In this document: positions 1-64,000 of the stretch, one piece after another
Numbering within the stretch: position 1 is the first letter of the stretch
How the letters are laid out: each line of letters starts with the position of its first letter
Virus record (IMG/VR): IMGVR_UViG_3300020429_000529
Span: 1 to 64,000 of that record
Origin: a virus
Reading direction: 5' to 3' (one strand)
Length of the DNA stretch: 64,000 nt
Program-made: the position numbers and the translations under genes
Notes under the pieces: generated by a model
What the model saw: the letters and a program-made list of their open reading frames with translations, nothing else
Told to the model about the DNA's origin: nothing
Databases searched by the model: none

Positions 1-2
1 CC

Positions 3-374
3 CTCGACGGAGGCGGACAACGCTACCGAATATCATTCTTTGTCAACGCCGACACCAATGAGATCGTCGGGCACCACAGCATCAGCCGAGTTAACCTCGA
101 CGACCCGTGGAGCGTCAACAACGAACCGCCGACAACCAAGCAGCGTGAGAAAATCCTCGCGCTCGTCAAGACCACCGCTAAGGAATGGGCAACCAAGAAC
201 CGCCTGGCCCTGTTGGAAGGCAAGAAGAAGGGCGCAACCCACCGCCGAAGCAACATCGTCCGAAAGGTCGCCGAACTCAAGGAACAGCTTGCAGCGGCAG
301 AGTCAGAACTCGCCGACGCAGACGCAACCCTCGATAGCCTCACTGACCAGATCGAGAACCTGGCAGAGGCATGA
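3..374 (+). CDS. hypothetical protein, 5'-truncated, C-terminal coiled coil
   Basis: Frame open from the window edge to TGA 372-374 (...KVAELKEQLAAAESELADADATLDSLTDQIENLAEA). It overlaps the next ORF by ATGA. Not in the supplied ORF track. Confidence 0.7.
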   Translation, partial: LDGGGQRYRISFFVNADTNEIVGHHSISRVNLDDPWSVNNEPPTTKQREKILALVKTTAKEWATKNRLALLEGKKKGATHRRSNIVRKVAELKEQLAAAESELADADATLDSLTDQIENLAEA

Positions 375-502
375 GCAAGATCCACGCCGACAACATCGAA
401 GAAATGACCGACATCTGCGCCCAACTCGTCCAGAAAGGCATCATCCACGAAGCCCGCAAGGACGGCAGCGGATGGATCATCGAACTGACCGGCGGTCACT
501 GA
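371..502 (+). CDS. small hypothetical protein (43 aa)
   Basis: MSKIHADNIEEMTDICAQLVQKGIIHEARKDGSGWIIELTGGH; translationally coupled (ATGA), GAGG upstream. Confidence 0.65.
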   Translation: MSKIHADNIEEMTDICAQLVQKGIIHEARKDGSGWIIELTGGH

Positions 503-525
503 CTACCAGAGACCGAGGCAACAGC

Positions 526-663
526 ATGAGCCAATCAGAACTCGCCCAAGCAGCCATCCGCCACCTCGACCAACGCATCAAGGAACAGCGCCGAGCAGGC
601 ACCATCGTCAAGACCGACACCAAGGGACCGCACCCCGTTACCTGGACCGAGGCCAAGAAATGA
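526..663 (+). CDS. small hypothetical protein (45 aa)
   Basis: MSQSELAQAAIRHLDQRIKEQ...; GAGG RBS; ATGA overlap with the next ORF. Confidence 0.6.
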   Translation: MSQSELAQAAIRHLDQRIKEQRRAGTIVKTDTKGPHPVTWTEAKK

Positions 664-809
664 CCCGTCTCAAGACCACCGAGAGCGTCCGAGCCGTCCA
701 CGACCCCAAGCTCCGCAAGCGTCTCAAGAGGGACCGAGCCAAGCAGGCTCGCCAGAATCAGAAGCGAGGAGCCGAGAACGCCCGCAACCTCCGAGGCTAT
801 GCGGACTGA
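660..809 (+). CDS. small basic hypothetical protein (49 aa)
   Basis: MTRLKTTESVRAVHDPKLRKRLKRDRAKQARQ...; coupled to the upstream ORF. Confidence 0.55.
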   Translation: MTRLKTTESVRAVHDPKLRKRLKRDRAKQARQNQKRGAENARNLRGYAD

Positions 810-841
810 CCCCACTGACGACCCGACAGCCCCGCAGAGTC

Positions 842-1264
842 ATGAGCAAACCCCAACCCATCACGATCGAATACATCAAGGGTCCGAAGTCTCCGACTTG
901 GATCGTCGTCCTCAACGGCGAACACGCTTACGAGATGAGCGCCGACGCAGACCAGCCCAACGGCGTCTGTATCTACTCAGGAGAATGGCAGAGCGACGAA
1001 CTCAGCAACCTCAAGATCCACGGTATCCGTTACGAGGGAGAGATCCCCCGAGGGATGACTCGGCAGATCGCATACCTCATCGCTCAGATGGCAGAGGAGC
1101 GAGGCAGAGAGGAGATGCACAAGGCCGCCCGAGAAGCCGTCGAGTATGTCGGCAGCCACAACGGACGAGAGCGAGAGCGGGCAGCGATGACCTACATCGG
1201 CAGAGCCGCAGAGGGAGACACGAGCAAGAGCATCGACGAGATCGCCGACGAGCAAGACCAGTAA
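842..1264 (+). CDS. hypothetical protein
   Basis: 140 aa ORF with protein-like composition, on the same strand as its neighbours. Confidence 0.75.
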   Translation: MSKPQPITIEYIKGPKSPTWIVVLNGEHAYEMSADADQPNGVCIYSGEWQSDELSNLKIHGIRYEGEIPRGMTRQIAYLIAQMAEERGREEMHKAAREAVEYVGSHNGRERERAAMTYIGRAAEGDTSKSIDEIADEQDQ

Positions 1265-1353
1265 TCCACTGACGATCAGCGGGCACGATACGAGAGTAAC
1301 GCAAACCCAAAGGAGCCGCCTCAAGGCGTCTCGAAGCGCAGCAAGGAGCAGAC

Positions 1354-1494
1354 ATGAACGGATACGATCGACTCTCATTCGCCGCCCGCCTCGTTGGACT
1401 GGGCATGAGCATGACCGAGGCAGCGGACATCTCCACTGACCCCGACCTGACTCCCGCCAAGGCGGAGGACATGCTGACCTGGCTCGCCGCCTGA
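1354..1494 (+). CDS. small hypothetical protein (46 aa)
   Basis: AAGGAG RBS, then MNGYDRLSFAARLVGLGMSMTEAADIS...; followed by a terminator. Confidence 0.65.
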   Translation: MNGYDRLSFAARLVGLGMSMTEAADISTDPDLTPAKAEDMLTWLAA

Positions 1495-1512
1495 TATACC
1501 TGACCCCTGCTC

Positions 1513-1553
1513 ACCGCCCTGAGACCCCTCCAGGTTTCGGGCGGTTTCTTTTT
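1513..1553 (+). terminator. intrinsic terminator
   Basis: ACCGCCC-T-GAGACC...GGTTTC-GGGCGGT stem followed by TTCTTTTT. Confidence 0.8.
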
Positions 1554-1625
1554 ACCTGGACCTCTTGCACCTATCTTTGAATTGTTGATTCGGAGTACCC
1601 CATACCCTACCCCAATTAGCTTTCA

Positions 1626-1801
1626 GTAAGGTATCCATACGCCGTAGGTACACCATATTGGCCGGTGTTACCTAAGCCTTTGGCTTCTGTAACGGAATGG
1701 CTTCGCCAAGGTGTTACCTAAGCTTGTCTTTTCTCCTAAGCCTTTGCTTTACGCCAGCAGCAGACCCCCTCCCCCTCTTTTCGCATGAGGGTAAGGTATC
1801 C
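1626..1801. repeat. cluster of short direct repeats in a non-coding gap
   Basis: GTAAGGTATCC at 1626 and 1791; GGTGTTACCTAAGC at 1664 and 1710; CCTAAGCCTTTG at 1671 and 1735. Confidence 0.6.
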
Positions 1802-2091
1802 CGCCGCAGAGGGGTTCCTAATCGGAACAGACTTGCGCAGGTTCCTTGCGAGAGACCGCATACTGCAAATTTCGCGCACCTGATGATGGTTTTGTGTCGC
1901 ATGCTCGGTTTTCCCGCGCACCCATAGGGGAAACGTCTTGATTGCAGGTAGATACGCAGAAGTCCCCCGAACGGGGGTAGGCTATTCCCTACCTTTCTCA
2001 TGGAAAGGCTGAAACGTCTACAAAATTAGAGGGAACCAGGTAAGGCTATCGAATCGCAAAACCAACTACTGTTCTTGACAGGAGACTTCCG

Positions 2092-2814
2092 ATGCTGAAG
2101 ACAGCAATCATCTCCGCTGCGATCGCCTCTTCATCGCTTGCGGACACGCAGATCTTGGAGTTCGATACCAACCTGTGGGGACCAGGCGAGTATCATATCG
2201 TGATGACCTTTGATAAAGTTCCCGCGCCCATACAGATGCCATGGTACGAGCATAGCAACTGTCACAGCCTCGGCGAGTCATGGGTCGAGATATACGACGA
2301 GCAAGGCGCAATGGTCGGGTACTTCGAGGGGATCGACTCGGAGGCATACCCGAACTTCAACCATCACCGCCATTGGATCTCGGACTACCCCGAGGGCGTC
2401 GAGGATAGCTGCTGGTGGAAGATCGGTTGCACCCTCTATCAGGACGACGGACGCGCTCCGCAACTCGGCGACATCATCTATGTCCAGCTTGTGGCTCAGA
2501 AGACCGACTGGTTCTCTGGCGAACAGACCATCTTCGATGTCCAACCCGTCGAACAATGGGAAGGCGTCAACAGACACGTTCTGATCTACTTCGCGGACGG
2601 CAGCTTCCGTACAGGTAGCTCATGGAACCTGCAAATCACCAACATCCTCGATAGCGACATCAACGACGACGGCAAAACCAACGGTCTCGATGTCGGCATG
2701 TTTTCTTATCTTTACCAGAACGGTATGCTGTCGGCTGACATGAACGGCGACGGCTCGGTCAACGGTCTTGACGTTTCATCATTCCTTTCAAGCTACATGG
2801 AGAACAGATCATGA
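2092..2814 (+). CDS. secreted protein with C-terminal dockerin-like (paired Ca-loop) domain
   Basis: Signal peptide MLKTAIISAAIASSSLA; C-terminal DINDDGKTNGLD...ADMNGDGSVNGLDVSSFL; AGGAG RBS. Confidence 0.8.
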   Translation: MLKTAIISAAIASSSLADTQILEFDTNLWGPGEYHIVMTFDKVPAPIQMPWYEHSNCHSLGESWVEIYDEQGAMVGYFEGIDSEAYPNFNHHRHWISDYPEGVEDSCWWKIGCTLYQDDGRAPQLGDIIYVQLVAQKTDWFSGEQTIFDVQPVEQWEGVNRHVLIYFADGSFRTGSSWNLQITNILDSDINDDGKTNGLDVGMFSYLYQNGMLSADMNGDGSVNGLDVSSFLSSYMENRS

Positions 2815-3674
2815 AGGCAATCATCGCATCGATCGCAACGCTGTTTGTAACATTTTTCGCGCACGCCCAAGCACCAGAGCCCGGGGCCGATCGTTTCTCG
2901 ATCATCGGTCTCATCGAGTGTCAGAGCGCTACCGGCGCAATCGACTGGTGGGAGAACCATCCCGAAACAGGGGACATAGGCAACTTCAGCTTCCATCTCG
3001 CCGATCTGTACGCAGAAGGCGTTGACGGCGTATACGAGAACATCGACATGGATCAGCTAAGGGTCGGATGGCGTCGAGGGGACGGCAACCATCCTGATAC
3101 CAGCGCAGGCAAGTCCGAACGCTACGGCAACGTCATGTCCCTTGAGGTCTACGACGACATGATCGTCATGCAGGGTTTGCAGGGCACGCACTATGCCAGG
3201 TCCAACATCCGTATCGAGTTGTACGGCGACTTCGAGGCGGAGGAGCTACTGCAACCCGTCCATGCCGATAGCGGCGTCGTGAGGGTCTGGGGGCAGTCAT
3301 ACGTCTGGCAGAAGGGTTGGATGGATTGGGAGGTCGTCTCGACGCTCCGAGTAGCTCCCGCAACGGGCGAGTCAACGCTTTCTCTCTACTATCCGGGAGT
3401 AGCGACGGGCACTCATCCCGCAGACATCAACGAGGATGGTCAGGTCAACGGACTCGACTTTGGTATGGCCGTCGATAACTACCGCTACTATCTGACCGCC
3501 TTCTACTGGCCCAACGCGGGACGAGCTTACACGCCTCATCTCGATTTTGATATGAGCGGAGGCACATTCGTCTCGGGGCTTGAGCAGCCGCAGGTCTTCC
3601 CGTGGATCGATCCCGACGCAACGGTCTCGTTCGACTTTGCTCGCTTCCTCGACGAATGGTGGGCGGCTCAGTAG
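2811..3674 (+). CDS. secreted protein with dockerin-like C-terminus
   Basis: Signal peptide ending AHA-Q; HPADINEDGQVNGLDF and a second degenerate loop LDFDMSGG...SFDFARFLDEW. Confidence 0.75.
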   Translation: MKAIIASIATLFVTFFAHAQAPEPGADRFSIIGLIECQSATGAIDWWENHPETGDIGNFSFHLADLYAEGVDGVYENIDMDQLRVGWRRGDGNHPDTSAGKSERYGNVMSLEVYDDMIVMQGLQGTHYARSNIRIELYGDFEAEELLQPVHADSGVVRVWGQSYVWQKGWMDWEVVSTLRVAPATGESTLSLYYPGVATGTHPADINEDGQVNGLDFGMAVDNYRYYLTAFYWPNAGRAYTPHLDFDMSGGTFVSGLEQPQVFPWIDPDATVSFDFARFLDEWWAAQ

Positions 3675-3743
3675 AGCTTACCGCAGCGGCGGAGCATTTT
3701 TCGCGCACCGAGGATGCCTTTGGGTTCTTCCCTTGTTCAGCCC

Positions 3744-4298
3744 TTAGACGGCCAACAACGCCTTCTTCTGCTCAAAGACCTCAGTCACAACATAGGGGAG
3801 ATCAGGACTCCAAGGAGAGTTGATCCCTCTCCTCATGTCCTCCTCATAGACCTGTACGAGGGATTCGGCCCACAGCCTCGCTCTGTCGTCCTTGTGATCG
3901 ACTTCGGCGTAGTAGCGGCGAGCGGTCAGCTTATAATCCAGGTCATCTTTAGCGAGGATGTCTACGATCTGTTGGGGGACATGGTAGGTATAGCCGTTGT
4001 AGACGATCTCGAAGTACCAGCCGAGGTACTCGGGCAGAGAGCTATCGAGTGCGCGAAAACCGTTCTCGACGCAGCCATGGTTGATGACTGTTCCTTCGAG
4101 GTAGTGACCTGTCGGTTCGAGCGGCGGAGCTTTGGGCAAGAGAGCGTAGGGGGCGAGCGGTATTCGGCGGAACCATTTGGGGTCGTCGGTGGGCTCGACT
4201 CGCCTCATTGTTATGAACTGCAGGTCTTCGAGGAAGCGGACGCACTTGCCGAATGGCTTGTTCATCTCGTCTTGGGACTTGATACGGAACTTCGTCAT
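3744..4298 (-). CDS. hypothetical protein
   Basis: Long ORF with protein-like composition; start uncertain (MTKFRIK chosen). Confidence 0.6.
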   Translation of the reverse strand: MTKFRIKSQDEMNKPFGKCVRFLEDLQFITMRRVEPTDDPKWFRRIPLAPYALLPKAPPLEPTGHYLEGTVINHGCVENGFRALDSSLPEYLGWYFEIVYNGYTYHVPQQIVDILAKDDLDYKLTARRYYAEVDHKDDRARLWAESLVQVYEEDMRRGINSPWSPDLPYVVTEVFEQKKALLAV

Positions 4299-4539
4299 AG
4301 GCGGAGGTAGCATACTCGACTGTTGGGGCACCTGCAAGATAACATGTCGGGTGCATAGTAACAGGTTTGATGTTACTGTGCGCGGATTTTGTTAGTATTT
4401 GCGCAGATGGGCGCTGGTGAAAAATTTGGGCGGCGGAAACCTTTGCAGGTGGCGCGAAAAATTGATATCGTGGGGCGGCAAGGTCGAGGACAGCGGCATT
4501 CGGCGGCTGAATCGGCGGCAACAAGCGGAGAAGCCAACA

Positions 4540-4728
4540 ATGCAAGCCAATCCCTGCAAGATCTGCGAAACGGACGAAAACCTGCAAGCCAAATACAACT
4601 CGCAGACGGGCGAGAAGTGGGTTCATTGCGACGAATGCGGTCGAGTCTCGACTCCCGTAACCGGCGATGAGCATCCGGTTGAGAAATGGAACGCCGAAAA
4701 CCCGATTGAGGACAAGGCGAAGGTTTAG
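4540..4728 (+). CDS. Lar-like (restriction alleviation family) zinc-finger protein
   Basis: PCKIC...VHCDECG...EKWN pattern typical of the Lar family; GGAG RBS. Confidence 0.55.
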   Translation: MQANPCKICETDENLQAKYNSQTGEKWVHCDECGRVSTPVTGDEHPVEKWNAENPIEDKAKV

Positions 4729-5099
4729 GCCTTCTCGCTGAGTTCTTTGAGAGGGTACGCCGTCTCGACGGTTGCGTCTCCGAGCTTGATCGATAGATCT
4801 TCGACAACCCGATCGTGCATCTCAAGGGCGTCTACATAGAAGCAGCAACGCTCCTGGTAGTCGTCGATATCTTTATTGCCGGAAAAGATCATAGTCTCGA
4901 AGAGGACGGGAAACTCTTCGAGGCCGTGCCCGTGGTCTATGGCGAGAAAGACGGTCGAGACCCTGGCTATCTCGTTTCCGTCTGGATCTGAGAAGACGCT
5001 GATTCCAACGCTACGCTCCGCCCCTGCCATGTAGAGGCCGAAGGCTCTCATGTTGTCCATGGGATAGGGCTGGTTGTTTTTGTCCAGGATGTAGAACAT
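4725..5099 (-). CDS. conserved phage hypothetical protein
   Basis: VSTVFLAIDH...PVLFETMIF...YQER motif, seen in a widespread phage family. Confidence 0.7.
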   Translation of the reverse strand: MFYILDKNNQPYPMDNMRAFGLYMAGAERSVGISVFSDPDGNEIARVSTVFLAIDHGHGLEEFPVLFETMIFSGNKDIDDYQERCCFYVDALEMHDRVVEDLSIKLGDATVETAYPLKELSEKA

Positions 5100-5193
5100 T
5101 TTCTCTGGTCCGTAGACCCCCTCCCCCTTCAAAGGGTTTAGGGACTATGCGATTTTTGGGGGTTCCTTTTTAACCCCTCATTCCCGGAAGTGT

Positions 5194-5487
5194 TCAAAGC
5201 CAGGACAAAAACTGTCCTGCCCGATATGACTCAAACAGTATTAGACTGTTTATAGCCAAGATAGTCGTCAAAGCATAATAAGCGCCCCAGGTCCAAAAGC
5301 CGATTTTGAAGATCCGCTTGTCAGTCGTGTCGCCTTCTTCGATTTGCTCGCTGAGATGAGCCCTCAGCTTGTGCATATTCCCTCGAACCAAAAACACAAA
5401 CGCAAACAACAGAAGCGGCAGCGCTAAGAAGTATGATGTCGCGATGAGGTCGCTGATGATCGGGTTTGGTTCTGTTCCGCAACGCAT
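5194..5487 (-). CDS. membrane protein (2 TM)
   Basis: Two hydrophobic segments. Confidence 0.6.
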   Translation of the reverse strand: MRCGTEPNPIISDLIATSYFLALPLLLFAFVFLVRGNMHKLRAHLSEQIEEGDTTDKRIFKIGFWTWGAYYALTTILAINSLILFESYRAGQFLSWL

Positions 5488-5840
5488 AATGAGCCTCCTA
5501 AAGGTCTGAACAAGCACTCGGGGCTGCATGCCATGATGTAGCCCCTTCGCATCAGGAAGTCGTACAAACGCTCATTGAGGATGCTCTCAACATAGACAAC
5601 GACCTTGTTGTGATCCGCAAGCTTCTCGATCTCGTCAAGAAAACGAGTCAAGTTTCCTTCTCCTCGCACTTCGGGATCGACATCGAAGTTGGCGAGATCA
5701 ACAGTCTCCATAAGCTCCTGGTTGATCCAGCGCTTGGTTCTTCGAGCGTACATATTGAGACAGAAGCGGCGGAACCGAATCCATCCTCGAAAATACGAGA
5801 TCTCGATGAGGTCTTGGGGTTCCATGATCGGGTTTCCCAT
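5424..5840 (-). CDS. GNAT-family acetyltransferase-like protein
   Basis: FDVDPEVRGEG acetyl-CoA motif A and C-terminal N...FLMRRGY. Confidence 0.6.
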   Translation of the reverse strand: MGNPIMEPQDLIEISYFRGWIRFRRFCLNMYARRTKRWINQELMETVDLANFDVDPEVRGEGNLTRFLDEIEKLADHNKVVVYVESILNERLYDFLMRRGYIMACSPECLFRPLGGSLCVAEQNQTRSSATSSRHHTS

Positions 5841-5862
5841 ATCAAACCGCCTTCATCTGCTC

Positions 5863-6603
5863 TTATGAGCAACCATCTCCTACAAGTCTGGCGTTTGCAG
5901 GCGCTCGGATGCCCTGTTCATCGAGCTTGTCTTTGATCGCCGAGATGCCTTCCCAGATCTCTTTGAGCGACAGACCTTCATACAGCATGGGATCGAACTC
6001 CCAAAAGAGTTGATCCTTGCTTACTGGTACAGGGAATACGAGTTCCTCAGCGTCTTCGGGGAAGACTCGGACTCTGCGCCAGCGATCGCCCTTGAGCGGG
6101 ATATAGGCATCGATGCCTTCGCTCATCATATGGAAGTAGGCGTCTCGGGCGGCTTTGGTGTCGCTCTTGATGAGGCTATTCCAAACGACCCGAACGACTT
6201 TGGTTCTCGACTTGTGCTTGTAGGGGCGGAACCATGAGTTGCGCTGCATGACCATGCGGGCGACGAACTTCGGGTCCCAGAGTATGACTCGGTATGGGCT
6301 ACCGTCGTCAACGCAACAAATCATCTCATTGGCGTTGGTTGTTGCGAAGTGTTGCGCAACGGTTGAGGGTATCTCAAGCTTTTCGAGTTCAAACAGAACG
6401 CAGAAGACGCCAGTCAGAGAGATTCTTGTTCTTTCTACCTCTGGATCGTCTTCGTCTTTTTCTGCAATGTCTTCGAGGATGACGGCTACGCCGTGCCAGA
6501 ACTTGTCGAAGACTTCTTCGTCTCCGATGATCGAGCGGGTCTTGTTGAGCAGTCGCTCAACGGTCTTTCTTGAGTCAGCTTCGCTCATCCTGTCGAACAG
6601 CAT
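5863..6603 (-). CDS. hypothetical protein
   Basis: 246 aa ORF in a minus-strand gene run. Confidence 0.75.
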   Translation of the reverse strand: MLFDRMSEADSRKTVERLLNKTRSIIGDEEVFDKFWHGVAVILEDIAEKDEDDPEVERTRISLTGVFCVLFELEKLEIPSTVAQHFATTNANEMICCVDDGSPYRVILWDPKFVARMVMQRNSWFRPYKHKSRTKVVRVVWNSLIKSDTKAARDAYFHMMSEGIDAYIPLKGDRWRRVRVFPEDAEELVFPVPVSKDQLFWEFDPMLYEGLSLKEIWEGISAIKDKLDEQGIRAPANARLVGDGCS

Positions 6604-6615
6604 CAGAACCCGTCC

Positions 6616-6903
6616 TCAATGCTCGCCTTCGGTCTCGTCTGCGAAGAAGGGTTCGGCTACAACATTGCCTACAACGTAGGTGTTGTTGTTCTTGATGTCG
6701 GGATTGCTCCAACGAACAGATCCTTCGCTGGCCCAAACCTGATTGTGCGGCACGATCCATTCCTTGAGGGTATTCCCGCTGTCATCGTACTGCGTCACCT
6801 TGTAATGGACGGTACGACAGGGCGGATCTGAGCCATCAGGACAGCAGCCTGCAACGGTCAAGAGAAGGGCTAAGAGCCCAACAATCGGAGCGATGCGTCT
6901 CAT
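6616..6903 (-). CDS. small lipoprotein
   Basis: MRRIAPIVGLLALLLTVAG-C lipobox. Confidence 0.7.
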   Translation of the reverse strand: MRRIAPIVGLLALLLTVAGCCPDGSDPPCRTVHYKVTQYDDSGNTLKEWIVPHNQVWASEGSVRWSNPDIKNNNTYVVGNVVAEPFFADETEGEH

Positions 6904-7021
6904 GGAGACATGATACCGCAGAAGGCGTTCACCTGCTACGTTCAAGAAAATCTCGACCAATCTGAGACTTTGCGGCGCATTTCTGTCCTTAACCGTTAAG
7001 GAGAGCAGAAAGGAGATTATC

Positions 7022-7180
7022 ATGGGCCGCGAAGAGTTTTACAGAGACCAGGACATAGAAATTGTCAGCGAGGAAGAGTTCATCAGGTTGCTGTTTGAAG
7101 ACGAAGAGTTTGCTGCAAGATTTATGGAAAACATAGAGGAGGTACTCAGGAGAATAACGGAAGAGGACATCGTGGACTAA
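7022..7180 (+). CDS. small acidic protein (52 aa)
   Basis: AAGGAG RBS; MGREEFYRDQDIEIVSEEEFIRLLFEDEEFAARF...; below the ORF-track cutoff. Confidence 0.65.
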   Translation: MGREEFYRDQDIEIVSEEEFIRLLFEDEEFAARFMENIEEVLRRITEEDIVD

Positions 7181-7184
7181 AACG

Positions 7185-7213
7185 GGAGGGTTTAGTTCGG
7201 GAAATGTCGAAGT
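7185..7213 (+). promoter_or_regulatory. putative phage (late) promoter, motif RARGGR-N15-17-CGAATA
   Basis: GGAGGG-N17-CGAAGT, 9 nt before ATG 7223. Confidence 0.5.
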
Positions 7214-7222
7214 AGTGTGAAG

Positions 7223-7426
7223 ATGAACTGGTATCGATCTATCTCGAAAGAATCTCAGGTTGCTGAGTCTGATCGGACTCTGCGGGATGAACTCAAGTGG
7301 GCGTTGCGTCATTTGGGTTTGTCGAGTCGTCGTTGCGATTGCGAAGACGAGGTAGCGATTGAGAATCTTGAGATAGCTCAGGAGTGCGTCAGAAGGGCTC
7401 TAAACATGGTGGAATCATCGCAATGA
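7223..7426 (+). CDS. small protein with NWY leader
   Basis: Starts MNWYRSISKESQ; ATGA overlap with the next gene. Confidence 0.7.
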   Translation: MNWYRSISKESQVAESDRTLRDELKWALRHLGLSSRRCDCEDEVAIENLEIAQECVRRALNMVESSQ

Positions 7427-9012
7427 ACTGGTACAAAGCTCTCAAGACAGCGATGCCGAGAGGTTACGGCGGTCGCAGGCGTCCGTACAAGGGTCCGCCC
7501 CGTTACTTCGGGCCGATGCGTCTGATCTCTTTTATGGGCAGGCCAACGATCGTCGGTAACACGATGAAGTTTGATCGCGCAACGCTTCAGCAGCTTGGTT
7601 TTAGCTGGCAGGGAAACACGGTCATCGACGGTACGCAGCTTGGGGATGCGCCAGACAACGCCATCAACGGAGCGATGATCGGTTCTCGTCCGCTTGCGCC
7701 TGAAGAGATCGAGATGCTTGCTCAGGGCGGCGTCGATGTTTCGATGGCTCAGACTCAGTTCCAGCCTTACAACGCTGCGGCGCAGCCTGTTGCTCCTGTA
7801 GATCCTGCGGTTGAGCAACCTGTCGATCCGTCTCAGCAGCCTGTTCAGCCCGAGGTTGGTCCTGACGGCATTGTTCCCGAGTCTGGAGCGCAGAGCGACG
7901 AGGCGAACATCGAGATGTTGATGGATCTGCGTTCTTCGTCTGGCAGTTATCAGGATACGAAGAATGTTGTTCAGACGCAGTTGAACAAGCTTGCGGATCT
8001 GATGTCGAATCCGAATCTGAGCGAGGAGCAGGCGAAGCTCAAGGAAGACTTCTTGAAGTTCATGTCTGGTTCGCATCAGTATTCGTTCTGGAACTCTATT
8101 CTGGTCTTTATGCAGCGTCGGGATGCCGAGATGGTTGGCGGCGCGAAAAATCGTTGGAACAAGGCCGGTCGTCAGGTGCGAGAGGGCGAAGATCCGATCT
8201 TTGTTCTTGCGCCGATCATTGCTGGTCAACGCAAGATGAGCCGAGAGCAATACTTCGGCATGCTCAACAATCTCAAGAACGAGGGCATGAGCGACGAAGA
8301 GGCGAAGGCTCGCATCAAGCGATACAAAGAGAGTACGGGCACTCTTGTCGGTTTCAAGGACGTTCCTGTCTACGACATCAAGCAGACTGATCCTATTCCT
8401 GGTTGGACTGATCCCAAGACCGGCGAGGGGCCTTTCGATCATGAGGGCTTCCATAACTCGTATCTCAATCAGTTCAACGAGCCCGAGGAACGAGCGGATA
8501 CGGTTTGGGGCGCTGCGACTCAGGCGATGCAGAACGCAGGTATTGACGTTGGTCAAGAGGCAACGGGTACTGCGGGCGGTTGGTCATCGGGCGGCAAGGT
8601 TCGCATCGATGAGGGGTCGCAGGGTCAGCGTCGAGTTGCAACGCTTTTCCATGAGTGGGCGCATGAGGTTTTGCATACGAACGCTGAGGGTCGGGCGAAG
8701 CGTCGAGAAGAGAAGACTCCCAAGCACATTATCGAGGCGGAGGCCGAGGCGACTGCTTGGTTGTTGAGTCAGGCGTTTGGATTGACTGGCGATCCTGAGC
8801 ATGCTGCTCGTTACATGCTTCTTTGGAAGGCAACTCCGAAGGAAGTCATGGAGCGTCAGGAAAACATCCACAAGGCGTACTCTCAGATTTACCGAGCGGT
8901 CAACGGTCAGATTGACAAGATGATTGCTGGTAAGCAGGAGCAGCCTCAGGCTCAGCCTGCGGGCGTTCGGGCATTTGTGGGTTGGTACGCTAACTTGCGC
9001 AAGGTTTCGTGA
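7423..9012 (+). CDS. ArdC-like ssDNA-binding domain fused to a zincin (HExxH) metallopeptidase, with NWY leader
   Basis: HQYSFWNSILVFMQ...WNKAGRQVREGE...VLAP...VYDIKQT (ArdC-N type); TLFHEWAHEVLH...EAEAE (zincin). Starts MNWYKALKTA and ends GWYANLRKVS. Confidence 0.8.
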   Translation: MNWYKALKTAMPRGYGGRRRPYKGPPRYFGPMRLISFMGRPTIVGNTMKFDRATLQQLGFSWQGNTVIDGTQLGDAPDNAINGAMIGSRPLAPEEIEMLAQGGVDVSMAQTQFQPYNAAAQPVAPVDPAVEQPVDPSQQPVQPEVGPDGIVPESGAQSDEANIEMLMDLRSSSGSYQDTKNVVQTQLNKLADLMSNPNLSEEQAKLKEDFLKFMSGSHQYSFWNSILVFMQRRDAEMVGGAKNRWNKAGRQVREGEDPIFVLAPIIAGQRKMSREQYFGMLNNLKNEGMSDEEAKARIKRYKESTGTLVGFKDVPVYDIKQTDPIPGWTDPKTGEGPFDHEGFHNSYLNQFNEPEERADTVWGAATQAMQNAGIDVGQEATGTAGGWSSGGKVRIDEGSQGQRRVATLFHEWAHEVLHTNAEGRAKRREEKTPKHIIEAEAEATAWLLSQAFGLTGDPEHAARYMLLWKATPKEVMERQENIHKAYSQIYRAVNGQIDKMIAGKQEQPQAQPAGVRAFVGWYANLRKVS

Positions 9013-9129
9013 GAACGGAAGGACAACAGCGGTCTGGTAAGTAGAACGCTGTAGGCGTCTTCGCCTCTATCTCTGAAACTCGGACGGACCTGGAAAACGG
9101 ATCGTCCCATATTTGAATGGTTTCATCTT

Positions 9130-9170
9130 AAGGCCCGACACGTCTTGCGAGACGTTGAAGGGTCTTTTTT
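9130..9170 (+). terminator. intrinsic terminator or attenuator-like hairpin
   Basis: AGGCCC..ACGTCT-TGCG-AGACGT..GGGTCT followed by a T-run. Confidence 0.6.
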
Positions 9171-9214
9171 CGCGCTACTTTTTGGTTCCCCAAGGGAACA
9201 GGAGACATCAGGAT

Positions 9215-10441
9215 ATGGCTATCCCGCGAATACAAGTATCTTCAGGTTGGAATGATGAAGTTCAGCCTGAGCCTTCAAACATTCAGTTCTTTCACTGGTC
9301 GAATACGGAATACGACTGGGGAGTAAAGAACGACTGGGCCGATCAGCGACTCGATCCTGTACGAGAGGCGCAGAACACGGTCAATCTCTGGGAGTCTCGA
9401 TACCACAGCGGATCAAAGTCCCTGTTCTTCTGGAAGCCTGTTGCTGTTCCTCTTGACGGAGTATGGCACAACAGAACAGCGATGGGGTTCTCGCTCTACG
9501 AGGGAGCCAAGAACTACGGAAGATACGAACTTGTTCTTCCCTGGTACGAAGCCTATTACGCAGAACTCGCCCGTCTCGGACATGAGCCCGACAACATCGT
9601 TCTCGATGATGAGGGTTCTCATGTGTATGGTCCATCGATGGAATCGCTTGAAGAAGACATCGCTCAATGTCTTGCGGATGACGATGTTCGCAAGCTTATG
9701 CCTGATGAGATTCTCGCGCACGAAGCTCACTATCTCGCAACCAACAATACTGGTCGCTCAATGATGGGCTTCTGGGGCAAAACGATCGATGTTCGGATCT
9801 ACAAGAAGATCTTTGTCGAACCGTACAGAGCGGTGTTTGGTCGAGATCCGTTCTTCCATAACTACGGCAACGCCAAGCCAAGCTTTGCAACCCGAGGATG
9901 GAACGGTCGTCTGACCGACCCGATGTGGGATACGAGTATCACAAACGGAACATCTGCGCCTGTTTTGTATCTGCTTCAAGATAGACTACAGAACCCTCAG
10001 TGGTATTTCGATGTAGAAAGACATCCCCGATGGGTTCGTTTCTTGTTGGCGCTCAACAAAGTGAGATCGAATCTCAACTCGGGAGATGTTGTTCCTTGGG
10101 TTTCTACGGCTGGCTACACATACCTGCATGACAAAATTCGCATGTCTGATCCTTGGCTTGATTGCGAAGTTGTTCGTCATTGTATTCTCATGGGCGTAAC
10201 GAAGTTCAACCATTGGAATCCAGGTCAAGACAGTAATCAATGGCTTGATAGCTGGCGTCATATTTCGGATGATGCTTACGTCGAGGCTATTGATAGCGTC
10301 AAAGACAGACCAAAGGCGAAGGGTCCGTTTGTTGAGATTGATTGGAACGCTGATTACATCGAGACTGCGGGCTATCGAACGACATACGACGAGTTCCTTG
10401 AGCGGGGATATTACCAAGCTCCTGGATCGGTCTATTCGTAA
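9215..10441 (+). CDS. hypothetical protein, aromatic-rich, possibly a glycoside-hydrolase-like TIM barrel
   Basis: About 408 aa, W/Y-rich, with IVLDDEG and VVPWVS segments; the fold assignment is a guess. Confidence 0.65.
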   Translation: MAIPRIQVSSGWNDEVQPEPSNIQFFHWSNTEYDWGVKNDWADQRLDPVREAQNTVNLWESRYHSGSKSLFFWKPVAVPLDGVWHNRTAMGFSLYEGAKNYGRYELVLPWYEAYYAELARLGHEPDNIVLDDEGSHVYGPSMESLEEDIAQCLADDDVRKLMPDEILAHEAHYLATNNTGRSMMGFWGKTIDVRIYKKIFVEPYRAVFGRDPFFHNYGNAKPSFATRGWNGRLTDPMWDTSITNGTSAPVLYLLQDRLQNPQWYFDVERHPRWVRFLLALNKVRSNLNSGDVVPWVSTAGYTYLHDKIRMSDPWLDCEVVRHCILMGVTKFNHWNPGQDSNQWLDSWRHISDDAYVEAIDSVKDRPKAKGPFVEIDWNADYIETAGYRTTYDEFLERGYYQAPGSVYS

Positions 10442-10582
10442 ATGTTAGAGTGAAACCTGCAGTTACAAATTAAAGCTGCAGGTTAGTGTCGTGTCAGATG
10501 GCAGGGAGGAATCGCATCCGCTCTGACAGTAACCATAGGGACAGCATAAAGGCTGAAATCCCATCCATGGAGAGACCAGACA

Positions 10583-11131
10583 ATGAATACAAAGAAGTTC
10601 ATTTGGGATAAGGTCATCAACAGCTTTACCAGCCCACGAGTCCTTGATGTCGCATATGGCACGAGCAATGGACTTTTTTGGTGGGAGAAGGGCCTCGACG
10701 AGGGCGGCCTTCTTGTTGTTGACCCCCTGCAGCGTAACCTCGATCCGCTCAAGGCGGGCGGCATCCCAACCATGAAGGCTGATCTTGAGACATCCGATCT
10801 CTACGGTCGTCTGAACCAGAAGAAGTTTGAAGTCATCGTTTGCGACAAGACGCTTTCTTCTCTGTCGGAGAAGGGCGGCTCGAAGCTGCTCTCGACCTTC
10901 AACAAGCTTGTCGCTGACGAGGGCTACCTCTGCCTTGTTGCGCAGTGCCGATTCCTTCCCGGTCGTAGGGGATGGAGAGTCCCTCGCTACGAGTTCGCAA
11001 AGCATGGCGATGCTCTGCTTTCGCTCTACAAGGACTTTGATCTCACTTACAAGCGAGTCTTCAAGCGCAACGCTCAGACCAATACCTGCGAAGTCTTCTT
11101 CGTATGGCAGAAGCGTAAGGCTCAGGACTAA
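10583..11131 (+). CDS. class I SAM-dependent methyltransferase-like protein
   Basis: RVLDVAYGTS motif I, VVVD-like strand 2, KFEVIVC, LVADEGYL. Confidence 0.65.
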   Translation: MNTKKFIWDKVINSFTSPRVLDVAYGTSNGLFWWEKGLDEGGLLVVDPLQRNLDPLKAGGIPTMKADLETSDLYGRLNQKKFEVIVCDKTLSSLSEKGGSKLLSTFNKLVADEGYLCLVAQCRFLPGRRGWRVPRYEFAKHGDALLSLYKDFDLTYKRVFKRNAQTNTCEVFFVWQKRKAQD

Positions 11132-11439
11132 TGCCAGGCGAACTGCCTATCGATGAGGGACAGTTCGATGTCGGCGAACAAGTCGATGAAGGACTCAACG
11201 AAGAGATTGAAGATATACTTTCTTTGTCTCCCGATTTCGATGAGGCTGTCGATGACATGGTTTCAATACTCAACGGCCAGCTATCCCCAACGGGATGCTG
11301 GTCCGATTTCAACCGAGTCCACAGATTGTGGCGTCAGCTTCGCACGCTGTCTCAGCAGGCTCCGAATGTTTCGTTCTATCGACCAGAGGATTTGCCGCCC
11401 GAGCCTTCGCCAGACGACTTCAGCAACAATGATTGCTAA
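11131..11439 (+). CDS. acidic hypothetical protein
   Basis: TAATG coupling to the upstream gene. Confidence 0.65.
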   Translation: MPGELPIDEGQFDVGEQVDEGLNEEIEDILSLSPDFDEAVDDMVSILNGQLSPTGCWSDFNRVHRLWRQLRTLSQQAPNVSFYRPEDLPPEPSPDDFSNNDC

Positions 11440-11454
11440 GCCGAAGAGACAGGT

Positions 11455-11859
11455 ATGAACTGGTATCGCAAGTTAGCTCAGGCAGATCTTCAGACGAGAG
11501 TCCGCTCGCTGTTGCCTCAGCTTGTTCAGTCGGCTCAGAACGAATACAATCAATGGGATCAGTCTGATGAGTTCGATGAACTCAACGGCGGCGGTATCTG
11601 TCAGGAAATCGCATCCGCTTTTTGCGATGTCTTCTCATCCGCAGAAATTGATTGTACGACGTTTGACGCTCAGATCGGCGATCAGCATGTTTGGGCTGTC
11701 GCTTACGATGACAACGAAGCGATTAGCGTTGATATCCCTCCCTCTGTATATGAGACGGGCGCAGGATATACTTGGTCAAAAATACCTGGCGTTGTCTTTG
11801 ACGCAAACGATATCGTCTTTGAGCGAGTCGATCGCAACCAGATCGATACCGATTGGTAG
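11455..11859 (+). CDS. NWY-leader protein with a possible Cys-His-Asp (papain/transglutaminase-like) triad
   Basis: Starts MNWYRKLAQ; GGICQEIA...QHVWAV...VDIP. Confidence 0.7.
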   Translation: MNWYRKLAQADLQTRVRSLLPQLVQSAQNEYNQWDQSDEFDELNGGGICQEIASAFCDVFSSAEIDCTTFDAQIGDQHVWAVAYDDNEAISVDIPPSVYETGAGYTWSKIPGVVFDANDIVFERVDRNQIDTDW

Positions 11860-11885
11860 CCATTTGCGTAGCCGATTAGAGCCGA

Positions 11886-13157
11886 TTAGCTACGGCTGAC
11901 AATCCTGGAATGGATTGCAAGATACTTGTCGGCAACAGATGACCAAGAGTTCTCGCTGACATACTCTCTGCATCGCTGAACAATGCTGTTGCGATATTCG
12001 TCATTGCTGAAGACCTCATCGATCTCTTTGGCAAGCTCCTGAGCGTTCGATGGTCTCGGAACAACTCCTTGCAGGTCATCGAACAGATGGTTCTCAGAAG
12101 CGATCAGAGGGCGTTCGTGAGCCATGGCGACTCGGATAGCCCCTGATGCTCCGTAGACCTCATTGTCGCCGTTGATGAGGTATGGGAAGACGATGAGCTT
12201 TGCCAGCCTTAGATACAGGCTGAGCATTTCTTCGCTCTGATACTTCATGATGATGGCGACGTTATCTGCTACATCGAGACGCTCTGCGGTTTCGATGAGA
12301 TGCTCGTAATACTCTCGGTTCGATTGCTCGTTGTTTGAGTTGGTCGAGCAGAGGTAGAAGTAGCTGATGTCCTTGAACTTCTCATCGTTGTGCTTGAGTT
12401 CTGCGATCGATTCGAGGGCTCGATCGACGCCTTTGTAGTTGAAGCCGAATCCGAACTGCATGATCGTGTAGGGCGAATGCATGTTGTTCCAGAGTTCAGA
12501 CTTTTCAGGCACTTCGATGCATCCATGAGGAACAACATGGACGTTGCTCTGATTACCAGCGGCCTTCAGAACGCCTCTGGCTTCGCTTGTGTGGACGAGG
12601 ATGTCTCTGACGGCCTCGCAGTAGACCAGCTTGTCCAGATGCTTGTAGACGCTATGCATGGCGACGACGTAGGGGTATCGTTCGATCGCTTCCATGAACT
12701 GCATGAAGCGGAAGGCGTTAGGGAAGATACCGTATTCGTGCTGAATGATGATAAAATCAGGAGACCATTCTTTGATGCGATCAGCGAGCGGTCTCAGGTT
12801 TTCTCCTCTTGTCCAGCAACGATCGACGAAATCTTCGTCTTCAGCCGTTTGGTCTTCGGTGAACTCTGAGAAGATGCGGAGTTCTTTGACCTTGGGCATC
12901 ATGCTTTTGACAAGATAACCTGTATACGTTGATATGCCGCATTTGTCGTTCCAGTTGCAAACGACGGCGACTCTTAGTTCGGAGGGGCTTTTGATCTTGA
13001 AGTCATCTTCTTGGATCATGTCTGATGGCAACCTTTTTCCGATTAGAGCTTCCCAGTTATACTTGTGATTAGCTTTTCGCGAGGTTAATCCTTCCGACTC
13101 AACGAGAACGGTTGACACATTACGCACTATCAAGTTTTTGTCAAACGAGAGGTACAT
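11886..13157 (-). CDS. glycosyltransferase family 4 (GT-B)
   Basis: CGISTYT, IIQHEYG, VVPHG, FGFGFNYKG, VFPY...SGAIRVAMA motifs. Confidence 0.9.
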   Translation of the reverse strand: MYLSFDKNLIVRNVSTVLVESEGLTSRKANHKYNWEALIGKRLPSDMIQEDDFKIKSPSELRVAVVCNWNDKCGISTYTGYLVKSMMPKVKELRIFSEFTEDQTAEDEDFVDRCWTRGENLRPLADRIKEWSPDFIIIQHEYGIFPNAFRFMQFMEAIERYPYVVAMHSVYKHLDKLVYCEAVRDILVHTSEARGVLKAAGNQSNVHVVPHGCIEVPEKSELWNNMHSPYTIMQFGFGFNYKGVDRALESIAELKHNDEKFKDISYFYLCSTNSNNEQSNREYYEHLIETAERLDVADNVAIIMKYQSEEMLSLYLRLAKLIVFPYLINGDNEVYGASGAIRVAMAHERPLIASENHLFDDLQGVVPRPSNAQELAKEIDEVFSNDEYRNSIVQRCREYVSENSWSSVADKYLAIHSRIVSRS

Positions 13158-14130
13158 CGCGCTCTACCTCAGCAAGCAGGTTTTTCTCTCTTGCAGAAAT
13201 GGCGCGTATTTCTTTCGATAGCTGTTCTCGGTTATCGATAGCCGATGCGACTTCTCTCTGCAACGTCTCTTTGCAGAAGCCTGTAAACGGCAAAGAGACC
13301 TGTTCATACCTAATCGTCTTAAGCAGGTTTTTGTTCTTGTGATTATGAGTTACATCAATGAACGGCGTTCCTGCAACGAGCGAGAAGATTGACGAATGCA
13401 GACGGCTGCTGATTAGGCAGTCGAGCGCTCCGATGATGTCAAGAGTGTCTTGAACTCCGAGCTTGTCGTATATCAGAAGGTTCTTCTGATGGAACTTGCA
13501 CTTGGATGCGATCGCTGCGTGAGCGGCTCGGTCATCCCATGGCATCGAGGTTCCAAACGGAAGAAAGACGAACGATGCATTCGTGTTGTCCATCATCATT
13601 GCCATGCTATACGCAAAGTGTTCGAATCGGGCCGTCTGCCAGCCTGGCGAATCATGGTGCGGCATGACATGGGCATTGACGACAACGCCTACGATATTCT
13701 GGTATCGTTCTTGTCTTTCTCTTGCGAAAATATCGAAGAGGAGCTTTCGGCCCCTCTCCGAGTCTGATTCGAGAGCGAACGCAAAGTCAGGCAGGTACGA
13801 CGCCTGAAGACCGAGCTTGTTTGCGTTCTCTACTGAGAAGTTGTCTCTGACTGCGATTGTTTTGAAGTCTTCGAGCTTTGACTTGCTTGCGTGTTGCGGC
13901 ATTGAGACCGAGAAGATGTGCTTAGGGCTTCCTACATGCTTGAGCGGATCGAGGAAGCAGTCTGCAACGATATCACCGCCTCCGAGTATGTAGGCGTCTG
14001 CGCTCACGGGAGCGTCAGAGAAAACCAGATCGTAGTTCGGGAAGACTTTGGGGAACGCAAGCTTGTAGCTTTCGTCTCCGCAGTTCCCTTTTCCGTACCA
14101 GCCTATGACATTTACGCGATTGCCAGCCAT
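13141..14130 (-). CDS. polysaccharide pyruvyl transferase family protein
   Basis: GWYGKGNCGDE, ILGGGD, IAVRD, PDFAF, SRLHSSI motifs. Confidence 0.9.
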   Translation of the reverse strand: MAGNRVNVIGWYGKGNCGDESYKLAFPKVFPNYDLVFSDAPVSADAYILGGGDIVADCFLDPLKHVGSPKHIFSVSMPQHASKSKLEDFKTIAVRDNFSVENANKLGLQASYLPDFAFALESDSERGRKLLFDIFARERQERYQNIVGVVVNAHVMPHHDSPGWQTARFEHFAYSMAMMMDNTNASFVFLPFGTSMPWDDRAAHAAIASKCKFHQKNLLIYDKLGVQDTLDIIGALDCLISSRLHSSIFSLVAGTPFIDVTHNHKNKNLLKTIRYEQVSLPFTGFCKETLQREVASAIDNREQLSKEIRAISAREKNLLAEVERDVPLV

Positions 14131-14378
14131 TTGATCTTTCTGCGCTTGCTCTTGACGCATGATGTGATAACAAAACCGTGTCGAACGATCTTGACATCGA
14201 AGCAGTCAGATTCGTTTGCGCATCCTGTTGATCCGCAAGAGTTACCGAGGTTGATGAACACATCGCTTGGCGTCCATCGAGTTTTGACAAAGATCTCCTG
14301 CGACCCATTGGACACATAGAGCGATCCTGTCTTTGCTGCTCCAAAGATCAAGTTGAGGATCAGTCTTACTATACCCAT
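14112..14378 (-). CDS. small hypothetical protein
   Basis: AGGAG RBS; heads the minus-strand glycosyltransferase operon. Confidence 0.65.
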   Translation of the reverse strand: MGIVRLILNLIFGAAKTGSLYVSNGSQEIFVKTRWTPSDVFINLGNSCGSTGCANESDCFDVKIVRHGFVITSCVKSKRRKIKWLAIA

Positions 14379-14969
14379 TGCTTGTCTCTCCTACTTACAA
14401 GTAATCGGTTCGTTTGCCTGTGTTCTTCAAGCAAACTCACTCGCGATCCTTGCCCACTTTCGGCTTCGATGCGAATGACTTTTCTGTAATGCCGATGAGA
14501 GACTTCGGAAGCGATTTCGTTTGCGATAATTCTGGTTTTGTCCGACAGGCGAAAGGCCATTCATCAACGGTGTTTGTAGATAACTTTGGAAGCAATCAAA
14601 CCGCTGTCAGTCAAATGGCGGTCAAATGAACCATCAAGGTTATAAGTCTCTTGAATAGCGCCCTAATATCGAAACTTACTGTAGCTTTTGCCCTGTCAAA
14701 GAGGCATTCAACTTTTTCTCACTACTTTTTGGCCTTGTCACGGCCATTTGTGAGGTAGTTGTGAGGGTAAAACGCCAAAGTTGTTAGAAATCGCCGCCAA
14801 AGGGCCAAAAAATAGTGGGGCTACTATTAGAGTTATGTTTGGATTATGTGTCTCACAAATTTCGGATTCGGTCAAATGGGACCGCCTCACAGGGCTGCTA
14901 ACGCAGTTTTATGGGATTGACGATGAGAGAAATAGCTCTCACAAGCTTAGAACATAAAGGAGAGATGGT

Positions 14970-16694
14970 ATGGGGAGAAATCCTGTCTTCAAATCAACAC
15001 AGAACCGAGAGGACTACATCAGGCGGATCATCGAGCGCCGACCTCTCGTAGGGAAGGCTGCATCCGACGAGTTTGACGATCATCCGTCGCCCTCGGCGGT
15101 TTCAGATGGCTACGAGGGAGAGGCTGTTCATGTCAAAGCGAACTTCCCGGTCAAGGAAACTTCGCAGAAGCCTAACATCATTTTCACGGCCAGCGCAACT
15201 TACCTGCCTCAAGCGGGCGATAGAGTCGAGCTAATCTGGGAGACAAAGAACGCAACCGAAGTTGTGATCTCTCCTGATGTAGGCGCTGTTCCTGCGAAGG
15301 GAAGATTGTGGGTTACGGTACTCAACGATACCGTATACACGCTTACCGCAAAGAACGAAAGCGGATCAGCAACAGCGACAGTTCAGGTTGATATCGACGA
15401 TCTTGACAAGCCAGACGATAAGCCCGATGACAAAGAAGAGATGTGGTGCTGGATTGAAGCAGACCCTCTCGATGTCCCATCGGGCGGTATGACGACTCTC
15501 AGGTGGGGCGTCAGCGAAGAAGCTTCGCAAGCTCGACTGGTTGTTCGAATCAAAGGCGAAGAAGATGTTCAGAGTTACGACGTAGAGTATAAGGGCATCA
15601 AGGATGTCTACGTCAAAGAGCCAACAGAGTTCATTATTGTCGGAATCGGAGACAATGTTTCCGATATCGTCCATGCGATTGTCGAGGTCAATATCGCTCC
15701 TGATATCGATATTCCGCCCGATGATCCCCCAGCCAACGATGATGCCAAAGAGATTCCTCGCTTTGTTGTTGACCGTCGTCCGGTAGCGGCCATCAACACC
15801 TATGGCGGACTATATGACCAGACTCCAACGGGTCAGGCTCGTTGGTTCTATGAGCCAGGCGGCGTTCAGAAGCTCATTGAGAACAAGATCATCCCCATGA
15901 TGGAGATCGGCTATGAACGATTCATGATGTGGTTGCCCGCTGGTAGCAATCGTCAGAGATTCATGGCTTCTGCTCAATGGGGACCGCTGCCTGAGTATCG
16001 CAAGCAAGAGTTCCGAGATGTTCTCGGCCCGTTCTTGAAGAGCAACCCTCATATCGATTTCGGCATCTACATGGGTTACAAAATCCACGACCCATTCTCG
16101 CTCAGAATGCCTGACAATGAGATTCAGGCTCCTGATCTGTCTCTTGATAGCCATCGTTACTGGTTCCGTCAGACGATTCAGCCATGGGTTGATATCGGTG
16201 CCAAGTGGTTCTTTGCGGACGCTTCGTCGCCTGAGGATCTGAGAGAAGGGGCGTCTGAGATTGCTGATATGCTCAGTATCTTCAATCTGAAGTATGGAGG
16301 AGAGGCGTTGCCGAGCCGTAGGCTTGATTCTGGCGAATGGGAGGTCAACGCTGAGTATCTCAGAGAGATGCCTTGGTGCTGCATACATCGTTATGCCTGC
16401 ATCCGAGATCCTGAACTGAAATGGCGATTTGACCCGAAAACGACAGAAGTCGGATGCGTCTTCAGCGGACATTCGGAGAACGATGGCTATGTCATGGACT
16501 TCGATGAGATCGAGAATCGTATCGCTCAAGGCTATGTACCCTGGTGCATGCTGTCCTCGACGGATGAGAGGACACAGTTCATCTACAATCTTGGCATGGA
16601 GTTGTACGAAGCTCAGCTTGAAGAAGACAAGTTGGACGAAATCGAGGAATCGGTCGATAGTATGCATGTAACAAGCACGCCCGAAACGGAATGA
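14970..16694 (+). CDS. two Ig/PKD-like repeats plus a C-terminal putative glycoside-hydrolase-like domain (paralog of 37844-38929)
   Basis: FTAS...VELIWET.NA...YTLTAKN Ig-like repeat, a second TTLRW repeat, and C-terminal RRPVAAIN...DFGIYMGY...DIGAKWFFAD...GGEALP. Confidence 0.75.
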   Translation: MGRNPVFKSTQNREDYIRRIIERRPLVGKAASDEFDDHPSPSAVSDGYEGEAVHVKANFPVKETSQKPNIIFTASATYLPQAGDRVELIWETKNATEVVISPDVGAVPAKGRLWVTVLNDTVYTLTAKNESGSATATVQVDIDDLDKPDDKPDDKEEMWCWIEADPLDVPSGGMTTLRWGVSEEASQARLVVRIKGEEDVQSYDVEYKGIKDVYVKEPTEFIIVGIGDNVSDIVHAIVEVNIAPDIDIPPDDPPANDDAKEIPRFVVDRRPVAAINTYGGLYDQTPTGQARWFYEPGGVQKLIENKIIPMMEIGYERFMMWLPAGSNRQRFMASAQWGPLPEYRKQEFRDVLGPFLKSNPHIDFGIYMGYKIHDPFSLRMPDNEIQAPDLSLDSHRYWFRQTIQPWVDIGAKWFFADASSPEDLREGASEIADMLSIFNLKYGGEALPSRRLDSGEWEVNAEYLREMPWCCIHRYACIRDPELKWRFDPKTTEVGCVFSGHSENDGYVMDFDEIENRIAQGYVPWCMLSSTDERTQFIYNLGMELYEAQLEEDKLDEIEESVDSMHVTSTPETE

Positions 16695-16744
16695 TCTTCT
16701 CTGGGCGGCAACTGTCTAAGCGCTCACTCTCTTATGCCGTCTGG

Positions 16745-16780
16745 TCCCCGCCTGAATCATTGATTTGGGCGGGGATTTTC
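16745..16780 (+). terminator. intrinsic terminator
   Basis: TCCCCGCC...GGCGGGGA stem followed by TTTT. Confidence 0.75.
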
Positions 16781-16852
16781 TATTGACAAAGGACTGCGGT
16801 CTTTGTTTTTGGTAGGACAGATGTAGCGAGCAGATTAAGGGGGACGACTCTT

Positions 16853-17410
16853 ATGAAGAGGATCGCAGTCATGGCTTCAGGACGAGGCCGTCTTCTGCAG
16901 CATCTCTACAAAGAGATTGACTCGGGTCGTCTTGAGGCCGAAATCGGCGCTGTTATCTGTTCTCGCCATTGCAATGCTGAAGAAATCGGTCGTCTGCACA
17001 ACGCAGAAGTCTTTGTCATTCCTGGTTCTCCTTTTTGTATAACCATGGAATGTCTCATAAGGGATTATCGTATCGATTTGATCGCTCTTGCCGGATATAC
17101 CCGTAAGGTTATTCTTCCGCCGCAATACTACAGCAAATGCATCAACATCCATCCGTCTCTGTTGCCGAAGTACGGCGGAGAGGGAATGTACGGCAGAAGA
17201 GTTCATAGGGCTGTCTTAGATGCGGGCGAAAAAGAAACTGGCTGCACGGTTCATCTGGTCGATGAAGAATACGACCATGGAGAGCATTTGATTCAGCGAG
17301 TTTGTCCGGTCAAGCCTGGCGACACGCCGGAAACTTTGGCTGCTCGGGTGTTCGAGTTGGAGAAAACCGCATATGTTGAGGCGATACAGTCGCTTCTGTT
17401 GCAGGTGTAG
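16853..17410 (+). CDS. purN: phosphoribosylglycinamide formyltransferase
   Basis: RIAVMASGRG, LAGY, INIHPSLLPKYGGEGMYG, GCTVHLVDEEYDHG. Confidence 0.9.
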   Translation: MKRIAVMASGRGRLLQHLYKEIDSGRLEAEIGAVICSRHCNAEEIGRLHNAEVFVIPGSPFCITMECLIRDYRIDLIALAGYTRKVILPPQYYSKCINIHPSLLPKYGGEGMYGRRVHRAVLDAGEKETGCTVHLVDEEYDHGEHLIQRVCPVKPGDTPETLAARVFELEKTAYVEAIQSLLLQV

Positions 17411-17643
17411 TGCTAAGCGGCTACAATGTGCAGAGCCGCCGACGAGCGGCCGCGACCGTATGGGCGTCTCGTAAGAGACAGAGCAGGGTAGGCTTGATTG
17501 TTCTGAAGATTTTCCTGGTACTTGGTTTGATCTTTCTACTGTCCTGGTGGAACGAATGGGCCAAGCGCAGGATCGATAAACACTTTGAAGAAAAGAGACG
17601 CGCTGTTGATGTCTCAGGGGATGAGCCAAGAAGAGAGGAATAG
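17410..17643 (+). CDS. small single-TM membrane protein
   Basis: One hydrophobic helix; overlaps both neighbours; start uncertain. Confidence 0.5.
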   Translation: MLSGYNVQSRRRAAATVWASRKRQSRVGLIVLKIFLVLGLIFLLSWWNEWAKRRIDKHFEEKRRAVDVSGDEPRREE

Positions 17644-18469
17644 GCGACGAAGACAAATCGCCTACGAAGCCCTGCAGGGCATGTCTTCTCTCGAAGCTAT
17701 CGCCAAGGAACACAGCGTATCTGTCTCCAACGTCCGATCCGCATGCAAGCAGTTCGGCGTAGATCCCAAAGAAACAAAAGAGACTCTTGCGGGTAATGTT
17801 GCCCGAGCTATTGAACAAGGAATGGCTCGGGTTGATGCTATGCGCAAGTTCGGCGTTACAGCGAAGTTCATACAGAGCGCATGCTCAAAACACAAAGTTC
17901 TGATTGATCCAATCGGGAACAACTCTGAGCGGTCGTTTGAAATTCTGGCCGACCTGCTGAACACTCCTGATCCGATCACGATCATCGCCAACCGCCATAG
18001 CGTCTCTTCTTCTACGGTCAGCAAGCTCTACAATCTGGCGATCAGCAAAGGTTTTCCGATTATGCGCAGGCGGCAAGGGCAGTCTGCGGCGGAGCCTCAC
18101 CGAGTTACTCGCATCGGTATCTGCCTTGACGATGCCATTGATTTTGAACCCGACTTCTTTCGCAATCTGACGAGACGGCTTGCTCCGTATGCTCGTATCT
18201 ACATCATGGCTGGTCCTAACTGCGGATTGATTCGAGAGGTTGTCAGGGAACTTGAAGCCTTTGGCATTGTCTATCATCAGGTTGCCGTTGTTCATGATCG
18301 AGCCGAATACGTCAAGAGGCACAAGATTTCGGTTCTGATCGACGACAAAGACGACGTTATCACGGATCTCGGCTCTGACGTTCTGGTTATGAAGCCGAGA
18401 ACTGCTGGCAATTATGACTTCGAATCCCAAAAATGGCTCTATACAGAGGCCACTGGGGAACAGGTCTAA
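17609..18469 (+). CDS. multi-HTH protein fused to a degenerate HAD-like domain
   Basis: SLEAIAKEHSVSVSNVRSAC and ITIIANRHSVSSSTVSKL HTHs; C-terminal RIGICLDDAI...VLIDDK. Confidence 0.7.
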   Translation: MSQGMSQEERNRRRRQIAYEALQGMSSLEAIAKEHSVSVSNVRSACKQFGVDPKETKETLAGNVARAIEQGMARVDAMRKFGVTAKFIQSACSKHKVLIDPIGNNSERSFEILADLLNTPDPITIIANRHSVSSSTVSKLYNLAISKGFPIMRRRQGQSAAEPHRVTRIGICLDDAIDFEPDFFRNLTRRLAPYARIYIMAGPNCGLIREVVRELEAFGIVYHQVAVVHDRAEYVKRHKISVLIDDKDDVITDLGSDVLVMKPRTAGNYDFESQKWLYTEATGEQV

Positions 18470-18496
18470 AGGAAGGTTTGCCGATAGTCTCGAATA
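18468..18496 (+). promoter_or_regulatory. putative phage (late) promoter
   Basis: AAAGGA-N17-CGAATA, 7 nt before ATG 18504, with no RBS. Confidence 0.55.
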
Positions 18497-18503
18497 GAGA
18501 CTC

Positions 18504-18950
18504 ATGGCAGCCTTCAACTATAGCAAAATGAAAAAGCAAGCCGCTCGCCCTCAGGTAGGGCCGTGGTGGTACTACAAAGGGCAAGTCCATGGCGTCATGG
18601 AACCTGCCCCTTATCCGCTGGATTTCTCCTATTCCAAACTCATGCATGCACACTATTGGAGGCAAATGGGTCTTCCAGGAGGAAGCGAAGTTGCGCATGA
18701 AAGAGGACGGGTTGAGTCAACCCCGCAGGGTTTCGTCATAATTACCTCTGATACGATGGCTGCGAATCCCCAGGCCATGCAACAGGTGATGTCCTATTAC
18801 TCGATACCACCTGCACAGACTCGCGTAACCACTGACGAGCATTACAACAGAACAGCAGAAGATGAGATGTTCGAAGCGATGATGTCAGGTGAAGACGATT
18901 GGGGCAATGACTTCGATGACGGGTACTATTACGATGAAGAGGCTGCCTGA
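18504..18950 (+). CDS. hypothetical protein with FNY/KxA leader
   Basis: Starts MAAFNYSKMKKQAA; contains H..YW...ERGRV; acidic tail. Confidence 0.75.
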   Translation: MAAFNYSKMKKQAARPQVGPWWYYKGQVHGVMEPAPYPLDFSYSKLMHAHYWRQMGLPGGSEVAHERGRVESTPQGFVIITSDTMAANPQAMQQVMSYYSIPPAQTRVTTDEHYNRTAEDEMFEAMMSGEDDWGNDFDDGYYYDEEAA

Positions 18951-19040
18951 TTTCTGCATGAGATAGATCATTTTGCGGCATTGCTCCACTGTTAGGTCAT
19001 GTCAGTAACCTCAACAACGTGGGATCGGAGCGAGCCGCAG

Positions 19041-19111
19041 GCTCCGTTAGCTCAGAGGTAGAGCGCTTGTATCTGGGACAGGGTGCGGCGGTTCGAATCC
19101 GCCACGGAGCC
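19041..19111 (+). tRNA. tRNA-like gene, anticodon CTG (Gln), atypical
   Basis: Cloverleaf: acceptor GCTCCGT/ACGGAGC, D arm GCTC/GAGC, anticodon stem CTTGT/ACAGG with loop ATCTGGG, T arm GGCGG-TTCGAAT-CCGCC. No encoded CCA. Confidence 0.75.
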
Positions 19112-19145
19112 TTTTGTTTCGACAGTCAACATGAAAGGAAATCTG

Positions 19146-21107
19146 ATGAACTGGTCGAGATTTGCATTTTCAGCATTCGCCTCAGCAGCCATGACGTTCG
19201 CTGCAAATGGTCAGGTCAATACGCAGATGAGGGAGATCGGCGCTCTCTCGTCAGAGAGTTCGTCAGCCGAAATTGTCCGAACCTGTCAAACGATCAACGG
19301 CATCGACATCTTCGGGACCGAGAGCAAGCTCATCAAGATCAACGGCAATGTCGTTCGTGACTGGTCGGTTGCTCGCCGATTTGAAGTTCCTGCGGCTCAT
19401 CCGCAGAACTTTGACGCCGTTGCATTCGAGACGAATACAGGATTCTCGACAGATCATGAGGTCTATCGCAACTTCGTCTATTTTGACGAAGACGGCACGC
19501 TTGTTCCTGCTGTTCGACTTCAGCTATTCGATGGTTCGTTTACTCGAACGGTCGTAGTAGAATCAGGCACTTACCGCATTCTTCTTGATCGAGATGAGAC
19601 GGTTGAATGTCAGCCCGGTCATCATGTCCACGAAGCTCATGCGCACGACCACGCTATAGGCGTTCCGATTATCGATCCTCCGAGCGCAGAGTTTCGGTAT
19701 TGGGATGACGATTCGCCTGCGCCTGGTATGCCTCATCCGACCGGCATTCCCGATCAATGGCAGGCTCCGATGGTCGAGCCCGTCTTCATCAACAACCGAG
19801 CTTCGACCGCATCGCCTCATGGATGGCTTGATCTCGAAGATCCATGCAGGACCGTTGGCAATAACATCATCGGAGAAACCGAAGGCGCTCTGAGTCCTCA
19901 TTTCGATGATGGACCAGTCTTTGTCAACTGCCCGACAAACGGCAGTCCCATCCGCTTCGCTCCATACTATCGCCTCGATAACCAGTGGCGATCTGACGAT
20001 TTCTTGACGCTGCAACAGGCGGCAGTCAATATCTTTGTTCATGGCAATCTGTACCACGATTGGGTCTACAAGCTCGGTTTCAGAGAAGCAAACGGCAACT
20101 TTCAGCAGAACAACTTCGGTCGAGGCGGCGAAGGCGGAGACCCGATGAAGGTTATCGCCTACTACAACGATCTGTTCGTCAACAACGCCTTCTACTCGGG
20201 CACCGAGATCGACGGCACGCCTGGTACGGTCTATATGCTCCGTTGGGCATGGCAGCAACAGGGCAACGACCGTCATGGAGGATTCTCTTCCATGATTTTC
20301 GCGCACGAATACCAGCATGGCGTGACTCGCCGTCTCGTTGGTAGCATTACGCTCGATCAGCCTCGATCGCTCAACGAGGGTTGGTCAGACTTCATGGCAT
20401 ATCTCTACTCGCTTGAGCCTACAGAAAACCTGAGAGATGCGGTTGTTGCTCTTGGCGGTTGGGCTTCTTGGAACTACAATAACAACGCCAGCATTCGAGA
20501 CAACTACTATCACGGTATCAGGCCCTTCCCCATCGCTTACGACATGAGCAAGGCTCCGCTGACCTATGCCGATACCGACATCAACCAGTATGCGATCGAT
20601 CCCGATATCTACTTCCAGCAGAGGTTCTTGATTTATGGTCCGCATTTCGTAGGACAGGTCTGGACCTCTTCTCTCTGGGATACCTTTGTCTTGCTGTCCG
20701 AGAACTATGGTTTCGAGCAAGCTCGGACCATGATGGCTCGAACCGTCATTGAGGGGCAGAAGATTTGTCCGCCTGAGCCGATCTACACGGAAGCTCGGGA
20801 TTCCTATGTCCTCGCTGATGAGGCTTTGTTTGGCGGCGAGAATCGAGTGGCGATCTGGCGCTCGTTCGCTCGTCGAGGGCTCGGAATCCACGCTGTCTCG
20901 CCCGATCCGAGAACGACAGAAGGTGTCATCGAGGACTTTACTGAGCCCGATTGGGGAGACTACAATCAGGACGGCGTGAAGGACTCATTTGACATCTACG
21001 GTTTCGTCGATGATTTCGTTGTTGAGAATCGTCGCGCCGATTTGGATTGGGACGGCCTATGGACAGCAAACGATCTGATACTCTTCCTGGGAATGTTCCA
21101 GGAATAA
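19146..21107 (+). CDS. secreted M36 (fungalysin-type) metallopeptidase with C-terminal dockerin-like domain
   Basis: Signal peptide; GFREANGNFQQNNFGRGG, NNAF, HEYQH, LNEGWSDF, FARRGLG; C-terminal DYNQDGVKDSFD...ADLDWDGLWTANDLILFL. Confidence 0.9.
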   Translation: MNWSRFAFSAFASAAMTFAANGQVNTQMREIGALSSESSSAEIVRTCQTINGIDIFGTESKLIKINGNVVRDWSVARRFEVPAAHPQNFDAVAFETNTGFSTDHEVYRNFVYFDEDGTLVPAVRLQLFDGSFTRTVVVESGTYRILLDRDETVECQPGHHVHEAHAHDHAIGVPIIDPPSAEFRYWDDDSPAPGMPHPTGIPDQWQAPMVEPVFINNRASTASPHGWLDLEDPCRTVGNNIIGETEGALSPHFDDGPVFVNCPTNGSPIRFAPYYRLDNQWRSDDFLTLQQAAVNIFVHGNLYHDWVYKLGFREANGNFQQNNFGRGGEGGDPMKVIAYYNDLFVNNAFYSGTEIDGTPGTVYMLRWAWQQQGNDRHGGFSSMIFAHEYQHGVTRRLVGSITLDQPRSLNEGWSDFMAYLYSLEPTENLRDAVVALGGWASWNYNNNASIRDNYYHGIRPFPIAYDMSKAPLTYADTDINQYAIDPDIYFQQRFLIYGPHFVGQVWTSSLWDTFVLLSENYGFEQARTMMARTVIEGQKICPPEPIYTEARDSYVLADEALFGGENRVAIWRSFARRGLGIHAVSPDPRTTEGVIEDFTEPDWGDYNQDGVKDSFDIYGFVDDFVVENRRADLDWDGLWTANDLILFLGMFQE

Positions 21108-21436
21108 CGGAACCTGCAGATTACGTTGCCTTAGCCAGGCTCGTCCTGCACTTCCGGGGCGAGCCTGGTCGTCTTTATGGAAACTCCCAAACGGAGTACC
21201 ATGGCGGTTGCCCTATCCACAATGCGAAGTTCTTCGAGGATGAAGTTATTCGCATCGTCGGGTCGATAGAAACACTTGAACTTGGTATAGAGCGAATGGA
21301 AAACCATAATCCAGTCATTTGCGTCAACCCCGCAGGCGAGATTTACCGTTCGCATGGCGAAAAGCATTACCTGAAAGAACGTCTTGTCGGATTAGTGAGA
21401 GAGTGCATCGGTGACACAGTTTTGGAGGAAACCTGA
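21047..21436 (+). CDS. hypothetical protein (start uncertain)
   Basis: Fills the gap between the M36 and nucleotidyltransferase genes. Confidence 0.4.
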   Translation: MGRPMDSKRSDTLPGNVPGITEPADYVALARLVLHFRGEPGRLYGNSQTEYHGGCPIHNAKFFEDEVIRIVGSIETLELGIERMENHNPVICVNPAGEIYRSHGEKHYLKERLVGLVRECIGDTVLEET

Positions 21437-22178
21437 CCTTCTTGTGCTGCATGGCAGCCATCTTTTCGGCTGCGCCACTCCAGAATCCGATGTCGATCAC
21501 CGAGGGTTTGTTGTTGAACCGGGAGAGTTCCTCGTAGGGCGAAAAGCCTTCGAGCAGCATGAAGACCGGGAGAACGATGTTGTTATCTACGGAGCCCCCA
21601 AGTTCTTCAAGCTATTGGAGAAGGGAGCGCCGAACTGCATCGAGATCCTTTTCGCGCCGCAGGAGAACATCCTCGAATGCTCGGAACTCGGTCAAATGGT
21701 TCTTGACAACAGAGACCTGTTCGTTACCAAAAAGCTTACCCAGGCCATCCGTGGCTTTGCCTCGTCCGAATGGAGAGCAGCGCAGTTGCTTCATAAGGAC
21801 AAGGAGACGGGCGAAGTCCGTCATAGCACTCGGGTCGTCGGGGCTCGGCGTAAGGAGTCGTACGCGAAGCACGGCTACTCGACCAAGAATGCTTACCACG
21901 CCATCCGTCTTCTTGACGAAGGCGTTGAGCTACTCAGGTCGGGCACTGTTACGTTCCCTCGTCCGAACGTCGAGGAGCTTCACGGTATCCGCAACGGAGA
22001 GATCCCGTTTGAGGAGCTTGCCGAGCGGAGAGAGCAGCTTGCTCAGGACTTCATGGAGGCGGAGGAAGGAACCTCGCTCCCCGAGGCCACTGACAGGCAG
22101 GCCGTTAGCGATCTGTATAGCAAGGTCGTCAGTCGATCGGTACGCGCCCACTTGGAGGCCGTAGAGAGGAAGAAATGA
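21411..22178 (+). CDS. Pol-beta superfamily nucleotidyltransferase (RlaP/YcgL-like)
   Basis: HGSHLFGCATPESDVDHRG, KGAPNCIEILF, KNAYHAIRLL...GELL..IRNG-like C-terminus. Confidence 0.85.
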   Translation: MTQFWRKPDLLVLHGSHLFGCATPESDVDHRGFVVEPGEFLVGRKAFEQHEDRENDVVIYGAPKFFKLLEKGAPNCIEILFAPQENILECSELGQMVLDNRDLFVTKKLTQAIRGFASSEWRAAQLLHKDKETGEVRHSTRVVGARRKESYAKHGYSTKNAYHAIRLLDEGVELLRSGTVTFPRPNVEELHGIRNGEIPFEELAERREQLAQDFMEAEEGTSLPEATDRQAVSDLYSKVVSRSVRAHLEAVERKK

Positions 22179-22612
22179 AGCTTCTGTTCATGGATGACAA
22201 TCAGAATCGGCACAAGACCTTTCGCCAGAATACCATCGGGTTTGCTATCCTGCAGGCCTACACTGGTCGAGAGGCCCTGGATTTCATGCGCGAGCATGAC
22301 GATATCGATGTCATCTTCCTCGACCACGACCTCAACTACGAGACCGTCAATCAACTCAATGACGAGGAAGAGGACGGTCGGTGGGTTTGCAAGCAGATGA
22401 TCGCTGAGGGTCTCTACAGAGAGGCCCAGGTCATTATTCACTCCATGAATCCGCTCGGCGCTGAGGAAATGGAGAAGCTCTTGACCGATGCAGGCTACGG
22501 CAATGTCCATCAGATCTGCTCTGCATGGACTATGCTTTCCAAGAACGCCAAGGGCGGTCTCTCGATCGATCAGAGCAAGGGTATGTCTCAGGACTATCGA
22601 GACTACCAGTAA
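22175..22612 (+). CDS. cyclic-phosphate-processing receiver domain protein
   Basis: LLFMDD...IFLDHDL...EDG...IIHSMNPLGAEEM; ATGA-coupled to the nucleotidyltransferase. Confidence 0.8.
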   Translation: MKLLFMDDNQNRHKTFRQNTIGFAILQAYTGREALDFMREHDDIDVIFLDHDLNYETVNQLNDEEEDGRWVCKQMIAEGLYREAQVIIHSMNPLGAEEMEKLLTDAGYGNVHQICSAWTMLSKNAKGGLSIDQSKGMSQDYRDYQ

Positions 22613-22631
22613 ATCAGATTCTCCTCATAAC

Positions 22632-22663
22632 AGGGGTCGTCGCTTCGGCGGCGGCTCCTTTTT
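22632..22663 (+). terminator. intrinsic terminator
   Basis: AGGGGTCGTCGC-TTCG-GCGGCGGCTCCT-TTTT. Confidence 0.85.
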
Positions 22664-22724
22664 CATGCGCCCTCTGATACAGCAGTTGTCCAAATTTGGA
22701 CGATACTGAATCGGAGGTACTCAG

Positions 22725-23642
22725 ATGCTAAAACTGAAGAAGCTATATCTGCAGAACTACTGCGGATACCAGGACGCAGAATTTGACTTCACTCGACCAG
22801 ACGGTTCCATTAAACCAATTTCCGTTTTCTTCGGACCCAATGGTTGCGGTAAGTCAACATGCCTAAACGCTGTTGATCTGCTCGGAAACGCGCAGCAGTT
22901 CATGGGCAGGGACAATGATCTTGTTTTCCGCAAGATGACATTCCATCCTGATTATGACCCGACTCTTCCTCACTTCGCAAAGCATGAAGTGGAGATGAGT
23001 ATCCGAGGCGTATTCGAGGCCGATGGCGAAGAAAAGATTGTTGAACTCAGCAGCACAAGAGGCGTTGTTGCAAACGAACTCGCAAGCTGGCGAAACATCG
23101 TTTACATTGATGCCGATCATCCAATGAACATGAAGAAGTTTCAGCTACCTGCAGATAGGGCTGAACTTTTTCTTGACATCGCAGAAACCGTCTACGGCTA
23201 TCATGTGAGTCTTGGCAAAGCTGTGGCTACATATGAAGAGAACTGGGACGGGCGATCAGATACCTACGAGAAGTTCTCTAAGGGCGATCTCGGAGGAGAG
23301 AAGTACGACTACTTCCTGGATCTCACGATCGACAAGGGAGACGCTATTGTCCACTTCAAATCCATGAGCGATGGCGAGCGTAAGATCGCTACTCTTCTTC
23401 GAAACCTGTGCGATCCTGTTGTTATCGACCGAAGCGATGTCGTTATGGTTGACAACATCGAGATGCACATCTACTTCAAACGTCATGCAAAAATGATCGA
23501 CAAGCTGGTGGCATGTTTCCCCGAGAAGCAGTTCATAGTGACAACTCACAGCGGTATCATGATCGATCATATAGGAAAGACATTCGGAGAGGATTGCTTG
23601 TTCGATGTCCCGACTATTAAAGGCCAGCCCCTCCTTGATTGA
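22725..23642 (+). CDS. ABC-type (AAA_21/SbcC-like) ATPase
   Basis: LYLQNY, Walker A GPNGCGKST, signature MSDGE, Walker B VMVDNIE, switch TTHS. Confidence 0.85.
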   Translation: MLKLKKLYLQNYCGYQDAEFDFTRPDGSIKPISVFFGPNGCGKSTCLNAVDLLGNAQQFMGRDNDLVFRKMTFHPDYDPTLPHFAKHEVEMSIRGVFEADGEEKIVELSSTRGVVANELASWRNIVYIDADHPMNMKKFQLPADRAELFLDIAETVYGYHVSLGKAVATYEENWDGRSDTYEKFSKGDLGGEKYDYFLDLTIDKGDAIVHFKSMSDGERKIATLLRNLCDPVVIDRSDVVMVDNIEMHIYFKRHAKMIDKLVACFPEKQFIVTTHSGIMIDHIGKTFGEDCLFDVPTIKGQPLLD

Positions 23643-24255
23643 CAGCGATTGGTACGAGGTCGTGAAGGGCGTTATACGGGCACGAGTTGACCGAGGTATC
23701 GCTGAAGCTTCCGATTTTCTTGATCGGAACGAGACATACTTCATCGACATTCAGCCCGATCCGTTGAAGACAAATAGCATCTGGTTTATCAGTCTTTGCA
23801 CAAAGCCATATGCTCCTCGTCTCATGATTGCGACAGCTATCGACTGTCGTGAGTTGCTCGCAGGGATCATTGCCAAGCATCTCTCGATGTTGCTGATGGT
23901 TATGGGGTTCTCTGTTCAAGACAGCAAAGACAGCGATATCGAGCTTACGGATGCGAACATTCGGGTCATGCGAGAATGGGAAGGCTTCTTCATAAGTAGT
24001 TCAACAATCTCTGTTGATCTTCGGTATAAAGACAATGTGTTTTCGATTGTTTGCGAATCCAACGGTCGAGAGATTGAGTTCGTCGAGCTTCCGGGCCTTT
24101 CAACAAAAGGCGCATGGATTCTCACTAAGCAGTTCACGATGCTACTTGCTTCGCTTGGGAAGTATGTCGAAACAGCCGATCACACAATCGGGAACCGATA
24201 CGGTCTCGTTGAGTTTGCTCCTGGGATAGCAGATGGATCAGAAGAGGACGAATGA
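23605..24255 (+). CDS. hypothetical protein
   Basis: 216 aa, operonic with the ATPase. Confidence 0.65.
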   Translation: MSRLLKASPSLIDSDWYEVVKGVIRARVDRGIAEASDFLDRNETYFIDIQPDPLKTNSIWFISLCTKPYAPRLMIATAIDCRELLAGIIAKHLSMLLMVMGFSVQDSKDSDIELTDANIRVMREWEGFFISSSTISVDLRYKDNVFSIVCESNGREIEFVELPGLSTKGAWILTKQFTMLLASLGKYVETADHTIGNRYGLVEFAPGIADGSEEDE

Positions 24256-24262
24256 AGATCAG

Positions 24263-24682
24263 ATGATTGAATGGATGGCCGCTGGATCTTCCTTCGGTCT
24301 TTCTTCTCCCCTGGAGCCGATGATTGAGATTCGTCGTCACGAAAGGGGAGCCAATGATACATACGAGATCCCGTTCGGTCTTTGCGCTCTTGGCTACACA
24401 GCGGAAGACAAGCATCTGAAAATCATCAGAGGACACCCTTCTGGCAATGAGCAGATGGACGAGGTTGAACTTGCCATCGGGAAAATCGAACACGCTTGCT
24501 ATAGCGAAGATGCTGCTGAAAATCGTATCCGATACTTGTTTCAGGATTACGTCAAGAAGACTGGCATCTTTCGAGTCAAGATCAATGTTTGGAAGAAGGT
24601 GTTTGCTTCGAACGGTAAGGCAAACATAGCGATCATTATCGAGGATAGGCTGGAACACCCTCACAATGAGCAAGAACCTTGA
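24263..24682 (+). CDS. hypothetical protein
   Basis: ORF in a plus-strand run; start uncertain (24233 or 24263). Confidence 0.6.
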   Translation: MIEWMAAGSSFGLSSPLEPMIEIRRHERGANDTYEIPFGLCALGYTAEDKHLKIIRGHPSGNEQMDEVELAIGKIEHACYSEDAAENRIRYLFQDYVKKTGIFRVKINVWKKVFASNGKANIAIIIEDRLEHPHNEQEP

Positions 24683-25184
24683 CATGAGTACCTGGCGGCT
24701 TGCTGCTGCCTACTACGGTCTCAACGCCTCTGAGCTTGCCTACGAGGACTACCAGTTTCCTCGCGGATCATTCGCCCGAGTCTATCTTGTTCCAGAGAAC
24801 TGGATACAGCGAGAGTCTCTGCCTCCTCGATTCTTTGAGAACTTTCCCGAAAGTTCGGGCGGTCCTGTTGGATGCGTCAAGACTTCGCTTCGGGGAGAAG
24901 ACGGGCACTATACCCCCTGCGTCATCTACAACACGAACATCGTTTCCAAAGACTGGGACGACTTTGTTCCAGAGATGGACCCCTTGCTCTACATGCTGCA
25001 GGACATTTGCATGCATGGCGAGCCCGAGGATGTCGTCTTCTTTCAATCGATAGAAAATCCGTGGCATATCGGACTCGTCAGATCATGCGATCCGATGGAG
25101 ATTGAGCCTCTTAGGTGGACGGCTGAAGATATCGGAGAAATCTTCGGTATGAGCGAAGGAACTCGCGAGGAAATCGCCGATTGA
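24666..25184 (+). CDS. hypothetical protein
   Basis: 172 aa ORF in a plus-strand run. Confidence 0.65.
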   Translation: MSKNLDMSTWRLAAAYYGLNASELAYEDYQFPRGSFARVYLVPENWIQRESLPPRFFENFPESSGGPVGCVKTSLRGEDGHYTPCVIYNTNIVSKDWDDFVPEMDPLLYMLQDICMHGEPEDVVFFQSIENPWHIGLVRSCDPMEIEPLRWTAEDIGEIFGMSEGTREEIAD

Positions 25185-25224
25185 GAAATCGTGACTCTTT
25201 TGTCACAGGATATGGAGATTTGCC

Positions 25225-25392
25225 ATGAGCTACGATGATAGAGATGATTACGATCGCGACGACATCGATGATCGCTACGAAGACGAGGATGACTTCTACG
25301 ACGAGGACGATGACTTCGACGATGATCTTGAAGATGAAGAAGATTACGACGAAGAGTTCGACGATGACGACGACGAAGATGATGACTGGTAA
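25225..25392 (+). CDS. hyper-acidic 55-aa peptide
   Basis: GGAG RBS; MSYDDRDDYDRDDIDDRYEDEDDFYDEDDDFDDDLEDEEDYDEEFDDDDDEDDDW (39 of 55 residues D/E). Confidence 0.7.
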   Translation: MSYDDRDDYDRDDIDDRYEDEDDFYDEDDDFDDDLEDEEDYDEEFDDDDDEDDDW

Positions 25393-25492
25393 GCGTGAAA
25401 CATGAATCGATTCTTGGAATCCGGTCGATAGCACTCTTGCACACGACTGCGCGAAGGTCTTCCAAGAGTCGCCAACTTTGACCTTCACGACC

Positions 25493-25522
25493 AGAAAGCC
25501 CTGACTTCGGTTGGGGCTTTCT
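25493..25522 (+). terminator. strong hairpin with UUCG loop (terminator or ncRNA helix)
   Basis: AGAAAGCCC-TGAC-TTCG-GTTG-GGGCTTTCT. Confidence 0.6.
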
Positions 25523-25529
25523 GCGTGTA

Positions 25530-26065
25530 AGACTGAGCGCTAAAGCGCCGATCGCCGACTCAGTGAGAAGACATAGTTGAGCGCGGTCGCGTGCATTCGT
25601 CGGCGGCTTGATGTTTGATTGATGAACTATTGGGAGGCAAGGGCTCCTCACTCCTGCCGTAGCTACGGACGTATCGTAGTCGCGCCCCAAAGCGCGGTGG
25701 CTGTAGGTATAAATGCAACCTACAGTTTCTCCTGCTCTCGTTCAGAGAGATAGCTGCTGTTGTTGCTCCTGGCGACTCCTCACTACAACAGTTGGCGAAG
25801 AGAGACGGTGACTGGCTGAGAGTTGAGCATTACCGACCTAAAGAGATCAGGTTCAACAACTCCCCTGATACGGGAGGAGCAGCCGCTCATGTTTTCTTAT
25901 GGACATGACTGCGGCTGAGGAGTCGTCACGAGCGAACAGCAGCAAAGCTGAAACAGTGGCTCAAGAACACTCACTATTGACTACTTACAAATCAACCCCA
26001 ACGGGGTTGATGCCGAATGAGCGAAGCGAATGAGGCAAAACGATCTGAAACCGCGCCAATGAACC
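25530..26065 (+). ncRNA. candidate large structured non-coding RNA (unassigned; strand inferred)
   Basis: No credible ORF. Many helices with G-U pairs, e.g. 25753-25782 pairing with 25916-25943, 25701-08 with 25718-25, and 25991-99 with 26003-11. Confidence 0.5.
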
Positions 26066-26161
26066 CTTGCGCGGATATGCAAAACTTACCAGTAAGTACC
26101 TAACATGCGGAATCTGGCCGATGAAGAAGGAGACATTGACAGATTTCTCAAAGGAGAGGGT

Positions 26162-26386
26162 ATGGCTAACGAATTTGACAGATCCTATGGTATCGACCCG
26201 AGATCCAAGGCGAATATCCGCGCAAACGGTAGAAACGTACCTGACGGAATCGACTGGGATGCTCTGATGAACGCAGGCGCTAAGGCGAAGCCGAAGAACG
26301 AACTCACACCTTGGGGTATGGCGCAGCGCCAGCAGCAAACGGCGCAGGAGTTCAGGAATGCGGATCGTAAGAACAGCGGCTCATAA
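26162..26386 (+). CDS. small hypothetical protein
   Basis: AAGGAG RBS, MANEFDRSYG... Confidence 0.65.
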   Translation: MANEFDRSYGIDPRSKANIRANGRNVPDGIDWDALMNAGAKAKPKNELTPWGMAQRQQQTAQEFRNADRKNSGS

Positions 26387-26831
26387 TCAGGCACGCAAGC
26401 GCAATCTTTTTCGGCTCGCTTACGGAGATGTAAGCGTTCATATCGATCTCGATGCAACTCAACTACCGAGCGGTATTTTTGCCAGCGCAATAGGCGATGC
26501 CTATGTTTCTCAACCGTACCGATCGTTTGCGGGAGACTACTACAATCCTCCTGAGTATGAGGGAGGAGAGTTCTCTGAGCATGGAGACTATGAGATCTAT
26601 CTGTACGACGGACAGGGAGAACCACTGACTCCGCTTGGACAACCTGATCCTCAGCAGAGAACTTACAAGTTGTCTGAGCTACAGCCTCAAGATGCGCAGT
26701 TCTTGGGAGAGGTCATAAAAGAAAAAGCCGAAGAACTGGGCGGAGACATTCCTGCAGAATCAGGTCGTTACAATCCGAATAATGATCCAGATCATGCCTA
26801 TGAGACCTGGCGAGACATGCAAGATGTTTGA
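26358..26831 (+). CDS. hypothetical protein, basic RxA-type N-terminus and acidic body
   Basis: MRIVRTAAHNQARKRNLFRLAY...; AGGAG RBS. Confidence 0.7.
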   Translation: MRIVRTAAHNQARKRNLFRLAYGDVSVHIDLDATQLPSGIFASAIGDAYVSQPYRSFAGDYYNPPEYEGGEFSEHGDYEIYLYDGQGEPLTPLGQPDPQQRTYKLSELQPQDAQFLGEVIKEKAEELGGDIPAESGRYNPNNDPDHAYETWRDMQDV

Positions 26832-26833
26832 AT

Positions 26834-26863
26834 GAAAAGAGGCCCCTTTCGGGGCCTTTTCTC
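26834..26863. terminator. bidirectional intrinsic terminator
   Basis: GAAAAGAGGCCCC-TTTC-GGGGCCTTTTC between convergent genes. Confidence 0.85.
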
Positions 26864-27739
26864 TTAGTCTTCGTCGTCATACGGGTTCGTACAGTTCCCG
26901 CATTCTACTCCATCAACATGACCGTCCTTGAATCTTTGCTGGTCTGCAGGTCCGGTTATCTTGACGGTTGCAAAGCAGTCTTCAAAGTCGATGTTGTAAG
27001 CTTTTAGCGCCTGCTTCGTTATCGGTTCAGCATCGCTAACAGGAAGCGTCATCGTGAGATCGCTGTATGCTTCTTCCAGATCCAGTTCGTATTGCTTGTA
27101 GGCGCTGAAGAAGTTGGAAACTTCTCGATGACGAGCTTGGAACTTGAGAGCAGTTTCCTTGTTCGGAGCGCTGCTTTGATCCGCCCAATGATCGTTCCAT
27201 TCTTTCAGCTTTGAAAACTCTGCATGTTCTTCGACCATGCCGCCTCCGGTCTGGTGACGCCAGAATCTTGCGAGCATTGCCTGAAACAGGATGCTCGAAA
27301 GAGGCCCCCGCTCGAAATACTTGTCCCCCTCGTTGTAGAGACAATCTCCAAGCAGGTAGAACGCTGTTCTGACATAGGCGATCGATGGACTCAGGCATGC
27401 GTCTCGGATCATGGTGTCGAATGGCTTTTCCATAGACCATTCGTAGTTAGCCTGGTAGGCGCACCTTTTGATCTCGGCAACGTAATCCTTGTCGAGCGCA
27501 AACAGTGAGTTCTTGACAACTGTGTTGTATGGTTCGGGCAGGCCTTCGAGGAAAGGAATATCCTTGTCGGGATGATTCTTGTCTTTCCACTTTTCGTGCC
27601 GGCGACGAAGAATATCGTCGAATCCCAGCCAGTCCAACCTGTAGATCGAAGTGTTTTTGCCCCAGTTTGGAGTTTGGAGCTTTCCCTCTCGCACGAATCG
27701 GAGACGGGGGAACACGAGACTATCGCGTACCTTATACAT
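26864..27739 (-). CDS. hypothetical protein
   Basis: 291 aa with a strong AAGGAGG RBS. Confidence 0.8.
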   Translation of the reverse strand: MYKVRDSLVFPRLRFVREGKLQTPNWGKNTSIYRLDWLGFDDILRRRHEKWKDKNHPDKDIPFLEGLPEPYNTVVKNSLFALDKDYVAEIKRCAYQANYEWSMEKPFDTMIRDACLSPSIAYVRTAFYLLGDCLYNEGDKYFERGPLSSILFQAMLARFWRHQTGGGMVEEHAEFSKLKEWNDHWADQSSAPNKETALKFQARHREVSNFFSAYKQYELDLEEAYSDLTMTLPVSDAEPITKQALKAYNIDFEDCFATVKITGPADQQRFKDGHVDGVECGNCTNPYDDED

Positions 27740-27855
27740 GGCATCCTCCTTCAGGATATCTACTCAGGCACGGCCTATCCGTACCTAAACCTGCAGCTTT
27801 TTGCTGCCCAATCCAATAATCGGCCAGGTTCTCAATTTGTCTACAATCGAGCCAC

Positions 27856-27883
27856 TGACAGGTGAGGGATTTCGGCTATAATG
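27856..27883 (+). promoter_or_regulatory. sigma70-like promoter of the ligase gene
   Basis: CTGACA-N16-TATAAT upstream of ligA. Confidence 0.5.
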
Positions 27884-27934
27884 AAGGGCGGCGGAGAGAG
27901 CCGCCAAATCGTCCCCTAACGGAGGCCGCTCAGC

Positions 27935-29887
27935 ATGAGCCGAATCGATGATCTCGTAAAGCAGCTTGAAGCGGCCTCAGCCGCCTACTACGGCAACGGC
28001 GATTCCTCGCTGACGGACGCCGAGTACGACGCCATGCGGGACGAGCTTGAGAATCTCGACCCGAACCATGCCTTTCTCTCTGTTGTCGGCGCGCCCGTCG
28101 ATGGCTCGGCCCTGACGAAGGTCCGCCATGAGATGCAGATGGGCTCGCTCAAGAAAATCACGCCCGATGAAGGCGAGAAGGCTTTCAATACCTGGCTCAA
28201 GAGCGTGTCCGGCAAGGCGGGCGACAAGCCCAAGATCGCTGTTCAGCCCAAAAAGGACGGCTCGTCCATCGCCATCGTCTACAAGGGCGGAAAGTTCGCG
28301 CAGGCGATTACTCGCGGCGACGGCATTGAGGGCGAGGATGTAACGCATACCGTTCGCAAGGCGCAGCAAGTCCCTATGGATCTTGGCGTTGACATCGACA
28401 TCCATGTCAGAGGCGAAGTCTTGCTTCATATCTCCGAATGGGAGAAGCATCTTTCCGCTGACACTAAGAATCCCCGCAATACTGCTGCGGGTCTTGTCCG
28501 TCGTAGCGATGCAACAAACGCAGAGCTTCTCCGCTTCTACGCTTTTGATGCGTTGATTCTCGACGGCGGCTCGGGCGATGATATCTTCGGCGATGACCTG
28601 TCGTTCTCGACTGTTGAAGAGCAGATCGGTTGGTTGTCTGCTCGGGGCTTTACTGCTGTTGAGACCCGAATCGTCGCCCACAACCGAGTTCCCGATGTTG
28701 TTCAGCAGATCCTCGACAACCGAGAGAACTTGGACTACGAGATCGACGGCGCGGTCATCAAGCTCAACGACATGGAGGCGCAAGAGGCGCTCGGCGAGCA
28801 TGGCGGGCGTCCGTACTGGGCTCGCGCATGGAAGTTCCCTTCGATGGGCGGTCGTAGCACGATCCTCGATGTCGAATGGTCGATCGGCACTCGCGGGAGA
28901 ATGTCTCCTGTCGCCAAGATTGCTCCTGTCGAAGTTGGCGGCGTAACGATTACCAGCGTTTCGCTTCACAACATGGACATTATTGAGGGGCTTGGCGTTC
29001 ATATTGGAGACGAGGTTGAGGTCATTCGGGCGAATGATGTCATCCCCAAGATCGTCCGAGTCCTCAAGCAAGGCAGCAGTCGTACTCCGATTACGATCGA
29101 TCGCTGTCCTCATACCGGCGCTACGGTCAAGCGGGACGGCCCTTTCCTTATCAAGACGGATTGGGAGACCTGTCCGCATGTCAACAAGCATGTCATCAGC
29201 CGCTACATCAGCAAGCGGAACATCATGTACCTTGGCGACTCTGCGCTCGACAAGCTTGTTTCCGCAGGCAAGGTCGGACGCATTCGAGACCTGTATTTCC
29301 TGACGATGCAGGACATGGTTGATTCTGGCGTCGGCGAAGGCATGGGGCGGAAGATCCTTGACGAGATCAAGAAGTCGATGCAGGTCTCGATTGCGGATCT
29401 CATCGGTTCGTTGTCGATTGATCTGCTCGGTCGTTCGCAGGCGCAGAACATCGTTGACGAGGGGATCGGTACGCTCTCTCAATGGCGAGACCTTGACGAG
29501 AAGCAGCTTGCGGCGCTCCCTCGCTTTGGGGCGACGAAGGCTTCTCGCATCATGGCGGGTCTGAGAGATCAATGGAGCGTCATCGAGGATCTTGCATCGT
29601 TCATGGAAGTCGAAGAAGGCTCGATGAAGCAGAAGAAGGCATCGGGCGGAGCCGCCAGCGGGAAGCTTGGGGGCAAGTCTTTCTGTTTTACGGGCACGAT
29701 GTCTCGTCCTCGCAAGGAACTCGAAGGGCTTGTTTCGACTAACGGAGGTTCGGTTGCGAGCGTTTCAGGTAGTCTCGATTACCTTGTCATCGCCGACCCG
29801 AGCAGCACTTCATCAAAGGCACAGAAGGCTCGCAAGCTGGGGATTGAGTTGATCTCTGAGCAGCAGTTCATGGGAATGGTCGGGTAA
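27935..29887 (+). CDS. ligA: NAD-dependent DNA ligase
   Basis: YY...TDAEYD, MGSL, PKKDG adenylation motif, TRGDG, RGEV, NPRN, EIDGAVIK, OB and HhH domains, C-terminal BRCT (FCFTG...SSKAQKARKLGI). Confidence 0.97.
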   Translation: MSRIDDLVKQLEAASAAYYGNGDSSLTDAEYDAMRDELENLDPNHAFLSVVGAPVDGSALTKVRHEMQMGSLKKITPDEGEKAFNTWLKSVSGKAGDKPKIAVQPKKDGSSIAIVYKGGKFAQAITRGDGIEGEDVTHTVRKAQQVPMDLGVDIDIHVRGEVLLHISEWEKHLSADTKNPRNTAAGLVRRSDATNAELLRFYAFDALILDGGSGDDIFGDDLSFSTVEEQIGWLSARGFTAVETRIVAHNRVPDVVQQILDNRENLDYEIDGAVIKLNDMEAQEALGEHGGRPYWARAWKFPSMGGRSTILDVEWSIGTRGRMSPVAKIAPVEVGGVTITSVSLHNMDIIEGLGVHIGDEVEVIRANDVIPKIVRVLKQGSSRTPITIDRCPHTGATVKRDGPFLIKTDWETCPHVNKHVISRYISKRNIMYLGDSALDKLVSAGKVGRIRDLYFLTMQDMVDSGVGEGMGRKILDEIKKSMQVSIADLIGSLSIDLLGRSQAQNIVDEGIGTLSQWRDLDEKQLAALPRFGATKASRIMAGLRDQWSVIEDLASFMEVEEGSMKQKKASGGAASGKLGGKSFCFTGTMSRPRKELEGLVSTNGGSVASVSGSLDYLVIADPSSTSSKAQKARKLGIELISEQQFMGMVG

Positions 29888-29891
29888 TACA

Positions 29892-30113
29892 ATGAGCGAT
29901 ATTCAGATCGAACTTATCAAGGGAGTCGAGGGAGATAGTCTCTCTTTGGTGCAGGGAGAGGGCTGCGGTTTTCGCATTGCTGGTCCTAAGCCATGGGGAG
30001 GAGGCAGGATCCTGCAGACCTTCACGATCAGCGCAAGCGATGAACGATCTCTCGACGCCTTGCAGGAGGCGATCGACAAGGCAAGAGGGAAGAAGGCAAG
30101 AGGCAAAAAGTGA
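29892..30113 (+). CDS. small conserved phage protein
   Basis: RIAGPKPWGGG motif. Confidence 0.65.
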   Translation: MSDIQIELIKGVEGDSLSLVQGEGCGFRIAGPKPWGGGRILQTFTISASDERSLDALQEAIDKARGKKARGKK

Positions 30114-30682
30114 CCAGCCCATCAAGACAGAAAAGAAATCGCGCACGCTCGGCTGCTCGTCGAGACGCCATTCGTAGGAGGCCCAAAATGCCCGTCGCAA
30201 CCGATCCCGTACTGACCTGCGCTACCGCTGACACGGTGGCGAAGCAAGCGAAGCTGTTTGCTCAGCTTGTTCGCAACGAAGTCGCCCCAAGCAGAGATCC
30301 TGGTACTTGCGTACTGTTGCAAGAACTGCGACGGATCATTTCCAGCGAGCATGGGACCGAAGGCGGACCCTTTGCCGAATACATGGATACGATTCGCAGC
30401 AAGTCTCTGAGCGATTTGCAGTTTCTCGCGCAGGAGTTGGAATCGCTACCCGTCAACTGGGATGGCATTGAGCGATACCGACCGATGTATTTCGTCCTCG
30501 ACAAGCGAGAGGGCTGCTGGATCCCTTGCTACAACGCCGAGGACAACAGGGATACAAACGGATGGATCACGGGCGGCGTTCGCTACGAGGGCGGTTCAGC
30601 GGCGAATCTGCCTGCTGAACTCGGATGTTGGGCGGATTGCGATGCGGACGACAATCCCTCGATGCCGTTCGTCGAGTGGTAG
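30110..30682 (+). CDS. hypothetical protein
   Basis: GTGA coupling; start could be 30188. Confidence 0.6.
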   Translation: MTSPSRQKRNRARSAARRDAIRRRPKMPVATDPVLTCATADTVAKQAKLFAQLVRNEVAPSRDPGTCVLLQELRRIISSEHGTEGGPFAEYMDTIRSKSLSDLQFLAQELESLPVNWDGIERYRPMYFVLDKREGCWIPCYNAEDNRDTNGWITGGVRYEGGSAANLPAELGCWADCDADDNPSMPFVEW

Positions 30683-30715
30683 CAGGTGATTGCGACATAG
30701 GGTACAATCGATCTC

Positions 30716-31105
30716 ATGATAAAAGGCAGAGAAGACCTGATAAAGGGCGAGTTCGAGACGATCGTTGATCGAGTCAGATCATCGCTGAGCAGAGAGTGGA
30801 TGTCGAGAGACAACCTTCTCATCGTCACGGAGCTTGACGGATTCCGATTGAACATCGGTCTCAAGCATCTGGTTGACAATGGCGTAGCCGAGGCTCAGAA
30901 GTCTGTCGCGAAGAGCGCAAGAGGGCGACTGACGAAGGGTTGGAGGTTGAAGAACGATGCCATTTCCGAATCTGACATGGACCTGTCACCATTGCGGACA
31001 GACGAGGCCCGATGCGTCGATCAGCGTGCAGAAGGTGGATACATCGAAGAGGTACAACCTGCCAGCAGGGACCATGCAGCAGAATATGCGTTACTGCAAC
31101 GATAG
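30716..31105 (+). CDS. possible winged-helix protein
   Basis: MSRDNLLIVTEL..RLNIGLKHLVDNGV...GR..KGWRL. Confidence 0.5.
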   Translation: MIKGREDLIKGEFETIVDRVRSSLSREWMSRDNLLIVTELDGFRLNIGLKHLVDNGVAEAQKSVAKSARGRLTKGWRLKNDAISESDMDLSPLRTDEARCVDQRAEGGYIEEVQPASRDHAAEYALLQR

Positions 31106-31196
31106 GCAGGAGTGTATCGACGCTGCCAGGAACTTCGATGGTTTTGATGCAGGAGAAACCGATGATCGAAGAACAGATCAAACCATGGCTCAATGA
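30957..31196 (+). CDS. small Cys-rich (zinc-binding) phage protein
   Basis: GGAGG RBS; WTCHHCG..RPD..ISV...RYCNDR..C. Confidence 0.65.
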   Translation: MPFPNLTWTCHHCGQTRPDASISVQKVDTSKRYNLPAGTMQQNMRYCNDRQECIDAARNFDGFDAGETDDRRTDQTMAQ

Positions 31197-31479
31197 ACCT
31201 GTTTTGATTCGAATCGATCAGAGCAAGATCGGCGAATACGCTGTTCCTGCTGCCGAGCAGATCAGCGGCATTCCTCTTCGCATCCGAGACGGCAAGCTGG
31301 TCTTGGACAGATGCGTTCAGGCAGAGCATCGGGACAGCGGCGAGTTTCTCGGCATCCATTGGGAGCCTATAGAGGTTCTTCTTGACTGCATTGAGGCCTT
31401 TGAACCTGCCGATGGTAGAATCATAACCATCAAGGTCAGGGACGAGGTTGATATTGTCAGGTACTTCCAAACCAATTAG
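31162..31479 (+). CDS. hypothetical protein
   Basis: AGGAG RBS, MIEEQIKPWLNE... Confidence 0.6.
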   Translation: MIEEQIKPWLNEPVLIRIDQSKIGEYAVPAAEQISGIPLRIRDGKLVLDRCVQAEHRDSGEFLGIHWEPIEVLLDCIEAFEPADGRIITIKVRDEVDIVRYFQTN

Positions 31480-31669
31480 CGTTCGATCGCTTGATGATGT
31501 CAGGCGGTACGCTTATGATCTCACGGGAGATCAAGAGCAGATCGAACAATGGATCGATCGTCCGCTCAAGATCTTTGAGGACCGAACGGTTCGACAGATG
31601 GTCGAGCAGGAGGAGTGGGACCGTCTTGAGGCGATGTTCCACCGTCTGCTGACTGGCGAGCCGTATTAG
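31448..31669 (+). CDS. Xre/MbcA/ParS antitoxin toxin-binding-domain-like protein
   Basis: GDQEQIEQWIDRPLKIFEDRTVRQMV...RLEAMFHRL..G pattern. Confidence 0.55.
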   Translation: MILSGTSKPISVRSLDDVRRYAYDLTGDQEQIEQWIDRPLKIFEDRTVRQMVEQEEWDRLEAMFHRLLTGEPY

Positions 31670-32436
31670 TCGTCTGCAAACATACCTGAAAAATGATCTC
31701 GTAGTTGAAGCGTGCGATCGACGAACTCTTCGTCTCGAACGCCGCCGTCGTAGAGACTTCTACGGGTGTCGTCTGTCATCCATGCCGCGAAAAACTGCCT
31801 CGCATCAAAAGAGAGTTCGATCGGGTCGATGAGGCGATTGTTGAGCGCCGTAAAGAGAACCTTCTCGATACCCCAGAAGTGATAGACCTCGATCTCGTTC
31901 TGTCCGCAAAGCAGTTCGACATCATCGAGGACTTCATCGGGCAGCATGTCTTGATAGACATCGACGTAGGCGTAGTCGAAGGTTTCGCCTTTCATAGTCT
32001 CTCTGATGTTACCCTCAACGAAGACTACTTTGTCAAACCCGTTTCTATCCGAGAAGTTGGTTCGGAAGAAATCGATGATGCGAGGTTCGATTTCGTACAC
32101 AACGATTTCGTCAACATCATCTTCTTCCATCATTCGAAGAACGACGTACCCGAGACCGAGCCCGCCGACTGCCACCCGACCGTGTGCCTGCATGTAGGGG
32201 ATGCAGTTCGATTGAACTTCCATGAATGAGAGGCTCATCCAGAGTCCGCCGTCGATGTAGAGGATCGGCATGGCGGGCGATTCGGATCGGAACTGGCTGT
32301 TTAGGTAATCGTCGCAGCGGCCTTGTATGACCTTGCTGACGACTTTGACGCCCTTGCCGTCGTCGTACTCGCTGAGGCCGTAGAAAGCGACCTCAGCGGC
32401 CATGTATTCGTCTGTGAATGGGTCGAAGAGCAGCAT
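31666..32436 (-). CDS. SAM-dependent methyltransferase (spermidine-synthase-like fold)
   Basis: WMS...E, GRVAVGGLGLG, IVVYEIE, FDYAYVDVY. Confidence 0.8.
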   Translation of the reverse strand: MLLFDPFTDEYMAAEVAFYGLSEYDDGKGVKVVSKVIQGRCDDYLNSQFRSESPAMPILYIDGGLWMSLSFMEVQSNCIPYMQAHGRVAVGGLGLGYVVLRMMEEDDVDEIVVYEIEPRIIDFFRTNFSDRNGFDKVVFVEGNIRETMKGETFDYAYVDVYQDMLPDEVLDDVELLCGQNEIEVYHFWGIEKVLFTALNNRLIDPIELSFDARQFFAAWMTDDTRRSLYDGGVRDEEFVDRTLQLRDHFSGMFADD

Positions 32437-32707
32437 GGCTTTAGTTTACCTCTTTTCTCTGCCAGATCGTTTCACCAGTCAGTGTCAATCTCGCTTTTTC
32501 TGCCACTGACGGATTTGACAGGAAACGGCGAATCGCATTTCAAATCCAGCAAAAACAGCAGGAAAATAGCTATAGAACGCCGTACCTGAAGATGCAAGAA
32601 ATGTGGAAGACTGTCTCTGGTGAGTTCGTTCGTCGATACAATCAGAAGAGTTGTAAGAAATCTCACAAAAGGAGAATGGTTTGTCACATAGTATGAAATG
32701 GAATAAA

Positions 32708-33028
32708 GCGATGCTTTGACATCAATGGTTTTTCACTTAGAGTATTGACGTAGTTGGTCGTTCGTCGCACACTCACTGATGAAGGCAAGACCAAAGAGCA
32801 AACAGCGAAAGCTTAGGAGTGAGGAAGGGCCAAGCAAATGCTTTGTTTGGCTTGCGATTCAAAAGAGCAATAATGACACTTGAATCGGCGTCTGATTAAG
32901 GCATAACTCATTTGCAGCCTTTTCGAGACGTTTTCGAGTCTCCCAAGTCAGCGAGTGGTCCGCAGGGTAGAAAGCGGCGCAAATAGGCAATGTAGGCGAG
33001 GGCCTTACCCATGTAGAAGAAACGTCGC
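32708..33028 (+). ncRNA. candidate ~320-nt structured ncRNA with paired 5'/3' ends
   Basis: GCGATG(C)TTT 32708-17 pairs with AAACGTCGC 33020-28. At least six internal helices; immediately followed by a perfect terminator hairpin. Confidence 0.55.
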
Positions 33029-33040
33029 AATGTAAACAGT

Positions 33041-33078
33041 GAAACAGCCCTGTTCTGAGCAGAGAACAGGGCTGTTTC
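33041..33078. terminator. bidirectional terminator hairpin
   Basis: GAAACAGCCCTGTTCT-gagcag-AGAACAGGGCTGTTTC, a perfect 16-bp stem. Confidence 0.85.
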
Positions 33079-33101
33079 TATTCAACGATACGATCTGGTG
33101 G

Positions 33102-33428
33102 TTAGATGTTGATAGGAGAGACAGACGTAACCTTACCAGATTCTTCGTCGAACTCCACGATGGCAAGCTTCTTGTTCTGAACTTCCGCATCGCGAGCATG
33201 TGTAAGCAGGAAGATACCTCTCGAAAGTACGCTTGGAATCGGAGCCTCAAAGTAACGAGACAGATTCTCCATCAGAGCCATCTGTTTTTCGTGACAATGT
33301 AGGACAATGGTCGTTCCAGACGACTGAGAGTCTTGCGTATTGTGGGGTTGTGCCTCTGGTTCCACCCGTCTTGGGACAGGAACAGGAGATGCAAAGGCTG
33401 ACTGAAGCATGCTCCAAAACTTACTCAA
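33102..33428 (-). CDS. ribbon-helix-helix (CopG-like) regulator
   Basis: AAGGAGG RBS with TTG start; IVLHC...LMENLSRYF...SVLSRGIFLL..ARDAE..NKKLAI. Confidence 0.6.
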   Translation of the reverse strand: MSKFWSMLQSAFASPVPVPRRVEPEAQPHNTQDSQSSGTTIVLHCHEKQMALMENLSRYFEAPIPSVLSRGIFLLTHARDAEVQNKKLAIVEFDEESGKVTSVSPINI

Positions 33429-33472
33429 AGGAGACCTCCTTGCGGGTTTCGAGGCAAGTTGCAATGATCTCT

Positions 33473-33500
33473 ATTTCGCATTCTTGCGTATATGTCCTTG
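33473..33500 (-). promoter_or_regulatory. putative phage promoter
   Basis: CAAGGA-N16-CGAAAT on the minus strand. Confidence 0.45.
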
Positions 33501-33617
33501 CCGCTAATTTGCACATCGTCCAAGAAAGCGCAAATACTTTGCTGCGTGACTTGCTCAAGATGTGGTAATCAGACGATCGATATGACCGTATCTGAGGTAC
33601 ATATCGGAGTGACAAGC

Positions 33618-34007
33618 ATGATGACCCAAGACCAACACGAGGAAACGTCCGCAGAGTTTCTTGTAAGCTTTGTCAACAATCGTCGTGAGGACATTCTTTG
33701 TGGCCGTCTTGATGGCGAAGATCCGCATCCAGAACTGATAACTCACATCTGGAACATGGCCTGGTGCTTTTTTGATAATGCGCTGACGGAAATGGACATC
33801 AAGCGGCCTCCCAATACCGCAGCATTCTGCGATGTCCTGGATTACGCAGATATGGTCATTCTTGAGAAGATGGCTGAGATGCGACCCGATCTGTTGAACA
33901 AGGACTGGCAGGGTCGATGGGAGATCGCAGGCACTTACGGTAATGACGAACCTGAATGGGGCTCTGCAGAGTGGTCTCCCGACGATGACGAGCATTTTGC
34001 CGTCTGA
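33618..34007 (+). CDS. acidic hypothetical protein
   Basis: GGAG RBS, MMTQDQHEE... Confidence 0.65.
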   Translation: MMTQDQHEETSAEFLVSFVNNRREDILCGRLDGEDPHPELITHIWNMAWCFFDNALTEMDIKRPPNTAAFCDVLDYADMVILEKMAEMRPDLLNKDWQGRWEIAGTYGNDEPEWGSAEWSPDDDEHFAV

Positions 34008-34010
34008 AAC

Positions 34011-34038
34011 GAAGGGAAACTTTGCAAATAGTCGAAGT
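34011..34038 (+). promoter_or_regulatory. putative phage (late) promoter
   Basis: GAAGGG-N16-CGAAGT upstream of NWY gene 34068. Confidence 0.5.
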
Positions 34039-34067
34039 TCATAGTGCGACCCTATGGAGATTGCAAT

Positions 34068-34346
34068 ATGAACTGGTACTCAAATCTTAGAAAGACCGCT
34101 CAGTTTGGCGGCGAAGAAGTCGTCGATGATGGTATCTCTATTGATTCGCGTCCTCGTCGATATCGGGGATCGATCATCTTTGAGGTACGAGTTCCTGACG
34201 GCCAAGACCAATCGATCAACAACGAAAGAGCCAGAGAAGCCGCTGAGGATCTGTTGAGCAGACTTCAGGGTCATGTGGGCGACGAGGTTCTGTTTGTTGA
34301 TGAAAACTCGCTGACGGACATCAGCGGTCCCGGTCTGCCTGGCTAA
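34068..34346 (+). CDS. small protein with NWY leader
   Basis: MNWYSNLRKTAQF; GGAG RBS. Confidence 0.75.
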   Translation: MNWYSNLRKTAQFGGEEVVDDGISIDSRPRRYRGSIIFEVRVPDGQDQSINNERAREAAEDLLSRLQGHVGDEVLFVDENSLTDISGPGLPG

Positions 34347-35044
34347 CGATTCAGAACAATCGTAGCCTCTTCATCAGTTCGGATAACCTGCGCCTTGGGG
34401 TCGCATTCCTTGGCGAATGTCCAAATGCTTTGATCTGAGAACTCGTGAGCCCTGGCGAAGAACTCGTCATTGGGATTGTTGTTGATTGGGACGATTGCAA
34501 TGATTCGTCCTCCTTCATTGAGTCTTTGATAGCATTCGAGTACGAACCCGTATGGGCAGAAAACGTATTCGAGAGTTTCATATAGAACGATGTTGTCGAA
34601 CCGATGGTTTTTGGGATACTTCTGAAGCGTAGTGCGTTTGAAGTAGGGCTTTTCTTCCCAATATGCTTCGTAGACCATATCGTTGTCAATGCCGTAGGCT
34701 TCGACGCCGTTCTCTCGAAGCTTCTCTACCGACTTGCCGCTTTCGCAGTTGACATCGAGTACCGTTTTGCCGGTTAGATGAGGAGTAGCAAGCTCGATCC
34801 GATGATTGCAACGGATGGTTTCTTCTTGGAAATGAATGCCGGTAAGAGCGTCTTGGAGTCGAAGGTTCTTGAGCTTGTAGAGCTTGTTGTCGTATCTCTT
34901 GCGGATATCTTGTAGACCTCTCTGGTCTGCGGCGCTAAAGATATGACCGCACTTCTGACAGACGAAGTACGAGTAGAAGTGCATGCCGATGTCGAATGTG
35001 TTTTTGTGTCCGCAGATGAAGCACGGAGAAGTGTCGGTTTTCAT
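34343..35044 (-). CDS. Zn-ribbon plus class I SAM methyltransferase
   Basis: CFICG...CQKCG; TVLDVNCESG, AYGID, FDNIVLYETLEYV..P, LNEGGRII..VP. Confidence 0.8.
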   Translation of the reverse strand: MKTDTSPCFICGHKNTFDIGMHFYSYFVCQKCGHIFSAADQRGLQDIRKRYDNKLYKLKNLRLQDALTGIHFQEETIRCNHRIELATPHLTGKTVLDVNCESGKSVEKLRENGVEAYGIDNDMVYEAYWEEKPYFKRTTLQKYPKNHRFDNIVLYETLEYVFCPYGFVLECYQRLNEGGRIIAIVPINNNPNDEFFARAHEFSDQSIWTFAKECDPKAQVIRTDEEATIVLNR

Positions 35045-35058
35045 ACTGGTTGTATCGG

Positions 35059-35670
35059 CTACGAGAGACGGATAGCTTGATCGATGATGTCGTCAAGAAT
35101 GGTCTCTGAAGCGTACCAACCGACAGGTCCGCCAGTAATGAAATCCTGAACGTATTCGTTGTAGGCGTTTCGCCATTTGCTTCGGTCATCATTTGATGCG
35201 CGGCAAAGTCTTTTGCGAGTAAGGCCCGTTGCTTCTTTGGCATGAGCTTCCGCTTCTTTGCGCAGGTCAGCCCATTCGGAGACGGTTTCGGTAATCGGTC
35301 CCCAGTGCAGAAGCCGTTCATCTTGGGAAATGGCCCATTGATCGATATTGAACTGGCTGAACTTGAGGTATTTCTTGGTGAAGGAGACCGCTCGCGGGTT
35401 GAACCCCTCGTCTTCAAGCTCGTTGGAAGGGATCTCAAACGCTCCGAACGGCGTTTTATCGATCGCGAGAAGGTCGCCCGAGTTGAAGTTGCACCTGACC
35501 AGAAGGTCAACGTCTTTGATGTTGAACTTAGGATTGGATATGTTCTCAGCGAACGATCCCCAGACGTAAACGCCTTCTACGTCTGGCAGCGCAGCGATTT
35601 CCGCCGCTGCTTGGCGGATGTATTCGTCGGCGTCCCCGACAGTCGGCATGGCTCTTTCGTACCAGCGCAT
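35059..35670 (-). CDS. Pol-beta-type nucleotidyltransferase with WY leader
   Basis: Starts MRWYERAMP; VYVWGSFA...KDVDLLV. Confidence 0.75.
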   Translation of the reverse strand: MRWYERAMPTVGDADEYIRQAAAEIAALPDVEGVYVWGSFAENISNPKFNIKDVDLLVRCNFNSGDLLAIDKTPFGAFEIPSNELEDEGFNPRAVSFTKKYLKFSQFNIDQWAISQDERLLHWGPITETVSEWADLRKEAEAHAKEATGLTRKRLCRASNDDRSKWRNAYNEYVQDFITGGPVGWYASETILDDIIDQAIRLS

Positions 35671-35679
35671 GAATCAGAG

Positions 35680-35706
35680 TATGCGAAAATCGCAGTCTCT
35701 TCCTTC
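35680..35706 (-). promoter_or_regulatory. putative phage (late) promoter
   Basis: GAAGGA-N15-CGCATA, 9 nt before ATG, no RBS. Confidence 0.5.
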
Positions 35707-35810
35707 TTTCGTCACCGGATCGTTTTCTTCTGCACTCGTTTGAGGCGTAGCAAGTGCAGCGATTTTGCGGTAGAATGGTTCTGCTGTTCGAAGACAGGAT
35801 GATCTTGAGC

Positions 35811-36290
35811 ATGGAAACGAACGATCGAAAACAAGAATACCTGATTACGCTTGCCGAGGAGATTTCCAACGGCATTATGCGAGCGGAACAAGTCATTTGG
35901 TCGCTTCTGTCTGTCAAGGCGGAGCTATTCTCGGGGCACATGGAAACGTTCGTCCCGATACCGGATTCGTTCAAGCGAGCATTCGATCAAGTCATCAGGG
36001 ACAACAAAATCGCCAAACGAAGACTTGAAGTTTTCCTGCGGCAAGTCGAATACGCTGACGCCAGCGATATGAACGAGACGGAGTTTGACCTCATCAAGCT
36101 GCAGAGCCTTGAGGTGGGGCACCTGCTCCGTTTGGGCGCAGAGAACGCCGCTGAGCTTCAACCGATGGTCGGGCAGATCAGAAGAAGCTACGAGGCCGCT
36201 TGCAGTGGACCTCTGGGACTGGGAAGCGATTGGGTCGATACACCCTTGGAAGACGATTCTGAGGATGACCCATGGCAGCAACCAACGTAG
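35811..36290 (+). CDS. helical hypothetical protein
   Basis: ORF directly upstream of thyX; start uncertain. Confidence 0.6.
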   Translation: METNDRKQEYLITLAEEISNGIMRAEQVIWSLLSVKAELFSGHMETFVPIPDSFKRAFDQVIRDNKIAKRRLEVFLRQVEYADASDMNETEFDLIKLQSLEVGHLLRLGAENAAELQPMVGQIRRSYEAACSGPLGLGSDWVDTPLEDDSEDDPWQQPT

Positions 36291-37267
36291 CAGAACGCAG
36301 ACAAACTGATTATCCCGAACCTGCGAAGGCGCATGACGCCTTCAGTGTTTACAAGATACACGATCACGGGTTTGTTCGTCTTGTAGACGCAATGCCTTCG
36401 CCTACTGATGCAGAGGCTCCAACCGCTGATGCTGCGATTGTTCAAGCGGCGCGGGTTTCATACGGATCGGGCACTAAAACCGTTCGAGAAGACGCCGGTC
36501 TGATCGACTATCTCATGCGTCACCGGCACACGACGCCGTTTGAGATGGTTGAGTTGAAGTTCCATGCTCGTATGCCCATGTTTGTCGCAAGACAATGGAT
36601 ACGACATCGTACCGCGAACGTCAATGAGTATTCAGCCAGGTATTCTGTAGTCAAAGACTGTTACTATGTTCCTGACGTAGATATCTGTCAGGGACAGAGC
36701 AACACGAACAAACAAGGCAGCGAAGGACAGATAGCTTCTCCCGAAGTTGCTCGTCGTCTTATCATGGAAATGTCTGATGAGGCATTTCATCGTTACTGTA
36801 TCCTGTTGCAGCAGAAGGATTACGAGACAACGGACAAGCGATTTGGAGACGACCTGGCTCATATGGGGTTGTCAAGAGAGCTTGCTCGCATGGTTCTGCC
36901 GCTCAACTACTACACAGAATGGTATTGGAAAGTTGACCTGCACAATCTGTTTCACTTTTTGAGTTTGCGAGCGGATAGCCATGCTCAGTATGAAATCCGA
37001 GCATATGCAGACGCCATGCTTGAGATTACAGAGAAAATCGCCCCCGCAGCGACCGCTTCGTTCAGAAATCACAGAATGAACGGTATGCATCTTTCAGGAG
37101 ATGAAGTAGATTTCCTGAAGAGTTTTGTTGATGTTCTGCAGCCTGACAACGAGTCGTCTTCAGGGTTGTCAAATCTTCTTGACCAGGCAGAAATGTCGAA
37201 GGGAAGGAAGAGGGAGTTGGTCTCGAAGCTTCGAAGGATAGTAGGAGACTTCGATTACCAACCGTAA
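36272..37267 (+). CDS. thyX: FAD-dependent thymidylate synthase
   Basis: AARVSY, HTTPFE, RQWIRHRTANVNEYSARY, RELARMVLP, HAQYEIR. Confidence 0.97.
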   Translation: MAATNVAERRQTDYPEPAKAHDAFSVYKIHDHGFVRLVDAMPSPTDAEAPTADAAIVQAARVSYGSGTKTVREDAGLIDYLMRHRHTTPFEMVELKFHARMPMFVARQWIRHRTANVNEYSARYSVVKDCYYVPDVDICQGQSNTNKQGSEGQIASPEVARRLIMEMSDEAFHRYCILLQQKDYETTDKRFGDDLAHMGLSRELARMVLPLNYYTEWYWKVDLHNLFHFLSLRADSHAQYEIRAYADAMLEITEKIAPAATASFRNHRMNGMHLSGDEVDFLKSFVDVLQPDNESSSGLSNLLDQAEMSKGRKRELVSKLRRIVGDFDYQP

Positions 37268-37275
37268 AGGGCAGT

Positions 37276-37887
37276 ATGTATTTTGTCGTTGACCTTGAAG
37301 CTACCTGCTGGGAAAGACGAAAGGCCAGGGACAGAAACGAAATCATTGAGATTGGACTGGTAGTTTGTAATGACGATGGCGAGTCCATCGGTTCCTATCA
37401 GTCTTTCGTCAAACCTCGTTTCACTCCCAGGCTTTCGAGCTTTTGCAAGCGACTCACAAAGATCGACCAAAAGTGGATCGACGAAGCGCCTCCGCTGCGC
37501 GAAGTTTTGTCATTCATGCTTGGCGACATTGAAAACAAATATGAGATTAGTTCTCAAGAGACTCCTTGGGCCGCTTTTGGCAACTGGGACAAGAAATGCT
37601 TGCAGAGAGACTGCGAGAGGAATGATACGCTCTTCCCTTTTGGTCGATGTATAGATCTGAAATCTCTGTATACAAACTTCAGCGGTTGCGACCAATGCGG
37701 TTTGAGAGCGGCTGTAAAAAGAGAAAAACTACAGTGGGAAGGCAAACATCACAGGGCGCTTGACGATGCGATCAATGCTGCAAAGCTTGCTCGCATTTTG
37801 GTCACGCCAGAAATACTGAAGCTCGCCCGCGAGGAAGAGATCTATGCCACAGACGAATACGGAATGGACATTATCCCCGACGATTGA
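37276..37887 (+). CDS. DEDDh 3'-5' exonuclease (ERI1/KapD-like)
   Basis: VVDLEATCW, EIIEIG, LSSFCKRLTKI, HHRALDDA. Confidence 0.92.
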   Translation: MYFVVDLEATCWERRKARDRNEIIEIGLVVCNDDGESIGSYQSFVKPRFTPRLSSFCKRLTKIDQKWIDEAPPLREVLSFMLGDIENKYEISSQETPWAAFGNWDKKCLQRDCERNDTLFPFGRCIDLKSLYTNFSGCDQCGLRAAVKREKLQWEGKHHRALDDAINAAKLARILVTPEILKLAREEEIYATDEYGMDIIPDD

Positions 37888-38929
37888 TCGTCGCCCGATT
37901 GCGGTCATCAATGCATACGGACACAACACAAGTCCTTGCTCAACTGACGATGACTATCCCGAAGAGATTGAGAGGTACGGAGCATGTTGGTGGCGAGGCC
38001 CCAATGCTACGACTAATCTCATCAGCAGGATTCAGGGTCACTACGATGCTGGTTATCGCCGCATTATGATGAACCGTCCCAACGGAACAACGGAGCATCC
38101 TCTTGTTCCGAGTCCGATTTGGGGAGCGTTGTTCGACTATAAGAAGGCGCAATGGCTCGATGAACTCAAGGAATACTTGACCTCGATGCCCGATCTCGAT
38201 TTTGGTATCTACTACGGTTTTCGCCCGACAAGTTCTTGCGAAAGCTTTGATATGTCAAGTTCGAACATTCGAGTTCCAGATCTTACAAGACGAGAAGACG
38301 TTGAATGGTACAAGTGCAACTATGGCCCTCTAAGGGACATAGGGGTTAAGTTCTTGATTCTTGATACAGCGGCAAGCGATTCTAACAGAGGCGCTTTTGA
38401 GGAACTTGCTGCAATCATGTGGTCTCATGGCATCAAGCTTATGGGCGAAGCTATTCCTAAGCTACAGAATCAGACTCTTCCTAATGGGCAGACTGGTAAC
38501 TTAATTGATTCTGATGCTCTTGATCGAGGCTCATACATCTTCCTTGAACAGCATATTCGAAATGGCGCTGCAAACCAGAATGGTTGGCCGTATTGGGAGA
38601 TTGATTCATCAACCCAAGAGGCTCATCTGATGTTGCAGGGTAACTCGAATCTTGGAACCGATGTTCAAACGCCAGATTCAGAGAACTTTCTTCAAGACTG
38701 GTTTTCAAGAGGCTTTACGGTAAGCGTCTGGAATGTCGGAGCATGGTTTTACAACTATGTTATACAGACTTTCGGAGGTTCGGGAGTCGGCATTGATATG
38801 CCAACAGGATTCCCGTTTATAGCTGGTCAGTTTGGGCATAGTATCGGTTCTCAATCAGGAACCGTTGTTTCAGGAAGCACCACGGCTTCGGCGCAGACTG
38901 GATCTACGCAAATACAACAGAACTTTTAG
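37844..38929 (+). CDS. putative glycoside-hydrolase-like domain protein (paralog of the C-terminus of 14970-16694)
   Basis: RRPIAVIN...GYRRIMMNRPNG...DFGIYYGF...DIGVKFLILD...MGEAIP. Confidence 0.7.
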   Translation: MPQTNTEWTLSPTIDRRPIAVINAYGHNTSPCSTDDDYPEEIERYGACWWRGPNATTNLISRIQGHYDAGYRRIMMNRPNGTTEHPLVPSPIWGALFDYKKAQWLDELKEYLTSMPDLDFGIYYGFRPTSSCESFDMSSSNIRVPDLTRREDVEWYKCNYGPLRDIGVKFLILDTAASDSNRGAFEELAAIMWSHGIKLMGEAIPKLQNQTLPNGQTGNLIDSDALDRGSYIFLEQHIRNGAANQNGWPYWEIDSSTQEAHLMLQGNSNLGTDVQTPDSENFLQDWFSRGFTVSVWNVGAWFYNYVIQTFGGSGVGIDMPTGFPFIAGQFGHSIGSQSGTVVSGSTTASAQTGSTQIQQNF

Positions 38930-39768
38930 GGCGAGATGGATTGCATCATCTCGACAAGCATGTTGTCTCGGTTGCCTGTCTGGTTTTCGCGGAACCATCT
39001 TGAATCCATCATCTCTTCAGCCGCCCAGTTGTAGTCTTGTTGTCGAAGGGCCTTCTGTAGCTCTTTGAATCCCCGGAGACGAGGGCCTCCCATGTTGTAG
39101 GCCATGTCGATGATGACTTTCTGAGCGGTTGGATGCAGGTTATTGAGTCCTCCGCTAAACTCGTTCGCAATATCGTATGCTTCTTTGATTACATGATTAC
39201 GAAGACTGTCGGCATCTGATCGAGTGATTGCTTCTGAGCCATCATGAACAGCTTGGAAGTTGTGACCAAGATTTTCAATAAGCTGACGAGCATCAGGACG
39301 GTTTAGGTTGAATCCAAACCCGATCGATCGGTTTGTTGGCGTGTCTTGATACGAGTAGGGTTCAAACCCTTCGTTGTCAGAAACAAACTCAGCCATCTCT
39401 TCAAAAGAGATCAAGGAGTTAGACTGCCTGGGCTGTTCGGCCTGAGGTTCTGGTTGCGGCGCAGCTTCAGGCGCGGGCTGCTGAATCTGCGGAGCCTGAT
39501 AAAGTTGCTGAGCTTGAGGTTGCGTTATTTGCTGAGCAGGTCGAGACTGTATAGTCTGAATCACCTGCCTGGGGATTTGCTGAAGTTGGGCTTCGGCAAC
39601 ATCTGGCTGTTGCTCGACCATTTGCCTTGCTTGTTGAGCAGGCATCCCAAAATAGATGGCGAGAAGCATGACAGATCCTCCGATTCCAAGAGTTGAAAGG
39701 AGGGTCGTGTTGAACTGTCGCCAGTTCCAGTCGCCATCTGCTTGAATTTGCCGATACCAGTTCTGCAT
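38926..39768 (-). CDS. GH24 (T4-like) lysozyme with NWY leader, TM helix and Q/P-rich linker
   Basis: NEGF..YSYQDT...SIGFGFNL; IDMAYNMG..RL.GF..L..AL...DY..AAEEMMDSRW; starts MQNWYRQIQA. Confidence 0.88.
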   Translation of the reverse strand: MQNWYRQIQADGDWNWRQFNTTLLSTLGIGGSVMLLAIYFGMPAQQARQMVEQQPDVAEAQLQQIPRQVIQTIQSRPAQQITQPQAQQLYQAPQIQQPAPEAAPQPEPQAEQPRQSNSLISFEEMAEFVSDNEGFEPYSYQDTPTNRSIGFGFNLNRPDARQLIENLGHNFQAVHDGSEAITRSDADSLRNHVIKEAYDIANEFSGGLNNLHPTAQKVIIDMAYNMGGPRLRGFKELQKALRQQDYNWAAEEMMDSRWFRENQTGNRDNMLVEMMQSISP

Positions 39769-39775
39769 ACCCATA

Positions 39776-39803
39776 TATTCGGCTTTGGGGCCGAGCTTCC
39801 TTC
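39776..39803 (-). promoter_or_regulatory. putative phage (late) promoter
   Basis: GAAGGA-N16-CGAATA, 7 nt before the ATG of MQNWY. Confidence 0.55.
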
Positions 39804-39881
39804 AACTTTTGTGTCGAAGGACTTTTGATGTAAGGTTTGAAAGGGAATTGGTCGATTAGACCATTAAGAGAGCGAGCGAAA

Positions 39882-40211
39882 ATGGGAGATGACGACATGA
39901 AGACCGCCAACAAGGAAAGCCAACTGAAGATCGATGCCATGGAGCAGGCGTCTCAGCTTATTGACGCTATGCGGGCTGCCAAGACGAATCCCGTCGTCAA
40001 GATCGATGGAGAGACCCTGAGGGTCTACAAAGAGCTTGAGGAATGGGGCTGGTTTGAGCAGTTCCCCATCGAAGATCAGAAGAACGACTGGATGTATCGA
40101 ACCATGCTGGCGATGACGCAGTACCGCCATCTCCGCTGGGCAAAAGAGCATCCTCCCAAGCCTCAAAAGAGCAAGTGGGAAGTCGTTATGGGCAAAAAGC
40201 CTCGCAGATGA
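39882..40211 (+). CDS. hypothetical protein
   Basis: First gene of a long coupled plus-strand operon. Confidence 0.65.
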   Translation: MGDDDMKTANKESQLKIDAMEQASQLIDAMRAAKTNPVVKIDGETLRVYKELEEWGWFEQFPIEDQKNDWMYRTMLAMTQYRHLRWAKEHPPKPQKSKWEVVMGKKPRR

Positions 40212-40423
40212 ATCAGGTAGTAGCCGTTACATTTTTGGGCGGACTCGACTATCGAGGGTATGAAGTTACGCATCTGCTGTATGAAAAGCAGATCAAACAC
40301 AAGTTTGTTTACATCGAAGATGACTACATACTTCGTCTTCATGGGTTGCGGGAGCTTCAAGGCTTCGAGTCGATAGTTAAATACCTGGAAAGGTACGAAT
40401 ACATTGCTGATCTCTGGTGTTAG
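40208..40423 (+). CDS. small hypothetical protein
   Basis: ATGA coupling. Confidence 0.6.
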   Translation: MNQVVAVTFLGGLDYRGYEVTHLLYEKQIKHKFVYIEDDYILRLHGLRELQGFESIVKYLERYEYIADLWC

Positions 40424-40757
40424 TGCGCTCGCTTTCTTCATCATGGCCGTCATTGCGGCCTTTGGTATGGCCGTGATTGTCGTCGAGAAGGGCGACGAAT
40501 GGCCTGCGAAGCTTGGCGTTGGCCCTATTCGTTTTCTTCTATCGCTGATCTATCCAAAGTTTGCAGAAATGTTTGACTGTCCGGTTTGCACAGCATTCTG
40601 GACAGGTTTGATAGCAGATTTTGTCATTTTTCTCATATCGGGTTACGCTTACTTCTTGTGGCCCCTGACTGGTTTTGCGGCATCAGGGATGGCGTGGCTG
40701 GCGTATGAGCTTCTTGGCGTTTTGGATGACGGCGATAGCGGAGATGAGACCGAATAA
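40404..40757 (+). CDS. membrane protein, DUF1360-like (CxxCxxFW)
   Basis: Three hydrophobic segments, FDCPVCTAFW. Confidence 0.7.
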   Translation: MLISGVSALAFFIMAVIAAFGMAVIVVEKGDEWPAKLGVGPIRFLLSLIYPKFAEMFDCPVCTAFWTGLIADFVIFLISGYAYFLWPLTGFAASGMAWLAYELLGVLDDGDSGDETE

Positions 40758-40989
40758 CCATATCCGAATTGCTGGTCTCGGCGTATCTTGGCCCGAGGGC
40801 TATTCGTGGATCTACAAAGAAAAGCTCGATGAAGTAGGTCTTTGCGCCAAAGTCATCGAATGTAGAAAAAGCAAGAAAGAGTATGTGGCATACTCGCATC
40901 GCCCGTTCACCAAATCTGAAGCGGACCTGGTGCTAAGTCTCTTGCTGGATGGAGAAACGGATGAAATGGGCGAGGAAGAACAGAGTTAG
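40744..40989 (+). CDS. small hypothetical protein
   Basis: GGAG-proximal ATG; overlaps both neighbours. Confidence 0.55.
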   Translation: MRPNNHIRIAGLGVSWPEGYSWIYKEKLDEVGLCAKVIECRKSKKEYVAYSHRPFTKSEADLVLSLLLDGETDEMGEEEQS

Positions 40990-42046
40990 CACCAGGACAT
41001 CGATTGTCACATGCGTGATTTCGTGTCTTGTAATCGCTGGTTGCGCGAGTTGGTTTGAAAGAGACAGCGGACGACGGGGCGATATAGATGCGCCGCCTGA
41101 AAGACCGTCTCTTGTGGATGAAGGCGAGCTTGCTGGGCAAATCGCCGAAGACCTTGGTGGAGTCGCGGAGAACGTTGGAGAATCTGCCGATTCTATAGAC
41201 AGGCACGCAAACGATATCGAAGCTGCAACTCCTCCTGAGAGTCGTCCAGCTATCAAGCCCAGTCTTGACGGAATTGGTCAAGAGACCGACGAGTTAAGGC
41301 AAGCAGAATCAGAAGTTCGCCGACTTGAAGGTCGAGTGACTGACTTGCAAGGCGACCTCGTAACAGAGCAAGAAAGGGTGAAGAACTGGACCGACTATGC
41401 ATCAGAAGCAGAGGCGGAAAACGCCAAGCTGCTCGATCAGATCCGAGAACTGAGAGACAAGAACGCTCAGCAGTTCAAGCAGATGCTTGCGTGGATCGGC
41501 GTTGTATCGGTCGCAGGCATCGGCGTCTGTCTCGTTTTGGCGATTTGGACTCGCAGCAAGGTGGCAATCGCTGTTGCTGTCGGGTTTGCAGCGACCCTTG
41601 CAACCTCGATCGCAGTAACAATGTTCATGAAAGAAATCGCGCTTGTGACAATCATTGTCCTTGGCACGGCCTTCTTGGGCGTTATCGGTTACGTCGGATG
41701 GCAGTTCTTTGCGTCGAGAAAGATGGAGGAAGAGCTTGTTCATACGGGCGAGCTTGCAAAGCAGTACCTTCCGCTTGAGGCTCGTGAGAAGCTCTTCGGT
41801 TATGGGGCTGAGCCAGGCAAGGTTGATGAGATACAAAGCAAGGTCACAAAGGAGCGGGTGAAGCAGATTAGGGAGTATAATGACAAGAAGCGAGTCGGGA
41901 AGAATGCTCCAAGAGTACCCGAACTCTATCGCCCCGGCCACTCAGCTATTACTGAACCCCAAGTAGTTTCGGGACAGCAAGTCGCATTTGCGCCTGGCGG
42001 CGGCGACTTCATTGTGCCAGAGACCGCAACAGGAACGGTCGTCTAA
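40961..42046 (+). CDS. lipoprotein with coiled coil and three C-terminal TM helices (spanin-like architecture)
   Basis: Lipobox VIAG-C; long heptad region; three hydrophobic helices; basic tail. Confidence 0.7.
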   Translation: MKWARKNRVSTRTSIVTCVISCLVIAGCASWFERDSGRRGDIDAPPERPSLVDEGELAGQIAEDLGGVAENVGESADSIDRHANDIEAATPPESRPAIKPSLDGIGQETDELRQAESEVRRLEGRVTDLQGDLVTEQERVKNWTDYASEAEAENAKLLDQIRELRDKNAQQFKQMLAWIGVVSVAGIGVCLVLAIWTRSKVAIAVAVGFAATLATSIAVTMFMKEIALVTIIVLGTAFLGVIGYVGWQFFASRKMEEELVHTGELAKQYLPLEAREKLFGYGAEPGKVDEIQSKVTKERVKQIREYNDKKRVGKNAPRVPELYRPGHSAITEPQVVSGQQVAFAPGGGDFIVPETATGTVV

Positions 42047-42103
42047 GGCGCTACTTGTCTGTTTGCTATTGCCCTACTTGTTTGAGATGAAGATGGGAGC
42101 GAA

Positions 42104-42928
42104 ATGAAGACCGAAGAGGAAATCAACTGTCTGTGGGACAGGCTTGAAGAGCAAAAGAAGAGCGATAAACCGGATCCAGATGAAGTTCTTGCTGTCAGGA
42201 ACGAGCTTGCGTCCGAGTTTTACAGTATCGTTGAAGACGTTGCATCTCGTATGGCTTTGAAGCTGAAAGAGATCACGGCAGAAGAATGCGCATCATACGG
42301 CGTAGACGGACTGTACGAGGCTATTGATAAGTTTGACAGAGAGCGAGGGGTCAAGTTCAGGACTTTTGCTCCGCACCGCATCAAGGGAGCCATCCTCGAC
42401 AATATCCGCAAGGCGGACTGGGTTCCTCGTCTTGTTCGGCATCGCAACAATCTCATCGAGAAACATCGCAGTGCTTACTACAAGGAGCATGGGGAACATC
42501 CTACCGATAAGCAGCTTGCTAAGCTGATTGGCATGCCAGTCGCAGAGCTTCGCAAGATTGCCAAAAAGTCAAGGCCTGTCAATGTTGTTAGCCTCAACGC
42601 TACGCCAGCGAGCTATAATGACAGCGACGGAGAAGGAGATGATCTGACTCATGTAACCGGCGAGATTCATGACCCAATGGACGGAATGCTCCGCAGAGAG
42701 ATGTTCCAGAAGTTCATGGGCAAGAACTTCACCAAGCTTGAGCGGAAAATCATTTACCTGCATTACTACGAGGGTTTGACGATGAAAGAAATCGCAGATG
42801 AAACAAACTTCTCTGAGTCTCGCATCAGTCAGATGCATGGCGAGGTAATGCGTCGTCTCCGAGAGAAGGTGGAAAGAAACCCCCAGTACGCCGCCAATCT
42901 CGAAGCCATGTTCCAAGCCGCAAGCTGA
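42104..42928 (+). CDS. RNA polymerase sigma factor, FliA/WhiG (sigma28-like) family
   Basis: GLYEAIDKFDRERGVKFRTFAPHRIKGAILDNIRKADWVPR; region 4 YYEGLTMKEIA...SESRISQMH. Confidence 0.93.
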   Translation: MKTEEEINCLWDRLEEQKKSDKPDPDEVLAVRNELASEFYSIVEDVASRMALKLKEITAEECASYGVDGLYEAIDKFDRERGVKFRTFAPHRIKGAILDNIRKADWVPRLVRHRNNLIEKHRSAYYKEHGEHPTDKQLAKLIGMPVAELRKIAKKSRPVNVVSLNATPASYNDSDGEGDDLTHVTGEIHDPMDGMLRREMFQKFMGKNFTKLERKIIYLHYYEGLTMKEIADETNFSESRISQMHGEVMRRLREKVERNPQYAANLEAMFQAAS

Positions 42929-42937
42929 GGACTGGTC

Positions 42938-43441
42938 ATGAAAGCAATAGTTGGCGATATCACCAAGCTGAACGATGTCGATGTCATCGTTAATGCTGCT
43001 AATGGTATTGGAGTAATGGGGGCAGGCGTTGCGGGAGCAATCGCTCGATCAATGGGCGAGAAAGCTGCTGCGGCTGTCCGAGATTACTGCAAAGAAAACG
43101 GCCCCTTTGAACCAGGCTCCTGCTATGCCACTGACGCAGGATTGCTGAAAAGACGAGGGATCAAGAAGGTTTACCATGCAGTAACCATGAAATACCCCGG
43201 TCAACCGTCGTCTTTGACCGTGGTCGAGCGGGCCTTGAAATCCGTTGCGATGGAGGCAATAATAGACGGCGAACAGTCGATCGCTATCCCGGGACTCGGG
43301 ACTGGTATCGGCGGACTCAACCCTTCCCAGGTTGCAAATAGAATGGCGACAGTCCTATTGCCCTACGTTGGGCAATTGGACATCACTGTCGTTGATCGAA
43401 ACGAGGGCTTTATAGAGGCAGTATTGAATGCGATAAAGTGA
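42938..43441 (+). CDS. macro domain (ADP-ribose-processing) protein
   Basis: GDIT, VIVNAAN..G.MGAGVAGAI, IAIPGLGTGIGG. Confidence 0.93.
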   Translation: MKAIVGDITKLNDVDVIVNAANGIGVMGAGVAGAIARSMGEKAAAAVRDYCKENGPFEPGSCYATDAGLLKRRGIKKVYHAVTMKYPGQPSSLTVVERALKSVAMEAIIDGEQSIAIPGLGTGIGGLNPSQVANRMATVLLPYVGQLDITVVDRNEGFIEAVLNAIK

Positions 43442-43448
43442 GAGCAAC

Positions 43449-44072
43449 ATGGGACATTTGACTATTCCAACTCTGGTATTGAACAAGGCCTGGCAGCCGA
43501 TTGCTGTTGCCACGGTTCGTCGTGCAGTTGTTCAGGTTGCCGTTGATTCGGCAAAGTTCCTGGACGAAAACTACATGCTTTACGACCTGGATTCTTGGCT
43601 TGAGCTTCCTATCCCCGATGGCGAGGAAGGGATTTCGCTCGCGCATGGCAAGTTCATGCGGATTCCCGAGATCATGGTTCTGACGAGCTACGACAAGTTC
43701 CCCGAGCGCGAAGTCAAGTTGACCCGTCGCAATCTACTGGTGCGCGACCGATACACTTGCCAATACACGGGAATGAGGATGTCGGCGCGCGATGCAACGA
43801 TCGACCACGTTATGCCTCAGTCTCGCGGAGGCGGAACGACTTGGGATAACGTTGTTATCTGCTCTGTTGATGCGAACCGCCGCAAGGCTGACAAGACGCC
43901 TGAAGAGGCGGGTATGAAGCTGTTGACTAAGCCGGCAAAGCCTGCTTGGAATCCTGCGTACTCAAAGTTCGCCAGGTTGTCTGCCACATCTCGTGTTCCT
44001 GATTCTTGGAAGAAGTTCTTGCCGAAGAATTGGGATATGCAGGAGTATTGGGATATTGAAATACAGGAATAA
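43449..44072 (+). CDS. HNH endonuclease
   Basis: TLVLN, TRRNLLVRDRYTCQYTG, TIDHVMPQSRGG..TWDNVV...N..K..KTPEEAGM. Confidence 0.92.
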   Translation: MGHLTIPTLVLNKAWQPIAVATVRRAVVQVAVDSAKFLDENYMLYDLDSWLELPIPDGEEGISLAHGKFMRIPEIMVLTSYDKFPEREVKLTRRNLLVRDRYTCQYTGMRMSARDATIDHVMPQSRGGGTTWDNVVICSVDANRRKADKTPEEAGMKLLTKPAKPAWNPAYSKFARLSATSRVPDSWKKFLPKNWDMQEYWDIEIQE

Positions 44073-44075
44073 CGG

Positions 44076-44756
44076 ATGATACGTCGTCATGTCAGGTACT
44101 CTGCGGTAAAGCAGAGAGGCCAAATCAAGAAATGGAAAGGTAAACTCGAAGGAGTGCCTTGCTTCATACTGGGAAATGGCCCAAGCCTGAATGACGAAGA
44201 CATCTCTCTGTTGAATCCCTACTTCACCATTGGTATCAATCGGGCTTTCCTAAAGCTGGACCCGACGATACTGATGTGGCAGGATGTCGAGCTTTGGTAT
44301 ACCGAGAGAAAGAAGGTCATTCGACTTTCTGCGCTCAAGGTCTGTCGAAACACGGCTGATCCGCAAAACAGGTTCTATCACTTCAAGATTCAGCCCGGGA
44401 ACTTCGCTATGCCGAAGCACCCGGGCTGTTTGCATGGCTTTGGGGCAACAGGCCCTCTTGCGATGCAGTTTGCTCATTCTCTTGGTTGCAATCCGATTGT
44501 CATGCTCGGTATGGATTGCGAACACCGAGGACAGGCGACCAACTTCTACGGAATCAACAGGCACCATCGCCCCCATACCATGCGGAACTGTTCTCGCGGT
44601 CTCAAATGGGCGAAGAAGTCGATTACCGATCGAGAGCTAATCAACTGCTCAGCGAACAGCGAATGGCCTCAGGAGAAGCTTGAGGACGTTCTCAAGAGAA
44701 TCGACAGCAAATGGAAGCAAGACCGAGCGCATTATGTGAGCTTGTTGACGAGATGA
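44076..44756 (+). CDS. MptE/Maf-like (DUF115-type) glycosyltransferase-fold protein
   Basis: CFILGNGPSL, TIGINR, GCNPIVMLGMD, INCS. Confidence 0.75.
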   Translation: MIRRHVRYSAVKQRGQIKKWKGKLEGVPCFILGNGPSLNDEDISLLNPYFTIGINRAFLKLDPTILMWQDVELWYTERKKVIRLSALKVCRNTADPQNRFYHFKIQPGNFAMPKHPGCLHGFGATGPLAMQFAHSLGCNPIVMLGMDCEHRGQATNFYGINRHHRPHTMRNCSRGLKWAKKSITDRELINCSANSEWPQEKLEDVLKRIDSKWKQDRAHYVSLLTR

Positions 44757-45472
44757 AGTTTCGAGAGCGCAAAAAGTATCCGATCGAAGCATGGTCCAAT
44801 ATCATCGAGGGTCATCCTGCTTTCATTCTCGGCAATGGTCCCTCTCTATTGGAGAACGATCTAACGCTAATAGAGCAAGCCTTTTCAATCGGTCTCAACA
44901 GAATCTACCAAGTGTTTGATCCTACCATCTTGTTGTGGCAAGACAAAGGTCTCTACAGGGATGGTATACATCATCTCGATAACTGCGCTGCTATCAAGTG
45001 CTGCAGAGTTGCGGTAGACCGAGAAGGAAGATGGACAAACTTTCGTCTTGAAAGCAATCCATACAAGTTCCATAACAAGCCCCATCATCTTTGGGGCTTT
45101 GGTTGTTCTGGTGCTTTGGGCGTTCAGTTGGCTGTAGCCATGGGCGCAAATGCGATCGTTATGCTTGGCATGGATTGCGACTATGAAGGACCAGACAAAA
45201 CCGACTTCTACGGGAAGAACGAAGACCATCGTCCTCATACTGTTCGCAACTTTCATAAAGCGGCGAAGTGGATTCAGAGGGATTGCCCGGTGCCGGTATA
45301 CAACTGCGGACGGGCAAAGTATTGGCCTCGCATCACTCTTGAAGAAGCGGTAGAGAAAACGCAACCCACTCCTGTGACTCGCCTTCAATGGCTGAGTCGG
45401 CTTTCTGTTGAAGGTGAAGCCTCTGGACGTTATGCTGTAGGGGATGACAGAATGGGAGACTGTCCACTTTGA
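44753..45472 (+). CDS. MptE/Maf-like glycosyltransferase-fold protein (tandem paralog)
   Basis: AFILGNGPSL, SIGLNR, DPTILLWQD, MGANAIVMLGMDC, HRPHT, all shared with the upstream gene. Confidence 0.75.
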   Translation: MKFRERKKYPIEAWSNIIEGHPAFILGNGPSLLENDLTLIEQAFSIGLNRIYQVFDPTILLWQDKGLYRDGIHHLDNCAAIKCCRVAVDREGRWTNFRLESNPYKFHNKPHHLWGFGCSGALGVQLAVAMGANAIVMLGMDCDYEGPDKTDFYGKNEDHRPHTVRNFHKAAKWIQRDCPVPVYNCGRAKYWPRITLEEAVEKTQPTPVTRLQWLSRLSVEGEASGRYAVGDDRMGDCPL

Positions 45473-45821
45473 GGACGAGGATCTTCCTCGCGCCTTTACT
45501 CGTTACCGAGGGGTCCACTGTATATGCGAACCTTCTTCCAAAAACTCTGGTAAGTACGACGCTTCAGCGACGACTTCGGAAGGAGATTGGCAGCAGGGGC
45601 CGTATAAACTTGTTCACATCCTTGAAACATGGAATGAAAAAGACTTCGAAGGGATCGCCACTCTAAAGCAAGCGCAAGAGCTTTGCATCAAGGCAGTGGA
45701 CCTCTATCACGAAGGCAAGATCAAGCCGACATACACTGAGCGATCTCGCAAGTCTGCGAACAATGTGAAGTCCGCAGTAAAGACAGGCACCAACGTTCGT
45801 AGGAAGAAGTCTCGCAGGTAA
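45444..45821 (+). CDS. hypothetical protein
   Basis: Operonic ORF with a basic tail. Confidence 0.6.
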   Translation: MTEWETVHFEDEDLPRAFTRYRGVHCICEPSSKNSGKYDASATTSEGDWQQGPYKLVHILETWNEKDFEGIATLKQAQELCIKAVDLYHEGKIKPTYTERSRKSANNVKSAVKTGTNVRRKKSRR

Positions 45822-45825
45822 CAGC

Positions 45826-46956
45826 ATGAGCGAGGAAAACACACAATCAATCGAGCAGAGTTCGTCTTATGCTCAGCAGCTTTCTTTCTTGGAGAGCGGC
45901 GAGAAAGACACAGTAGCAATCATTTGTCACGATCAGCCGGATCCTGATTGCCTGGCTTGCGCTATGGCTTTCCAGGAAATTGCGCAGAAGTACGGGCTTA
46001 TGTCTCGTATTTACTATGGCGGAGAGATTTCGCATACGCAGAACCGAGTGATGATAAATGTTCTCAATGTACCCGCTCAAAAGCTTGAAGACGGGGAAGA
46101 GGGAGAAGGCGAGGCGATTCGCACGGCTCTTGAGAACAGCTACATTGTTCTTGTTGATACTGCTGAGTTTGGAGCGGGTCCCTGTTCGTCAATCACAAGA
46201 TTTCTTGCGGATGATCGCAAACCGGATCTTGTGATCGATCATCATGAGCTAAACCCGAAGATCGAGTGTTCCTACATTCGAGAGCCGATGGGCGCATGTT
46301 CTACTATTCTCTGCAAGATGCTTCAAGAGCTTGAGATCGAGATTGGCAAGGCGCTTGCTACCGCTTTGTATCTCGGTATCTCGACCGATACAGCAAACCT
46401 CAAAGCAGAGAGCGTCCATGATGACGACAAGGCCGTTTTTGAATCTCTCAAAGGCAGACTGGATCCTGAGGCGTATGAGAAAATCCTCAACTACCCTCGG
46501 CCCGATGCCCTGATCGATATGAGGCGCAAGGCGTATCGAACTCTCAATGTTGAGAACACGCTTGCGATCTGTAATGCAGGTGTTGTTTCTACGAATCAGC
46601 GATCGTTGCTTGCGGAGCTATGCGACGAGCTATTGGCCGTAGAATCCGTCCAGACAGCCGTTGTCATGTCGATCGTAGATGAGGGCATCAAGGGCAAGAA
46701 AGCTCTCTGTGCGTCTTTCAGAAGCCGTAACCTCGCTGTCAATATGCAGGAATTCATCTCTAAGACCTTTGGCAAGAAATACGGCGGAGGCAGGAGAGGC
46801 GCTGGTGCTGCCAAGATTCCGCTTGATGGAGTTGTGGCGGGTATCATCGACAATATACGACAAACCGCAGGGGATAACGGCAAGCTGTTTGAGTTCACGC
46901 AGCCCATCTTTGACGTTTATGTCACAAAGGTCAGAGAAGAAAATAGCAACATCTAA
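45826..46956 (+). CDS. DHH/DHHA1 phosphoesterase
   Basis: HDQPDPDC, LVDT, IDHH, GISTDT, ASFRS, GGGR..AG. Confidence 0.92.
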   Translation: MSEENTQSIEQSSSYAQQLSFLESGEKDTVAIICHDQPDPDCLACAMAFQEIAQKYGLMSRIYYGGEISHTQNRVMINVLNVPAQKLEDGEEGEGEAIRTALENSYIVLVDTAEFGAGPCSSITRFLADDRKPDLVIDHHELNPKIECSYIREPMGACSTILCKMLQELEIEIGKALATALYLGISTDTANLKAESVHDDDKAVFESLKGRLDPEAYEKILNYPRPDALIDMRRKAYRTLNVENTLAICNAGVVSTNQRSLLAELCDELLAVESVQTAVVMSIVDEGIKGKKALCASFRSRNLAVNMQEFISKTFGKKYGGGRRGAGAAKIPLDGVVAGIIDNIRQTAGDNGKLFEFTQPIFDVYVTKVREENSNI

Positions 46957-46992
46957 GTGACTCACTGAGCGCTCTCAGGTCAGTCGGACGAT

Positions 46993-47023
46993 AAGCCTTC
47001 AACGACACGTTGAGGGCTTTTTT
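46993..47023 (+). terminator. intrinsic terminator
   Basis: AAGCCTTCAACG-ACA-CGTTGAGGGCTT-TTTT. Confidence 0.85.
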
Positions 47024-47087
47024 GTTGTCGTGTTTTCCTTCCCAATCTCGCAGATTCGCGCGAAGAAAAAACCACTCGTGGAGTGGG

Positions 47088-47115
47088 GAGGGATCATCTG
47101 TCAGTAGGTCGAATA
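47088..47115 (+). promoter_or_regulatory. putative phage promoter
   Basis: GAGGGA-N16-CGAATA upstream of the RNR-dUTPase-terminase run. Confidence 0.5.
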
Positions 47116-47169
47116 CTGATCTTACGACTTAACCGAAAGAGAAACTCCAAGAATGACAGGAGAGGGTAA

Positions 47170-49569
47170 ATGACGGACTCCACCGTGGCCGCAGGGCAAG
47201 AATCAAAAGTGAATCTACAAGATACTACAGCAAAGTCAGGAACTCTTTCTCGCGAGGATACGATCGCCTTCTTCAGCGGCGACGAGATGGCGACAGACGC
47301 ATACCTCAAGAAGTATGCAGTAACGTCCCCCGAAGGCGAGATTGAAGAGTGGCTTCCATCAGACATGTGGGAAAGAATGGCGAGGGCCGCTTCCTCTGTA
47401 GAAGAAGATCAAGATCACTGGTATAACGAGTTTAGAGAAGTGCTGTCCGACTGGAAGGCTGTTCCGCAGGGCAGCATTATGTTTGCGCTCGGAAATCCAT
47501 ACCAGAAGTCATCCTGTTCGAACTGCTTTGTAATCCCCATCCATGACGATTCTTTGATGGGGATTTTTGATGCAGCGAAGGAGATGGCTCAGACCTACGC
47601 ATATCGAGGCGGCGTTGGTATTGACATCAGCGCGCTCCGTCCCGAAGGCGCTGCCGTATCAAATGCAGCAAGAACATCGACAGGCGCTTGGTCCTTCATG
47701 GACTTCTACAGCTATGTCACTCGTTTGATTGGTCAGCATGGTCGCCGTGGCGCTCTCATGCTCACAATCAGTGATAAGCATCCTGACTTGACAAAGTTCA
47801 TCACGGCAAAGCAAGACAAGACCAAGGTTACTGGCGCAAACGTATCGATTCGTATCTCTGATGGCTTTATGAAGTCCGTGGAGAAAGACGAAGCCTGGAC
47901 CATGGAGTTCAAAACTTCGCATGAGAAGTTTACGGTAGAGAAGCCAGCCAGAGAAATCTGGGAACTCATCATCGATTGCGCTACAAAGTCTGCGGAACCA
48001 GGTATCCTCTTCTGGGACACGATTCTCAAGGAATCGCCTTCGGATTGCTATGCAGATGACGGCTTCCGCACAATCTGTACGAACCCCTGCTCGGAGATTC
48101 CGCTTCCGGCTTACGATGCGTGTACGTTGCTCAGTATGAACCTGACCAAGTATACTCGTAACGACTTTACGGAAGATGCAGCCTTCGATTTTGAGACGTT
48201 TGAGAAGGATGTTCGTGTAGCAGTTCGTTTCCTTGATAACGTAAAAGAGATCGACCTTGATCTTATGCCGCTTCAACAGCAAAGAGACGTTGCCGCTAAG
48301 GGGCGTCGTATTGGTATGGGAACGAATGGCCTTGGCGATACTCTTGCCAATCTTGGCATGAAGTACGATTCAGATAAGGCAATCGACTTCGTTGACAACT
48401 TGTACGAGTTCTTTGCTAAAACAGTTTACCAGGCGTCCGTTGATCTTGCCCATGAGAAGGGGCCGTTCCCGTGCTTCGATCCTGAGAAGGAGAAGGACAA
48501 TCCGTTCCTCAACCGGATTGGTTTCGCTGGCGTTCCTCGTCGCAACATTGCGGCGCTGACTTGCGCGCCAACTGGTTCGCTTTCCATGCTTTGCCAGACT
48601 TCTTCTGGTGTTGAGCCTGTTTTCCGTAACTTCTATGTGCGTCGTCGTAAGATCACTCACAACGAAGCAACGAAGATCCCCAAGAACCAGCTTTACCGAG
48701 ACAAGGTAGGCGACACTTGGCAGGAGTATGATGTTGCTCATCACAATGTTCAGCGATATCTGACCATGATGGGTCACGATCTCAAGACAACTCGCATGGA
48801 CGAGATTGATCTGCCAGATTACTTCGTAACCTCGGATCAGATCGATTGGAAGAAGCGAGTCACGATTCAGGCGACGATGCAGAAGTGGATCGATCATGCG
48901 ATCTCTTCGACATGCAATCTTCCTGCGGGCACTTCGAATGAGACCGTTCGCAAGGTCTACGAGGAGGCGTACAAGGCTGGCTGCAAGGGCTTCACGGTTT
49001 ATGTTGACGGCTGCAGAGATGGCGTTCTGATTACGAAGGACGAGAACGAGCCGAAGATCGAGAAGACCAAGGCTCCCAAGCGACCCAAGAAGCTGCCTGC
49101 TCACATTCATCACATTACCGTCAAGGGCGTTCAGTATTTCGTCATGGTAGGACTGATGGGCGGAGAGCCATACGAGATCTTTGCTGGCAAGAATGGCTTC
49201 ATCCCCAAGGGCGTTAATCATTGCGAGATTGAGAAAATCAAGAGGGGCCACTACAAGGCATACCTCGATAATGGCGAGATCATCGATGAGATCACCGAGC
49301 ATATCACGGACGAGGAAGCAGCTATAACTCGATTGCTGTCGCTGTCTCTTCGTCATGGTTCTGATATCACTCATGCTGTTGAGCAGCTTGAGAGAGTTCC
49401 TGGCGATCTGCAGAGCTTTGCTCGATCGATTTCTCGCGCCCTCAAGAAGCATGTCCCTGATGGGGCGAGAGTCCATGGAGCAGGCTGCCCGACTTGTCAG
49501 AGCGAGAATCTCGCTCGCGAAGAGGGATGTATCCGTTGTATCGATTGCGGATGGTCTGGATGCAGCTAA
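47170..49569 (+). CDS. nrdJ: class II (adenosylcobalamin-dependent) ribonucleotide reductase
   Basis: SNCFV, GGVG, RRGALM, TNPCSE, APTG, ISSTCNLP, GCKGFTVY; C-terminal TSCPD-like and Zn-ribbon region; no small subunit gene adjacent. Confidence 0.92.
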   Translation: MTDSTVAAGQESKVNLQDTTAKSGTLSREDTIAFFSGDEMATDAYLKKYAVTSPEGEIEEWLPSDMWERMARAASSVEEDQDHWYNEFREVLSDWKAVPQGSIMFALGNPYQKSSCSNCFVIPIHDDSLMGIFDAAKEMAQTYAYRGGVGIDISALRPEGAAVSNAARTSTGAWSFMDFYSYVTRLIGQHGRRGALMLTISDKHPDLTKFITAKQDKTKVTGANVSIRISDGFMKSVEKDEAWTMEFKTSHEKFTVEKPAREIWELIIDCATKSAEPGILFWDTILKESPSDCYADDGFRTICTNPCSEIPLPAYDACTLLSMNLTKYTRNDFTEDAAFDFETFEKDVRVAVRFLDNVKEIDLDLMPLQQQRDVAAKGRRIGMGTNGLGDTLANLGMKYDSDKAIDFVDNLYEFFAKTVYQASVDLAHEKGPFPCFDPEKEKDNPFLNRIGFAGVPRRNIAALTCAPTGSLSMLCQTSSGVEPVFRNFYVRRRKITHNEATKIPKNQLYRDKVGDTWQEYDVAHHNVQRYLTMMGHDLKTTRMDEIDLPDYFVTSDQIDWKKRVTIQATMQKWIDHAISSTCNLPAGTSNETVRKVYEEAYKAGCKGFTVYVDGCRDGVLITKDENEPKIEKTKAPKRPKKLPAHIHHITVKGVQYFVMVGLMGGEPYEIFAGKNGFIPKGVNHCEIEKIKRGHYKAYLDNGEIIDEITEHITDEEAAITRLLSLSLRHGSDITHAVEQLERVPGDLQSFARSISRALKKHVPDGARVHGAGCPTCQSENLAREEGCIRCIDCGWSGCS

Positions 49570-49621
49570 GCTGATAGGAAGAAAACTTGTGCTGGTAAGA
49601 GTCGTTGAAACCGAGGAGTTC

Positions 49622-50140
49622 ATGATGACCGAAGAAGACGGCGTACTCATTCCTGAGATTCGCGTCAAGAAGCTGCATCCCGATGCAAAGCTGCCAGAGC
49701 AGAACACGGATACCGATGCAGGATATGATCTTGTTGCCATAGGCCCGCCCGAGAAGGTATGGGCCAAGAACAAGGATGACAAGGATTATCCGGTACTGCA
49801 ATACATCCAATACAGAACTGGTATTGCAATCCAGCCCCCAAGGGGATACCATGTTGAAATCTTCCCGAGATCGAGTATCTCGAAGCATGATTTGGTTCTG
49901 GCAAACAGCATTGGGCTTGTAGACGAAGGATACAGAGGGGAGTTGTTGGTAAGATTCAAATACATAGAACCAGACAACGACTGCCGCAAGGTCCGCAATA
50001 TCCCGATGAAGATCTACCAGTCAGGCGACAAAATCGCGCAACTGGTTGTCCGCAAGACACAGAAGGCAAACTTCGTTCTTGCCGATGAACTATCTGAGAC
50101 CGACCGCGGAACTGGCGGATTCGGTAGCTCAGGTAGGTAA
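49622..50140 (+). CDS. dut: trimeric dUTPase
   Basis: AGYDL, PRSS, NSIGLVDEGYRGE, KIAQL, RGTGGFGSSG. Confidence 0.96.
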   Translation: MMTEEDGVLIPEIRVKKLHPDAKLPEQNTDTDAGYDLVAIGPPEKVWAKNKDDKDYPVLQYIQYRTGIAIQPPRGYHVEIFPRSSISKHDLVLANSIGLVDEGYRGELLVRFKYIEPDNDCRKVRNIPMKIYQSGDKIAQLVVRKTQKANFVLADELSETDRGTGGFGSSGR

Positions 50141-50143
50141 TGG

Positions 50144-51910
50144 ATGCCCCTTGAACCAGCTAATGTCATAGTAGTCTATCGAGATACTGATACCGAAAGC
50201 CAAGAGTTTGCGGAAAAGTATCAAGCGATACACAACCTCGAAGATGAGCAGTTGGTGGCTATCCCCTGCTCAAATATCGAGGTGCTTGATGATTACGCAA
50301 CCTTTCAAACCGAAGTAGAAGATCCGATCAATACGGCGATGACAACATCGCCTCTTGACTCAAGAACCATCTGGGCCATCGTGCTGATGCCCAAGGTTCC
50401 TGGGGGCTTCTATGATGGTAATGACATTGTTTCATCGACTTCGAGGCTGTCGAGAATAGGTCACTCGTATAGCGGCAACAAGAAGTCCCTCAACCCGTTG
50501 TACGATCGGAAAACGTTCAAGCGGTTCGATAATGACGACGCCGACTTTGCTCTGATCTGCACGAGATTTGATTCTCCGTTTGCAGCGATCACTCAGCAAT
50601 GGTTTGACAACTCAGAAATCGCTCTGAGGCAGTTGTTTGTCACAGGAACGTTCTACTTCGATCCGTTCTCTGCGATCCATCAGGCGGGCGCTGAGCAGTA
50701 CGAGACGGACCTTCTGTTCTTTCAGGACGGGCTACTCCCTCGTCTCGGCCTGCCGACTCAAACAACCCTTCAGATCGATCCCTATATCGATCCGATCATC
50801 CCTCAGGTGAGGAATGACTCGTTCGTTTGGTCGTGGGGCGCTGATGAGTCTTCTTTGTCCTACTTCAAAGAGACAGCAACTCTGCGGGGTTTTTTCTACA
50901 ACGCAGACTACGATGGCGCAGCAACGATCCGAGACATCGATTCTCGTCGTTGGCCTATCCTCGCTCTCCGAGGCGGTTATGTCGCAACTGCAGGTCACAT
51001 GTCAAACCCTGGTATTGATGGTTTTCTGCGACCAGTTCCGTTTTTTGATGCGCTGTTTCGTGGAGCGTCTATGGGCGAGGCCATGCTCTACAGCGTGCCT
51101 CACTTAAACTGGACAACAGCGTTCTTTGGCGACCCGTTGTTGAAATATATCTTCCCCGAGATCTTTGATGATACGACGCTGATAGACTTTCGCAAGATTT
51201 GGCCGCTCATGGTTGATTGCGAGTCTCAGTCGATTATCAACATCTTCCGTAAGACAAATCTCATCAAGTCGTTGAGAGATACAATCATTGCGGGAGACGA
51301 TGTTCAGACATCTTTGGACCTTGCGTTTCCGATCAATCGTCTCTACCAAGAGTTCAATGCGCAGACATGGAAGAACGACTATACAAACCTTTCAAAGGCT
51401 ATGGTCAAGATTGTCACGGCAAAAAACCAGACTGCTTTTCCTCGATTCTATCCCAATCTCCGAGATTACCTGCTGACAACAGACACAAATGTCACAGAGA
51501 TCTTCTTGGATACCCTGAACAACGATACGGTCAAGGCGACAATCCCCGCAGACAACATCGAGCCCGAAGGTTCATGGGATTTCGAGTTCATTCTTGAGCA
51601 TGATCCTGGTACTTTTGCTTTTTATCACTTTGAGCTTGATATCTCGTTGGACGAAGACTTTGACGAGATTCTTCTCAGCAAGGACAGCTTTGTTTCGGTC
51701 ATTGGATGGACGTTCCAGAACAGCGAAGACGAGTTCGAACAGCTTGGAGGCAACGGTCTTACATCAAACTTTGCAGGAAAAACCGTCAGGTATACCGCAA
51801 AGGAAAGTGAAAAGTTGGAAAGGGGAACTTACTACTATTTTCGAATAAGGCAGAAAGACCAGTTGACGAACTTCCCCTACAGGACGTTCAGGGAGATCAT
51901 TTACAAGTGA
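50144..51910 (+). CDS. TIGR03790-like protein with C-terminal beta-sandwich
   Basis: LEPANVIVVY...SQEFAEKY, NPLY, ICTRFD, GGYVATAGHMSNP, FGDPLL; similarity recalled by eye. Confidence 0.7.
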   Translation: MPLEPANVIVVYRDTDTESQEFAEKYQAIHNLEDEQLVAIPCSNIEVLDDYATFQTEVEDPINTAMTTSPLDSRTIWAIVLMPKVPGGFYDGNDIVSSTSRLSRIGHSYSGNKKSLNPLYDRKTFKRFDNDDADFALICTRFDSPFAAITQQWFDNSEIALRQLFVTGTFYFDPFSAIHQAGAEQYETDLLFFQDGLLPRLGLPTQTTLQIDPYIDPIIPQVRNDSFVWSWGADESSLSYFKETATLRGFFYNADYDGAATIRDIDSRRWPILALRGGYVATAGHMSNPGIDGFLRPVPFFDALFRGASMGEAMLYSVPHLNWTTAFFGDPLLKYIFPEIFDDTTLIDFRKIWPLMVDCESQSIINIFRKTNLIKSLRDTIIAGDDVQTSLDLAFPINRLYQEFNAQTWKNDYTNLSKAMVKIVTAKNQTAFPRFYPNLRDYLLTTDTNVTEIFLDTLNNDTVKATIPADNIEPEGSWDFEFILEHDPGTFAFYHFELDISLDEDFDEILLSKDSFVSVIGWTFQNSEDEFEQLGGNGLTSNFAGKTVRYTAKESEKLERGTYYYFRIRQKDQLTNFPYRTFREIIYK

Positions 51911-52371
51911 TTGGAACGGCAAACTACAGAGAGGCGACTGAGGTCATTGCGGAAGCGCAAGAATTAGGAGATCTTGCGTTTGCGGGTTTGCTGTGCATGA
52001 GAGACAGGCTGTTCGAGGGGAAGATCAATCCAAGAGATCGATTCCGTCGAGAACTATACGCAAACATGAATGCGACATACAGCTTGATCGCCAATCGCCA
52101 CATCAGAGCCAATCAAAGCATGATTCAGTTTGTCAAGGCTTTGAATGATCACATCCTGGTCCAATACGGCAATGAGTATGGTTACGAGACGCTCGATGAG
52201 TTTCTTGTAGATCAGTACCTTCAGGTTCCTACAACGTTTGCTTCGATATCTGCGTTCATTGGTTACTCGATAACTGAAATCGGAGACAAGGCGGCGAACT
52301 GGGAGGATATTGACGATAACTGGGAAGATGTAGATCTTAACTGGGATCGCATCGGCTGGGAGAATGTATAA
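51907..52371 (+). CDS. hypothetical protein, W/D-rich tail
   Basis: GTGA coupling; NWEDIDDNWEDVDLNWD repeat. Confidence 0.7.
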   Translation: MIGTANYREATEVIAEAQELGDLAFAGLLCMRDRLFEGKINPRDRFRRELYANMNATYSLIANRHIRANQSMIQFVKALNDHILVQYGNEYGYETLDEFLVDQYLQVPTTFASISAFIGYSITEIGDKAANWEDIDDNWEDVDLNWDRIGWENV

Positions 52372-52925
52372 TGCCAGATCCTAATGCCCTTGAGGGCAAG
52401 CAACCAGCACAAACATACCAGGACTTGTTCCATCTGAACAACTCCAACAACGGCCTTGACGGTACGTTGCGGTACATCTATTCGGCGAATGGGACCGTAA
52501 CGACTCTACAGATATCGGATGAGGCTTTTGCAGCAGATTGCAACTATCAGAATATCGCAAGACCAACTCTTGTAAGGCCAGCAGAGAAAGCCTTGAGCGT
52601 TACGCAGGCTACTTCTGATCCTTACGCAGTCGATCTTGCAAACGGTAACACTTTTGATATAACACTTGAAGGCAGCATCACAACCATGACAATAACCGGC
52701 CTTCCTCCTGACGATGGAGTTACGAGGGCGGTTGAAGTGACCTTTATCCTGACCCAAGCGGGCGCAGGCAGTTTTACTGTGTCATGGCCTTCTGGTACGA
52801 AGTGGGCGGGCGGAACAGCGCCGACGCTTACTACGACAGCGGGTAGAATTGATATCATCAAGCTGCTAACGGTGGATAGGGGAACGACTTGGCTTGGTTC
52901 CATTGTGGCCCAAGACTTGCAATAA
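52371..52925 (+). CDS. virion structural / tail-fibre-associated protein
   Basis: C-terminal LTQ.G.GSFTVSWPSGTKWAGGTAPTLT...DII domain, common in phage fibre proteins. Confidence 0.7.
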   Translation: MPDPNALEGKQPAQTYQDLFHLNNSNNGLDGTLRYIYSANGTVTTLQISDEAFAADCNYQNIARPTLVRPAEKALSVTQATSDPYAVDLANGNTFDITLEGSITTMTITGLPPDDGVTRAVEVTFILTQAGAGSFTVSWPSGTKWAGGTAPTLTTTAGRIDIIKLLTVDRGTTWLGSIVAQDLQ

Positions 52926-52929
52926 TGCC

Positions 52930-55900
52930 ATGGCTAAGAAAAAGAAGTCTGATGACCTGCAAAGCATACTGCGGAACCTTCAGCAGCATGTAAAGACAGA
53001 AAACGCTAAGTTCAATCTGTCGAAACTTCCGAGTATCATCGAGTTCGTTGAGAACAAAGAATGGCTCGGCATGAAGCACTATGCGCAGCCAGTTAAGCTG
53101 CGACCCATGCAGCTTGTTCTGCTGAAGTGTTTCTACAGAGGTAGCCCGGGTAACGAAGACCTTGCGCTGACCGAAGATGAAATTCAACTCATCAAAGAAA
53201 GCGGACTCACAACAGATGAGAGCGGTGACGTTCTTGCAAAGTGGGCGGAAGGCGAGATCTTCAGGGAACTCATTCTCGTGTGGGGTCGCCGTTGCCTCTC
53301 TGAAGACGCAACGATATTTGATCCAACGCAAGGTCGAACCACTCGACTTGGAGAGCTTTGGAACAACGGAGAAACCGATGTTGTTTCGCTGAGCTACGAT
53401 GAAAACGAAGAGCGAATGAGGATCATGACAGATTGCGAGTTGCTCTCTAACGGAGTGCGACCCGTCTTTCGTCTAAGGACTCGTAGCGGTCACGAGATTG
53501 AAGCAACCGACAACCATCCCATGCTGACAAACGAGGGATGGAAAGAGGTAAAGGATCTCAAGGAAGGCAATCTTGTTGCTATCGCTCCGAAAGTCCCGTT
53601 CTTTGGAGATCGCAAAGACCTGAGCGAAAAAGAAGCTGCGCTGCTTGGCTACATGTCGAGTCAGTCTTTCTTTTCGGCAGGAGGTCATGTTGGTATTGCC
53701 ACCGATGATATTGATGCCGTCAATGACTTCTTTCAGAAGGCCCAAGAGCTGTACGGCAACAATGTCGAGATGGGTAAGGCTTCCGAATACTCGGTTTCTG
53801 CCGCTTCAATGTCGAAGAAGCCCTTCTCGTATGTTTGTCTCCAAAACTGCAAAGAACCATCAGCCACATCAACAAAGCAGGCTGTCAAGAACTGCAACAA
53901 TCTTCCTTGCCTGTTTCTAATCAATGGTCTGAAGGACAAGGATTCTGAACACAAGTTTGTACCTGTCAGAATCGATCAGGCCCCAAGAGAGATAATTGAG
54001 TCATACCTTCGGGCTCTGTTTAGCGCAGACGGATCTATCATTGAGAACAGAGATCAGTTCTCAATCGAAATGTACGTTGGTAATCGGGATATGGTCTTGC
54101 AGCTACAAAGGCTGCTGCAGAGGTTTACTATCTTTTCATCGTTTGTACCAGAGGGTAACGGTTTTCGACTGTCAATGACCCGCAGGCACGATGTCAAGAT
54201 GTTCCTTGACCATATTGGCTTTGTCAACAAGACAGAACAGATTCTTCGCTTCCGAAAGATTCATCAGAAGGTTCCTGTTGAAGAAGATCTGATCTTCGTT
54301 CCTGTTGATTCGATTGTTGCTATCGGAGAGAAGCAGACTTTCGATATTGCTGTATCTCACAAGCCTCATCTGCAGAACTTTGTCTCAGACGGTTTTGTAG
54401 TTCACAATAGCGGCAAGGGATTCATTACCTCGGTAATCGCCCTGTATGAGGCTATGAAGCTTCTTGAGGCACCTGGCGGAAATCCCTATGCTCAGTACGA
54501 ACTGGCAACCGCTGCTCCGTTCTTGATTTTGACCATCGCTAACTCGGCAGAACAGGCCAAGCACTTGTTCAAAGAGATTCGCGACAAGATCATGTTGAGC
54601 GAATACTTCAAGGACCGTCTTGATGATGAGCATCTGACAAATGATTCTCTGGTATTCTTGACGCCGCACGATATCAATCAGAACGAAGATCTTGCGAAGC
54701 GAGGACTTCCCCCAAGAGAGGGTTCGGTTCGTATCGTTTCAGGTCACTCTAACTCTGACTCTCTCGTTGGTATGTCGTGTTACTGCTTGCTTCTTGACGA
54801 GATCGGTCTCTACAAGAATACGGCAGGATCTTCTTCTGGCGACCAGATCTACAACTCGCTGGCTCCCGCTGTTAAGACGTACATCCGAAAGCAGCCTATT
54901 TTTGACACAAGGACAGGCGAGCCCAAGTTGGATGACAACGGAGAGCCGGTGACGAAGGATGTCTTCGATGGCAAGATCATCTGTATCTCGTCTCCGCGAG
55001 GTAAGGAAGGTATCTTCTTTGACCTGTATTCTCACGCTCATGAGGTTTCTCACCGATTGATGATGAGGCTTCCAACATGGAAGGTCAATCCTCAGATGAC
55101 CGAGGCTGCGCTGCGGGCCGACTTCCCCAATATGCCGGAAGAGAAGTTCCGCATGGAGTTTGGGGCAGAGTTCTCGGGCACGGGCGGCGAGTCATTCTTC
55201 CCCCGAGATGCTGTCGAGGCTTGCTTCGAGAGAAGAGGTCTCAAAGACATCAACATGGGCAAACCTGGTATTGTTTACTTTGCCCATCTTGATCCTGCGT
55301 TGTCAAGTCACAACTACGGTATGGTTGTTTGTCACAAAGAAGTGTATCTCAACCAAGAGACCAAGCAAAGAGATTTCAGAATCGTCATCGATCATGTCAA
55401 GCATTGGGCTCCGACGCCCGATAAGTTGATTTCGGTCAATGATGTCGATAGTTACATCATGGCCCTAAACAGGCGGTTCCACTTTGGTCTTGTTTCGTAT
55501 GACCAATGGAACAGTCAGCAGAGTATCCAAAAGTTGCGCCGTATCGGTATGCCTGCGATTGAAACCAGATTTTCGCGCAACTACAAGATGATGATTTACG
55601 ACAATCTGTACGAGCTTGTAGCTTCGGGCAGACTTTTGATTCCCGACCATACGGCGAGTCACAATCTTCTAAAGCTGGAAATGATTAACTTGCAGAAGAA
55701 ATACCTGGCGACAGGTGGATATCGAGTTTTGCCCAAGGCGGACGGCGATATTTTGACCGATGACCTCTGCGATGCGTTGGCAGGAGCCTGTTTCAATGCA
55801 ATGGATCGCACTACTCGCAAGCTTCCGCAAGGAAAACTTGTCAACACGCCAGTATCTACACAACAGCAAGTATTCAGACAGATGCAGGGACCGATACCCG

Positions 55901-56013
55901 ATCAGCAACTCTCCAACATGTCTCCGGGACTGAGAAGATGGGTTGATCACACAAGAGGGCAAGGGCCTGACTCTAACATTGTTCCACGAAACCCGAATCA
56001 ATGGAGGCCATAA
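52930..56013 (+). CDS. terL: terminase large subunit (intein-containing)
   Basis: LRPMQ, Walker A GRR|SGK split by an intein, Walker B LLLDEIG, ISSP, nuclease AHLDPA...YDQWNS...DDLCDALA. Confidence 0.92.
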   Translation: MAKKKKSDDLQSILRNLQQHVKTENAKFNLSKLPSIIEFVENKEWLGMKHYAQPVKLRPMQLVLLKCFYRGSPGNEDLALTEDEIQLIKESGLTTDESGDVLAKWAEGEIFRELILVWGRRCLSEDATIFDPTQGRTTRLGELWNNGETDVVSLSYDENEERMRIMTDCELLSNGVRPVFRLRTRSGHEIEATDNHPMLTNEGWKEVKDLKEGNLVAIAPKVPFFGDRKDLSEKEAALLGYMSSQSFFSAGGHVGIATDDIDAVNDFFQKAQELYGNNVEMGKASEYSVSAASMSKKPFSYVCLQNCKEPSATSTKQAVKNCNNLPCLFLINGLKDKDSEHKFVPVRIDQAPREIIESYLRALFSADGSIIENRDQFSIEMYVGNRDMVLQLQRLLQRFTIFSSFVPEGNGFRLSMTRRHDVKMFLDHIGFVNKTEQILRFRKIHQKVPVEEDLIFVPVDSIVAIGEKQTFDIAVSHKPHLQNFVSDGFVVHNSGKGFITSVIALYEAMKLLEAPGGNPYAQYELATAAPFLILTIANSAEQAKHLFKEIRDKIMLSEYFKDRLDDEHLTNDSLVFLTPHDINQNEDLAKRGLPPREGSVRIVSGHSNSDSLVGMSCYCLLLDEIGLYKNTAGSSSGDQIYNSLAPAVKTYIRKQPIFDTRTGEPKLDDNGEPVTKDVFDGKIICISSPRGKEGIFFDLYSHAHEVSHRLMMRLPTWKVNPQMTEAALRADFPNMPEEKFRMEFGAEFSGTGGESFFPRDAVEACFERRGLKDINMGKPGIVYFAHLDPALSSHNYGMVVCHKEVYLNQETKQRDFRIVIDHVKHWAPTPDKLISVNDVDSYIMALNRRFHFGLVSYDQWNSQQSIQKLRRIGMPAIETRFSRNYKMMIYDNLYELVASGRLLIPDHTASHNLLKLEMINLQKKYLATGGYRVLPKADGDILTDDLCDALAGACFNAMDRTTRKLPQGKLVNTPVSTQQQVFRQMQGPIPDQQLSNMSPGLRRWVDHTRGQGPDSNIVPRNPNQWRP
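53293..54408 (+). mobile_element. intein (372 aa) with LAGLIDADG-type endonuclease domain
   Basis: N-terminal CLSEDATI, block B ATDNHPML, AALLGYM and YLRALFSADG, C-terminal NFVSDGFVVHN followed by Ser(+1). Confidence 0.95.
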
Positions 56014-56931
56014 ATGGCTTACAATCACAGGAAACTTTCGAAGAAGGCCGACGATACTCCCAAGCAGTACGAAGGCCAGCTTCAGGATTACAACGATGAC
56101 CTTGGCGAAACTGTTGAGGCCAGCCCAGAGTCCGTACAGGGGCTTCTTCGTTCTACAAGGGGCGAGGGACAGGGCGAGAACCTCGATGTTGTCACGGACA
56201 TCCAGTTGGACGAAGAGCGAGATAACGACGGCAAGACTGCCGAGACGATCGAGGCTCAGTTTGACAAGAGAAAGAGCTATCAGCCCCATAGAGACAGTCA
56301 GGCTGATGATGCTCCCATGATGCCCATCAATGCGCTGAGCGAAGGCTACGACCAAACTCATCGCAAGGCATTCAATGCCCGTCAGTCGAAGCTTGACTCT
56401 GAGAAGAGAGTTGTAGATAAGGACATCGGCAAGCAGCTTTCCGGGCCGAGGACCAAGCAGCCTCGTCAGGTTCCGACAAGCGGGACTCAGCTTGTGAACC
56501 ATCCCGATCGTCTTGCTTCTGGTAATCAGAAGAAGATGGCTCTTGCCGCCCTTAAGGATGCTGATGCTGTTCTGTTCTACCTTCATTACAAGGCGGCGAG
56601 CGAGAATCGTCCGCTGACAGAGAGGGAGAAGAAGATCGAATCTCAGATCGCAATTGATAAGAGAACGATTCTTTCGCAGTTCCAGGACCAAGACTTTGAC
56701 GAGCAGGGAAACCCTATTGCACAGCCAGCAGATCAGCAGGCCAATGCGGGAGCGGGCGTGCCCGAGAGCGTCATCATCGATGATCTTCTTGGAGATCAGT
56801 CAATCGCTGGCGACATGGGCCTCGGCGATATGGACATGATCGAGCAGGGAGATCCAAGGTTCAAGGATATTCATCACAGAGAGCAGGCTGAGATCGACGC
56901 AGAGCGTAATGGTTTCGAGTACCTCGACTAA
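56014..56931 (+). CDS. putative head/internal protein
   Basis: Directly after terL; starts MAYNHRKLSKKAD. Confidence 0.75.
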   Translation: MAYNHRKLSKKADDTPKQYEGQLQDYNDDLGETVEASPESVQGLLRSTRGEGQGENLDVVTDIQLDEERDNDGKTAETIEAQFDKRKSYQPHRDSQADDAPMMPINALSEGYDQTHRKAFNARQSKLDSEKRVVDKDIGKQLSGPRTKQPRQVPTSGTQLVNHPDRLASGNQKKMALAALKDADAVLFYLHYKAASENRPLTEREKKIESQIAIDKRTILSQFQDQDFDEQGNPIAQPADQQANAGAGVPESVIIDDLLGDQSIAGDMGLGDMDMIEQGDPRFKDIHHREQAEIDAERNGFEYLD

Positions 56932-57539
56932 TGGCATTCAACTATCGCCAGTTCAAGATGGCTCAGCAGAGGGGCCAGTATCCCTCTCACTCGCTGCCTG
57001 CAACGGACCGCGAGCGATGGTTGCGCCAAAAGGAAGACCCTTACGCCCCTCACAAGCCTGGCGATGGCAAGGGGCCAAAGCTAACTACACCTGGTAGCGA
57101 GGGCATGATGGGGCAGCCGCCCGATCCTGGCTTTCAGGCAGGAGGCAAAGAGCGAAAGGGCTACCCAACGGGCATTAGTCAGTTTGAAGATCCCGCAGAC
57201 AGCGAGAAGTTCCGAGTCGTACCTTCTGATTCAGATCCCGATGATCCATTCTCTGGTAAGTCAAGAGGAGAGGGCAAGGGAGAGTACGGCAAGGGTCAGG
57301 GTACTGATTACGGACAGGCCCTCCATGACGATCGCAATGTTCATACGGACGGCTATGAGAATCACACCCTCGGCATTGAGGAAACTGTAAAAAGAGATCT
57401 GGACGATGATAGAAGAGATCGCCCGCCAGCGATCACAACCATGCCCGCGCCCCCAGAGAATCCGTTTAATCGGAGATTGAAGAGAAATGGGCCGATGAGT
57501 TATGTAAGAGAGCGGTTGCGCGCCGCATCGAGGAGGTAA
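56931..57539 (+). CDS. putative head/internal protein with FNY/KxAQ leader, disordered
   Basis: MAFNYRQFKMAQQ; G/P/D-rich. Confidence 0.75.
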   Translation: MAFNYRQFKMAQQRGQYPSHSLPATDRERWLRQKEDPYAPHKPGDGKGPKLTTPGSEGMMGQPPDPGFQAGGKERKGYPTGISQFEDPADSEKFRVVPSDSDPDDPFSGKSRGEGKGEYGKGQGTDYGQALHDDRNVHTDGYENHTLGIEETVKRDLDDDRRDRPPAITTMPAPPENPFNRRLKRNGPMSYVRERLRAASRR

Positions 57540-57542
57540 CTG

Positions 57543-58274
57543 ATGAGAAGTTTCAAGATTAGAGTAACGGACAAGTGCAAGGGCGAACTGACCCTCAAGG
57601 CGACGAGGAAGGCGCTTCGACGCAACTGGGTATCAACGCTCACAGAAGAAGAGCTTGCTGATCCCGATACGCAGATCCACTTGCGAGCAGGTCGTATCGA
57701 GCTTCTGGATGATGAAAAGCCGATCGTTGAAGGGAAGTATTTCCGTTCGACTACGCATCGCATCCTTACGCTCGGCGGTCTCAACCGCATCATCAACCAG
57801 AACCAGACATTCTTTGTTAACGAGCCCGATCTCGATGATTCTCAGTTGAATGACTACATCGACAAGGGTTGGTTCATCGAAGTGACTGACGAAGAGGCTG
57901 CTCCGAAACCCAAGAAGTCGGCCTCCAAGAAGTCTTCAAAGAAGACCGCCAAGAAGACATCGAAGAAGGCAGCTTCCAAGAAGTCCAACGAGAAGTCTGC
58001 GGTCTCGAAGACCAAGGTTGTCAAGCAGGCCGCAAGCGAGGAAGAGCAGGATGAGGCGAACGTCCAGGCTCAGGCCGACTCGACGCCAGAAGGCATGTAT
58101 GTTCATGTTCCCGATGGCAGCGATGCTCCCGCCCCTCGCCGCACGCCCAAGAACGAGACGATTCTCGATCTCGATCTTGACGGACCCGATGATGATGGCC
58201 TGTCGTTCGTCGATCAGGAGCAGCGAGAAGAACGTAAGCTGCCCGTTGCTAAGGACAATGCGGAGGTGGAGTAA
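57543..58274 (+). CDS. hypothetical protein with histone-H1-like KKxSKK repeat
   Basis: GGAGG RBS; KKSASKKSSKKTAKKTSKKAASKK. Confidence 0.8.
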   Translation: MRSFKIRVTDKCKGELTLKATRKALRRNWVSTLTEEELADPDTQIHLRAGRIELLDDEKPIVEGKYFRSTTHRILTLGGLNRIINQNQTFFVNEPDLDDSQLNDYIDKGWFIEVTDEEAAPKPKKSASKKSSKKTAKKTSKKAASKKSNEKSAVSKTKVVKQAASEEEQDEANVQAQADSTPEGMYVHVPDGSDAPAPRRTPKNETILDLDLDGPDDDGLSFVDQEQREERKLPVAKDNAEVE

Positions 58275-58276
58275 GG

Positions 58277-59017
58277 TTGCTTGAGCTTCTTGAAAAAGAG
58301 CTTACGGTTCATCGTATCAAGCCCATCAGCAGGCACGTTTGCGTCTGCGACGGGACGAAGATGACCGTGCGCGAATGCAGCAAGAAGCATCGAAATTCCG
58401 CGCAACTGAATAAGAAGATCATCCTTCGCATGTGGGCGGAGCTATGCGAGCTTCTCAGAGATGAGGACATGGGCTCGCCAGATCCTAAGACTGCGAAGCT
58501 TTTTATTCCCGCGCTCCAAGGACTCTACAGGTTGTCTTGTTGTTTTCCTCAGCTTGAGCAGAACGGCACGGTATCCTGTCTCAAGGACGCCCTCAACAGA
58601 GATTCTGATTCGTTCTCAGGCAGAACGATGGGCAAGGTTGTTGAGTTCAAGCTCACAATCAACTGGCTCCATCATCTCATCAGACGAGACCTCTACATCT
58701 GCGCTCTGCTTGAGAAGTTCAGAGACGCAGCGAGAGGGCTCAAGGTAGAGGCCCGAGGAGTCGCAGGTCCCTGGGCTAACCTCGATCTTCCCATGTTGGA
58801 GAGAACATTCCCATGGGAGGATGTTGAGGAAGAGACTGCGGGTAGAGAAAAAGACAAGCGACACCAGCGTAGGTATGAGCTTGGTCTGGAAAACTATGGA
58901 GAAGGGGATACGACGCCGAACGAAGGCTTCTATTGGCGAGAGATCAGAAACGAACCCTATGCGTTCGATGATGAAGACGAGACGCTGTACCCTCACCGCA
59001 ACGTTCTTTGGAACTAA
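58277..59017 (+). CDS. hypothetical protein
   Basis: GGAG RBS, TTG start, in the structural operon. Confidence 0.7.
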   Translation: MLELLEKELTVHRIKPISRHVCVCDGTKMTVRECSKKHRNSAQLNKKIILRMWAELCELLRDEDMGSPDPKTAKLFIPALQGLYRLSCCFPQLEQNGTVSCLKDALNRDSDSFSGRTMGKVVEFKLTINWLHHLIRRDLYICALLEKFRDAARGLKVEARGVAGPWANLDLPMLERTFPWEDVEEETAGREKDKRHQRRYELGLENYGEGDTTPNEGFYWREIRNEPYAFDDEDETLYPHRNVLWN

Positions 59018-59026
59018 GGAACAGCA

Positions 59027-59443
59027 ATGGAACTCATCAAACAAGCACAACACTCTCTGTACGACTACCTCTTGAACATCATGCCCGAGTTGGGCGATGG
59101 CAACTTCAAGATCATCATACGAGAGAAGTCAGATCCCAACGCATCGAAGCTCTACAACCTCTGGCAAGACGCCGAGAGCAAGCTCTCCGAGAGACGCTTT
59201 CGTCGTCCTCCGACCATGAGCGAGACGGATGTCAAGGCTCTTGAGCGTAGCGGCTTCATCGAGATGCAGGGCAGTAATATGAAGATCACAAACAAGGGCG
59301 TCGTTGCGATTCGCAAGATGATTCTTGATGACGATTCGTTTGCTCTTGCCAAGTCTGCGGCTTCGCAGGGTATGAGGAAGGTTGCTTCGGTTCGTTCTCA
59401 TGGTTCGTCAAACTGGTATCAGAGATTAAAGAGTGCCAACTGA
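59027..59443 (+). CDS. winged-helix-like protein with C-terminal NWY/KxA tag
   Basis: VKALERSGFIE...KITNKG; ends RKVAS...SNWYQRLKSAN. Confidence 0.7.
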   Translation: MELIKQAQHSLYDYLLNIMPELGDGNFKIIIREKSDPNASKLYNLWQDAESKLSERRFRRPPTMSETDVKALERSGFIEMQGSNMKITNKGVVAIRKMILDDDSFALAKSAASQGMRKVASVRSHGSSNWYQRLKSAN

Positions 59444-59852
59444 GACTGTTTATCTTCAGATCGAGCCCAAGGCTGTTCGGGAGAAGGTTCTCATCGAGAG
59501 GCCTATTCGATGGTTTGATTCGGAATCGAAGCACATGTGGACGTTCTATGGAGGGCGTCTTGAGTTCGAGTTCAATCGAGAGCTAAAGCAGCTTGTTCCC
59601 AAGGTTGAGTGGGATGAGGAGAAGAAGCGTTGGAGAACCAAGAACGAGACATTCGAGACCAAGACGATCTTCAGAAGCAATCGCAAGGAGATCGAGGAAT
59701 GGATCAAGCAGTTCAAGACGGTCTTCGGGTTGGAGAAGAACGAAGAGGACACGGACACAAGGGTTGTTGCGGTCGATGTCGATCGTGTCCATGTTCGAAA
59801 CATGGAGATAGCTCTGGATCGTCATCAGATCAGGTATGAAATAGATGGATAA
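59433..59852 (+). CDS. hypothetical protein
   Basis: Operonic ORF. Confidence 0.7.
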   Translation: MPTETVYLQIEPKAVREKVLIERPIRWFDSESKHMWTFYGGRLEFEFNRELKQLVPKVEWDEEKKRWRTKNETFETKTIFRSNRKEIEEWIKQFKTVFGLEKNEEDTDTRVVAVDVDRVHVRNMEIALDRHQIRYEIDG

Positions 59853-60741
59853 GCTCTACGTCAAGATTGCGGATACCCCGAGCAAGCAGGCTCATGGTCT
59901 CATGTTCGTCAAGAAGATGGAGAACGATCATGGCATGCTGTTCGAGTTTGACCGCCCGCAGAGGCTTTCATTCTGGGGGCAGAACACGTTCATCCCTCTT
60001 GACATTGCGTTTTGCGATAGCGACGGAGTTATCAGGAAGATATCACACATACCTCCGCTGTCAGAAAAAATCGTTGCGAGCGAGTCTCCCTGCAAGTATG
60101 CGGTCGAAGCTAACTTTGGATACTTTGAAGGCATGAAGATCGAGCCTGGCGACAGGATGGTCATCAACAACAACGGCGATGGTTCATTTCTTACCTTTGA
60201 CAGCAAAAGAAGGAATTACGAAAGAAGCGCAAGTAGTTCCAAGGCAAGGCAGATTCTCGCGCAGCTTATGGGCGATCAGGCCGCATATGGGTTGCCTGAA
60301 GAGGAAGAAATAGTAGAAGACCAGAATTTGCCGACAATTAATGCTGAAGACATTGGGGCCTATCTTGAGGATGACCTTGAGGAGCCTCCGCCGCAAGAGA
60401 TCGAACCTCCCGAACCCGAAATGCCGGCGTCCGAGGAAGTTCAAGATGTTGAACAGCCGCCGCAGCCAGAGGAGATTCCTCAGTTCTCGAACGCTTTTGA
60501 TGCGTCAGAATGGGCAGAGGACAACAATCAGGTTATGAGGATCAACTACACGACGAAGCACGGAACAGGGTTGATCCGAGATGTAGAGCCGCATGGTCAG
60601 TTCCATGCAGATACCACAGGGAGACAGATCCTTGTAACGTTTGATAGGACGATCGGAGATATTCGGGCGTTCATCTTGAAAAACATTACGCAGTTTGCCT
60701 TTACGGGCGAGACATTCGAACCACGGTTCAAGCTGGTCTAA
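59845..60741 (+). CDS. DUF192 domain fused to a C-terminal WYL-like domain
   Basis: IADTP...GLMF...GMLFEF...FWGQNTFIPLDIAF (DUF192); RINYTTK.G...RDVEPH...FDRTIGDIRAFILKNI (WYL). Confidence 0.85.
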   Translation: MDKLYVKIADTPSKQAHGLMFVKKMENDHGMLFEFDRPQRLSFWGQNTFIPLDIAFCDSDGVIRKISHIPPLSEKIVASESPCKYAVEANFGYFEGMKIEPGDRMVINNNGDGSFLTFDSKRRNYERSASSSKARQILAQLMGDQAAYGLPEEEEIVEDQNLPTINAEDIGAYLEDDLEEPPPQEIEPPEPEMPASEEVQDVEQPPQPEEIPQFSNAFDASEWAEDNNQVMRINYTTKHGTGLIRDVEPHGQFHADTTGRQILVTFDRTIGDIRAFILKNITQFAFTGETFEPRFKLV

Positions 60742-60754
60742 GGAGCTTCGGCAT

Positions 60755-61996
60755 ATGGAAAATGTCATTGAACATCTGGTATCGATCGCAGGAGAGTTGG
60801 ACGAGCAAGGGCTCTCTGACTTCGCTGATCGTGTTGATGTAATCGCAGAAGATGTCCTTGACATCAAAACCGCTCAGTATGTCGGTTCTCAAGGATATTG
60901 GATTCGCAACACACGTTGCTGGTCAAACTGCTACCGTCAGAAGAGGGCATCAAACCCAAAGCAGGCCGCTCAAGAGATTTGGGCCGATTGTCACGAAGAG
61001 TATCTGAACTCGATCAACAATCCTGGCACCTCTTGGGATAAGTACGCCGGAAACGATAGCGACAAGCTTATCAAGTCGGCATCTGCTCGTCAGGAGCTTG
61101 ATACAAAGCTCGCCTCATCAATCGACAAGAAGGTTTCGAATGGTTCGGATCTTCGGGTTGCTATTGCAGAGGCTCTTGAGGAAGCAAAGTACGAGCATTT
61201 CAACCGACTCATTTCTGCCAGTAACAAGCTTCTTGATATGGCGGAATCCTCTTCAAACCTTGGTCTGAGCATCAAGCTTGGAAACGCCGCTGCGATGCTC
61301 ACAAGAGAAGCTCAGAGGGCATGGTACAACCCCGCTACTTGGGTTGACAAGGGCATTCGAGGCCTTGGAGACGCAAAGGATTGGGCGGGTCAGAAGGCCA
61401 CTGACATGCGAAATCAGGCCATCGAGCGAGGCGTTTCGGATCGAGAGCAGCGAGCTATTCGTAACCTGGATGACGCTGCTAAGATGCGGAACAAGCTTCA
61501 GGATCGAGGCGTAGCTCAGCCAGCGGCTCCCGCAGGCGCTCAGGGCGTCAACGTTGGTACGCAGCCCGCTGCTCCTGCCGCCGATCCTACGCAGACTGGT
61601 CAACCCGCTGCTCCTGCACAAACTGGTCAGCCAAATGCTCAGCCTGCAGGATCTACAATCTCTGGTCCTGGCGACAATGTAGGCGGAGAACTTTACACGC
61701 CGCCTGGCGGAGGACAGAATGCCCCTGCTCCTTCTTCTCAGGCTACAGAACCCGCTCAGAGCGGAGGCATCGATGACGGTCTTCAGCCCGCAGGAGGCGG
61801 AGCATTCGATGCGACCCAGGTTCAGGGTCATATCGATGAACAAGTAGAAAATCTTGCACGACAGCAAGTTCTGCTGCAGCAGCAGTTGGATGCGTTGTCG
61901 GGTATTATCGGAAAGGATCGAGCAACGAAGGCTATTGCCAAGGCTCGACAGGGACTCCAATCAGCCGAAACGCCCGCTGAGCAATCTGCAGGCTAA
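60755..61996 (+). CDS. putative internal virion protein with KxAQ sites and PAAPA-rich linker
   Basis: AAGGAG RBS; LVSIAGELDEQGL..FADRVD...IKTAQ; TREAQRAWYN. Confidence 0.75.
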   Translation: MENVIEHLVSIAGELDEQGLSDFADRVDVIAEDVLDIKTAQYVGSQGYWIRNTRCWSNCYRQKRASNPKQAAQEIWADCHEEYLNSINNPGTSWDKYAGNDSDKLIKSASARQELDTKLASSIDKKVSNGSDLRVAIAEALEEAKYEHFNRLISASNKLLDMAESSSNLGLSIKLGNAAAMLTREAQRAWYNPATWVDKGIRGLGDAKDWAGQKATDMRNQAIERGVSDREQRAIRNLDDAAKMRNKLQDRGVAQPAAPAGAQGVNVGTQPAAPAADPTQTGQPAAPAQTGQPNAQPAGSTISGPGDNVGGELYTPPGGGQNAPAPSSQATEPAQSGGIDDGLQPAGGGAFDATQVQGHIDEQVENLARQQVLLQQQLDALSGIIGKDRATKAIAKARQGLQSAETPAEQSAG

Positions 61997-62022
61997 AGGC
62001 AAAATAAAGAAGGAGTCGAAGA
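61995..62022 (+). promoter_or_regulatory. putative phage promoter
   Basis: AAAGGC-N16-CGAAGA upstream of 62082. Confidence 0.4.
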
Positions 62023-62081
62023 GAAAAGTAACAACACAGAGAGTACGGGCAAATCAGTCTCTCGACTAAGGAGCGAATAGA

Positions 62082-62867
62082 ATGAGATTCATCACAAACC
62101 GTATTCCCACCAACAAGTCGGGTAGTTTTTCCGATCTTGTCGAGAAGGTGGCGTCTGCAAACCGTCAGCAAGTCAAGACGGCATCGGCAGACAAGGATGT
62201 CAAGGCTGCTCAGACAACTGAGGCGGCGAATGACGACAACGAACTGCGTACAGACGTTCACCACGGCGAAGGTTCTGCCAACGATCAGAATGGCGAGCCC
62301 GAAGTTGATGGGGAAAACAAGACTGTCGATCCTGCTGGTCTGAAGGCTGCTTCTACTGAGGATGCGGACGAGGAAGCAAAGACGGCGAGCGACTCTGAAG
62401 AAGAGGAGATCACCGAGGCTGCTGCCGATGCCGATGATTCCGAAGAGGAAGAAGTCACCGAGGCAAGCGCCGAGGGCAAGACTAAGGTTGCGGAGTCTGA
62501 AGGCGATTCTGGTCCTGCAAAGGGCGAGGGCGCTGGAGATAGCAGCGAGGATCTTGAGGGCAAGAACGAAGGCCGTTTCCCTGAGCCAGATCGCGAAAGC
62601 GGCGAGTGCTACACGCAGGAAGCGGAAGAGGACGGCAAGGCTGATGTCGAGTCGAGCGTCAAGGCAGAGGTTCGCGAAGCCCTTGCTGCAGCGAAGCTCG
62701 GTAATGTCACGAAGCTTGCTAACTTGAGCGACGAAGGTCGTAAGCTTGCTCAGTCTACCTTTGAGAAGGTTGCCAACCTGAAGCCCAAGCAGAAGGCATG
62801 GCTGAAGAACTACTACCGCATGGTTTGGCCGGAAGAGTATTCCGACTCGCTTGTTCAGGACAAGTAA
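62082..62867 (+). CDS. acidic scaffold/core-like protein with many KxA sites
   Basis: KVAS, KTAS (x2), KAAQ, KAAS, KVAE, KLAN, KLAQ, KVAN; AAGGAG RBS. Confidence 0.75.
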   Translation: MRFITNRIPTNKSGSFSDLVEKVASANRQQVKTASADKDVKAAQTTEAANDDNELRTDVHHGEGSANDQNGEPEVDGENKTVDPAGLKAASTEDADEEAKTASDSEEEEITEAAADADDSEEEEVTEASAEGKTKVAESEGDSGPAKGEGAGDSSEDLEGKNEGRFPEPDRESGECYTQEAEEDGKADVESSVKAEVREALAAAKLGNVTKLANLSDEGRKLAQSTFEKVANLKPKQKAWLKNYYRMVWPEEYSDSLVQDK

Positions 62868-62889
62868 TCAACCAACCAAGGAGTTGCCC

Positions 62890-63609
62890 ATGATCGTCCC
62901 GAGCGGACAACGTAGACTGATGAAGCTACAGCAGACGGCTAACGTCATCGATGCTGATAGCGAAGCTACGCAGACAGAGGTCAGCACGGGATCGCCAGCC
63001 GGACCATCTGGACCGGCATTCGATTTTCAGGCGCTTCAAGAGCAGATGCAAGGCGGCGGAGGGCAGCAGCCCGCTGTTCCGAGTCAAGAAGATCTGCAGA
63101 GCGCTATGGATGGGATGCAGCACGGCGAAGCCGCTGATGTTGGCGTAAGCGAAGAGGGCGGAGAAACTGGTCCGGGAGGCGAAAGCATTCGCGACCACAT
63201 CTTTAGTCTTCTTGAGGGTCTCGGAGTTCCTCGCAGAGCGATTATGACGAATCCCGATTCGCTGTTTCAGGCGAAGAAGGATCTCGGAAGTAGCTCGGTA
63301 ACTGGTTTTTACATGTTGCCAAGCTATGTTCAAGATCGTCAGATTAATCAGAAGGAAGCCGAGGGTATTGCTGCCAAGATCGGACAGCAGTTTGGCCTTC
63401 AGCAGTCGATCTCTCACAAGGGCAATAACTTCAAGGTCGATTTCAAGACCATGGACGTAGCTCCAACAGGAAGCGGAAGTTCGTTCGATGAACTGTTGGG
63501 GCAGAAGGGCGGCCAGCAAAAGGCTGCTCAAACGCAATCAGAAATGATCCGAGAAGGACGTTCTCAGTTGGTTGAGACGCTTCTTAGGGTCAGTCGAGGA
63601 GAGAGCTAA
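62890..63609 (+). CDS. putative head-associated protein
   Basis: AAGGAG RBS; G/Q-rich; QKAAQ near the C-terminus. Confidence 0.7.
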   Translation: MIVPSGQRRLMKLQQTANVIDADSEATQTEVSTGSPAGPSGPAFDFQALQEQMQGGGGQQPAVPSQEDLQSAMDGMQHGEAADVGVSEEGGETGPGGESIRDHIFSLLEGLGVPRRAIMTNPDSLFQAKKDLGSSSVTGFYMLPSYVQDRQINQKEAEGIAAKIGQQFGLQQSISHKGNNFKVDFKTMDVAPTGSGSSFDELLGQKGGQQKAAQTQSEMIREGRSQLVETLLRVSRGES

Positions 63610-64000
63610 TGGGAAGGCTTCAGAAGGTACAGAATCAAACACAGGTCAGCATCTTCGAGGCCTTGCTCAATGAGCATGTCCCCGTGAAGGACCGCCAGCC
63701 CGAGATGAAGAAGGAATCTGCTCGTACCGCGGAGCGTCAGGCGAGAGCCGAGGCGAACCGAGAAGAGTGGGAAGTCCGTTCCGAATCTCCGAAGCTTCGT
63801 CACAGTAATCCCGCCGAGGTTGATCTTGCTCGCAGAGGCAACAGTATTCGCTCCGCCCGCTGCGCGTCTACAGGTATCACCAATGAAAGGGGTTCTGGTC
63901 GTTACGTCGGAAGCAGCAAGAACCAAACGCCCGTTTCGGCTCTTGATGCTGCGATTGAGAAGATGACCAAGCGAGAGGCTACAGCAGAAGAGAAGAGAGC
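63609..64000 (+). CDS. hypothetical protein, 3'-truncated
   Basis: TAATG coupling; MGRLQKVQNQTQVSIFEALL... open to the window end. Confidence 0.7.
   Translation, partial: MGRLQKVQNQTQVSIFEALLNEHVPVKDRQPEMKKESARTAERQARAEANREEWEVRSESPKLRHSNPAEVDLARRGNSIRSARCASTGITNERGSGRYVGSSKNQTPVSALDAAIEKMTKREATAEEKR

What the first reader, a model, noticed from the sequence alone, without database searches (positions are those of the whole stretch)
7223..59443. Shared 'NWY...KxA' peptide tag on unrelated proteins: candidate capsid-targeting and protease-cleaved cargo-loading system
Seen: near-identical short N-termini on dispersed genes with unrelated bodies. These are 7223 MNWYRSISKESQ, 7423 MNWYKALKTAM (ArdC-like metallopeptidase), 11455 MNWYRKLAQ (Cys-His-Asp protein), 34068 MNWYSNLRKTAQ, 35670(-) MRWYERAM (nucleotidyltransferase) and 39768(-) MQNWYRQIQA (lysozyme). 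A variant FNY/YNH form occurs at 18504 MAAFNYSKMKKQAA, 56014 MAYNHRKLSKKAD and 56931 MAFNYRQFKMAQ. The tag also occurs at C-termini: GWYANLRKVS* (9012) and SNWYQRLKSAN* (59443). Consensus: aromatic pair, short basic amphipathic stretch, then K/R-x-A-(Q/S/x). Known: T4 internal proteins carry a ~10-aa capsid-targeting leader (MKTYQEFIAE type) that the prohead protease removes. Inference: this is an analogous but different address label. It would load enzymes (anti-restriction/ssDNA protector, wall hydrolase, nucleotidyltransferase, protease) into the head for injection, with cleavage after K/R-x-A.
Basis: partly seen in the sequence, partly recalled or inferred. Interest (0 to 1): 0.9.

Follow-up and report, generated by a model that had tools for sequence, protein, structure and literature searches.

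The report
Shared NWY address tag, huge phage
Many unrelated proteins of this 498-kb uncultivated phage and its many relatives carry the same roughly ten-residue peptide (N-W-Y, a basic turn, then K-x-A-Q). It most likely labels enzymes for loading into the phage head and release there by the head protease, but no virion has been examined.

Summary
In the whole 498,568-bp genome, 'NWY' occurs 29 times in six frames. Of these, 13 sit just after a start codon and 2 just before a stop, where about 1 of each is expected. Two proteins carry the tag at both ends.

The tag is a virus-specific, position-independent linear motif:
- Orthologues keep it, including the C-terminal copies.
- AlphaFold models it as a flexible short helix off the fold.
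- It heads at least 78 unrelated protein families in a large clade of huge phages related to Bacillus phage G.
- Phage G itself lacks it, and so do prokaryotic genomes.

Two lines of indirect evidence favour capsid loading:
- The cargo is what other phages fuse to head proteins (InPase, ArdC-like peptidase, ART, 2H, lysozyme).
- The tag's end, [KR]-x-A-Q, belongs to [KR]-x-A-[Q/S], the most enriched short pattern in the head-module proteins of three of the four clade genomes scanned. It is also enriched in the fourth, and it is densest in a 1946-aa protease-scaffold fusion.

Packaging, cleavage and the receptor are not shown. The FNY/YNH 'variants' are not above chance.

This scan found the same tag earlier on other genomes. 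I found no description of it in the literature library. Confidence in capsid loading: about 0.5.

The parts
7223..7258 (+). N-terminal tag MNWYRSISKESQ of a 67-aa ORF (7223-7426)
   Evidence: (21.8 bits)
7423..9012 (+). 529-aa ArdC-like protein with HExxH. N-terminal tag at 7423-7455, C-terminal tag GWYANLRKVS at 8980-9009 after a P/Q/A-rich linker
   Evidence: both tags kept in orthologues P0180/P0181
11455..11859 (+). 134-aa protein of unknown function, tag MNWYRKLAQ at 11455-11481
   Evidence: orthologue in L129 starts MWYKLAQ
34068..34346 (+). 92-aa protein, tag MNWYSNLRKTAQ at 34068-34103
35059..35670 (-). 203-aa protein with a GS...DxD (nucleotidyltransferase-like) motif, tag variant MRWYERAM at 35647-35670
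   Evidence: orthologues start MSSWYEK / MTWYTK; no Pfam or PDB match
38926..39768 (-). 280-aa protein: tag MQNWYRQIQA (39739-39768), Gly/Ser-rich membrane segment, Q/P-rich linker, phage lysozyme domain
59027..59443 (+). 138-aa head-module protein with C-terminal tag NWYQRLKSAN (59411-59440) after a Ser-rich linker. Its N-terminus holds I-K-Q-A-Q
   Evidence: (26.5 bits)
18504..18545 (+). claimed FNY variant (MAAFNYSKMKKQAA); not supported beyond chance
56014..56966 (+). claimed YNH and FNY variants at the starts of two adjacent head-module genes (56014, 56931). Not supported beyond chance, though 56931 ends its leader in K-M-A-Q
52894..56013 (+). large terminase with an intein; start of the head module, which runs to the major capsid gene at genome 77364-78257
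60695..64000 (+). head-module genes of unknown function carrying [KR]-x-A-Q sites (60695, 62082, 62851, 63609). The densest carriers lie just beyond the window: 64403-65605, and the 1946-aa protease-scaffold fusion at 70883-76723

Best explanation
The peptide is a capsid-loading address in two parts.
- Docking part: the first part (Asn/Ser cap, Trp-Tyr, a basic amphipathic turn ending in Leu/Ile-Lys) is a short docking helix on a flexible linker. It binds a phage-encoded component of the assembling head. The best candidate is the scaffold-protease core; the shell protein is possible.
- Release site: in N-terminal copies the tag runs straight into [KR]-x-A-Q. This is a site of the kind the head maturation protease cuts throughout the scaffold, so the label is removed and the enzyme is left free in the head.

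The cargo would then be injected with the DNA. It includes an ArdC-like DNA binder/peptidase, a pyrophosphatase, a wall hydrolase, a nucleotidyltransferase-like protein and many small proteins. In relatives it also includes ADP-ribosyltransferases, 2H/Acb1 phosphoesterases and acetyltransferases.

Shown here: the tag, its modular and position-independent nature, its restriction to one phage clade, the cargo classes, and the concentration of the K-x-A-[Q/S] pattern in head modules.

Inferred: binding, packaging, cleavage and injection.
For: (1) Terminal enrichment of the tag is far beyond chance.

(2) It is modular.
- 130 tagged ORFs from relatives fall into 78 unrelated body clusters.
- The copies after a protein body (two C-terminal, one internal) follow Ser- or Pro/Gln-rich linkers; the internal copy has linkers on both sides.
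- In the AlphaFold model of the InPase, body blocks have pLDDT of 71-97, mostly about 90. The two tags are low: the first ten-residue block averages 52, and residues 167-175 are below 50. Both form short helices.

(3) It is conserved through divergence.
- InPase orthologues at 54-66% identity keep an N-terminal W-Y or Y-F tag, while distant homologues lack it.
- ArdC-like orthologues at 52-56% identity keep both the N- and the C-terminal tag.

(4) It is specific to this virus clade.
- Exact MNWY starts number 8, 14, 12 and 10 in four genomes with MCPs 81-82% identical, against 0 for the reversed-pattern control.
- Bacillus phage G has none (MCP 52% identical).
- 596 Gb of prokaryote genomes give 11 hits, about my own rough estimate of the number expected by chance.

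(5) The cargo is of the packaged kind.
- This InPase family is fused to minor head (MuF-like) or portal proteins in cultured phages, and to the prohead ClpP-like protease in Tenacibaculum phage Larrie.
- Iyer et al. 2017 (PMC5512222) predict that InPase, ArdC-N plus metallopeptidase, and ART domains are packaged and injected.
- Tagged relatives carry ART-PolyVal, 2H-SAK, Acb1, GNAT, cREC_REC and HicA.

(6) The array of about 17 consecutive tagged small genes in L074 resembles, from my own memory and not checked here, the polymorphic internal-protein loci of T-even phages, which share only their targeting leader.

(7) Link to the head protease.
- [KR]xAQ occurs 23 times in 7,593 aa of head-module proteins (2.4 expected), against 60 in the other 141,140 aa (44 expected).
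- The 1946-aa fusion carrying the head-protease domain has 10 sites against 0.95 by its own shuffles. K.AQ is its single most enriched 3-residue pattern.
- The enrichment repeats in G004, G005 and G008 head loci. It is absent from the other loci of G004, G005 and G002; the G008 'other' set is enriched too, but one of its loci lies just past the capsid gene.
- One site is conserved in all five orthologues.
- [KR]xAS is also enriched in the head module of tag-less phage G (13 against 3.1). The pattern therefore belongs to the head machinery, not to the tag.
- 42 of 130 tags hold [KR]x[AS]Q in their first 16 residues. The stricter [KR]xAQ occurs in 25 tags, against 0-1 in each of the next three 16-residue windows.
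Against: - No virion proteome, N-terminome or structure exists for any member, and the nearest cultured relative lacks the tag. Packaging and cleavage are therefore untested.
- Most tagged genes lie far from the head module. They lack the strong Shine-Dalgarno sites of the structural genes and instead have a -10-like CGAAxA box a few bases upstream. Their timing relative to head assembly is unknown.
- Only one of the ten K-x-A-Q sites of the giant protein is conserved in position.
- C-terminal tags have no K-x-A-Q, so they would stay attached.
- One large paralogue family has K-x-A-L-P instead.
- The tagged lysozyme has a membrane segment like that of a signal-anchor-release endolysin (my reading, from general knowledge of that class). 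Such a protein would not be expected in capsids.
- The capsid protein's own conserved I-A-Q near its N-terminus lacks the K/R.
Confidence: 0.5

Rival explanations
1. The tag is a docking motif for a hub that is not the capsid. One phage-encoded (or host) protein would grip all tagged enzymes through a hydrophobic groove. It would gather them into a complex or compartment in the infected cell, such as a non-covalent version of a polyvalent protein or a replication/defence-evasion factory. The K-x-A-Q resemblance to head proteins would be coincidental.
For: The motif is position-independent, flanked by linkers, flexible and found on many enzyme families, which fits any short linear docking motif. 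Tagged genes are dispersed, clustered with conflict-type genes rather than with head genes, and have different translation signals from structural genes. Phage G builds a related capsid without the tag.
Against: It does not explain why the end of the N-terminal tags is the pattern that marks head-module proteins in four genomes. It also does not explain why the cargo families are those fused to head proteins elsewhere. A host hub is less likely because host genomes do not use the motif.
Confidence: 0.22
2. The tag is only a processing or turnover signal. It would be a propeptide removed by a phage protease to activate or time the enzymes, or a degron read by a protease at either end, with no role in targeting.
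For: A third of the tags contain the K-x-[AS]-Q pattern. Degrons are known at both N- and C-termini (general knowledge of ClpXP signals).
Against: The invariant part is N-W-Y, not the putative cut site. C-terminal and internal copies keep N-W-Y...L-K but lack K-x-A-Q. A protease domain fused to the scaffold would be active inside proheads, so substrates must get there anyway.
Confidence: 0.1
3. The tag is a membrane-targeting amphipathic helix, like the terminal helices of MinD, FtsA or MreB, placing enzymes at the inner membrane.
For: It is a short basic amphipathic helix with Trp/Tyr that works at either terminus. Two carriers have a membrane segment right after it.
Against: The common short form (N-W-Y-K-x-A-Q) has only two large hydrophobic residues over two turns. 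Near-invariant N-W-Y across 78 families points to a specific protein pocket, since lipid-binding helices are not conserved in sequence between unrelated proteins (general knowledge). There is also no link to the head-module pattern.
Confidence: 0.05
4. The conservation is at the nucleotide level: a start-region element for translation of leaderless or short-leader mRNAs, or a recombination cassette that shuffles gene 5' ends.
For: Tagged genes lack Shine-Dalgarno sites and start 5-10 nt after a promoter-like box. N, W, Y and K have few synonymous codons.
Against: C-terminal and internal copies exist and are conserved. Start codons vary (ATG, GTG, TTG), AAC/AAT and TAC/TAT alternate, and N is replaced by S, T or G. 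Tags also head genes inside tightly packed operons.
Confidence: 0.03

Closest known systems
Capsid targeting sequence (CTS) of phage T4 internal proteins IPI-III and Alt (Mullaney and Black 1996, as summarised in PMC5694885)
   Same: A leader of about 10 residues shared by otherwise unrelated, fast-evolving small proteins and an injected enzyme. It ends in the cleavage motif of the prohead protease, which also cuts the scaffold core many times. The cargo acts on host defences after injection.
   Different: The sequence is different (N-W-Y...K-x-A-Q against the T4 leader ending in I-A-E), and so is the capsid lineage (a small HK97-type MCP related to phage G). Here the tag also works at C-termini, internally and at both ends of one protein. 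Dozens of cargo families carry it rather than a handful. Nothing has been shown experimentally.
Encapsulin cargo-loading peptides
   Same: A short peptide on a flexible linker, at either terminus, directs diverse enzymes to the inside of an HK97-fold shell.
   Different: Encapsulin peptides are Gly/Ser/Leu-rich, bind the shell protein directly and are not removed. Here the receptor is unknown and a cleavage-type motif follows the tag.
Polyvalent proteins and MuF/portal-fused effectors (Iyer et al. 2017, PMC5512222)
   Same: The domain repertoire is the same (ArdC-N plus zincin peptidase, InPase, ART-PolyVal, 2H, GNAT, lysozyme) and the presumed purpose, delivery with the DNA, is the same.
   Different: There the domains are fused covalently into giant proteins or to head proteins. 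Here each is a separate gene product carrying a common peptide: an unbundled solution.
Long propeptides of ejection proteins in phiKZ-like giant phages (SPN3US, 201phi2-1; PMC5694885)
   Same: Head and ejection proteins are processed at a short motif by the prohead protease, and the propeptides are thought to target the proteins to the prohead.
   Different: Those propeptides are 80-160 residues long and protein-specific, with an S/A/G-x-E motif. They are not a common 10-residue label.
Herpesvirus assemblin-type maturation sites ((V/L)-x-A|S; from general knowledge)
   Same: Ala at P1 and Ser (here Ser or Gln) at P1', with repeated sites in scaffold proteins. Phage prohead proteases share the assemblin fold.
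   Different: P3 is Lys/Arg here. The protease family of this phage was identified only by PHROG matches, and no cleavage data exist.

Membership tests
T4-type capsid targeting sequence | Short leader shared by unrelated proteins of one phage | tested here: met
T4-type capsid targeting sequence | Leader ends in the prohead-protease cleavage motif that also recurs in scaffold and core proteins | tested here: inconclusive
   [KR]xA[Q/S] is the top-enriched pattern in head modules and ends a third of the tags, but cleavage itself is not observable here
T4-type capsid targeting sequence | Strictly N-terminal propeptide | tested here: not met
   C-terminal, internal and double tags, conserved in orthologues
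T4-type capsid targeting sequence | Tagged proteins present in virions with the leader removed | not testable with these tools
   no cultured member carries the tag; phage G lacks it
T4-type capsid targeting sequence | T4-like head genes (gp23 MCP, gp21 protease) | tested here: inconclusive
   PF07068 and PF03420 gave no match, but the controls did not ring either. The MCP matches phage G gp27 and PHROG 2522 instead
Encapsulin cargo-loading peptide | Terminal peptide on a flexible linker, at either end of the cargo | tested here: met
Encapsulin cargo-loading peptide | Binds the inner face of the HK97-fold shell protein | not testable with these tools
   the one co-fold job gave no verdict (see Tried and rejected)
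Polyvalent proteins | Several effector domains in one polypeptide | tested here: not met
   tagged proteins are mostly single-domain or small
Polyvalent proteins | Domain repertoire: ArdC-N, MPTase, InPase, ART, 2H, GNAT | tested here: met
Membrane-targeting amphipathic helix | About 10 or more residues with several large hydrophobic side chains on one face, and a sequence that varies between proteins | tested here: not met
   the short form has only W and Y; N-W-Y is nearly invariant across 76 unrelated representatives

The most novel reading that the evidence does not exclude
An abundant, uncultivated clade of huge phages uses a programmable protein-packaging code. A 7-10-residue W-Y helix, usable at either end of any protein, docks it on the protease-scaffold polyprotein of the prohead. 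The protease itself may be the receptor, since the short tag is little more than an extended K-x-A|Q substrate. The same protease then releases the cargo. Dozens of separate anti-defence enzymes would thus be injected with the DNA, in place of the giant fused polyvalent proteins of other phages.
Probability: 0.35. Interest if true: 0.8.

Novelty: new variant of a known kind. Interest (0 to 1): 0.68.

Why it matters
If the reading is right, this is the second sequence-defined capsid-targeting label known in tailed phages after T4's. It is far more widely deployed: at least 78 cargo families, 8-14 exact copies per genome, and more than 1000 related capsid-protein clusters in metagenomes.

It would give a simple rule for listing the injected proteome of huge phages that cannot be grown. 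It would flag dozens of unknown small proteins as likely first-minute anti-defence effectors. It would also offer a very short, end-independent tag for loading foreign proteins into large capsids.

The head-module pattern [KR]-x-A-[Q/S] is also a testable prediction of the specificity of a prohead protease family that has not been studied.

Tried and rejected
- **Co-fold of the capsid protein with the doubly tagged InPase** (alignments A1 and A2): no verdict (score 0.00).
- **Pfam families for T4 gp23 and gp21 in the genome**: nothing, and the controls did not ring, so uninformative.
- **Relatives of the FNY-variant gene 56931 in viral contigs**: none, so the variant could not be tested through orthologues.
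- **PDB sequence searches** with the nucleotidyltransferase-like protein, the ArdC-like protein and the protease domain: no matches.
- **Megablast of 8.6 kb against GenBank phages**: no match.
- **Literal search of papers for the tag strings**: only noise. The polyvalent-protein and jumbo-phage papers do not mention such a tag.
- **Promoter analysis**: an AAGG-N15-17-CGAAxA box precedes most tagged operon-first genes. It also precedes RNR and some structural-region genes, so it does not settle the timing.
- **Idea that the tag 'dialect' (W-Y against Y-F) switches genome-wide:** rejected, because L129 has both forms side by side.
- **Tenacibaculum phage Larrie** (InPase-protease fusion starting M-N-I-Y-E-K-I-K-K-A-E): it has no other tagged gene.
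- **Co-occurrence of K-x-A-Q with the tag as a clean two-way link:** weakened, because tag-less phage G also has [KR]xAS enriched in its head module.
- **RWYRKIQ in the 3261-aa Kelch/LamG protein:** rejected as a tag.

Full report
**What the window is.** The window is the first 64 kb of a complete 498,568-bp virus record with direct terminal repeats, 51.8% G+C and 88% of its genes on one strand.
- It holds phage genes: an NAD-dependent ligase, ribonucleotide reductase, an M36 peptidase, a lysozyme, and a large terminase with an intein.
- The head module starts in the window and continues beyond it. In order it holds the terminase (52894-56013), about twelve unknown genes, the portal (66324-68651), proteins of 146 and 573 aa, a 1946-aa protein, a decoration-like protein, and a 297-aa major capsid protein at 77364-78257.
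- The first ~190 residues of the 1946-aa protein match head maturation protease families. The rest is charged, low-complexity and scaffold-like.
- The capsid protein is 52% identical to gp27 of Bacillus phage G (497 kb). It is 78-91% identical to each of the 120 best-listed protein clusters, out of 1,082 clusters with E <= 1e-20. This is a member of a large uncultivated clade of G-like huge phages.

**The observation.** All quoted termini are there.
- Across the genome, NWY occurs 29 times in six frames. Thirteen sites lie within three codons of a usable start of an ORF of 60 aa or more, and two lie within 12 residues of a stop. About one of each is expected. Permutations of the three residues show no such bias.
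- A weight matrix gives 14 sites at 21-34 bits and nothing else above 16.
- In the window the carriers start at 7223, 7423, 11455, 34068, 35670(-) and 39768(-). The tag is C-terminal at 9012 and 59443.
- Outside the window there are six more N-terminal copies, three of them on consecutive genes at 305130-303261(-). There is also an internal copy between two linkers at residue 808 of a 914-aa CCA-adding/HD enzyme.
- Two proteins are tagged at both ends: the ArdC-like protein (7423-9012) and an inorganic pyrophosphatase of the polyvalent-protein type.
- The FNY/YNH forms are not above chance.

**Nature of the tag: protein level and modular.**
- Start codons vary and synonymous codons alternate. 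The Asn is replaced by Ser, Thr or Gly.
- The C-terminal copies follow Ser-rich or Pro/Gln/Ala-rich linkers.
- The AlphaFold model of the pyrophosphatase (26-row alignment, mean pLDDT 83) has a confident body. Both tags are low-confidence short helices that do not pack on it.
- InPase orthologues at 54-66% identity keep an N-terminal W-Y or Y-F tag of variable length ahead of the conserved domain start. Distant homologues, including Bordetella phage PHB04, do not.
- ArdC-like orthologues at 52-56% identity keep both the N-terminal and the C-terminal tag. More distant ArdC-N proteins have neither.

**Distribution.**
- A pattern scan of viral contigs found 98 loci, 54 of them heading ORFs of 50 aa or more. 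One has nine matches in 13 kb. Read in full, that locus is an array of about 17 consecutive tagged genes.
- Complete or large relatives with capsid proteins 81-82% identical carry 14, 12 and 10 exact MNWY starts, against 0 for the reversed-pattern control.
- From the loci fetched, 130 tagged ORFs fall into 78 clusters with unrelated bodies.
- Phage G, read in full, has no such tag.
- In 596 Gb of prokaryotic genomes the eight-residue form occurs 11 times, about my own rough estimate of the number expected by chance. The label is therefore viral and clade-specific, not a borrowed host signal.

**What the cargo is.**
- In this genome: an ArdC-like protein with a zincin motif, InPase, a lysozyme behind a membrane segment, a nucleotidyltransferase-like protein, a CCA-adding/HD enzyme, and small unknowns.
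- In relatives: GNAT acetyltransferases, ART-PolyVal, 2H-SAK and Acb1-type phosphoesterases, cREC_REC, a P-loop kinase-like domain, HicA, and helix-turn-helix proteins.
- This InPase family sits inside 'minor head protein', portal-annotated or 'mega' proteins of cultured phages. In Tenacibaculum phage Larrie it is fused to the ClpP-like prohead protease next to a structural protein gene.
- Iyer et al. 2017 argue that exactly these domains are packaged and injected (PMC5512222).

**Link to the head protease.** A note from an earlier agent on another genome (e1-5379519) prompted me to test whether the tag's end recurs in head proteins.
- [KR]xAQ occurs 23 times in the 7,593 residues of the head module (2.4 expected). 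It occurs 60 times in the other 141,140 residues (44 expected).
- The protease-scaffold fusion has 10 sites against 0.95 in 5000 shuffles of its own sequence, and none of the shuffles reached 10. In an unbiased scan of all three-residue patterns, K.AQ is its top hit.
- The enrichment repeats in the head loci of G004, G005 and G008 (12, 9 and 12 against about 2). It is absent from the other loci of G004, G005 and G002. The G008 'other' set is enriched too (7 against 1.2), but one of its loci lies just past the capsid gene. First residues were excluded so that the tags themselves are not counted.
- K.AQ ranks second among all patterns in the pooled head proteins of G000, G004 and G008. K.AS is first in G000.
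- After [KR]xA, the next residue is Gln, Ser or Thr four to six times more often than expected in all four head modules.
- Phage G's head module shows the Ser form (13 against 3.1) but not the Gln form.
- One site is conserved in all five orthologues of the giant protein; the others are not.
- Among 130 tags, 42 have [KR]x[AS]Q within 16 residues of the start. The stricter [KR]xAQ occurs in 25 tags, against 0-1 in each of the next three 16-residue windows.
- A small residue at P1 followed by Ser is the specificity of assemblin-type proteases, to which phage prohead proteases are related in fold. That is general knowledge and was not tested here.

**Reading.** The most economical model is a two-part label: a W-Y docking helix, plus, in N-terminal copies, a head-protease site that releases the cargo.
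- It works like the T4 capsid targeting sequence (PMC5694885). It is not a member of that family: the sequence and the head lineage differ, and the tag is not confined to N-termini.
- Its end-independence is closer to encapsulin cargo-loading peptides.
- The cargo repertoire makes it an unbundled counterpart of polyvalent proteins.

**Caveats.**
- Nothing shows packaging or cleavage.
- The receptor is unknown, and the single co-fold job gave no verdict.
- Tagged genes are mostly far from the head module.
- They have no Shine-Dalgarno sites, and a promoter-like box lies just upstream, unlike the structural genes. Their timing is open.
- The lysozyme could be a signal-anchor endolysin.

I therefore put capsid loading at about 0.5, a non-capsid docking hub at about 0.2, and the other readings lower.

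**Novelty.** The same tag was noted earlier in this scan on other genomes (e1-5468524, e1-5379519, e1-3497796, e1-5679375). I found no description of it in the paper library.

New here:
- the conserved C-terminal, internal and double tags;
- the flexible-helix model;
- the absence from phage G and from prokaryote genomes;
- the count of cargo families;
- the four-genome, unbiased test of the head-module pattern.

Noticed in passing
genome 70883-76723 (just beyond the window; locus L127:6883-12723): A 1946-aa protein fuses a head maturation protease domain to a long charged, partly acidic, low-complexity region. That region holds five I-T-Q-x-Q-L repeats (about aa 555-690). The C-terminal Q-L-R-x-x-Y-[RGK] tail is conserved in four orthologues of 1834-2028 aa. 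Phage G's protease is only 300 aa.
   Followed up: partly
window 7160-7222, 11400-11454, 39769-39810(-), 18440-18503: Tagged operon-first genes have no Shine-Dalgarno site. Instead an AAGG-N15-17-CGAAxA box ends 5-10 nt before the ATG, giving near-leaderless mRNAs. Structural genes (portal, protease fusion, capsid) have strong GGAG sites. The -10 part resembles sigma-28 promoters (resemblance from memory).
   Followed up: partly
L074:387-8310 (IMG/VR contig of 82 kb): An array of about 17 consecutive tagged genes directly downstream of a subtilisin-like protease gene. It includes about a dozen diverging paralogues of a ~125-aa family that start MNWY[KR]xIKxALP.
   Followed up: partly
L008:1734-3455 (Tenacibaculum phage Larrie, ON950054.1): The InPase domain is fused to the N-terminus of the ClpP-like prohead protease. 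The protein starts with a tag-like M-N-I-Y-E-K-I-K-K-A-E, and it is the only such start in that genome.
   Followed up: yes
window 52894-56013: The large terminase is interrupted by an intein with a LAGLIDADG homing endonuclease domain.
   Followed up: no
genome 66324-68651 (L127:2324-4651): The portal protein carries a C-terminal HNH/DUF559-like endonuclease region (PHROG 559, 503).
   Followed up: no
L126:6809-11125 (G003): A run of about a dozen ~75-aa genes, each an SH3-like K-x-G-D-x-V module ending in F-x-D-K-I-K-D-R-L. A similar module follows the internal tag of the 914-aa CCA-adding enzyme of this genome (259603 onward).
   Followed up: no
window 34068-34103 and 8980-9009: The forms N-W-Y-S-N-L-R-K-T-A-Q and G-W-Y-A-N-L-R-K-V-S resemble the 'RpoH box' of sigma-32 (F-F-N-L-R-K-T-K-Q, recalled from memory and not checked). 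This is probably coincidence, but it is a lead for a chaperone or RNA-polymerase-core contact.
   Followed up: no
window 19083-21107: A phage-encoded fungalysin-type (M36) metallopeptidase, Pfam E 2e-67, which is unusual in a phage.
   Followed up: no

Follow-up and report, generated by a model that had tools for sequence, protein, structure and literature searches.

A gene-free gap of ~770 bases in a 498-kb ocean phage very probably encodes a conserved, strand-specific, multi-domain structured RNA that lies outside all catalogued families, as judged from the comparison of homologous sequences. A seemingly empty megaphage gap would then hold an intricately folded RNA. The RNA is built around a pseudoknotted core in which the helices vary freely among phage lineages while two single-stranded segments stay nearly invariant. 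The window analysed here covers the start, 64 kb in all, of an IMG/VR virus record that is 498,568 bp long and carries direct terminal repeats, and the gap lies in it between two small ORFs as follows.

25225-25392, + strand: upstream 55-aa, very acidic ORF, present in the ORF list and in an independent gene call; context, outside the RNA
25393-26161: gene-free gap (~770 bases) between the 55-aa ORF and the 74-aa ORF, both on the + strand
26162-26386, + strand: downstream 74-aa ORF with a good ribosome-binding site, which accompanies the RNA

The original prediction, made from the letters of the window, had seen no credible ORF in this region, and the gap proved to be gene-free both here and in relatives. 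In a near-identical assembly of 498,610 bp, an independent gene caller called the two flanking ORFs and left the interval between them empty, and none of four independent gene callers placed a gene in the gap of the window or in the matching gaps of relatives. No conserved frame spanning the region was found. Upstream of the RNA in L115 and L116, codon runs in the alignment reveal an Asp/Glu-rich coding stretch, with no called gene, followed by a terminator. A DNA ligase gene lies 1.8 kb downstream of the gap and an SMC-like ATPase gene 2 kb upstream. The only ARAGORN match, tRNA-Gln at 19040-19112, is also the nearest tRNA, 6 kb upstream of the RNA; at the gap itself, ARAGORN detected no tRNA or tmRNA architecture. 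The GC content of the gap (0.51) equals that of its surroundings. A 52-nt piece of the gap (25524-25576) resembles positions 342055-342106 of the genome, the match being 79%.

Homologues were reached by several routes. A blastn search of the gap against 50,697 GenBank phages returned no match, and the neighbouring 172-aa and 157-aa proteins and the ligase had no close relatives in IMG/VR; among 5.8 billion proteins, the 157-aa protein had no homologue except itself. Identical or near-identical copies of the phage genome are present in TARA Oceans and other ENA assemblies, but they differ from the window by at most 1 nt and are therefore useless for covariation. The terminase (52894-56013, with an intein inside) has hundreds of relatives at 45-67% identity, some of them on contigs of 170-550 kb, and the terminase alignment (A1) led to 79 IMG/VR loci. 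When the gap was compared by blastn with 16 of the largest related records, two short significant matches to 25766-25851 were obtained (E values of 9e-7 and 3e-5), and in both cases a homologue of the 74-aa ORF follows a little further downstream. Further copies were found with a covariance model of the core (R1) and with two pattern scans anchored on the invariant strands, the joining strand J described below among them. The remaining copies came from a profile of the small ORF (A8), which led to 18 representative protein clusters and from these to their contigs.

These searches yielded 18 distinct RNA sequences from at least 10 lineages of uncultured phages related by terminase, several of them on contigs of 170-490 kb. 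By lineage, the set consists of the window; L135; L112; L113, L114, L118, L119, L121 and L127; L122; L138, L139 and L140; L136 and L137; L115, L116 and L128; L141; and L145. R1 scores range from 103 down to 26 bits across the homologues. Each of the six large records searched contains a single copy, and in its own 498-kb genome R1 matches the locus at 25750-25935 only, with no second copy. The complete relatives G002, G006 and G007 (494, 548 and 461 kb) gave no R1 match. A pattern scan of 185,579 prokaryote genomes produced two matches, both rejected by the model as chance, and hence no cellular copy at that sensitivity.

The homologues define a core composed of an H-type pseudoknot and three hairpins, with the following elements.

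25750-25935, + strand: core, ~180 nt, with the S1/P1 H-type pseudoknot and hairpins P3, P4 and P5
25756-25763 with 25785-25792, + strand: helix S1, 94% paired, with all 7 scored pairs changing on both sides
25764-25769 and 25770-25782, + strand: loop of S1, made of linker L1 and then the 5' strand of P1
25793-25821, + strand: joining strand J, ~28 nt, purine-rich and nearly invariant, the best-conserved sequence in the alignments
25822-25857, + strand: P3 hairpin, 7 bp, 95% paired, with 6 of 7 pairs changing on both sides
25860-25876, + strand: P4 hairpin, CUCCC/GGGAG, present in all lineages with unrelated sequences, 5 of 5 positions changing on both sides
25880-25917, + strand: P5 hairpin, with outer CAG...CUG conserved and inner part and loop variable
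25916-25928, + strand: 3' strand of P1, which pairs with 25770-25782 and closes the pseudoknot

A conserved (A/C)UAG stands directly ahead of S1, a helix of 8-12 bp in most lineages, and L1 is a short pyrimidine linker of 3-7 nt. In every lineage the S1 loop contains the 5' strand of P1, with a pairing length of 10-13 nt, and both helices covary; together these observations identify the arrangement as an H-type pseudoknot. J follows the pattern GCGAA-purines-CGG-U-GACUGGCUGA-R-AG, and the conserved 22-nt loop of P3 holds CCGAC..AA.A.A.CA. Two A residues separate P3 from P4. P5 abuts P1 and carries a loop that is U-rich in most lineages, and its positions 4 and 5 covary (C-G, U-A and U-G).

L1 is also the mirror image of the P1 pyrimidine strand on the side of the junction and co-varies with it (CUCC/GAGG, CUUCU/GAAGA, CUUUU/GAAAA and CUUU/GAAA). 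A triple helix with a pyrimidine strand in the major groove of P1 would require exactly this. However, L1 has barely the length needed to span P1, which makes a full triplex geometrically unlikely, and the purine tract is mirror-symmetric, so that an alternative Watson-Crick register fits equally well.

Several further motifs were considered for the core and set aside. A second pseudoknot between purine-rich J and the U-rich loop of P5 gave a duplex energy of -6.4 within a lineage and -6.1 across lineages; since the own-lineage duplex is no better than the cross-lineage one, this pairing was rejected as low-complexity complementarity. Three resemblances seen by eye, namely a hammerhead-like CUGA..GA core, the two halves of an 11-nt tetraloop receptor (CCUAAAG and UAUGG) and a likeness to a group I R-element, were not conserved across lineages and had no backing from Rfam.

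Compensatory changes support the core helices. In a model-based alignment of 17 sequences (A9), S1 and P3 together were 94.5% paired, compared with 66.8 ± 1.9% in shuffles, none of 500 of which reached this value, and both-side changes occurred at 13 of their 14 pairs. Their covariation score was 0.78, as against 0.25 in shuffles, and pairing dropped to 27-41% when the partner strand was slid by 1-3 columns. P1 is absent from the model, so that its count in A9 is unbiased: it was 75% paired, compared with 41-54% when slid, and no shuffle of 500 was as high. This count is conservative, because the 3' strand of P1 is out of register in six rows of A9. P1, P4 and P5 were additionally curated in register, with the helices placed by means of anchors and coordinates. 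They are 100% paired by construction, and only the shuffles and the counts of both-side changes therefore carry weight. Pairing in shuffles was 79% for P1, 60% for P4 and 92% for P5, and both-side changes were seen at 7 of 9, 5 of 5 and 2 of 5 positions, respectively. The sample behind these values is small, with ~10 independent lineages. Sequence conservation is concentrated elsewhere: J (28 nt) and the P3 loop (22 nt) are nearly invariant although the terminases of these phages share only 45-66% identity.

The strand follows from the pairs themselves. G-U accounts for 60 of the 753 curated pairs (8%), and each G-U on the + strand would be an A-C mismatch on the other strand, which indicates an RNA read from the + strand. 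The original prediction had already taken G-U pairs in this region to favour the + strand, and the curated set agrees. Fold energy behaves differently. The + strand of 25393-26104 (712 nt) folds at -274.6 kcal/mol, compared with -227 ± 9 in shuffles (z = -5.4), and the - strand of the same stretch at -265.5 kcal/mol (z = -5.6). The density of hairpins from which the original prediction set out is thus real, and since both strands fold similarly, the strand is not chosen by energy alone.

All helices that the original prediction named were found where it had placed them, and most now have a counterpart in the comparative fold. Its AGCCGC-TCATGT/ACATGA-GCGGCT belongs to P5 (CAGCCGC-TCATGT/ACATGA-GCGGCTG), its CTCCC/GGGAG is P4 and its GTTGAGC/GTTCAAC is P3. 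Among the flanking hairpins described below, its CGCGC/GCGCG at 25681 corresponds to U3, CTGTAGGT/ACCTACAG at 25701 to U2, CTCTC/GAGAG to U1 and ATCAACCCC/GGGGTTGAT at 25991 to D2, and D3 has as its tip the GCGAAGC mini-hairpin near 26020. The long-range helix of 26 bp that it drew held in part. The inner 13 bp (25770-25782/25916-25928) are the conserved P1, but the outer part (25753-25768/25930-25943) is specific to this phage and has no counterpart in relatives; this outer half competes with the conserved local helix S1, which the original prediction lacked.

The core is flanked by hairpins whose positions recur among lineages, listed here in 5' to 3' order.

25493-25522, + strand: strong hairpin in the minimum free energy fold, 228-257 nt before the core, no U run
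25523-25680, + strand: 5' variable region with several hairpins, poorly conserved in sequence
25681-25699, + strand: U3 hairpin, 5 bp with a 6-nt loop, then conserved GGU(G/A)
25699-25727, + strand: U2 hairpin, 10 bp, constant in position among the sequences compared, stems unrelated in sequence
25728-25753, + strand: pyrimidine tract, U1 hairpin (25735-25739/25745-25749) and conserved (A/C)UAG
25930-25962, + strand: D1 hairpin, less well conserved, then a 28-nt linker
25991-26011, + strand: D2 hairpin, 9 bp with a 3-nt loop
26012-26036, + strand: D3 hairpin, GCC-GA-AU-GA-GC, GAA loop, GC-GA-AU-GA-GGC, with two tandem G-A mismatches
26037-26161, + strand: poorly conserved spacer with local hairpins at 26051-26074 and 26084-26097 and the ribosome-binding site of the small ORF

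Alignment of the flanks with MAFFT and RNAalifold was too noisy, and the pairing of strands within a lineage was compared with that across lineages. The U2 strands of a given lineage paired at 4 of 4 positions with each other and at 1.9 of 4 across lineages, the automatic U2 call being doubtful in L138, L116 and L145. Of 12 sequences, 9 carry an equivalent of U3 followed by (G/A)GU(G/A), their stems differing (cross-lineage complementarity, 2.2 of 4), and U1, with covarying stems, stands immediately ahead of the conserved UAG in 12 of 12. In most lineages the upstream order is U3, U2, pyrimidine tract and U1. Downstream, the linker after D1 is A-rich in relatives, and an equivalent of D2 with covarying stems is found 54-79 nt after P1 in most lineages (cross-lineage complementarity, 1.7 of 4). 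Directly after D2, relatives carry a hairpin that has a C(GAA)G or GNRA cap and GA/GA on its flanks, and D2 together with D3 is recognisable in at least 8 lineages. Relative to the core, conserved hairpins lie ~70-110 nt upstream and ~100 nt downstream. The recurrence of the hairpins from U3 to D3 sets the conserved part at 25681-26036, ~360 nt, with a looser cross-lineage estimate of ~450 nt.

This conserved part sits within a unit of ~640 nt. Canonical terminators, each a hairpin followed by a U run, precede the core by 235-275 nt in L115, L116, L136, L141 and L122. In the window, the hairpin at 25493-25522 is probably where the upstream gene terminates, and the RNA unit would begin no earlier than this point. 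A custom scan for hairpins with U runs, applied to the stretch from the core to the small ORF, found no intrinsic terminator in 11 lineages. The simplest reading of these sequence signals would be one + strand unit of ~640 nt that runs on into the small ORF. A sigma-70 promoter scan stayed at chance level, the genome shows no enrichment of a GACATAG-type motif that occurs near the 5' end of the unit, and neither these scans nor hexamer enrichment upstream of genes pointed to a promoter. In several lineages, CGAT(G/A)A is found 25-43 nt ahead of the small ORF.

The RNA nearly always stands ahead of the small ORF. In 10 of 11 RNA lineages, its homologue lies directly downstream on the same strand, with ~230-270 nt between the core and the start codon. 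The exception is L122, which keeps the RNA and has a 213-aa ORF in place of the small one. The small ORF and the RNA are both absent from the complete relatives G002, G006 and G007, a control search having found the ORF as expected. In L132, L133, L134 and L146, the small ORF has another protein gene or an RNA-free gap directly upstream, and the pairing of RNA and ORF is therefore not obligatory. The product is 62-82 aa long across lineages, matches no Pfam family and is polar and probably disordered; of 15 representative clusters, 11 have a basic product (pI 9.2-10.2). A ligase or deformylase gene often lies behind it.

Based on these data, we propose that the RNA would start past the terminator of the upstream gene and would share its + strand transcript with the small, mostly basic ORF, either as a long 5' part of that transcript or as a piece cut from it. 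It would act as a folded RNA. Because the helices vary freely while the two single-stranded segments are invariant, we infer that the segments form the functional surface: they may serve as a pocket or interface for a partner, with the variable helices as scaffolding that only holds the shape. Transcription, ends and stability of the RNA are predictions from the DNA sequence. The balance of the evidence tips towards a stable RNA that acts with a partner during infection, most plausibly the co-inherited small protein. To about the same degree, we favour a function in trans or as a ribonucleoprotein over that of a mere leader switch. The identification of the small protein as the partner is more tentative, and we regard it as the first candidate.

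The principal competitor holds that the structured region is the 5' UTR of the small-ORF mRNA and controls its translation, stability or elongation in cis, either because the small basic protein binds its own leader, as in T4 gene 32, or through ligand sensing. The constant strand and order relative to the small ORF in 10 of 11 lineages would follow from such a role, as would the joint loss of RNA and ORF from the three complete relatives. The placement of terminators, upstream of the RNA and with none between RNA and ORF, fits a leader equally well. Pseudoknots with invariant single strands, moreover, are typical of aptamers and protein operators, and the core has this architecture. The dimensions are less easily accommodated: a conserved structure of ~360-450 nt is much larger than known bacterial or phage leaders need, and a poorly conserved spacer separates the core from the start codon, which is ~230-270 nt away. 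The scan of 11 lineages revealed no terminator/antiterminator pair, and no known riboswitch class matches, while L122 has the RNA without the ORF and four lineages have the ORF without the RNA. We therefore consider control in cis possible but rather doubtful.

A bolder version of the stable RNA deserves mention, namely that it is the founding member of a new large phage RNA class with an activity of its own, as a ribozyme, a self-assembling RNA particle or the core of a ribonucleoprotein. In such a case, a ribonucleoprotein with the 62-82-aa protein could take over a host process, with J and the P3 loop as active site or interface. We regard this as a long shot.

It is very unlikely that the region works at the DNA level, as a replication origin, as a packaging site or through single-strand hairpins for priming. 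The two strands do fold equally well by energy, and the neighbours include genes of DNA metabolism (the ligase and the SMC-like ATPase). However, the cumulative GC skew climbs steadily along the entire 498 kb and does not turn near 25 kb, an iteron array is missing, with only one two-copy 11-mer present, and the GC content of 0.51, equal to that of the surroundings, leaves no AT-rich unwinding stretch. The replication origin that the original prediction had offered as its less likely alternative is accordingly not supported. Furthermore, the G-U share of 8% among conserved pairs applies to the + strand only, and the pseudoknot, the GNRA and GAA caps and the tandem G-A mismatches are features of RNA.

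In our view slightly less credible still is a mere spacer that holds the terminators and promoters of the flanking genes, its hairpins having no joint function. The hairpin at 25493-25522 does occupy the position of the real terminators of relatives, and CGAT(G/A)A before the small ORF is a candidate promoter element. Against this, only one of about ten hairpins is terminator-like, the long-range helix and the pseudoknot covary across 10 lineages, and a 28-nt single strand and a 22-nt loop have stayed nearly invariant in phages whose terminases are 45-66% identical. An unannotated small protein gene can be practically dismissed: the two 44-aa + strand ORFs in the gap (25619-25753 and 25899-26033) are not kept in relatives, in L112 the ATG matching 25899, within the P5 loop, meets a stop after a few codons (by eye), indels are not multiples of three, and four independent gene callers left the gap empty.

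The RNA matches no known family. With Rfam 15 at gathering thresholds, the whole window gave only the tRNA at 19041-19111. At E values up to 10, the interval 25200-26300 gave a single chance match of 16.6 bits to sar, whose gathering score is 43, and nine homologous loci, which with the window represent 10 lineages, gave nothing at E values up to 1. The families covered include GOLLD, ROOL, OLE, raiA, HEARO, RNase P, tmRNA, group I and II introns, phi29 pRNA and the riboswitch classes. A full-text literature search retrieved no paper on structured RNAs of megaphages. The original prediction of an unassigned large phage ncRNA is supported: homologues exist in at least 10 lineages, every core helix shows compensatory changes, G-U pairs fit the + strand only, and no Rfam family matches.

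Partial likenesses to smaller systems are nonetheless apparent. T4 gene 32 protein binds a 5' pseudoknot in the leader of its own mRNA as a means of translational autoregulation. By analogy, the megaphage RNA is a phage pseudoknot upstream of a small-protein gene, presumably on the same transcript, whose product may bind it. In T4, the pseudoknot is small and near the start codon, whereas the fold conserved here spans ~360-450 nt and lies ~230-270 nt upstream of it. In telomerase RNA and the SAM-II and preQ1-II riboswitches, an H-type pseudoknot places a pyrimidine loop in the major groove of stem 2. Compared with these structures, the megaphage core has the same order of strands (S1 5' strand, short pyrimidine L1, stem-2 5' strand, S1 3' strand, long loop, stem-2 3' strand), and its L1 likewise mirrors the P1 pyrimidine strand and changes with it. 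The megaphage stems are much longer, however, at 8-12 and 10-13 bp, and the third loop is a whole three-hairpin domain.

The closest relatives in kind are the large, elaborately folded noncoding RNAs without a known job, of which bacteria and phages have a handful of classes (OLE, GOLLD, ROOL, raiA and HEARO). Each of these has repaid study. Like GOLLD (RF02032) and ROOL (RF03087), which occur in phages and prophages, the megaphage RNA is encoded by phages, is several hundred nucleotides long, has many covarying helices and pseudoknots, and has no known protein partner. GOLLD and ROOL build RNA-only cages, and in GOLLD a universally conserved part stands beside a less conserved one (PMC12286853), a division also seen here. 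Unlike GOLLD and ROOL, for which no covariance-model match was obtained even at E = 10, the RNA has no tRNA island beside it (the nearest tRNA is 6 kb off), and we noticed no conserved palindromic loops of a cage-building kind. It nearly always precedes one particular small ORF and was found in one clade of giant phages only. We rate it as a new class within a known kind, that of large ornate phage RNAs. To the handful of such classes it would add a further one, with a defined pseudoknotted core, a home in one clade of giant ocean phages and a candidate protein partner encoded next door, which makes this RNA directly testable.

The linker L1, which lies inside the loop of the S1 helix of the structured RNA (25764-25769), varies together with the long-range helix P1. 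In the window (25764-25782 with 25916-25928) and at the equivalent places of the homologous loci L112-L145 from related phages, L1 is 3-7 nt long and mirrors the pyrimidine strand on the junction side of P1. The purine tract covaries with it, giving the combinations CUCC/GAGG, CUUCU/GAAGA, CUUUU/GAAAA and CUUU/GAAA. This pattern would fit base triples or an alternative pairing register.

The 5′ variable region contains a 52-nt stretch (25524-25576), immediately 3′ of the upstream hairpin (25493-25522), a second copy of which, 79% identical, occurs in this genome at a distance of 316 kb (342055-342106; L002:1501-1552). Common to both copies are a hairpin, ACTGAG...CTCAGT, and the motif GAG(A)AGACATAG that follows it; the motif shows no other enrichment in the genome. 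Elsewhere in the region is a perfect 12-nt palindrome, CCGTAGCTACGG (25657-25668), which was not seen in relatives.

Upstream of the RNA, two distant lineages (loci L115 and L116) carry an Asp/Glu-rich coding stretch on the + strand, comparable to the acidic ORF of the window (25225-25392), with a canonical terminator at its end. Other lineages have in its place a − strand gene of 68-74 aa. Directly downstream, the 74-aa ORF (26162-26386) is the founder of a protein family of 18 representative clusters, whose members are 57-82 aa in size, with one of 126 aa. These polar, mostly basic proteins, which have no Pfam match, share the conserved motifs IDW..L and (L/W)G(F/M) and are usually encoded immediately 5′ of an NAD-dependent DNA ligase or peptide deformylase gene.

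On a larger scale, the RNA can be placed relative to the large terminase gene:

52894-56013, + strand, large terminase gene interrupted by an intein that includes a homing endonuclease of the LAGLIDADG type (Pfam PF14528, PF14527, PF14890)

Relatives include both intein-free and intein-bearing forms (620-650 aa versus about 1000-1400 aa). In every RNA-bearing large phage record (G000, G004, G005, G013, G025 and G031), the RNA and the terminase gene share a strand, with the RNA 20-37 kb upstream. The giant genomes of these phages therefore keep a conserved large-scale gene order in this region.

Finally, a symmetric hairpin lies 3′ of the RNA core:

26012-26036, + strand, D3 hairpin, its stem almost perfectly symmetric and carrying two tandem G-A steps

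Its strands, GCC-GA-AU-GA-GC and GC-GA-AU-GA-GGC, flank a GAA loop. Tandem G-A hairpin motifs of this type are frequent protein binders or docking elements for other RNA.

What the first reader, a model, noticed from the sequence alone, without database searches (positions are those of the whole stretch)
32708..33078. Closed ~320-nt structured RNA candidate with RNase-P-like hints
Seen: an ORF-free gap whose ends pair (GCGATG-C-TTT 32708-17 with AAACGTCGC 33020-28; ACAT with ATGT inside). Internal helices: TTGGTC/GACCAA (32754/32789), AGC-GAAA-GCT (32804), GCCAAGCAA/TTGTTTGGC (32829/32843), CGATTCAA/TTGAATCG (32855/32880), CTGATT/AGTCAG (32892/32946) enclosing two small hairpins, and CCGC/GCGG. 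A perfect 16-bp terminator follows. GAGGAAGGGCC (32821) could alternatively pair with GGCCTTA (33001) just before the 3' closing strand, and CAAATAGG occurs at 32980. Known: bacterial RNase P RNA has GAGGAAAGUCC pairing with GGCUUA (P4) before P1, and CCAAAUAGG. Here the conserved bulged U would be G and P4 would be short, so it is not canonical RNase P. Inference: either a new phage ncRNA class or a highly derived RNase-P-like RNA.
Basis: partly seen in the sequence, partly recalled or inferred. Interest (0 to 1): 0.75.

Follow-up and report, generated by a model that had tools for sequence, protein, structure and literature searches.

The report
New structured RNA of marine megaphages
The gap holds a real, conserved gene for a folded non-coding RNA that matches no catalogued family and is kept by one group of giant uncultured phages; it is not RNase P (this phage carries a miniature RNase P elsewhere), and its job is still unknown.

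Summary
The window lies in a complete 498,568-bp marine megaphage. Five syntenic homologues, 58-73% identical, share a three-way junction with a conserved strand GAAGG-N-A-W-RACCA and an invariant 11-nt loop AAACAGYGAAA. They also share a basal arm and a pseudoknot. Base pairs are kept through compensatory changes: 96% of cells pair and 22 of 27 pairs change on both sides. RNAalifold recovers the core from a sequence-only alignment. All six have a FliA-like promoter motif, a Shine-Dalgarno site with a start codon and a near-immediate stop, and a terminator shared with a convergent gene. The RNase P hints are not conserved, sit in the wrong order, and score nothing against RNase P models. The phage's real, miniature RNase P lies elsewhere (C1:338360-338601); the scan has reported such miniature RNase Ps before. 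There is no Rfam match, and the scan has not reported this family on other DNA. Best reading: a stand-alone, trans-acting phage RNA that binds a partner as scaffold or decoy. Expression and function are untested.

The parts
32619..32642 (+). Conserved promoter-like motif RGTG-N11-(C)GATA-N-AAT; its -10 part resembles the FliA/sigma-28 box GCCGATAA; likely start of the primary transcript about 32649
   Evidence: Motif with the same 11-nt spacing in all six homologues, 117-142 nt before the junction (L254 is degenerate). The phage encodes a FliA/WhiG-like sigma factor. CGATAA is about 2.4-fold enriched upstream of phage genes (n=15). The RGTG-N11 form is not repeated genome-wide. Promoter function is inferred.
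32670..32719 (+). Leader: Shine-Dalgarno AGGAGA, TTG start at 32681, 12-codon unconserved mini-ORF
   Evidence: All six have an SD, a start codon 5-8 nt later and a stop within 1-13 codons; three are AUG-stop and one is AUG-Lys-stop.
32716..32743 (+). Sigma-70-like match TTGACA-16-TAGAGT; seen only in this phage, possibly a second start near 32750
   Evidence: 2 found, 1.0 expected; not conserved in homologues.
32756..32961 (+). Basal arm: Pa (GGTC 32756 with GTCC 32958, one mismatch here; 4-5 bp covarying in the others), bulge, Pb (CACTC-A-CTGAT 32770-80 with GTCAG-C-GAGTG 32947-57)
   Evidence: cognate pairing ranks 10 of 720 permutations, 0 of 1000 shuffles.
32763..32979 (+). Pseudoknot: bulge strand CGTCGC 32763-68 with GCGGCG 32974-79
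   Evidence: A different 5-6-bp pairing in each homologue; cognate sum ranks 3 of 720 permutations, 0 of 1000 shuffles.
32781..32795 (+). Conserved junction strand GAAGG-N-A-W-RACCA(A)
   Evidence: Invariant columns in alignment A1.
32796..32814 (+). Pc hairpin: 4-bp covarying stem closing the invariant 11-nt loop AAACAGYGAAA (32800-32810)
   Evidence: 100% of cells paired, 3 of 4 pairs change on both sides; recovered by RNAalifold.
32816..32946 (+). Pd (GGAG 32816-19 with CTCC 32940-43), UGA/4-nt internal loop, next helix, variable domain of about 20-100 nt (here two hairpins at 32829 and 32855), then CAA joiner
   Evidence: Pd 100% paired, 3 of 4 pairs change on both sides; next helix 96% paired; cognate rank 2 of 720.
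32980..33040 (+). Variable 3' region, including a weak closing helix (TGACGT 32746 with ACGTCG 33022) and a second copy of the loop word at 33034-44
   Evidence: (closure not significant).
33041..33083 (.). Bidirectional intrinsic-terminator-like hairpin, 16 bp, with U-rich runs on both strands
   Evidence: a terminal hairpin is present in all six homologues.
33102..33428 (-). Convergent 108-aa gene of unknown family, always next to the RNA; also present in relatives that lack the RNA
   Evidence: no NCBIfam match.
42104..42928 (+). Phage FliA/WhiG-like sigma factor, the likely reader of the RNA's promoter
   Evidence: TIGR02479, E 4.7e-49, below the curated cut-off; the link to the promoter is inferred.

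Best explanation
A stand-alone, trans-acting non-coding RNA gene of one lineage of ~500-kb phages. Shown: six syntenic copies keep one fold, namely a bulged basal arm locked by a pseudoknot and capped by a three-way junction. The sequence-invariant parts are single-stranded (a 15-nt junction strand, an 11-nt loop, CAA), while helices and a peripheral domain vary freely. Inferred: the phage's FliA-type sigma factor transcribes it from about 32649 to the terminator (about 430 nt). A ribosome loaded on the empty SD-start-stop leader protects the 5' end. The conserved junction packs into a compact surface that binds a specific partner, most likely a host or phage protein, as a scaffold or decoy during the middle or late phase of infection.
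For: Five syntenic homologues beside changing upstream genes. A model from one homologue finds four others tested, including this one, in 105 kb and all five in 52 kb, and aligns two of them across the fold. 96% of cells pair and 22 of 27 pairs change on both sides, against 28-49% pairing when slid. RNAalifold on a sequence-only alignment finds Pb, Pc and Pd. Cognate-pairing tests support the arm, the pseudoknot and Pd. The conserved promoter motif, leader and terminator, and a convergent downstream gene in all six, rule out control of a downstream ORF. One copy per genome. Carriers form one side of a 99/98 and a 100/100 branch. No RT, group I intron or RnpA in the genome.
Against: No transcript data (searches gave nothing). 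No partner is identified. Only six distinct members. Single-sequence folding is not better than shuffles. Relatives lack it at this site and in the 333 kb held of one of them, so it is probably dispensable. One strain changes the otherwise conserved UG at 32821. Alignment A6 was fitted to the structure, which inflates its pair counts. Binding versus catalysis cannot be told from sequence.
Confidence: 0.45

Rival explanations
1. A ribozyme, possibly a remodelled group I intron core. The invariant junction would be a J8/7-P7'-like catalytic strand that switches to pair with the 5' RGUC strand, and the RNA would process phage or host RNAs in trans.
For: The conserved pattern also picked up a true group I intron, L260, and the core profile scores it 8.5 bits, above 200 of 200 shuffles. 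That test is circular, because L260 was selected by the pattern. GUC/GAC pairing with the 5' arm is possible in 4-5 of 6 and beats shuffles (5 of 1000). Pseudoknot plus invariant junction is typical of ribozymes (own knowledge).
Against: No RF00028 hit in the genome and no Rfam hit on the RNA or its homologues. Model R2 does not hit group I introns. The helix order does not fit a simple circular permutation of a group I core. The P7-like pairing has no cognate preference (418/720) and is broken in L247 and L254. No interrupted gene flanks it.
Confidence: 0.15
2. A ribosome-directed RNA. The SD-start-stop leader recruits a ribosome in cis, and the folded domain holds, stores or remodels it to steer translation toward phage mRNAs.
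For: SD plus start plus a stop within 1-13 codons in all six, with no conserved peptide. The genome invests heavily in translation: 78 tRNA calls, tmRNA, miniature RNase P.
Against: The spacing between the SD and the fold varies (71-106 nt to the junction). Protection of the 5' end explains the leader more simply. No direct evidence.
Confidence: 0.15
3. A derived RNase P RNA, or a separately encoded specificity module that completes the phage's miniature RNase P.
For: The phage's RNase P lacks most of the specificity domain. Short likenesses recalled from memory: Pd'-CAA-Pb' resembles P5'-J5/15-P15, and ACAGUGA resembles J11/12.
Against: No hit with RF00010, RF00011 or a 92-sequence profile that does detect the miniature RNase P. 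R2 does not hit RNase P RNAs. The longest complement to the miniature RNase P is 8 nt, at chance level and in the variable domain.
Confidence: 0.06
4. A cis-acting leader (riboswitch or attenuator), or an antisense regulator of the neighbouring gene.
For: A leader mini-ORF, a junction fold and a terminator are the parts of attenuators (own knowledge); a possible alternative pairing exists.
Against: The next gene is on the opposite strand in all six. The overlap with its mRNA is limited to the shared terminator. No riboswitch family matches.
Confidence: 0.07
5. Not an RNA: a single-stranded DNA structure or a chance set of hairpins in a promoter gap.
For: z about 0 for the single sequence; no expression data.
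Against: Compensatory changes and A-U/G-U exchanges on the + strand; conserved promoter motif, SD and terminator on that strand.
Confidence: 0.05

Closest known systems
GOLLD (RF02032) and ROOL (RF03087), large ornate RNAs of phages and prophages with unknown function (10.1101/2024.12.08.627333)
   Same: Phage-encoded, stand-alone, pseudoknotted, defined by covariation, function unknown; the carriers are tRNA-rich phages.
   Different: No Rfam match. Much smaller (core 155-240 nt against about 650-800). It lies outside the tRNA islands, has a FliA-like promoter motif and an SD-start-stop leader.
Bacterial RNase P RNA, type A (RF00010), and the miniature phage form at C1:338360-338601
   Same: A pseudoknot enclosing a large inserted domain; a helix-CAA-helix joint; similar size.
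   Different: No conserved GAGGAA-NUC or ACAGAA-C-CGGCUUA strands, no P4 with a bulged U, wrong strand order; pseudoknot strands vary freely.
Group I intron ribozyme (RF00028)
   Same: The junction strand resembles J8/7-P7' (UGAAGG-AUAGUCC); Pd with its internal loop and CCAAG resembles P4-P5-P6; the GAAAG of Pc resembles P9.
   Different: No stable P7 or guanosine site, no P1 or P3 in group I order, no splice sites or host gene, no model hit.

Membership tests
Bacterial RNase P RNA (RF00010/RF00011) | Covariance-model match | tested here: not met
   No match at E<=10; the same search finds the miniature RNase P elsewhere at 55.5 bits.
Bacterial RNase P RNA (RF00010/RF00011) | Conserved CR I (GAGGAAAGUCC) and CR V (ACAGAA..CGGCUUA) forming P4 with a bulged U (feature from own knowledge and the Rfam consensus) | tested here: not met
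   GAGGAAGGGCC and GGCCTTA differ by 2-4 and 2-3 letters in the homologues; G32821A in strain L083; the region is occupied by other covarying helices.
Bacterial RNase P RNA (RF00010/RF00011) | Order P1-P2-P3-P4 ... P2'-P4'-P1' | tested here: not met
Bacterial RNase P RNA (RF00010/RF00011) | Cleaves pre-tRNA 5' leaders | not testable with these tools
   Needs an in vitro assay.
Group I intron (RF00028) | Covariance-model match | tested here: not met
   the reverse search with R2 finds no intron.
Group I intron (RF00028) | P3/P7 pseudoknot with a G-C guanosine site next to a bulged A | tested here: inconclusive
   GUC/GAC can pair in 4-5 of 6 but without covariation (418/720) and in competition with the covarying Pa.
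Group I intron (RF00028) | Interrupts a gene, with P1 G-U splice site and terminal G | tested here: not met
   It lies between its own promoter motif and terminator; the flanking genes are whole and the upstream one differs between phages.
GOLLD / ROOL / OLE / raiA | Match to the family model | tested here: not met
   No such family at E<=10 for the window stretch and L289, or at E<=5 for L247, L248, L254, L272.
GOLLD / ROOL / OLE / raiA | Forms RNA-only multimers | not testable with these tools
   Needs mass photometry or cryo-EM.
Retron / RT-associated ncRNA | Reverse transcriptase encoded next to it or in the genome | tested here: not met
   No PF00078 match in the complete genome; neighbours are not RTs.
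Riboswitch / attenuator | Same-strand regulated ORF downstream | tested here: not met
   Convergent gene downstream in all six.

The most novel reading that the evidence does not exclude
The invariant junction is the active site of a new phage ribozyme class, perhaps a rewired group I core that has lost splicing, or a ribosome-capturing RNA that loads ribosomes through its own start-stop leader. Either would work alongside the phage's 78 tRNAs, tmRNA and miniature RNase P.
Probability: 0.15. Interest if true: 0.9.

Novelty: new variant of a known kind. Interest (0 to 1): 0.58.

Why it matters
It adds a well-defined, synthesisable RNA family to the short list of orphan structured RNAs of phages. 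The smallest member has a core of about 155 nt. A pseudoknot plus an invariant three-way junction is the anatomy of ribozymes and ligand-binding RNAs, and the conserved empty ribosome-loading site is unusual. It also shows that this megaphage carries a set of dedicated RNAs: tmRNA, a miniature RNase P, this RNA and a second conserved structured region. The caveat is that the family is small and its function is not shown.

Tried and rejected
Rfam at gathering and E-value thresholds: only a tRNA in the window, nothing on the RNA. blastn against cultured phages and plasmids: nothing beyond short chance matches. Three DNA patterns from this RNA in IMG/VR gave chance hits and some group I introns, but no homologue (checked in 27, 68, 77). 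A pattern for RNase P gave chance hits only. The upstream 256-aa gene is not syntenic in other phages. More distant relatives lack the RNA at this site. A hammerhead reading of CUGAUGA..GAAA was rejected by eye: no cleavage triplet, and the motif is not conserved in L254 or L289. A boxA reading of CTTTGACA at 32714 is weak. Base pairing of the conserved strands with the miniature RNase P, the tmRNA or the second structured region is at chance level. A six-sequence model was too long to calibrate. The supplements of PMC10690425 (10,000 candidate phage RNAs) are not held, so overlap with that list is unchecked. Literature searches found no description of this RNA or of a phage RNase P. Bacterial genomes were not searched with the model.

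Full report
Context. The window is the first 64 kb of a complete 498,568-bp virus record with direct terminal repeats. It has 78 tRNA calls and a tmRNA. Identical copies of the flanking gene occur in Tara Oceans and other marine assemblies. No cultured relative exists: the terminase is at most 26% identical in INPHARED. The finding lies in a 665-nt gap between a leftward 256-aa gene and a convergent 108-aa gene.

Observation. Without that hairpin the stretch folds no better than shuffles (z -0.23). Rfam has no match at E<=10 beyond hairpin noise. The single sequence therefore could not settle the question.

RNase P test. RF00010 finds a 242-nt match elsewhere in the genome, C1:338360-338601, inside the tRNA cluster (55.5 bits, E 5e-17). 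It has GAGGAAGGUC, ACAGAACC and the catalytic-domain helices, but almost no specificity domain. Neither RF00010 nor RF00011 hits the candidate. A profile of 92 bacterial RNase P RNAs detects the miniature form but none of the six candidate RNAs. A 98.5%-identical strain has G32821A. The proposed P4' strand also comes before the inner closing strand, which reverses RNase P order (own knowledge). The genome has no RnpA.

Homologues. A conserved neighbouring gene (35059-35670) led to syntenic contigs, and the convergent gene to one more. Five carry a homologue at the same place, with different genes upstream: L247, L248, L254, L272 and L289. They are 58-73% identical over the arm-to-pseudoknot span and 73-88% over the junction. 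Five more distant relatives lack it at this site, and model R2 finds nothing significant in 30 virus records. On trees of two neighbouring proteins, carriers and non-carriers fall on two sides of one branch (99/98 and 100/100). The trees are unrooted, so gain versus loss is not settled. There is one copy in the genome.

Structure. The conserved fold is a basal arm (Pa, a bulge, Pb) capped by a three-way junction. The junction consists of the strand GAAGG-N-A-W-RACCA, hairpin Pc with the invariant loop AAACAGYGAAA, one A, helix Pd with an internal loop and a variable domain of about 20-100 nt, and CAA (GAA in L289). A model built from L289 alone ranked the other members first and aligned L254 and L272 across the fold with different letters in the same pairs. 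On the six-row alignment, 96% of cells pair and 22 of 27 pairs change on both sides; 0 of 500 shuffles reach this, and slid registers give 28-49%. That alignment was fitted to the structure and misplaces the outer arm in some rows. With fixed windows, cognate pairing ranked 10, 3 and 2 of 720 permutations for the basal arm, a bulge-to-downstream pseudoknot and Pd. The window sequence takes the covarying fold within about 2 kcal/mol of its minimum.

Signals. All six have RGTG-N11-(C)GATA 117-142 nt before the junction, degenerate in L254. This resembles the FliA -10 box GCCGATAA (own knowledge; the word occurs in FliA papers such as PMC4183435), and the phage encodes a FliA/WhiG-like sigma factor. 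All six then have an SD, a start codon 5-8 nt later and a stop within 1-13 codons, with no conserved peptide. All six end in a terminator-like hairpin facing a convergent gene. This is the layout of a stand-alone RNA gene of about 430 nt here, perhaps trimmed to about 300. Transcription itself is inferred, because no reads could be obtained.

Mechanism. Helices vary while single strands at the junction are invariant. That points to a tertiary pocket or binding surface, not to base pairing with a target; no complementarity above chance was found to the miniature RNase P, the tmRNA or the second structured region. With no same-strand gene downstream and no RT, the most likely role is a trans-acting scaffold or decoy for a protein, stabilised by ribosome loading on the empty leader (0.45). 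Rivals are a ribozyme with group-I-like parts (0.15), a ribosome-capturing RNA (0.15), a cis element (0.07), an RNase P derivative (0.06) and no RNA (0.05). The group I likeness is a lead only. The pattern hit a real intron, but that test is circular, R2 and RF00028 do not cross-hit, and the helix order does not fit.

Comparison and novelty. The nearest kind is the orphan ornate phage RNAs GOLLD and ROOL, whose functions are unknown (10.1101/2024.12.08.627333). This RNA matches none of them. Megaphages of similar size were reported with only tRNAs and tmRNA detected by Rfam (PMC8172020). I found no description of this RNA, but could not check the candidate list of PMC10690425. The scan has no look-alike on other DNA.

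Noticed in passing
G000:C1:338360-338601 (+), L001:1501-1742: Miniature RNase P RNA (242 nt, RF00010 55.5 bits) between two tRNA-Gly genes; catalytic domain present, specificity domain reduced to a short hairpin; no RnpA in the genome. Not found in the 333 kb held of relative G022.
   Followed up: partly
window 25400-26065: A second ORF-free structured region with counterparts in L274, G022, G024, L272 and L248 (shared AGGTCGG, TCGCTACGCTCG-like words), present also in relatives that lack the 32.7-kb RNA. A different element: ncRNA or origin.
   Followed up: partly
G000:C1:379578-379649 and 383668-383743; G022:C1:12932-13011: tRNAs with CUA anticodons (amber suppressors), two here and one in the relative; TAG is the rarest stop of long ORFs (16 of 153), but the coding-density test showed no clear recoding.
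   Followed up: partly
G000:C1:361529-361880: Phage tmRNA with tag ANSNTLRMAA, preceded, like the miniature RNase P and a tRNA-Phe, by a boxA-like TCTTTGACAA.
   Followed up: no
window 32475-32515: Inverted repeat GTCAGTG...CACTGAC upstream of the leftward gene, also seen in L247, L248 and L289; a possible operator or hairpin for the leftward transcript.
   Followed up: no
window 33034-33044: A second copy of the invariant loop word (AAACAGTGAAA) just before the terminator; the convergent mRNA's tail is its complement. Only 6-8 of 11 letters in the homologues.
   Followed up: partly
window 42104-42928: FliA/WhiG-like sigma factor within a syntenic block (macro domain, HNH, MptE-like, DHH) conserved across the clade.
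   Followed up: partly
G022:C1:298900-300950: In this relative the site holds an HNH-like gene in two frames and a peptide deformylase split in two pieces on opposite strands, intact in G024: an inversion or assembly artefact.
   Followed up: no
L247:12116-12838, L248:5676-6398: An RNA ligase gene (PF09414) lies two genes from the RNA in two carriers but not in the others.
   Followed up: no
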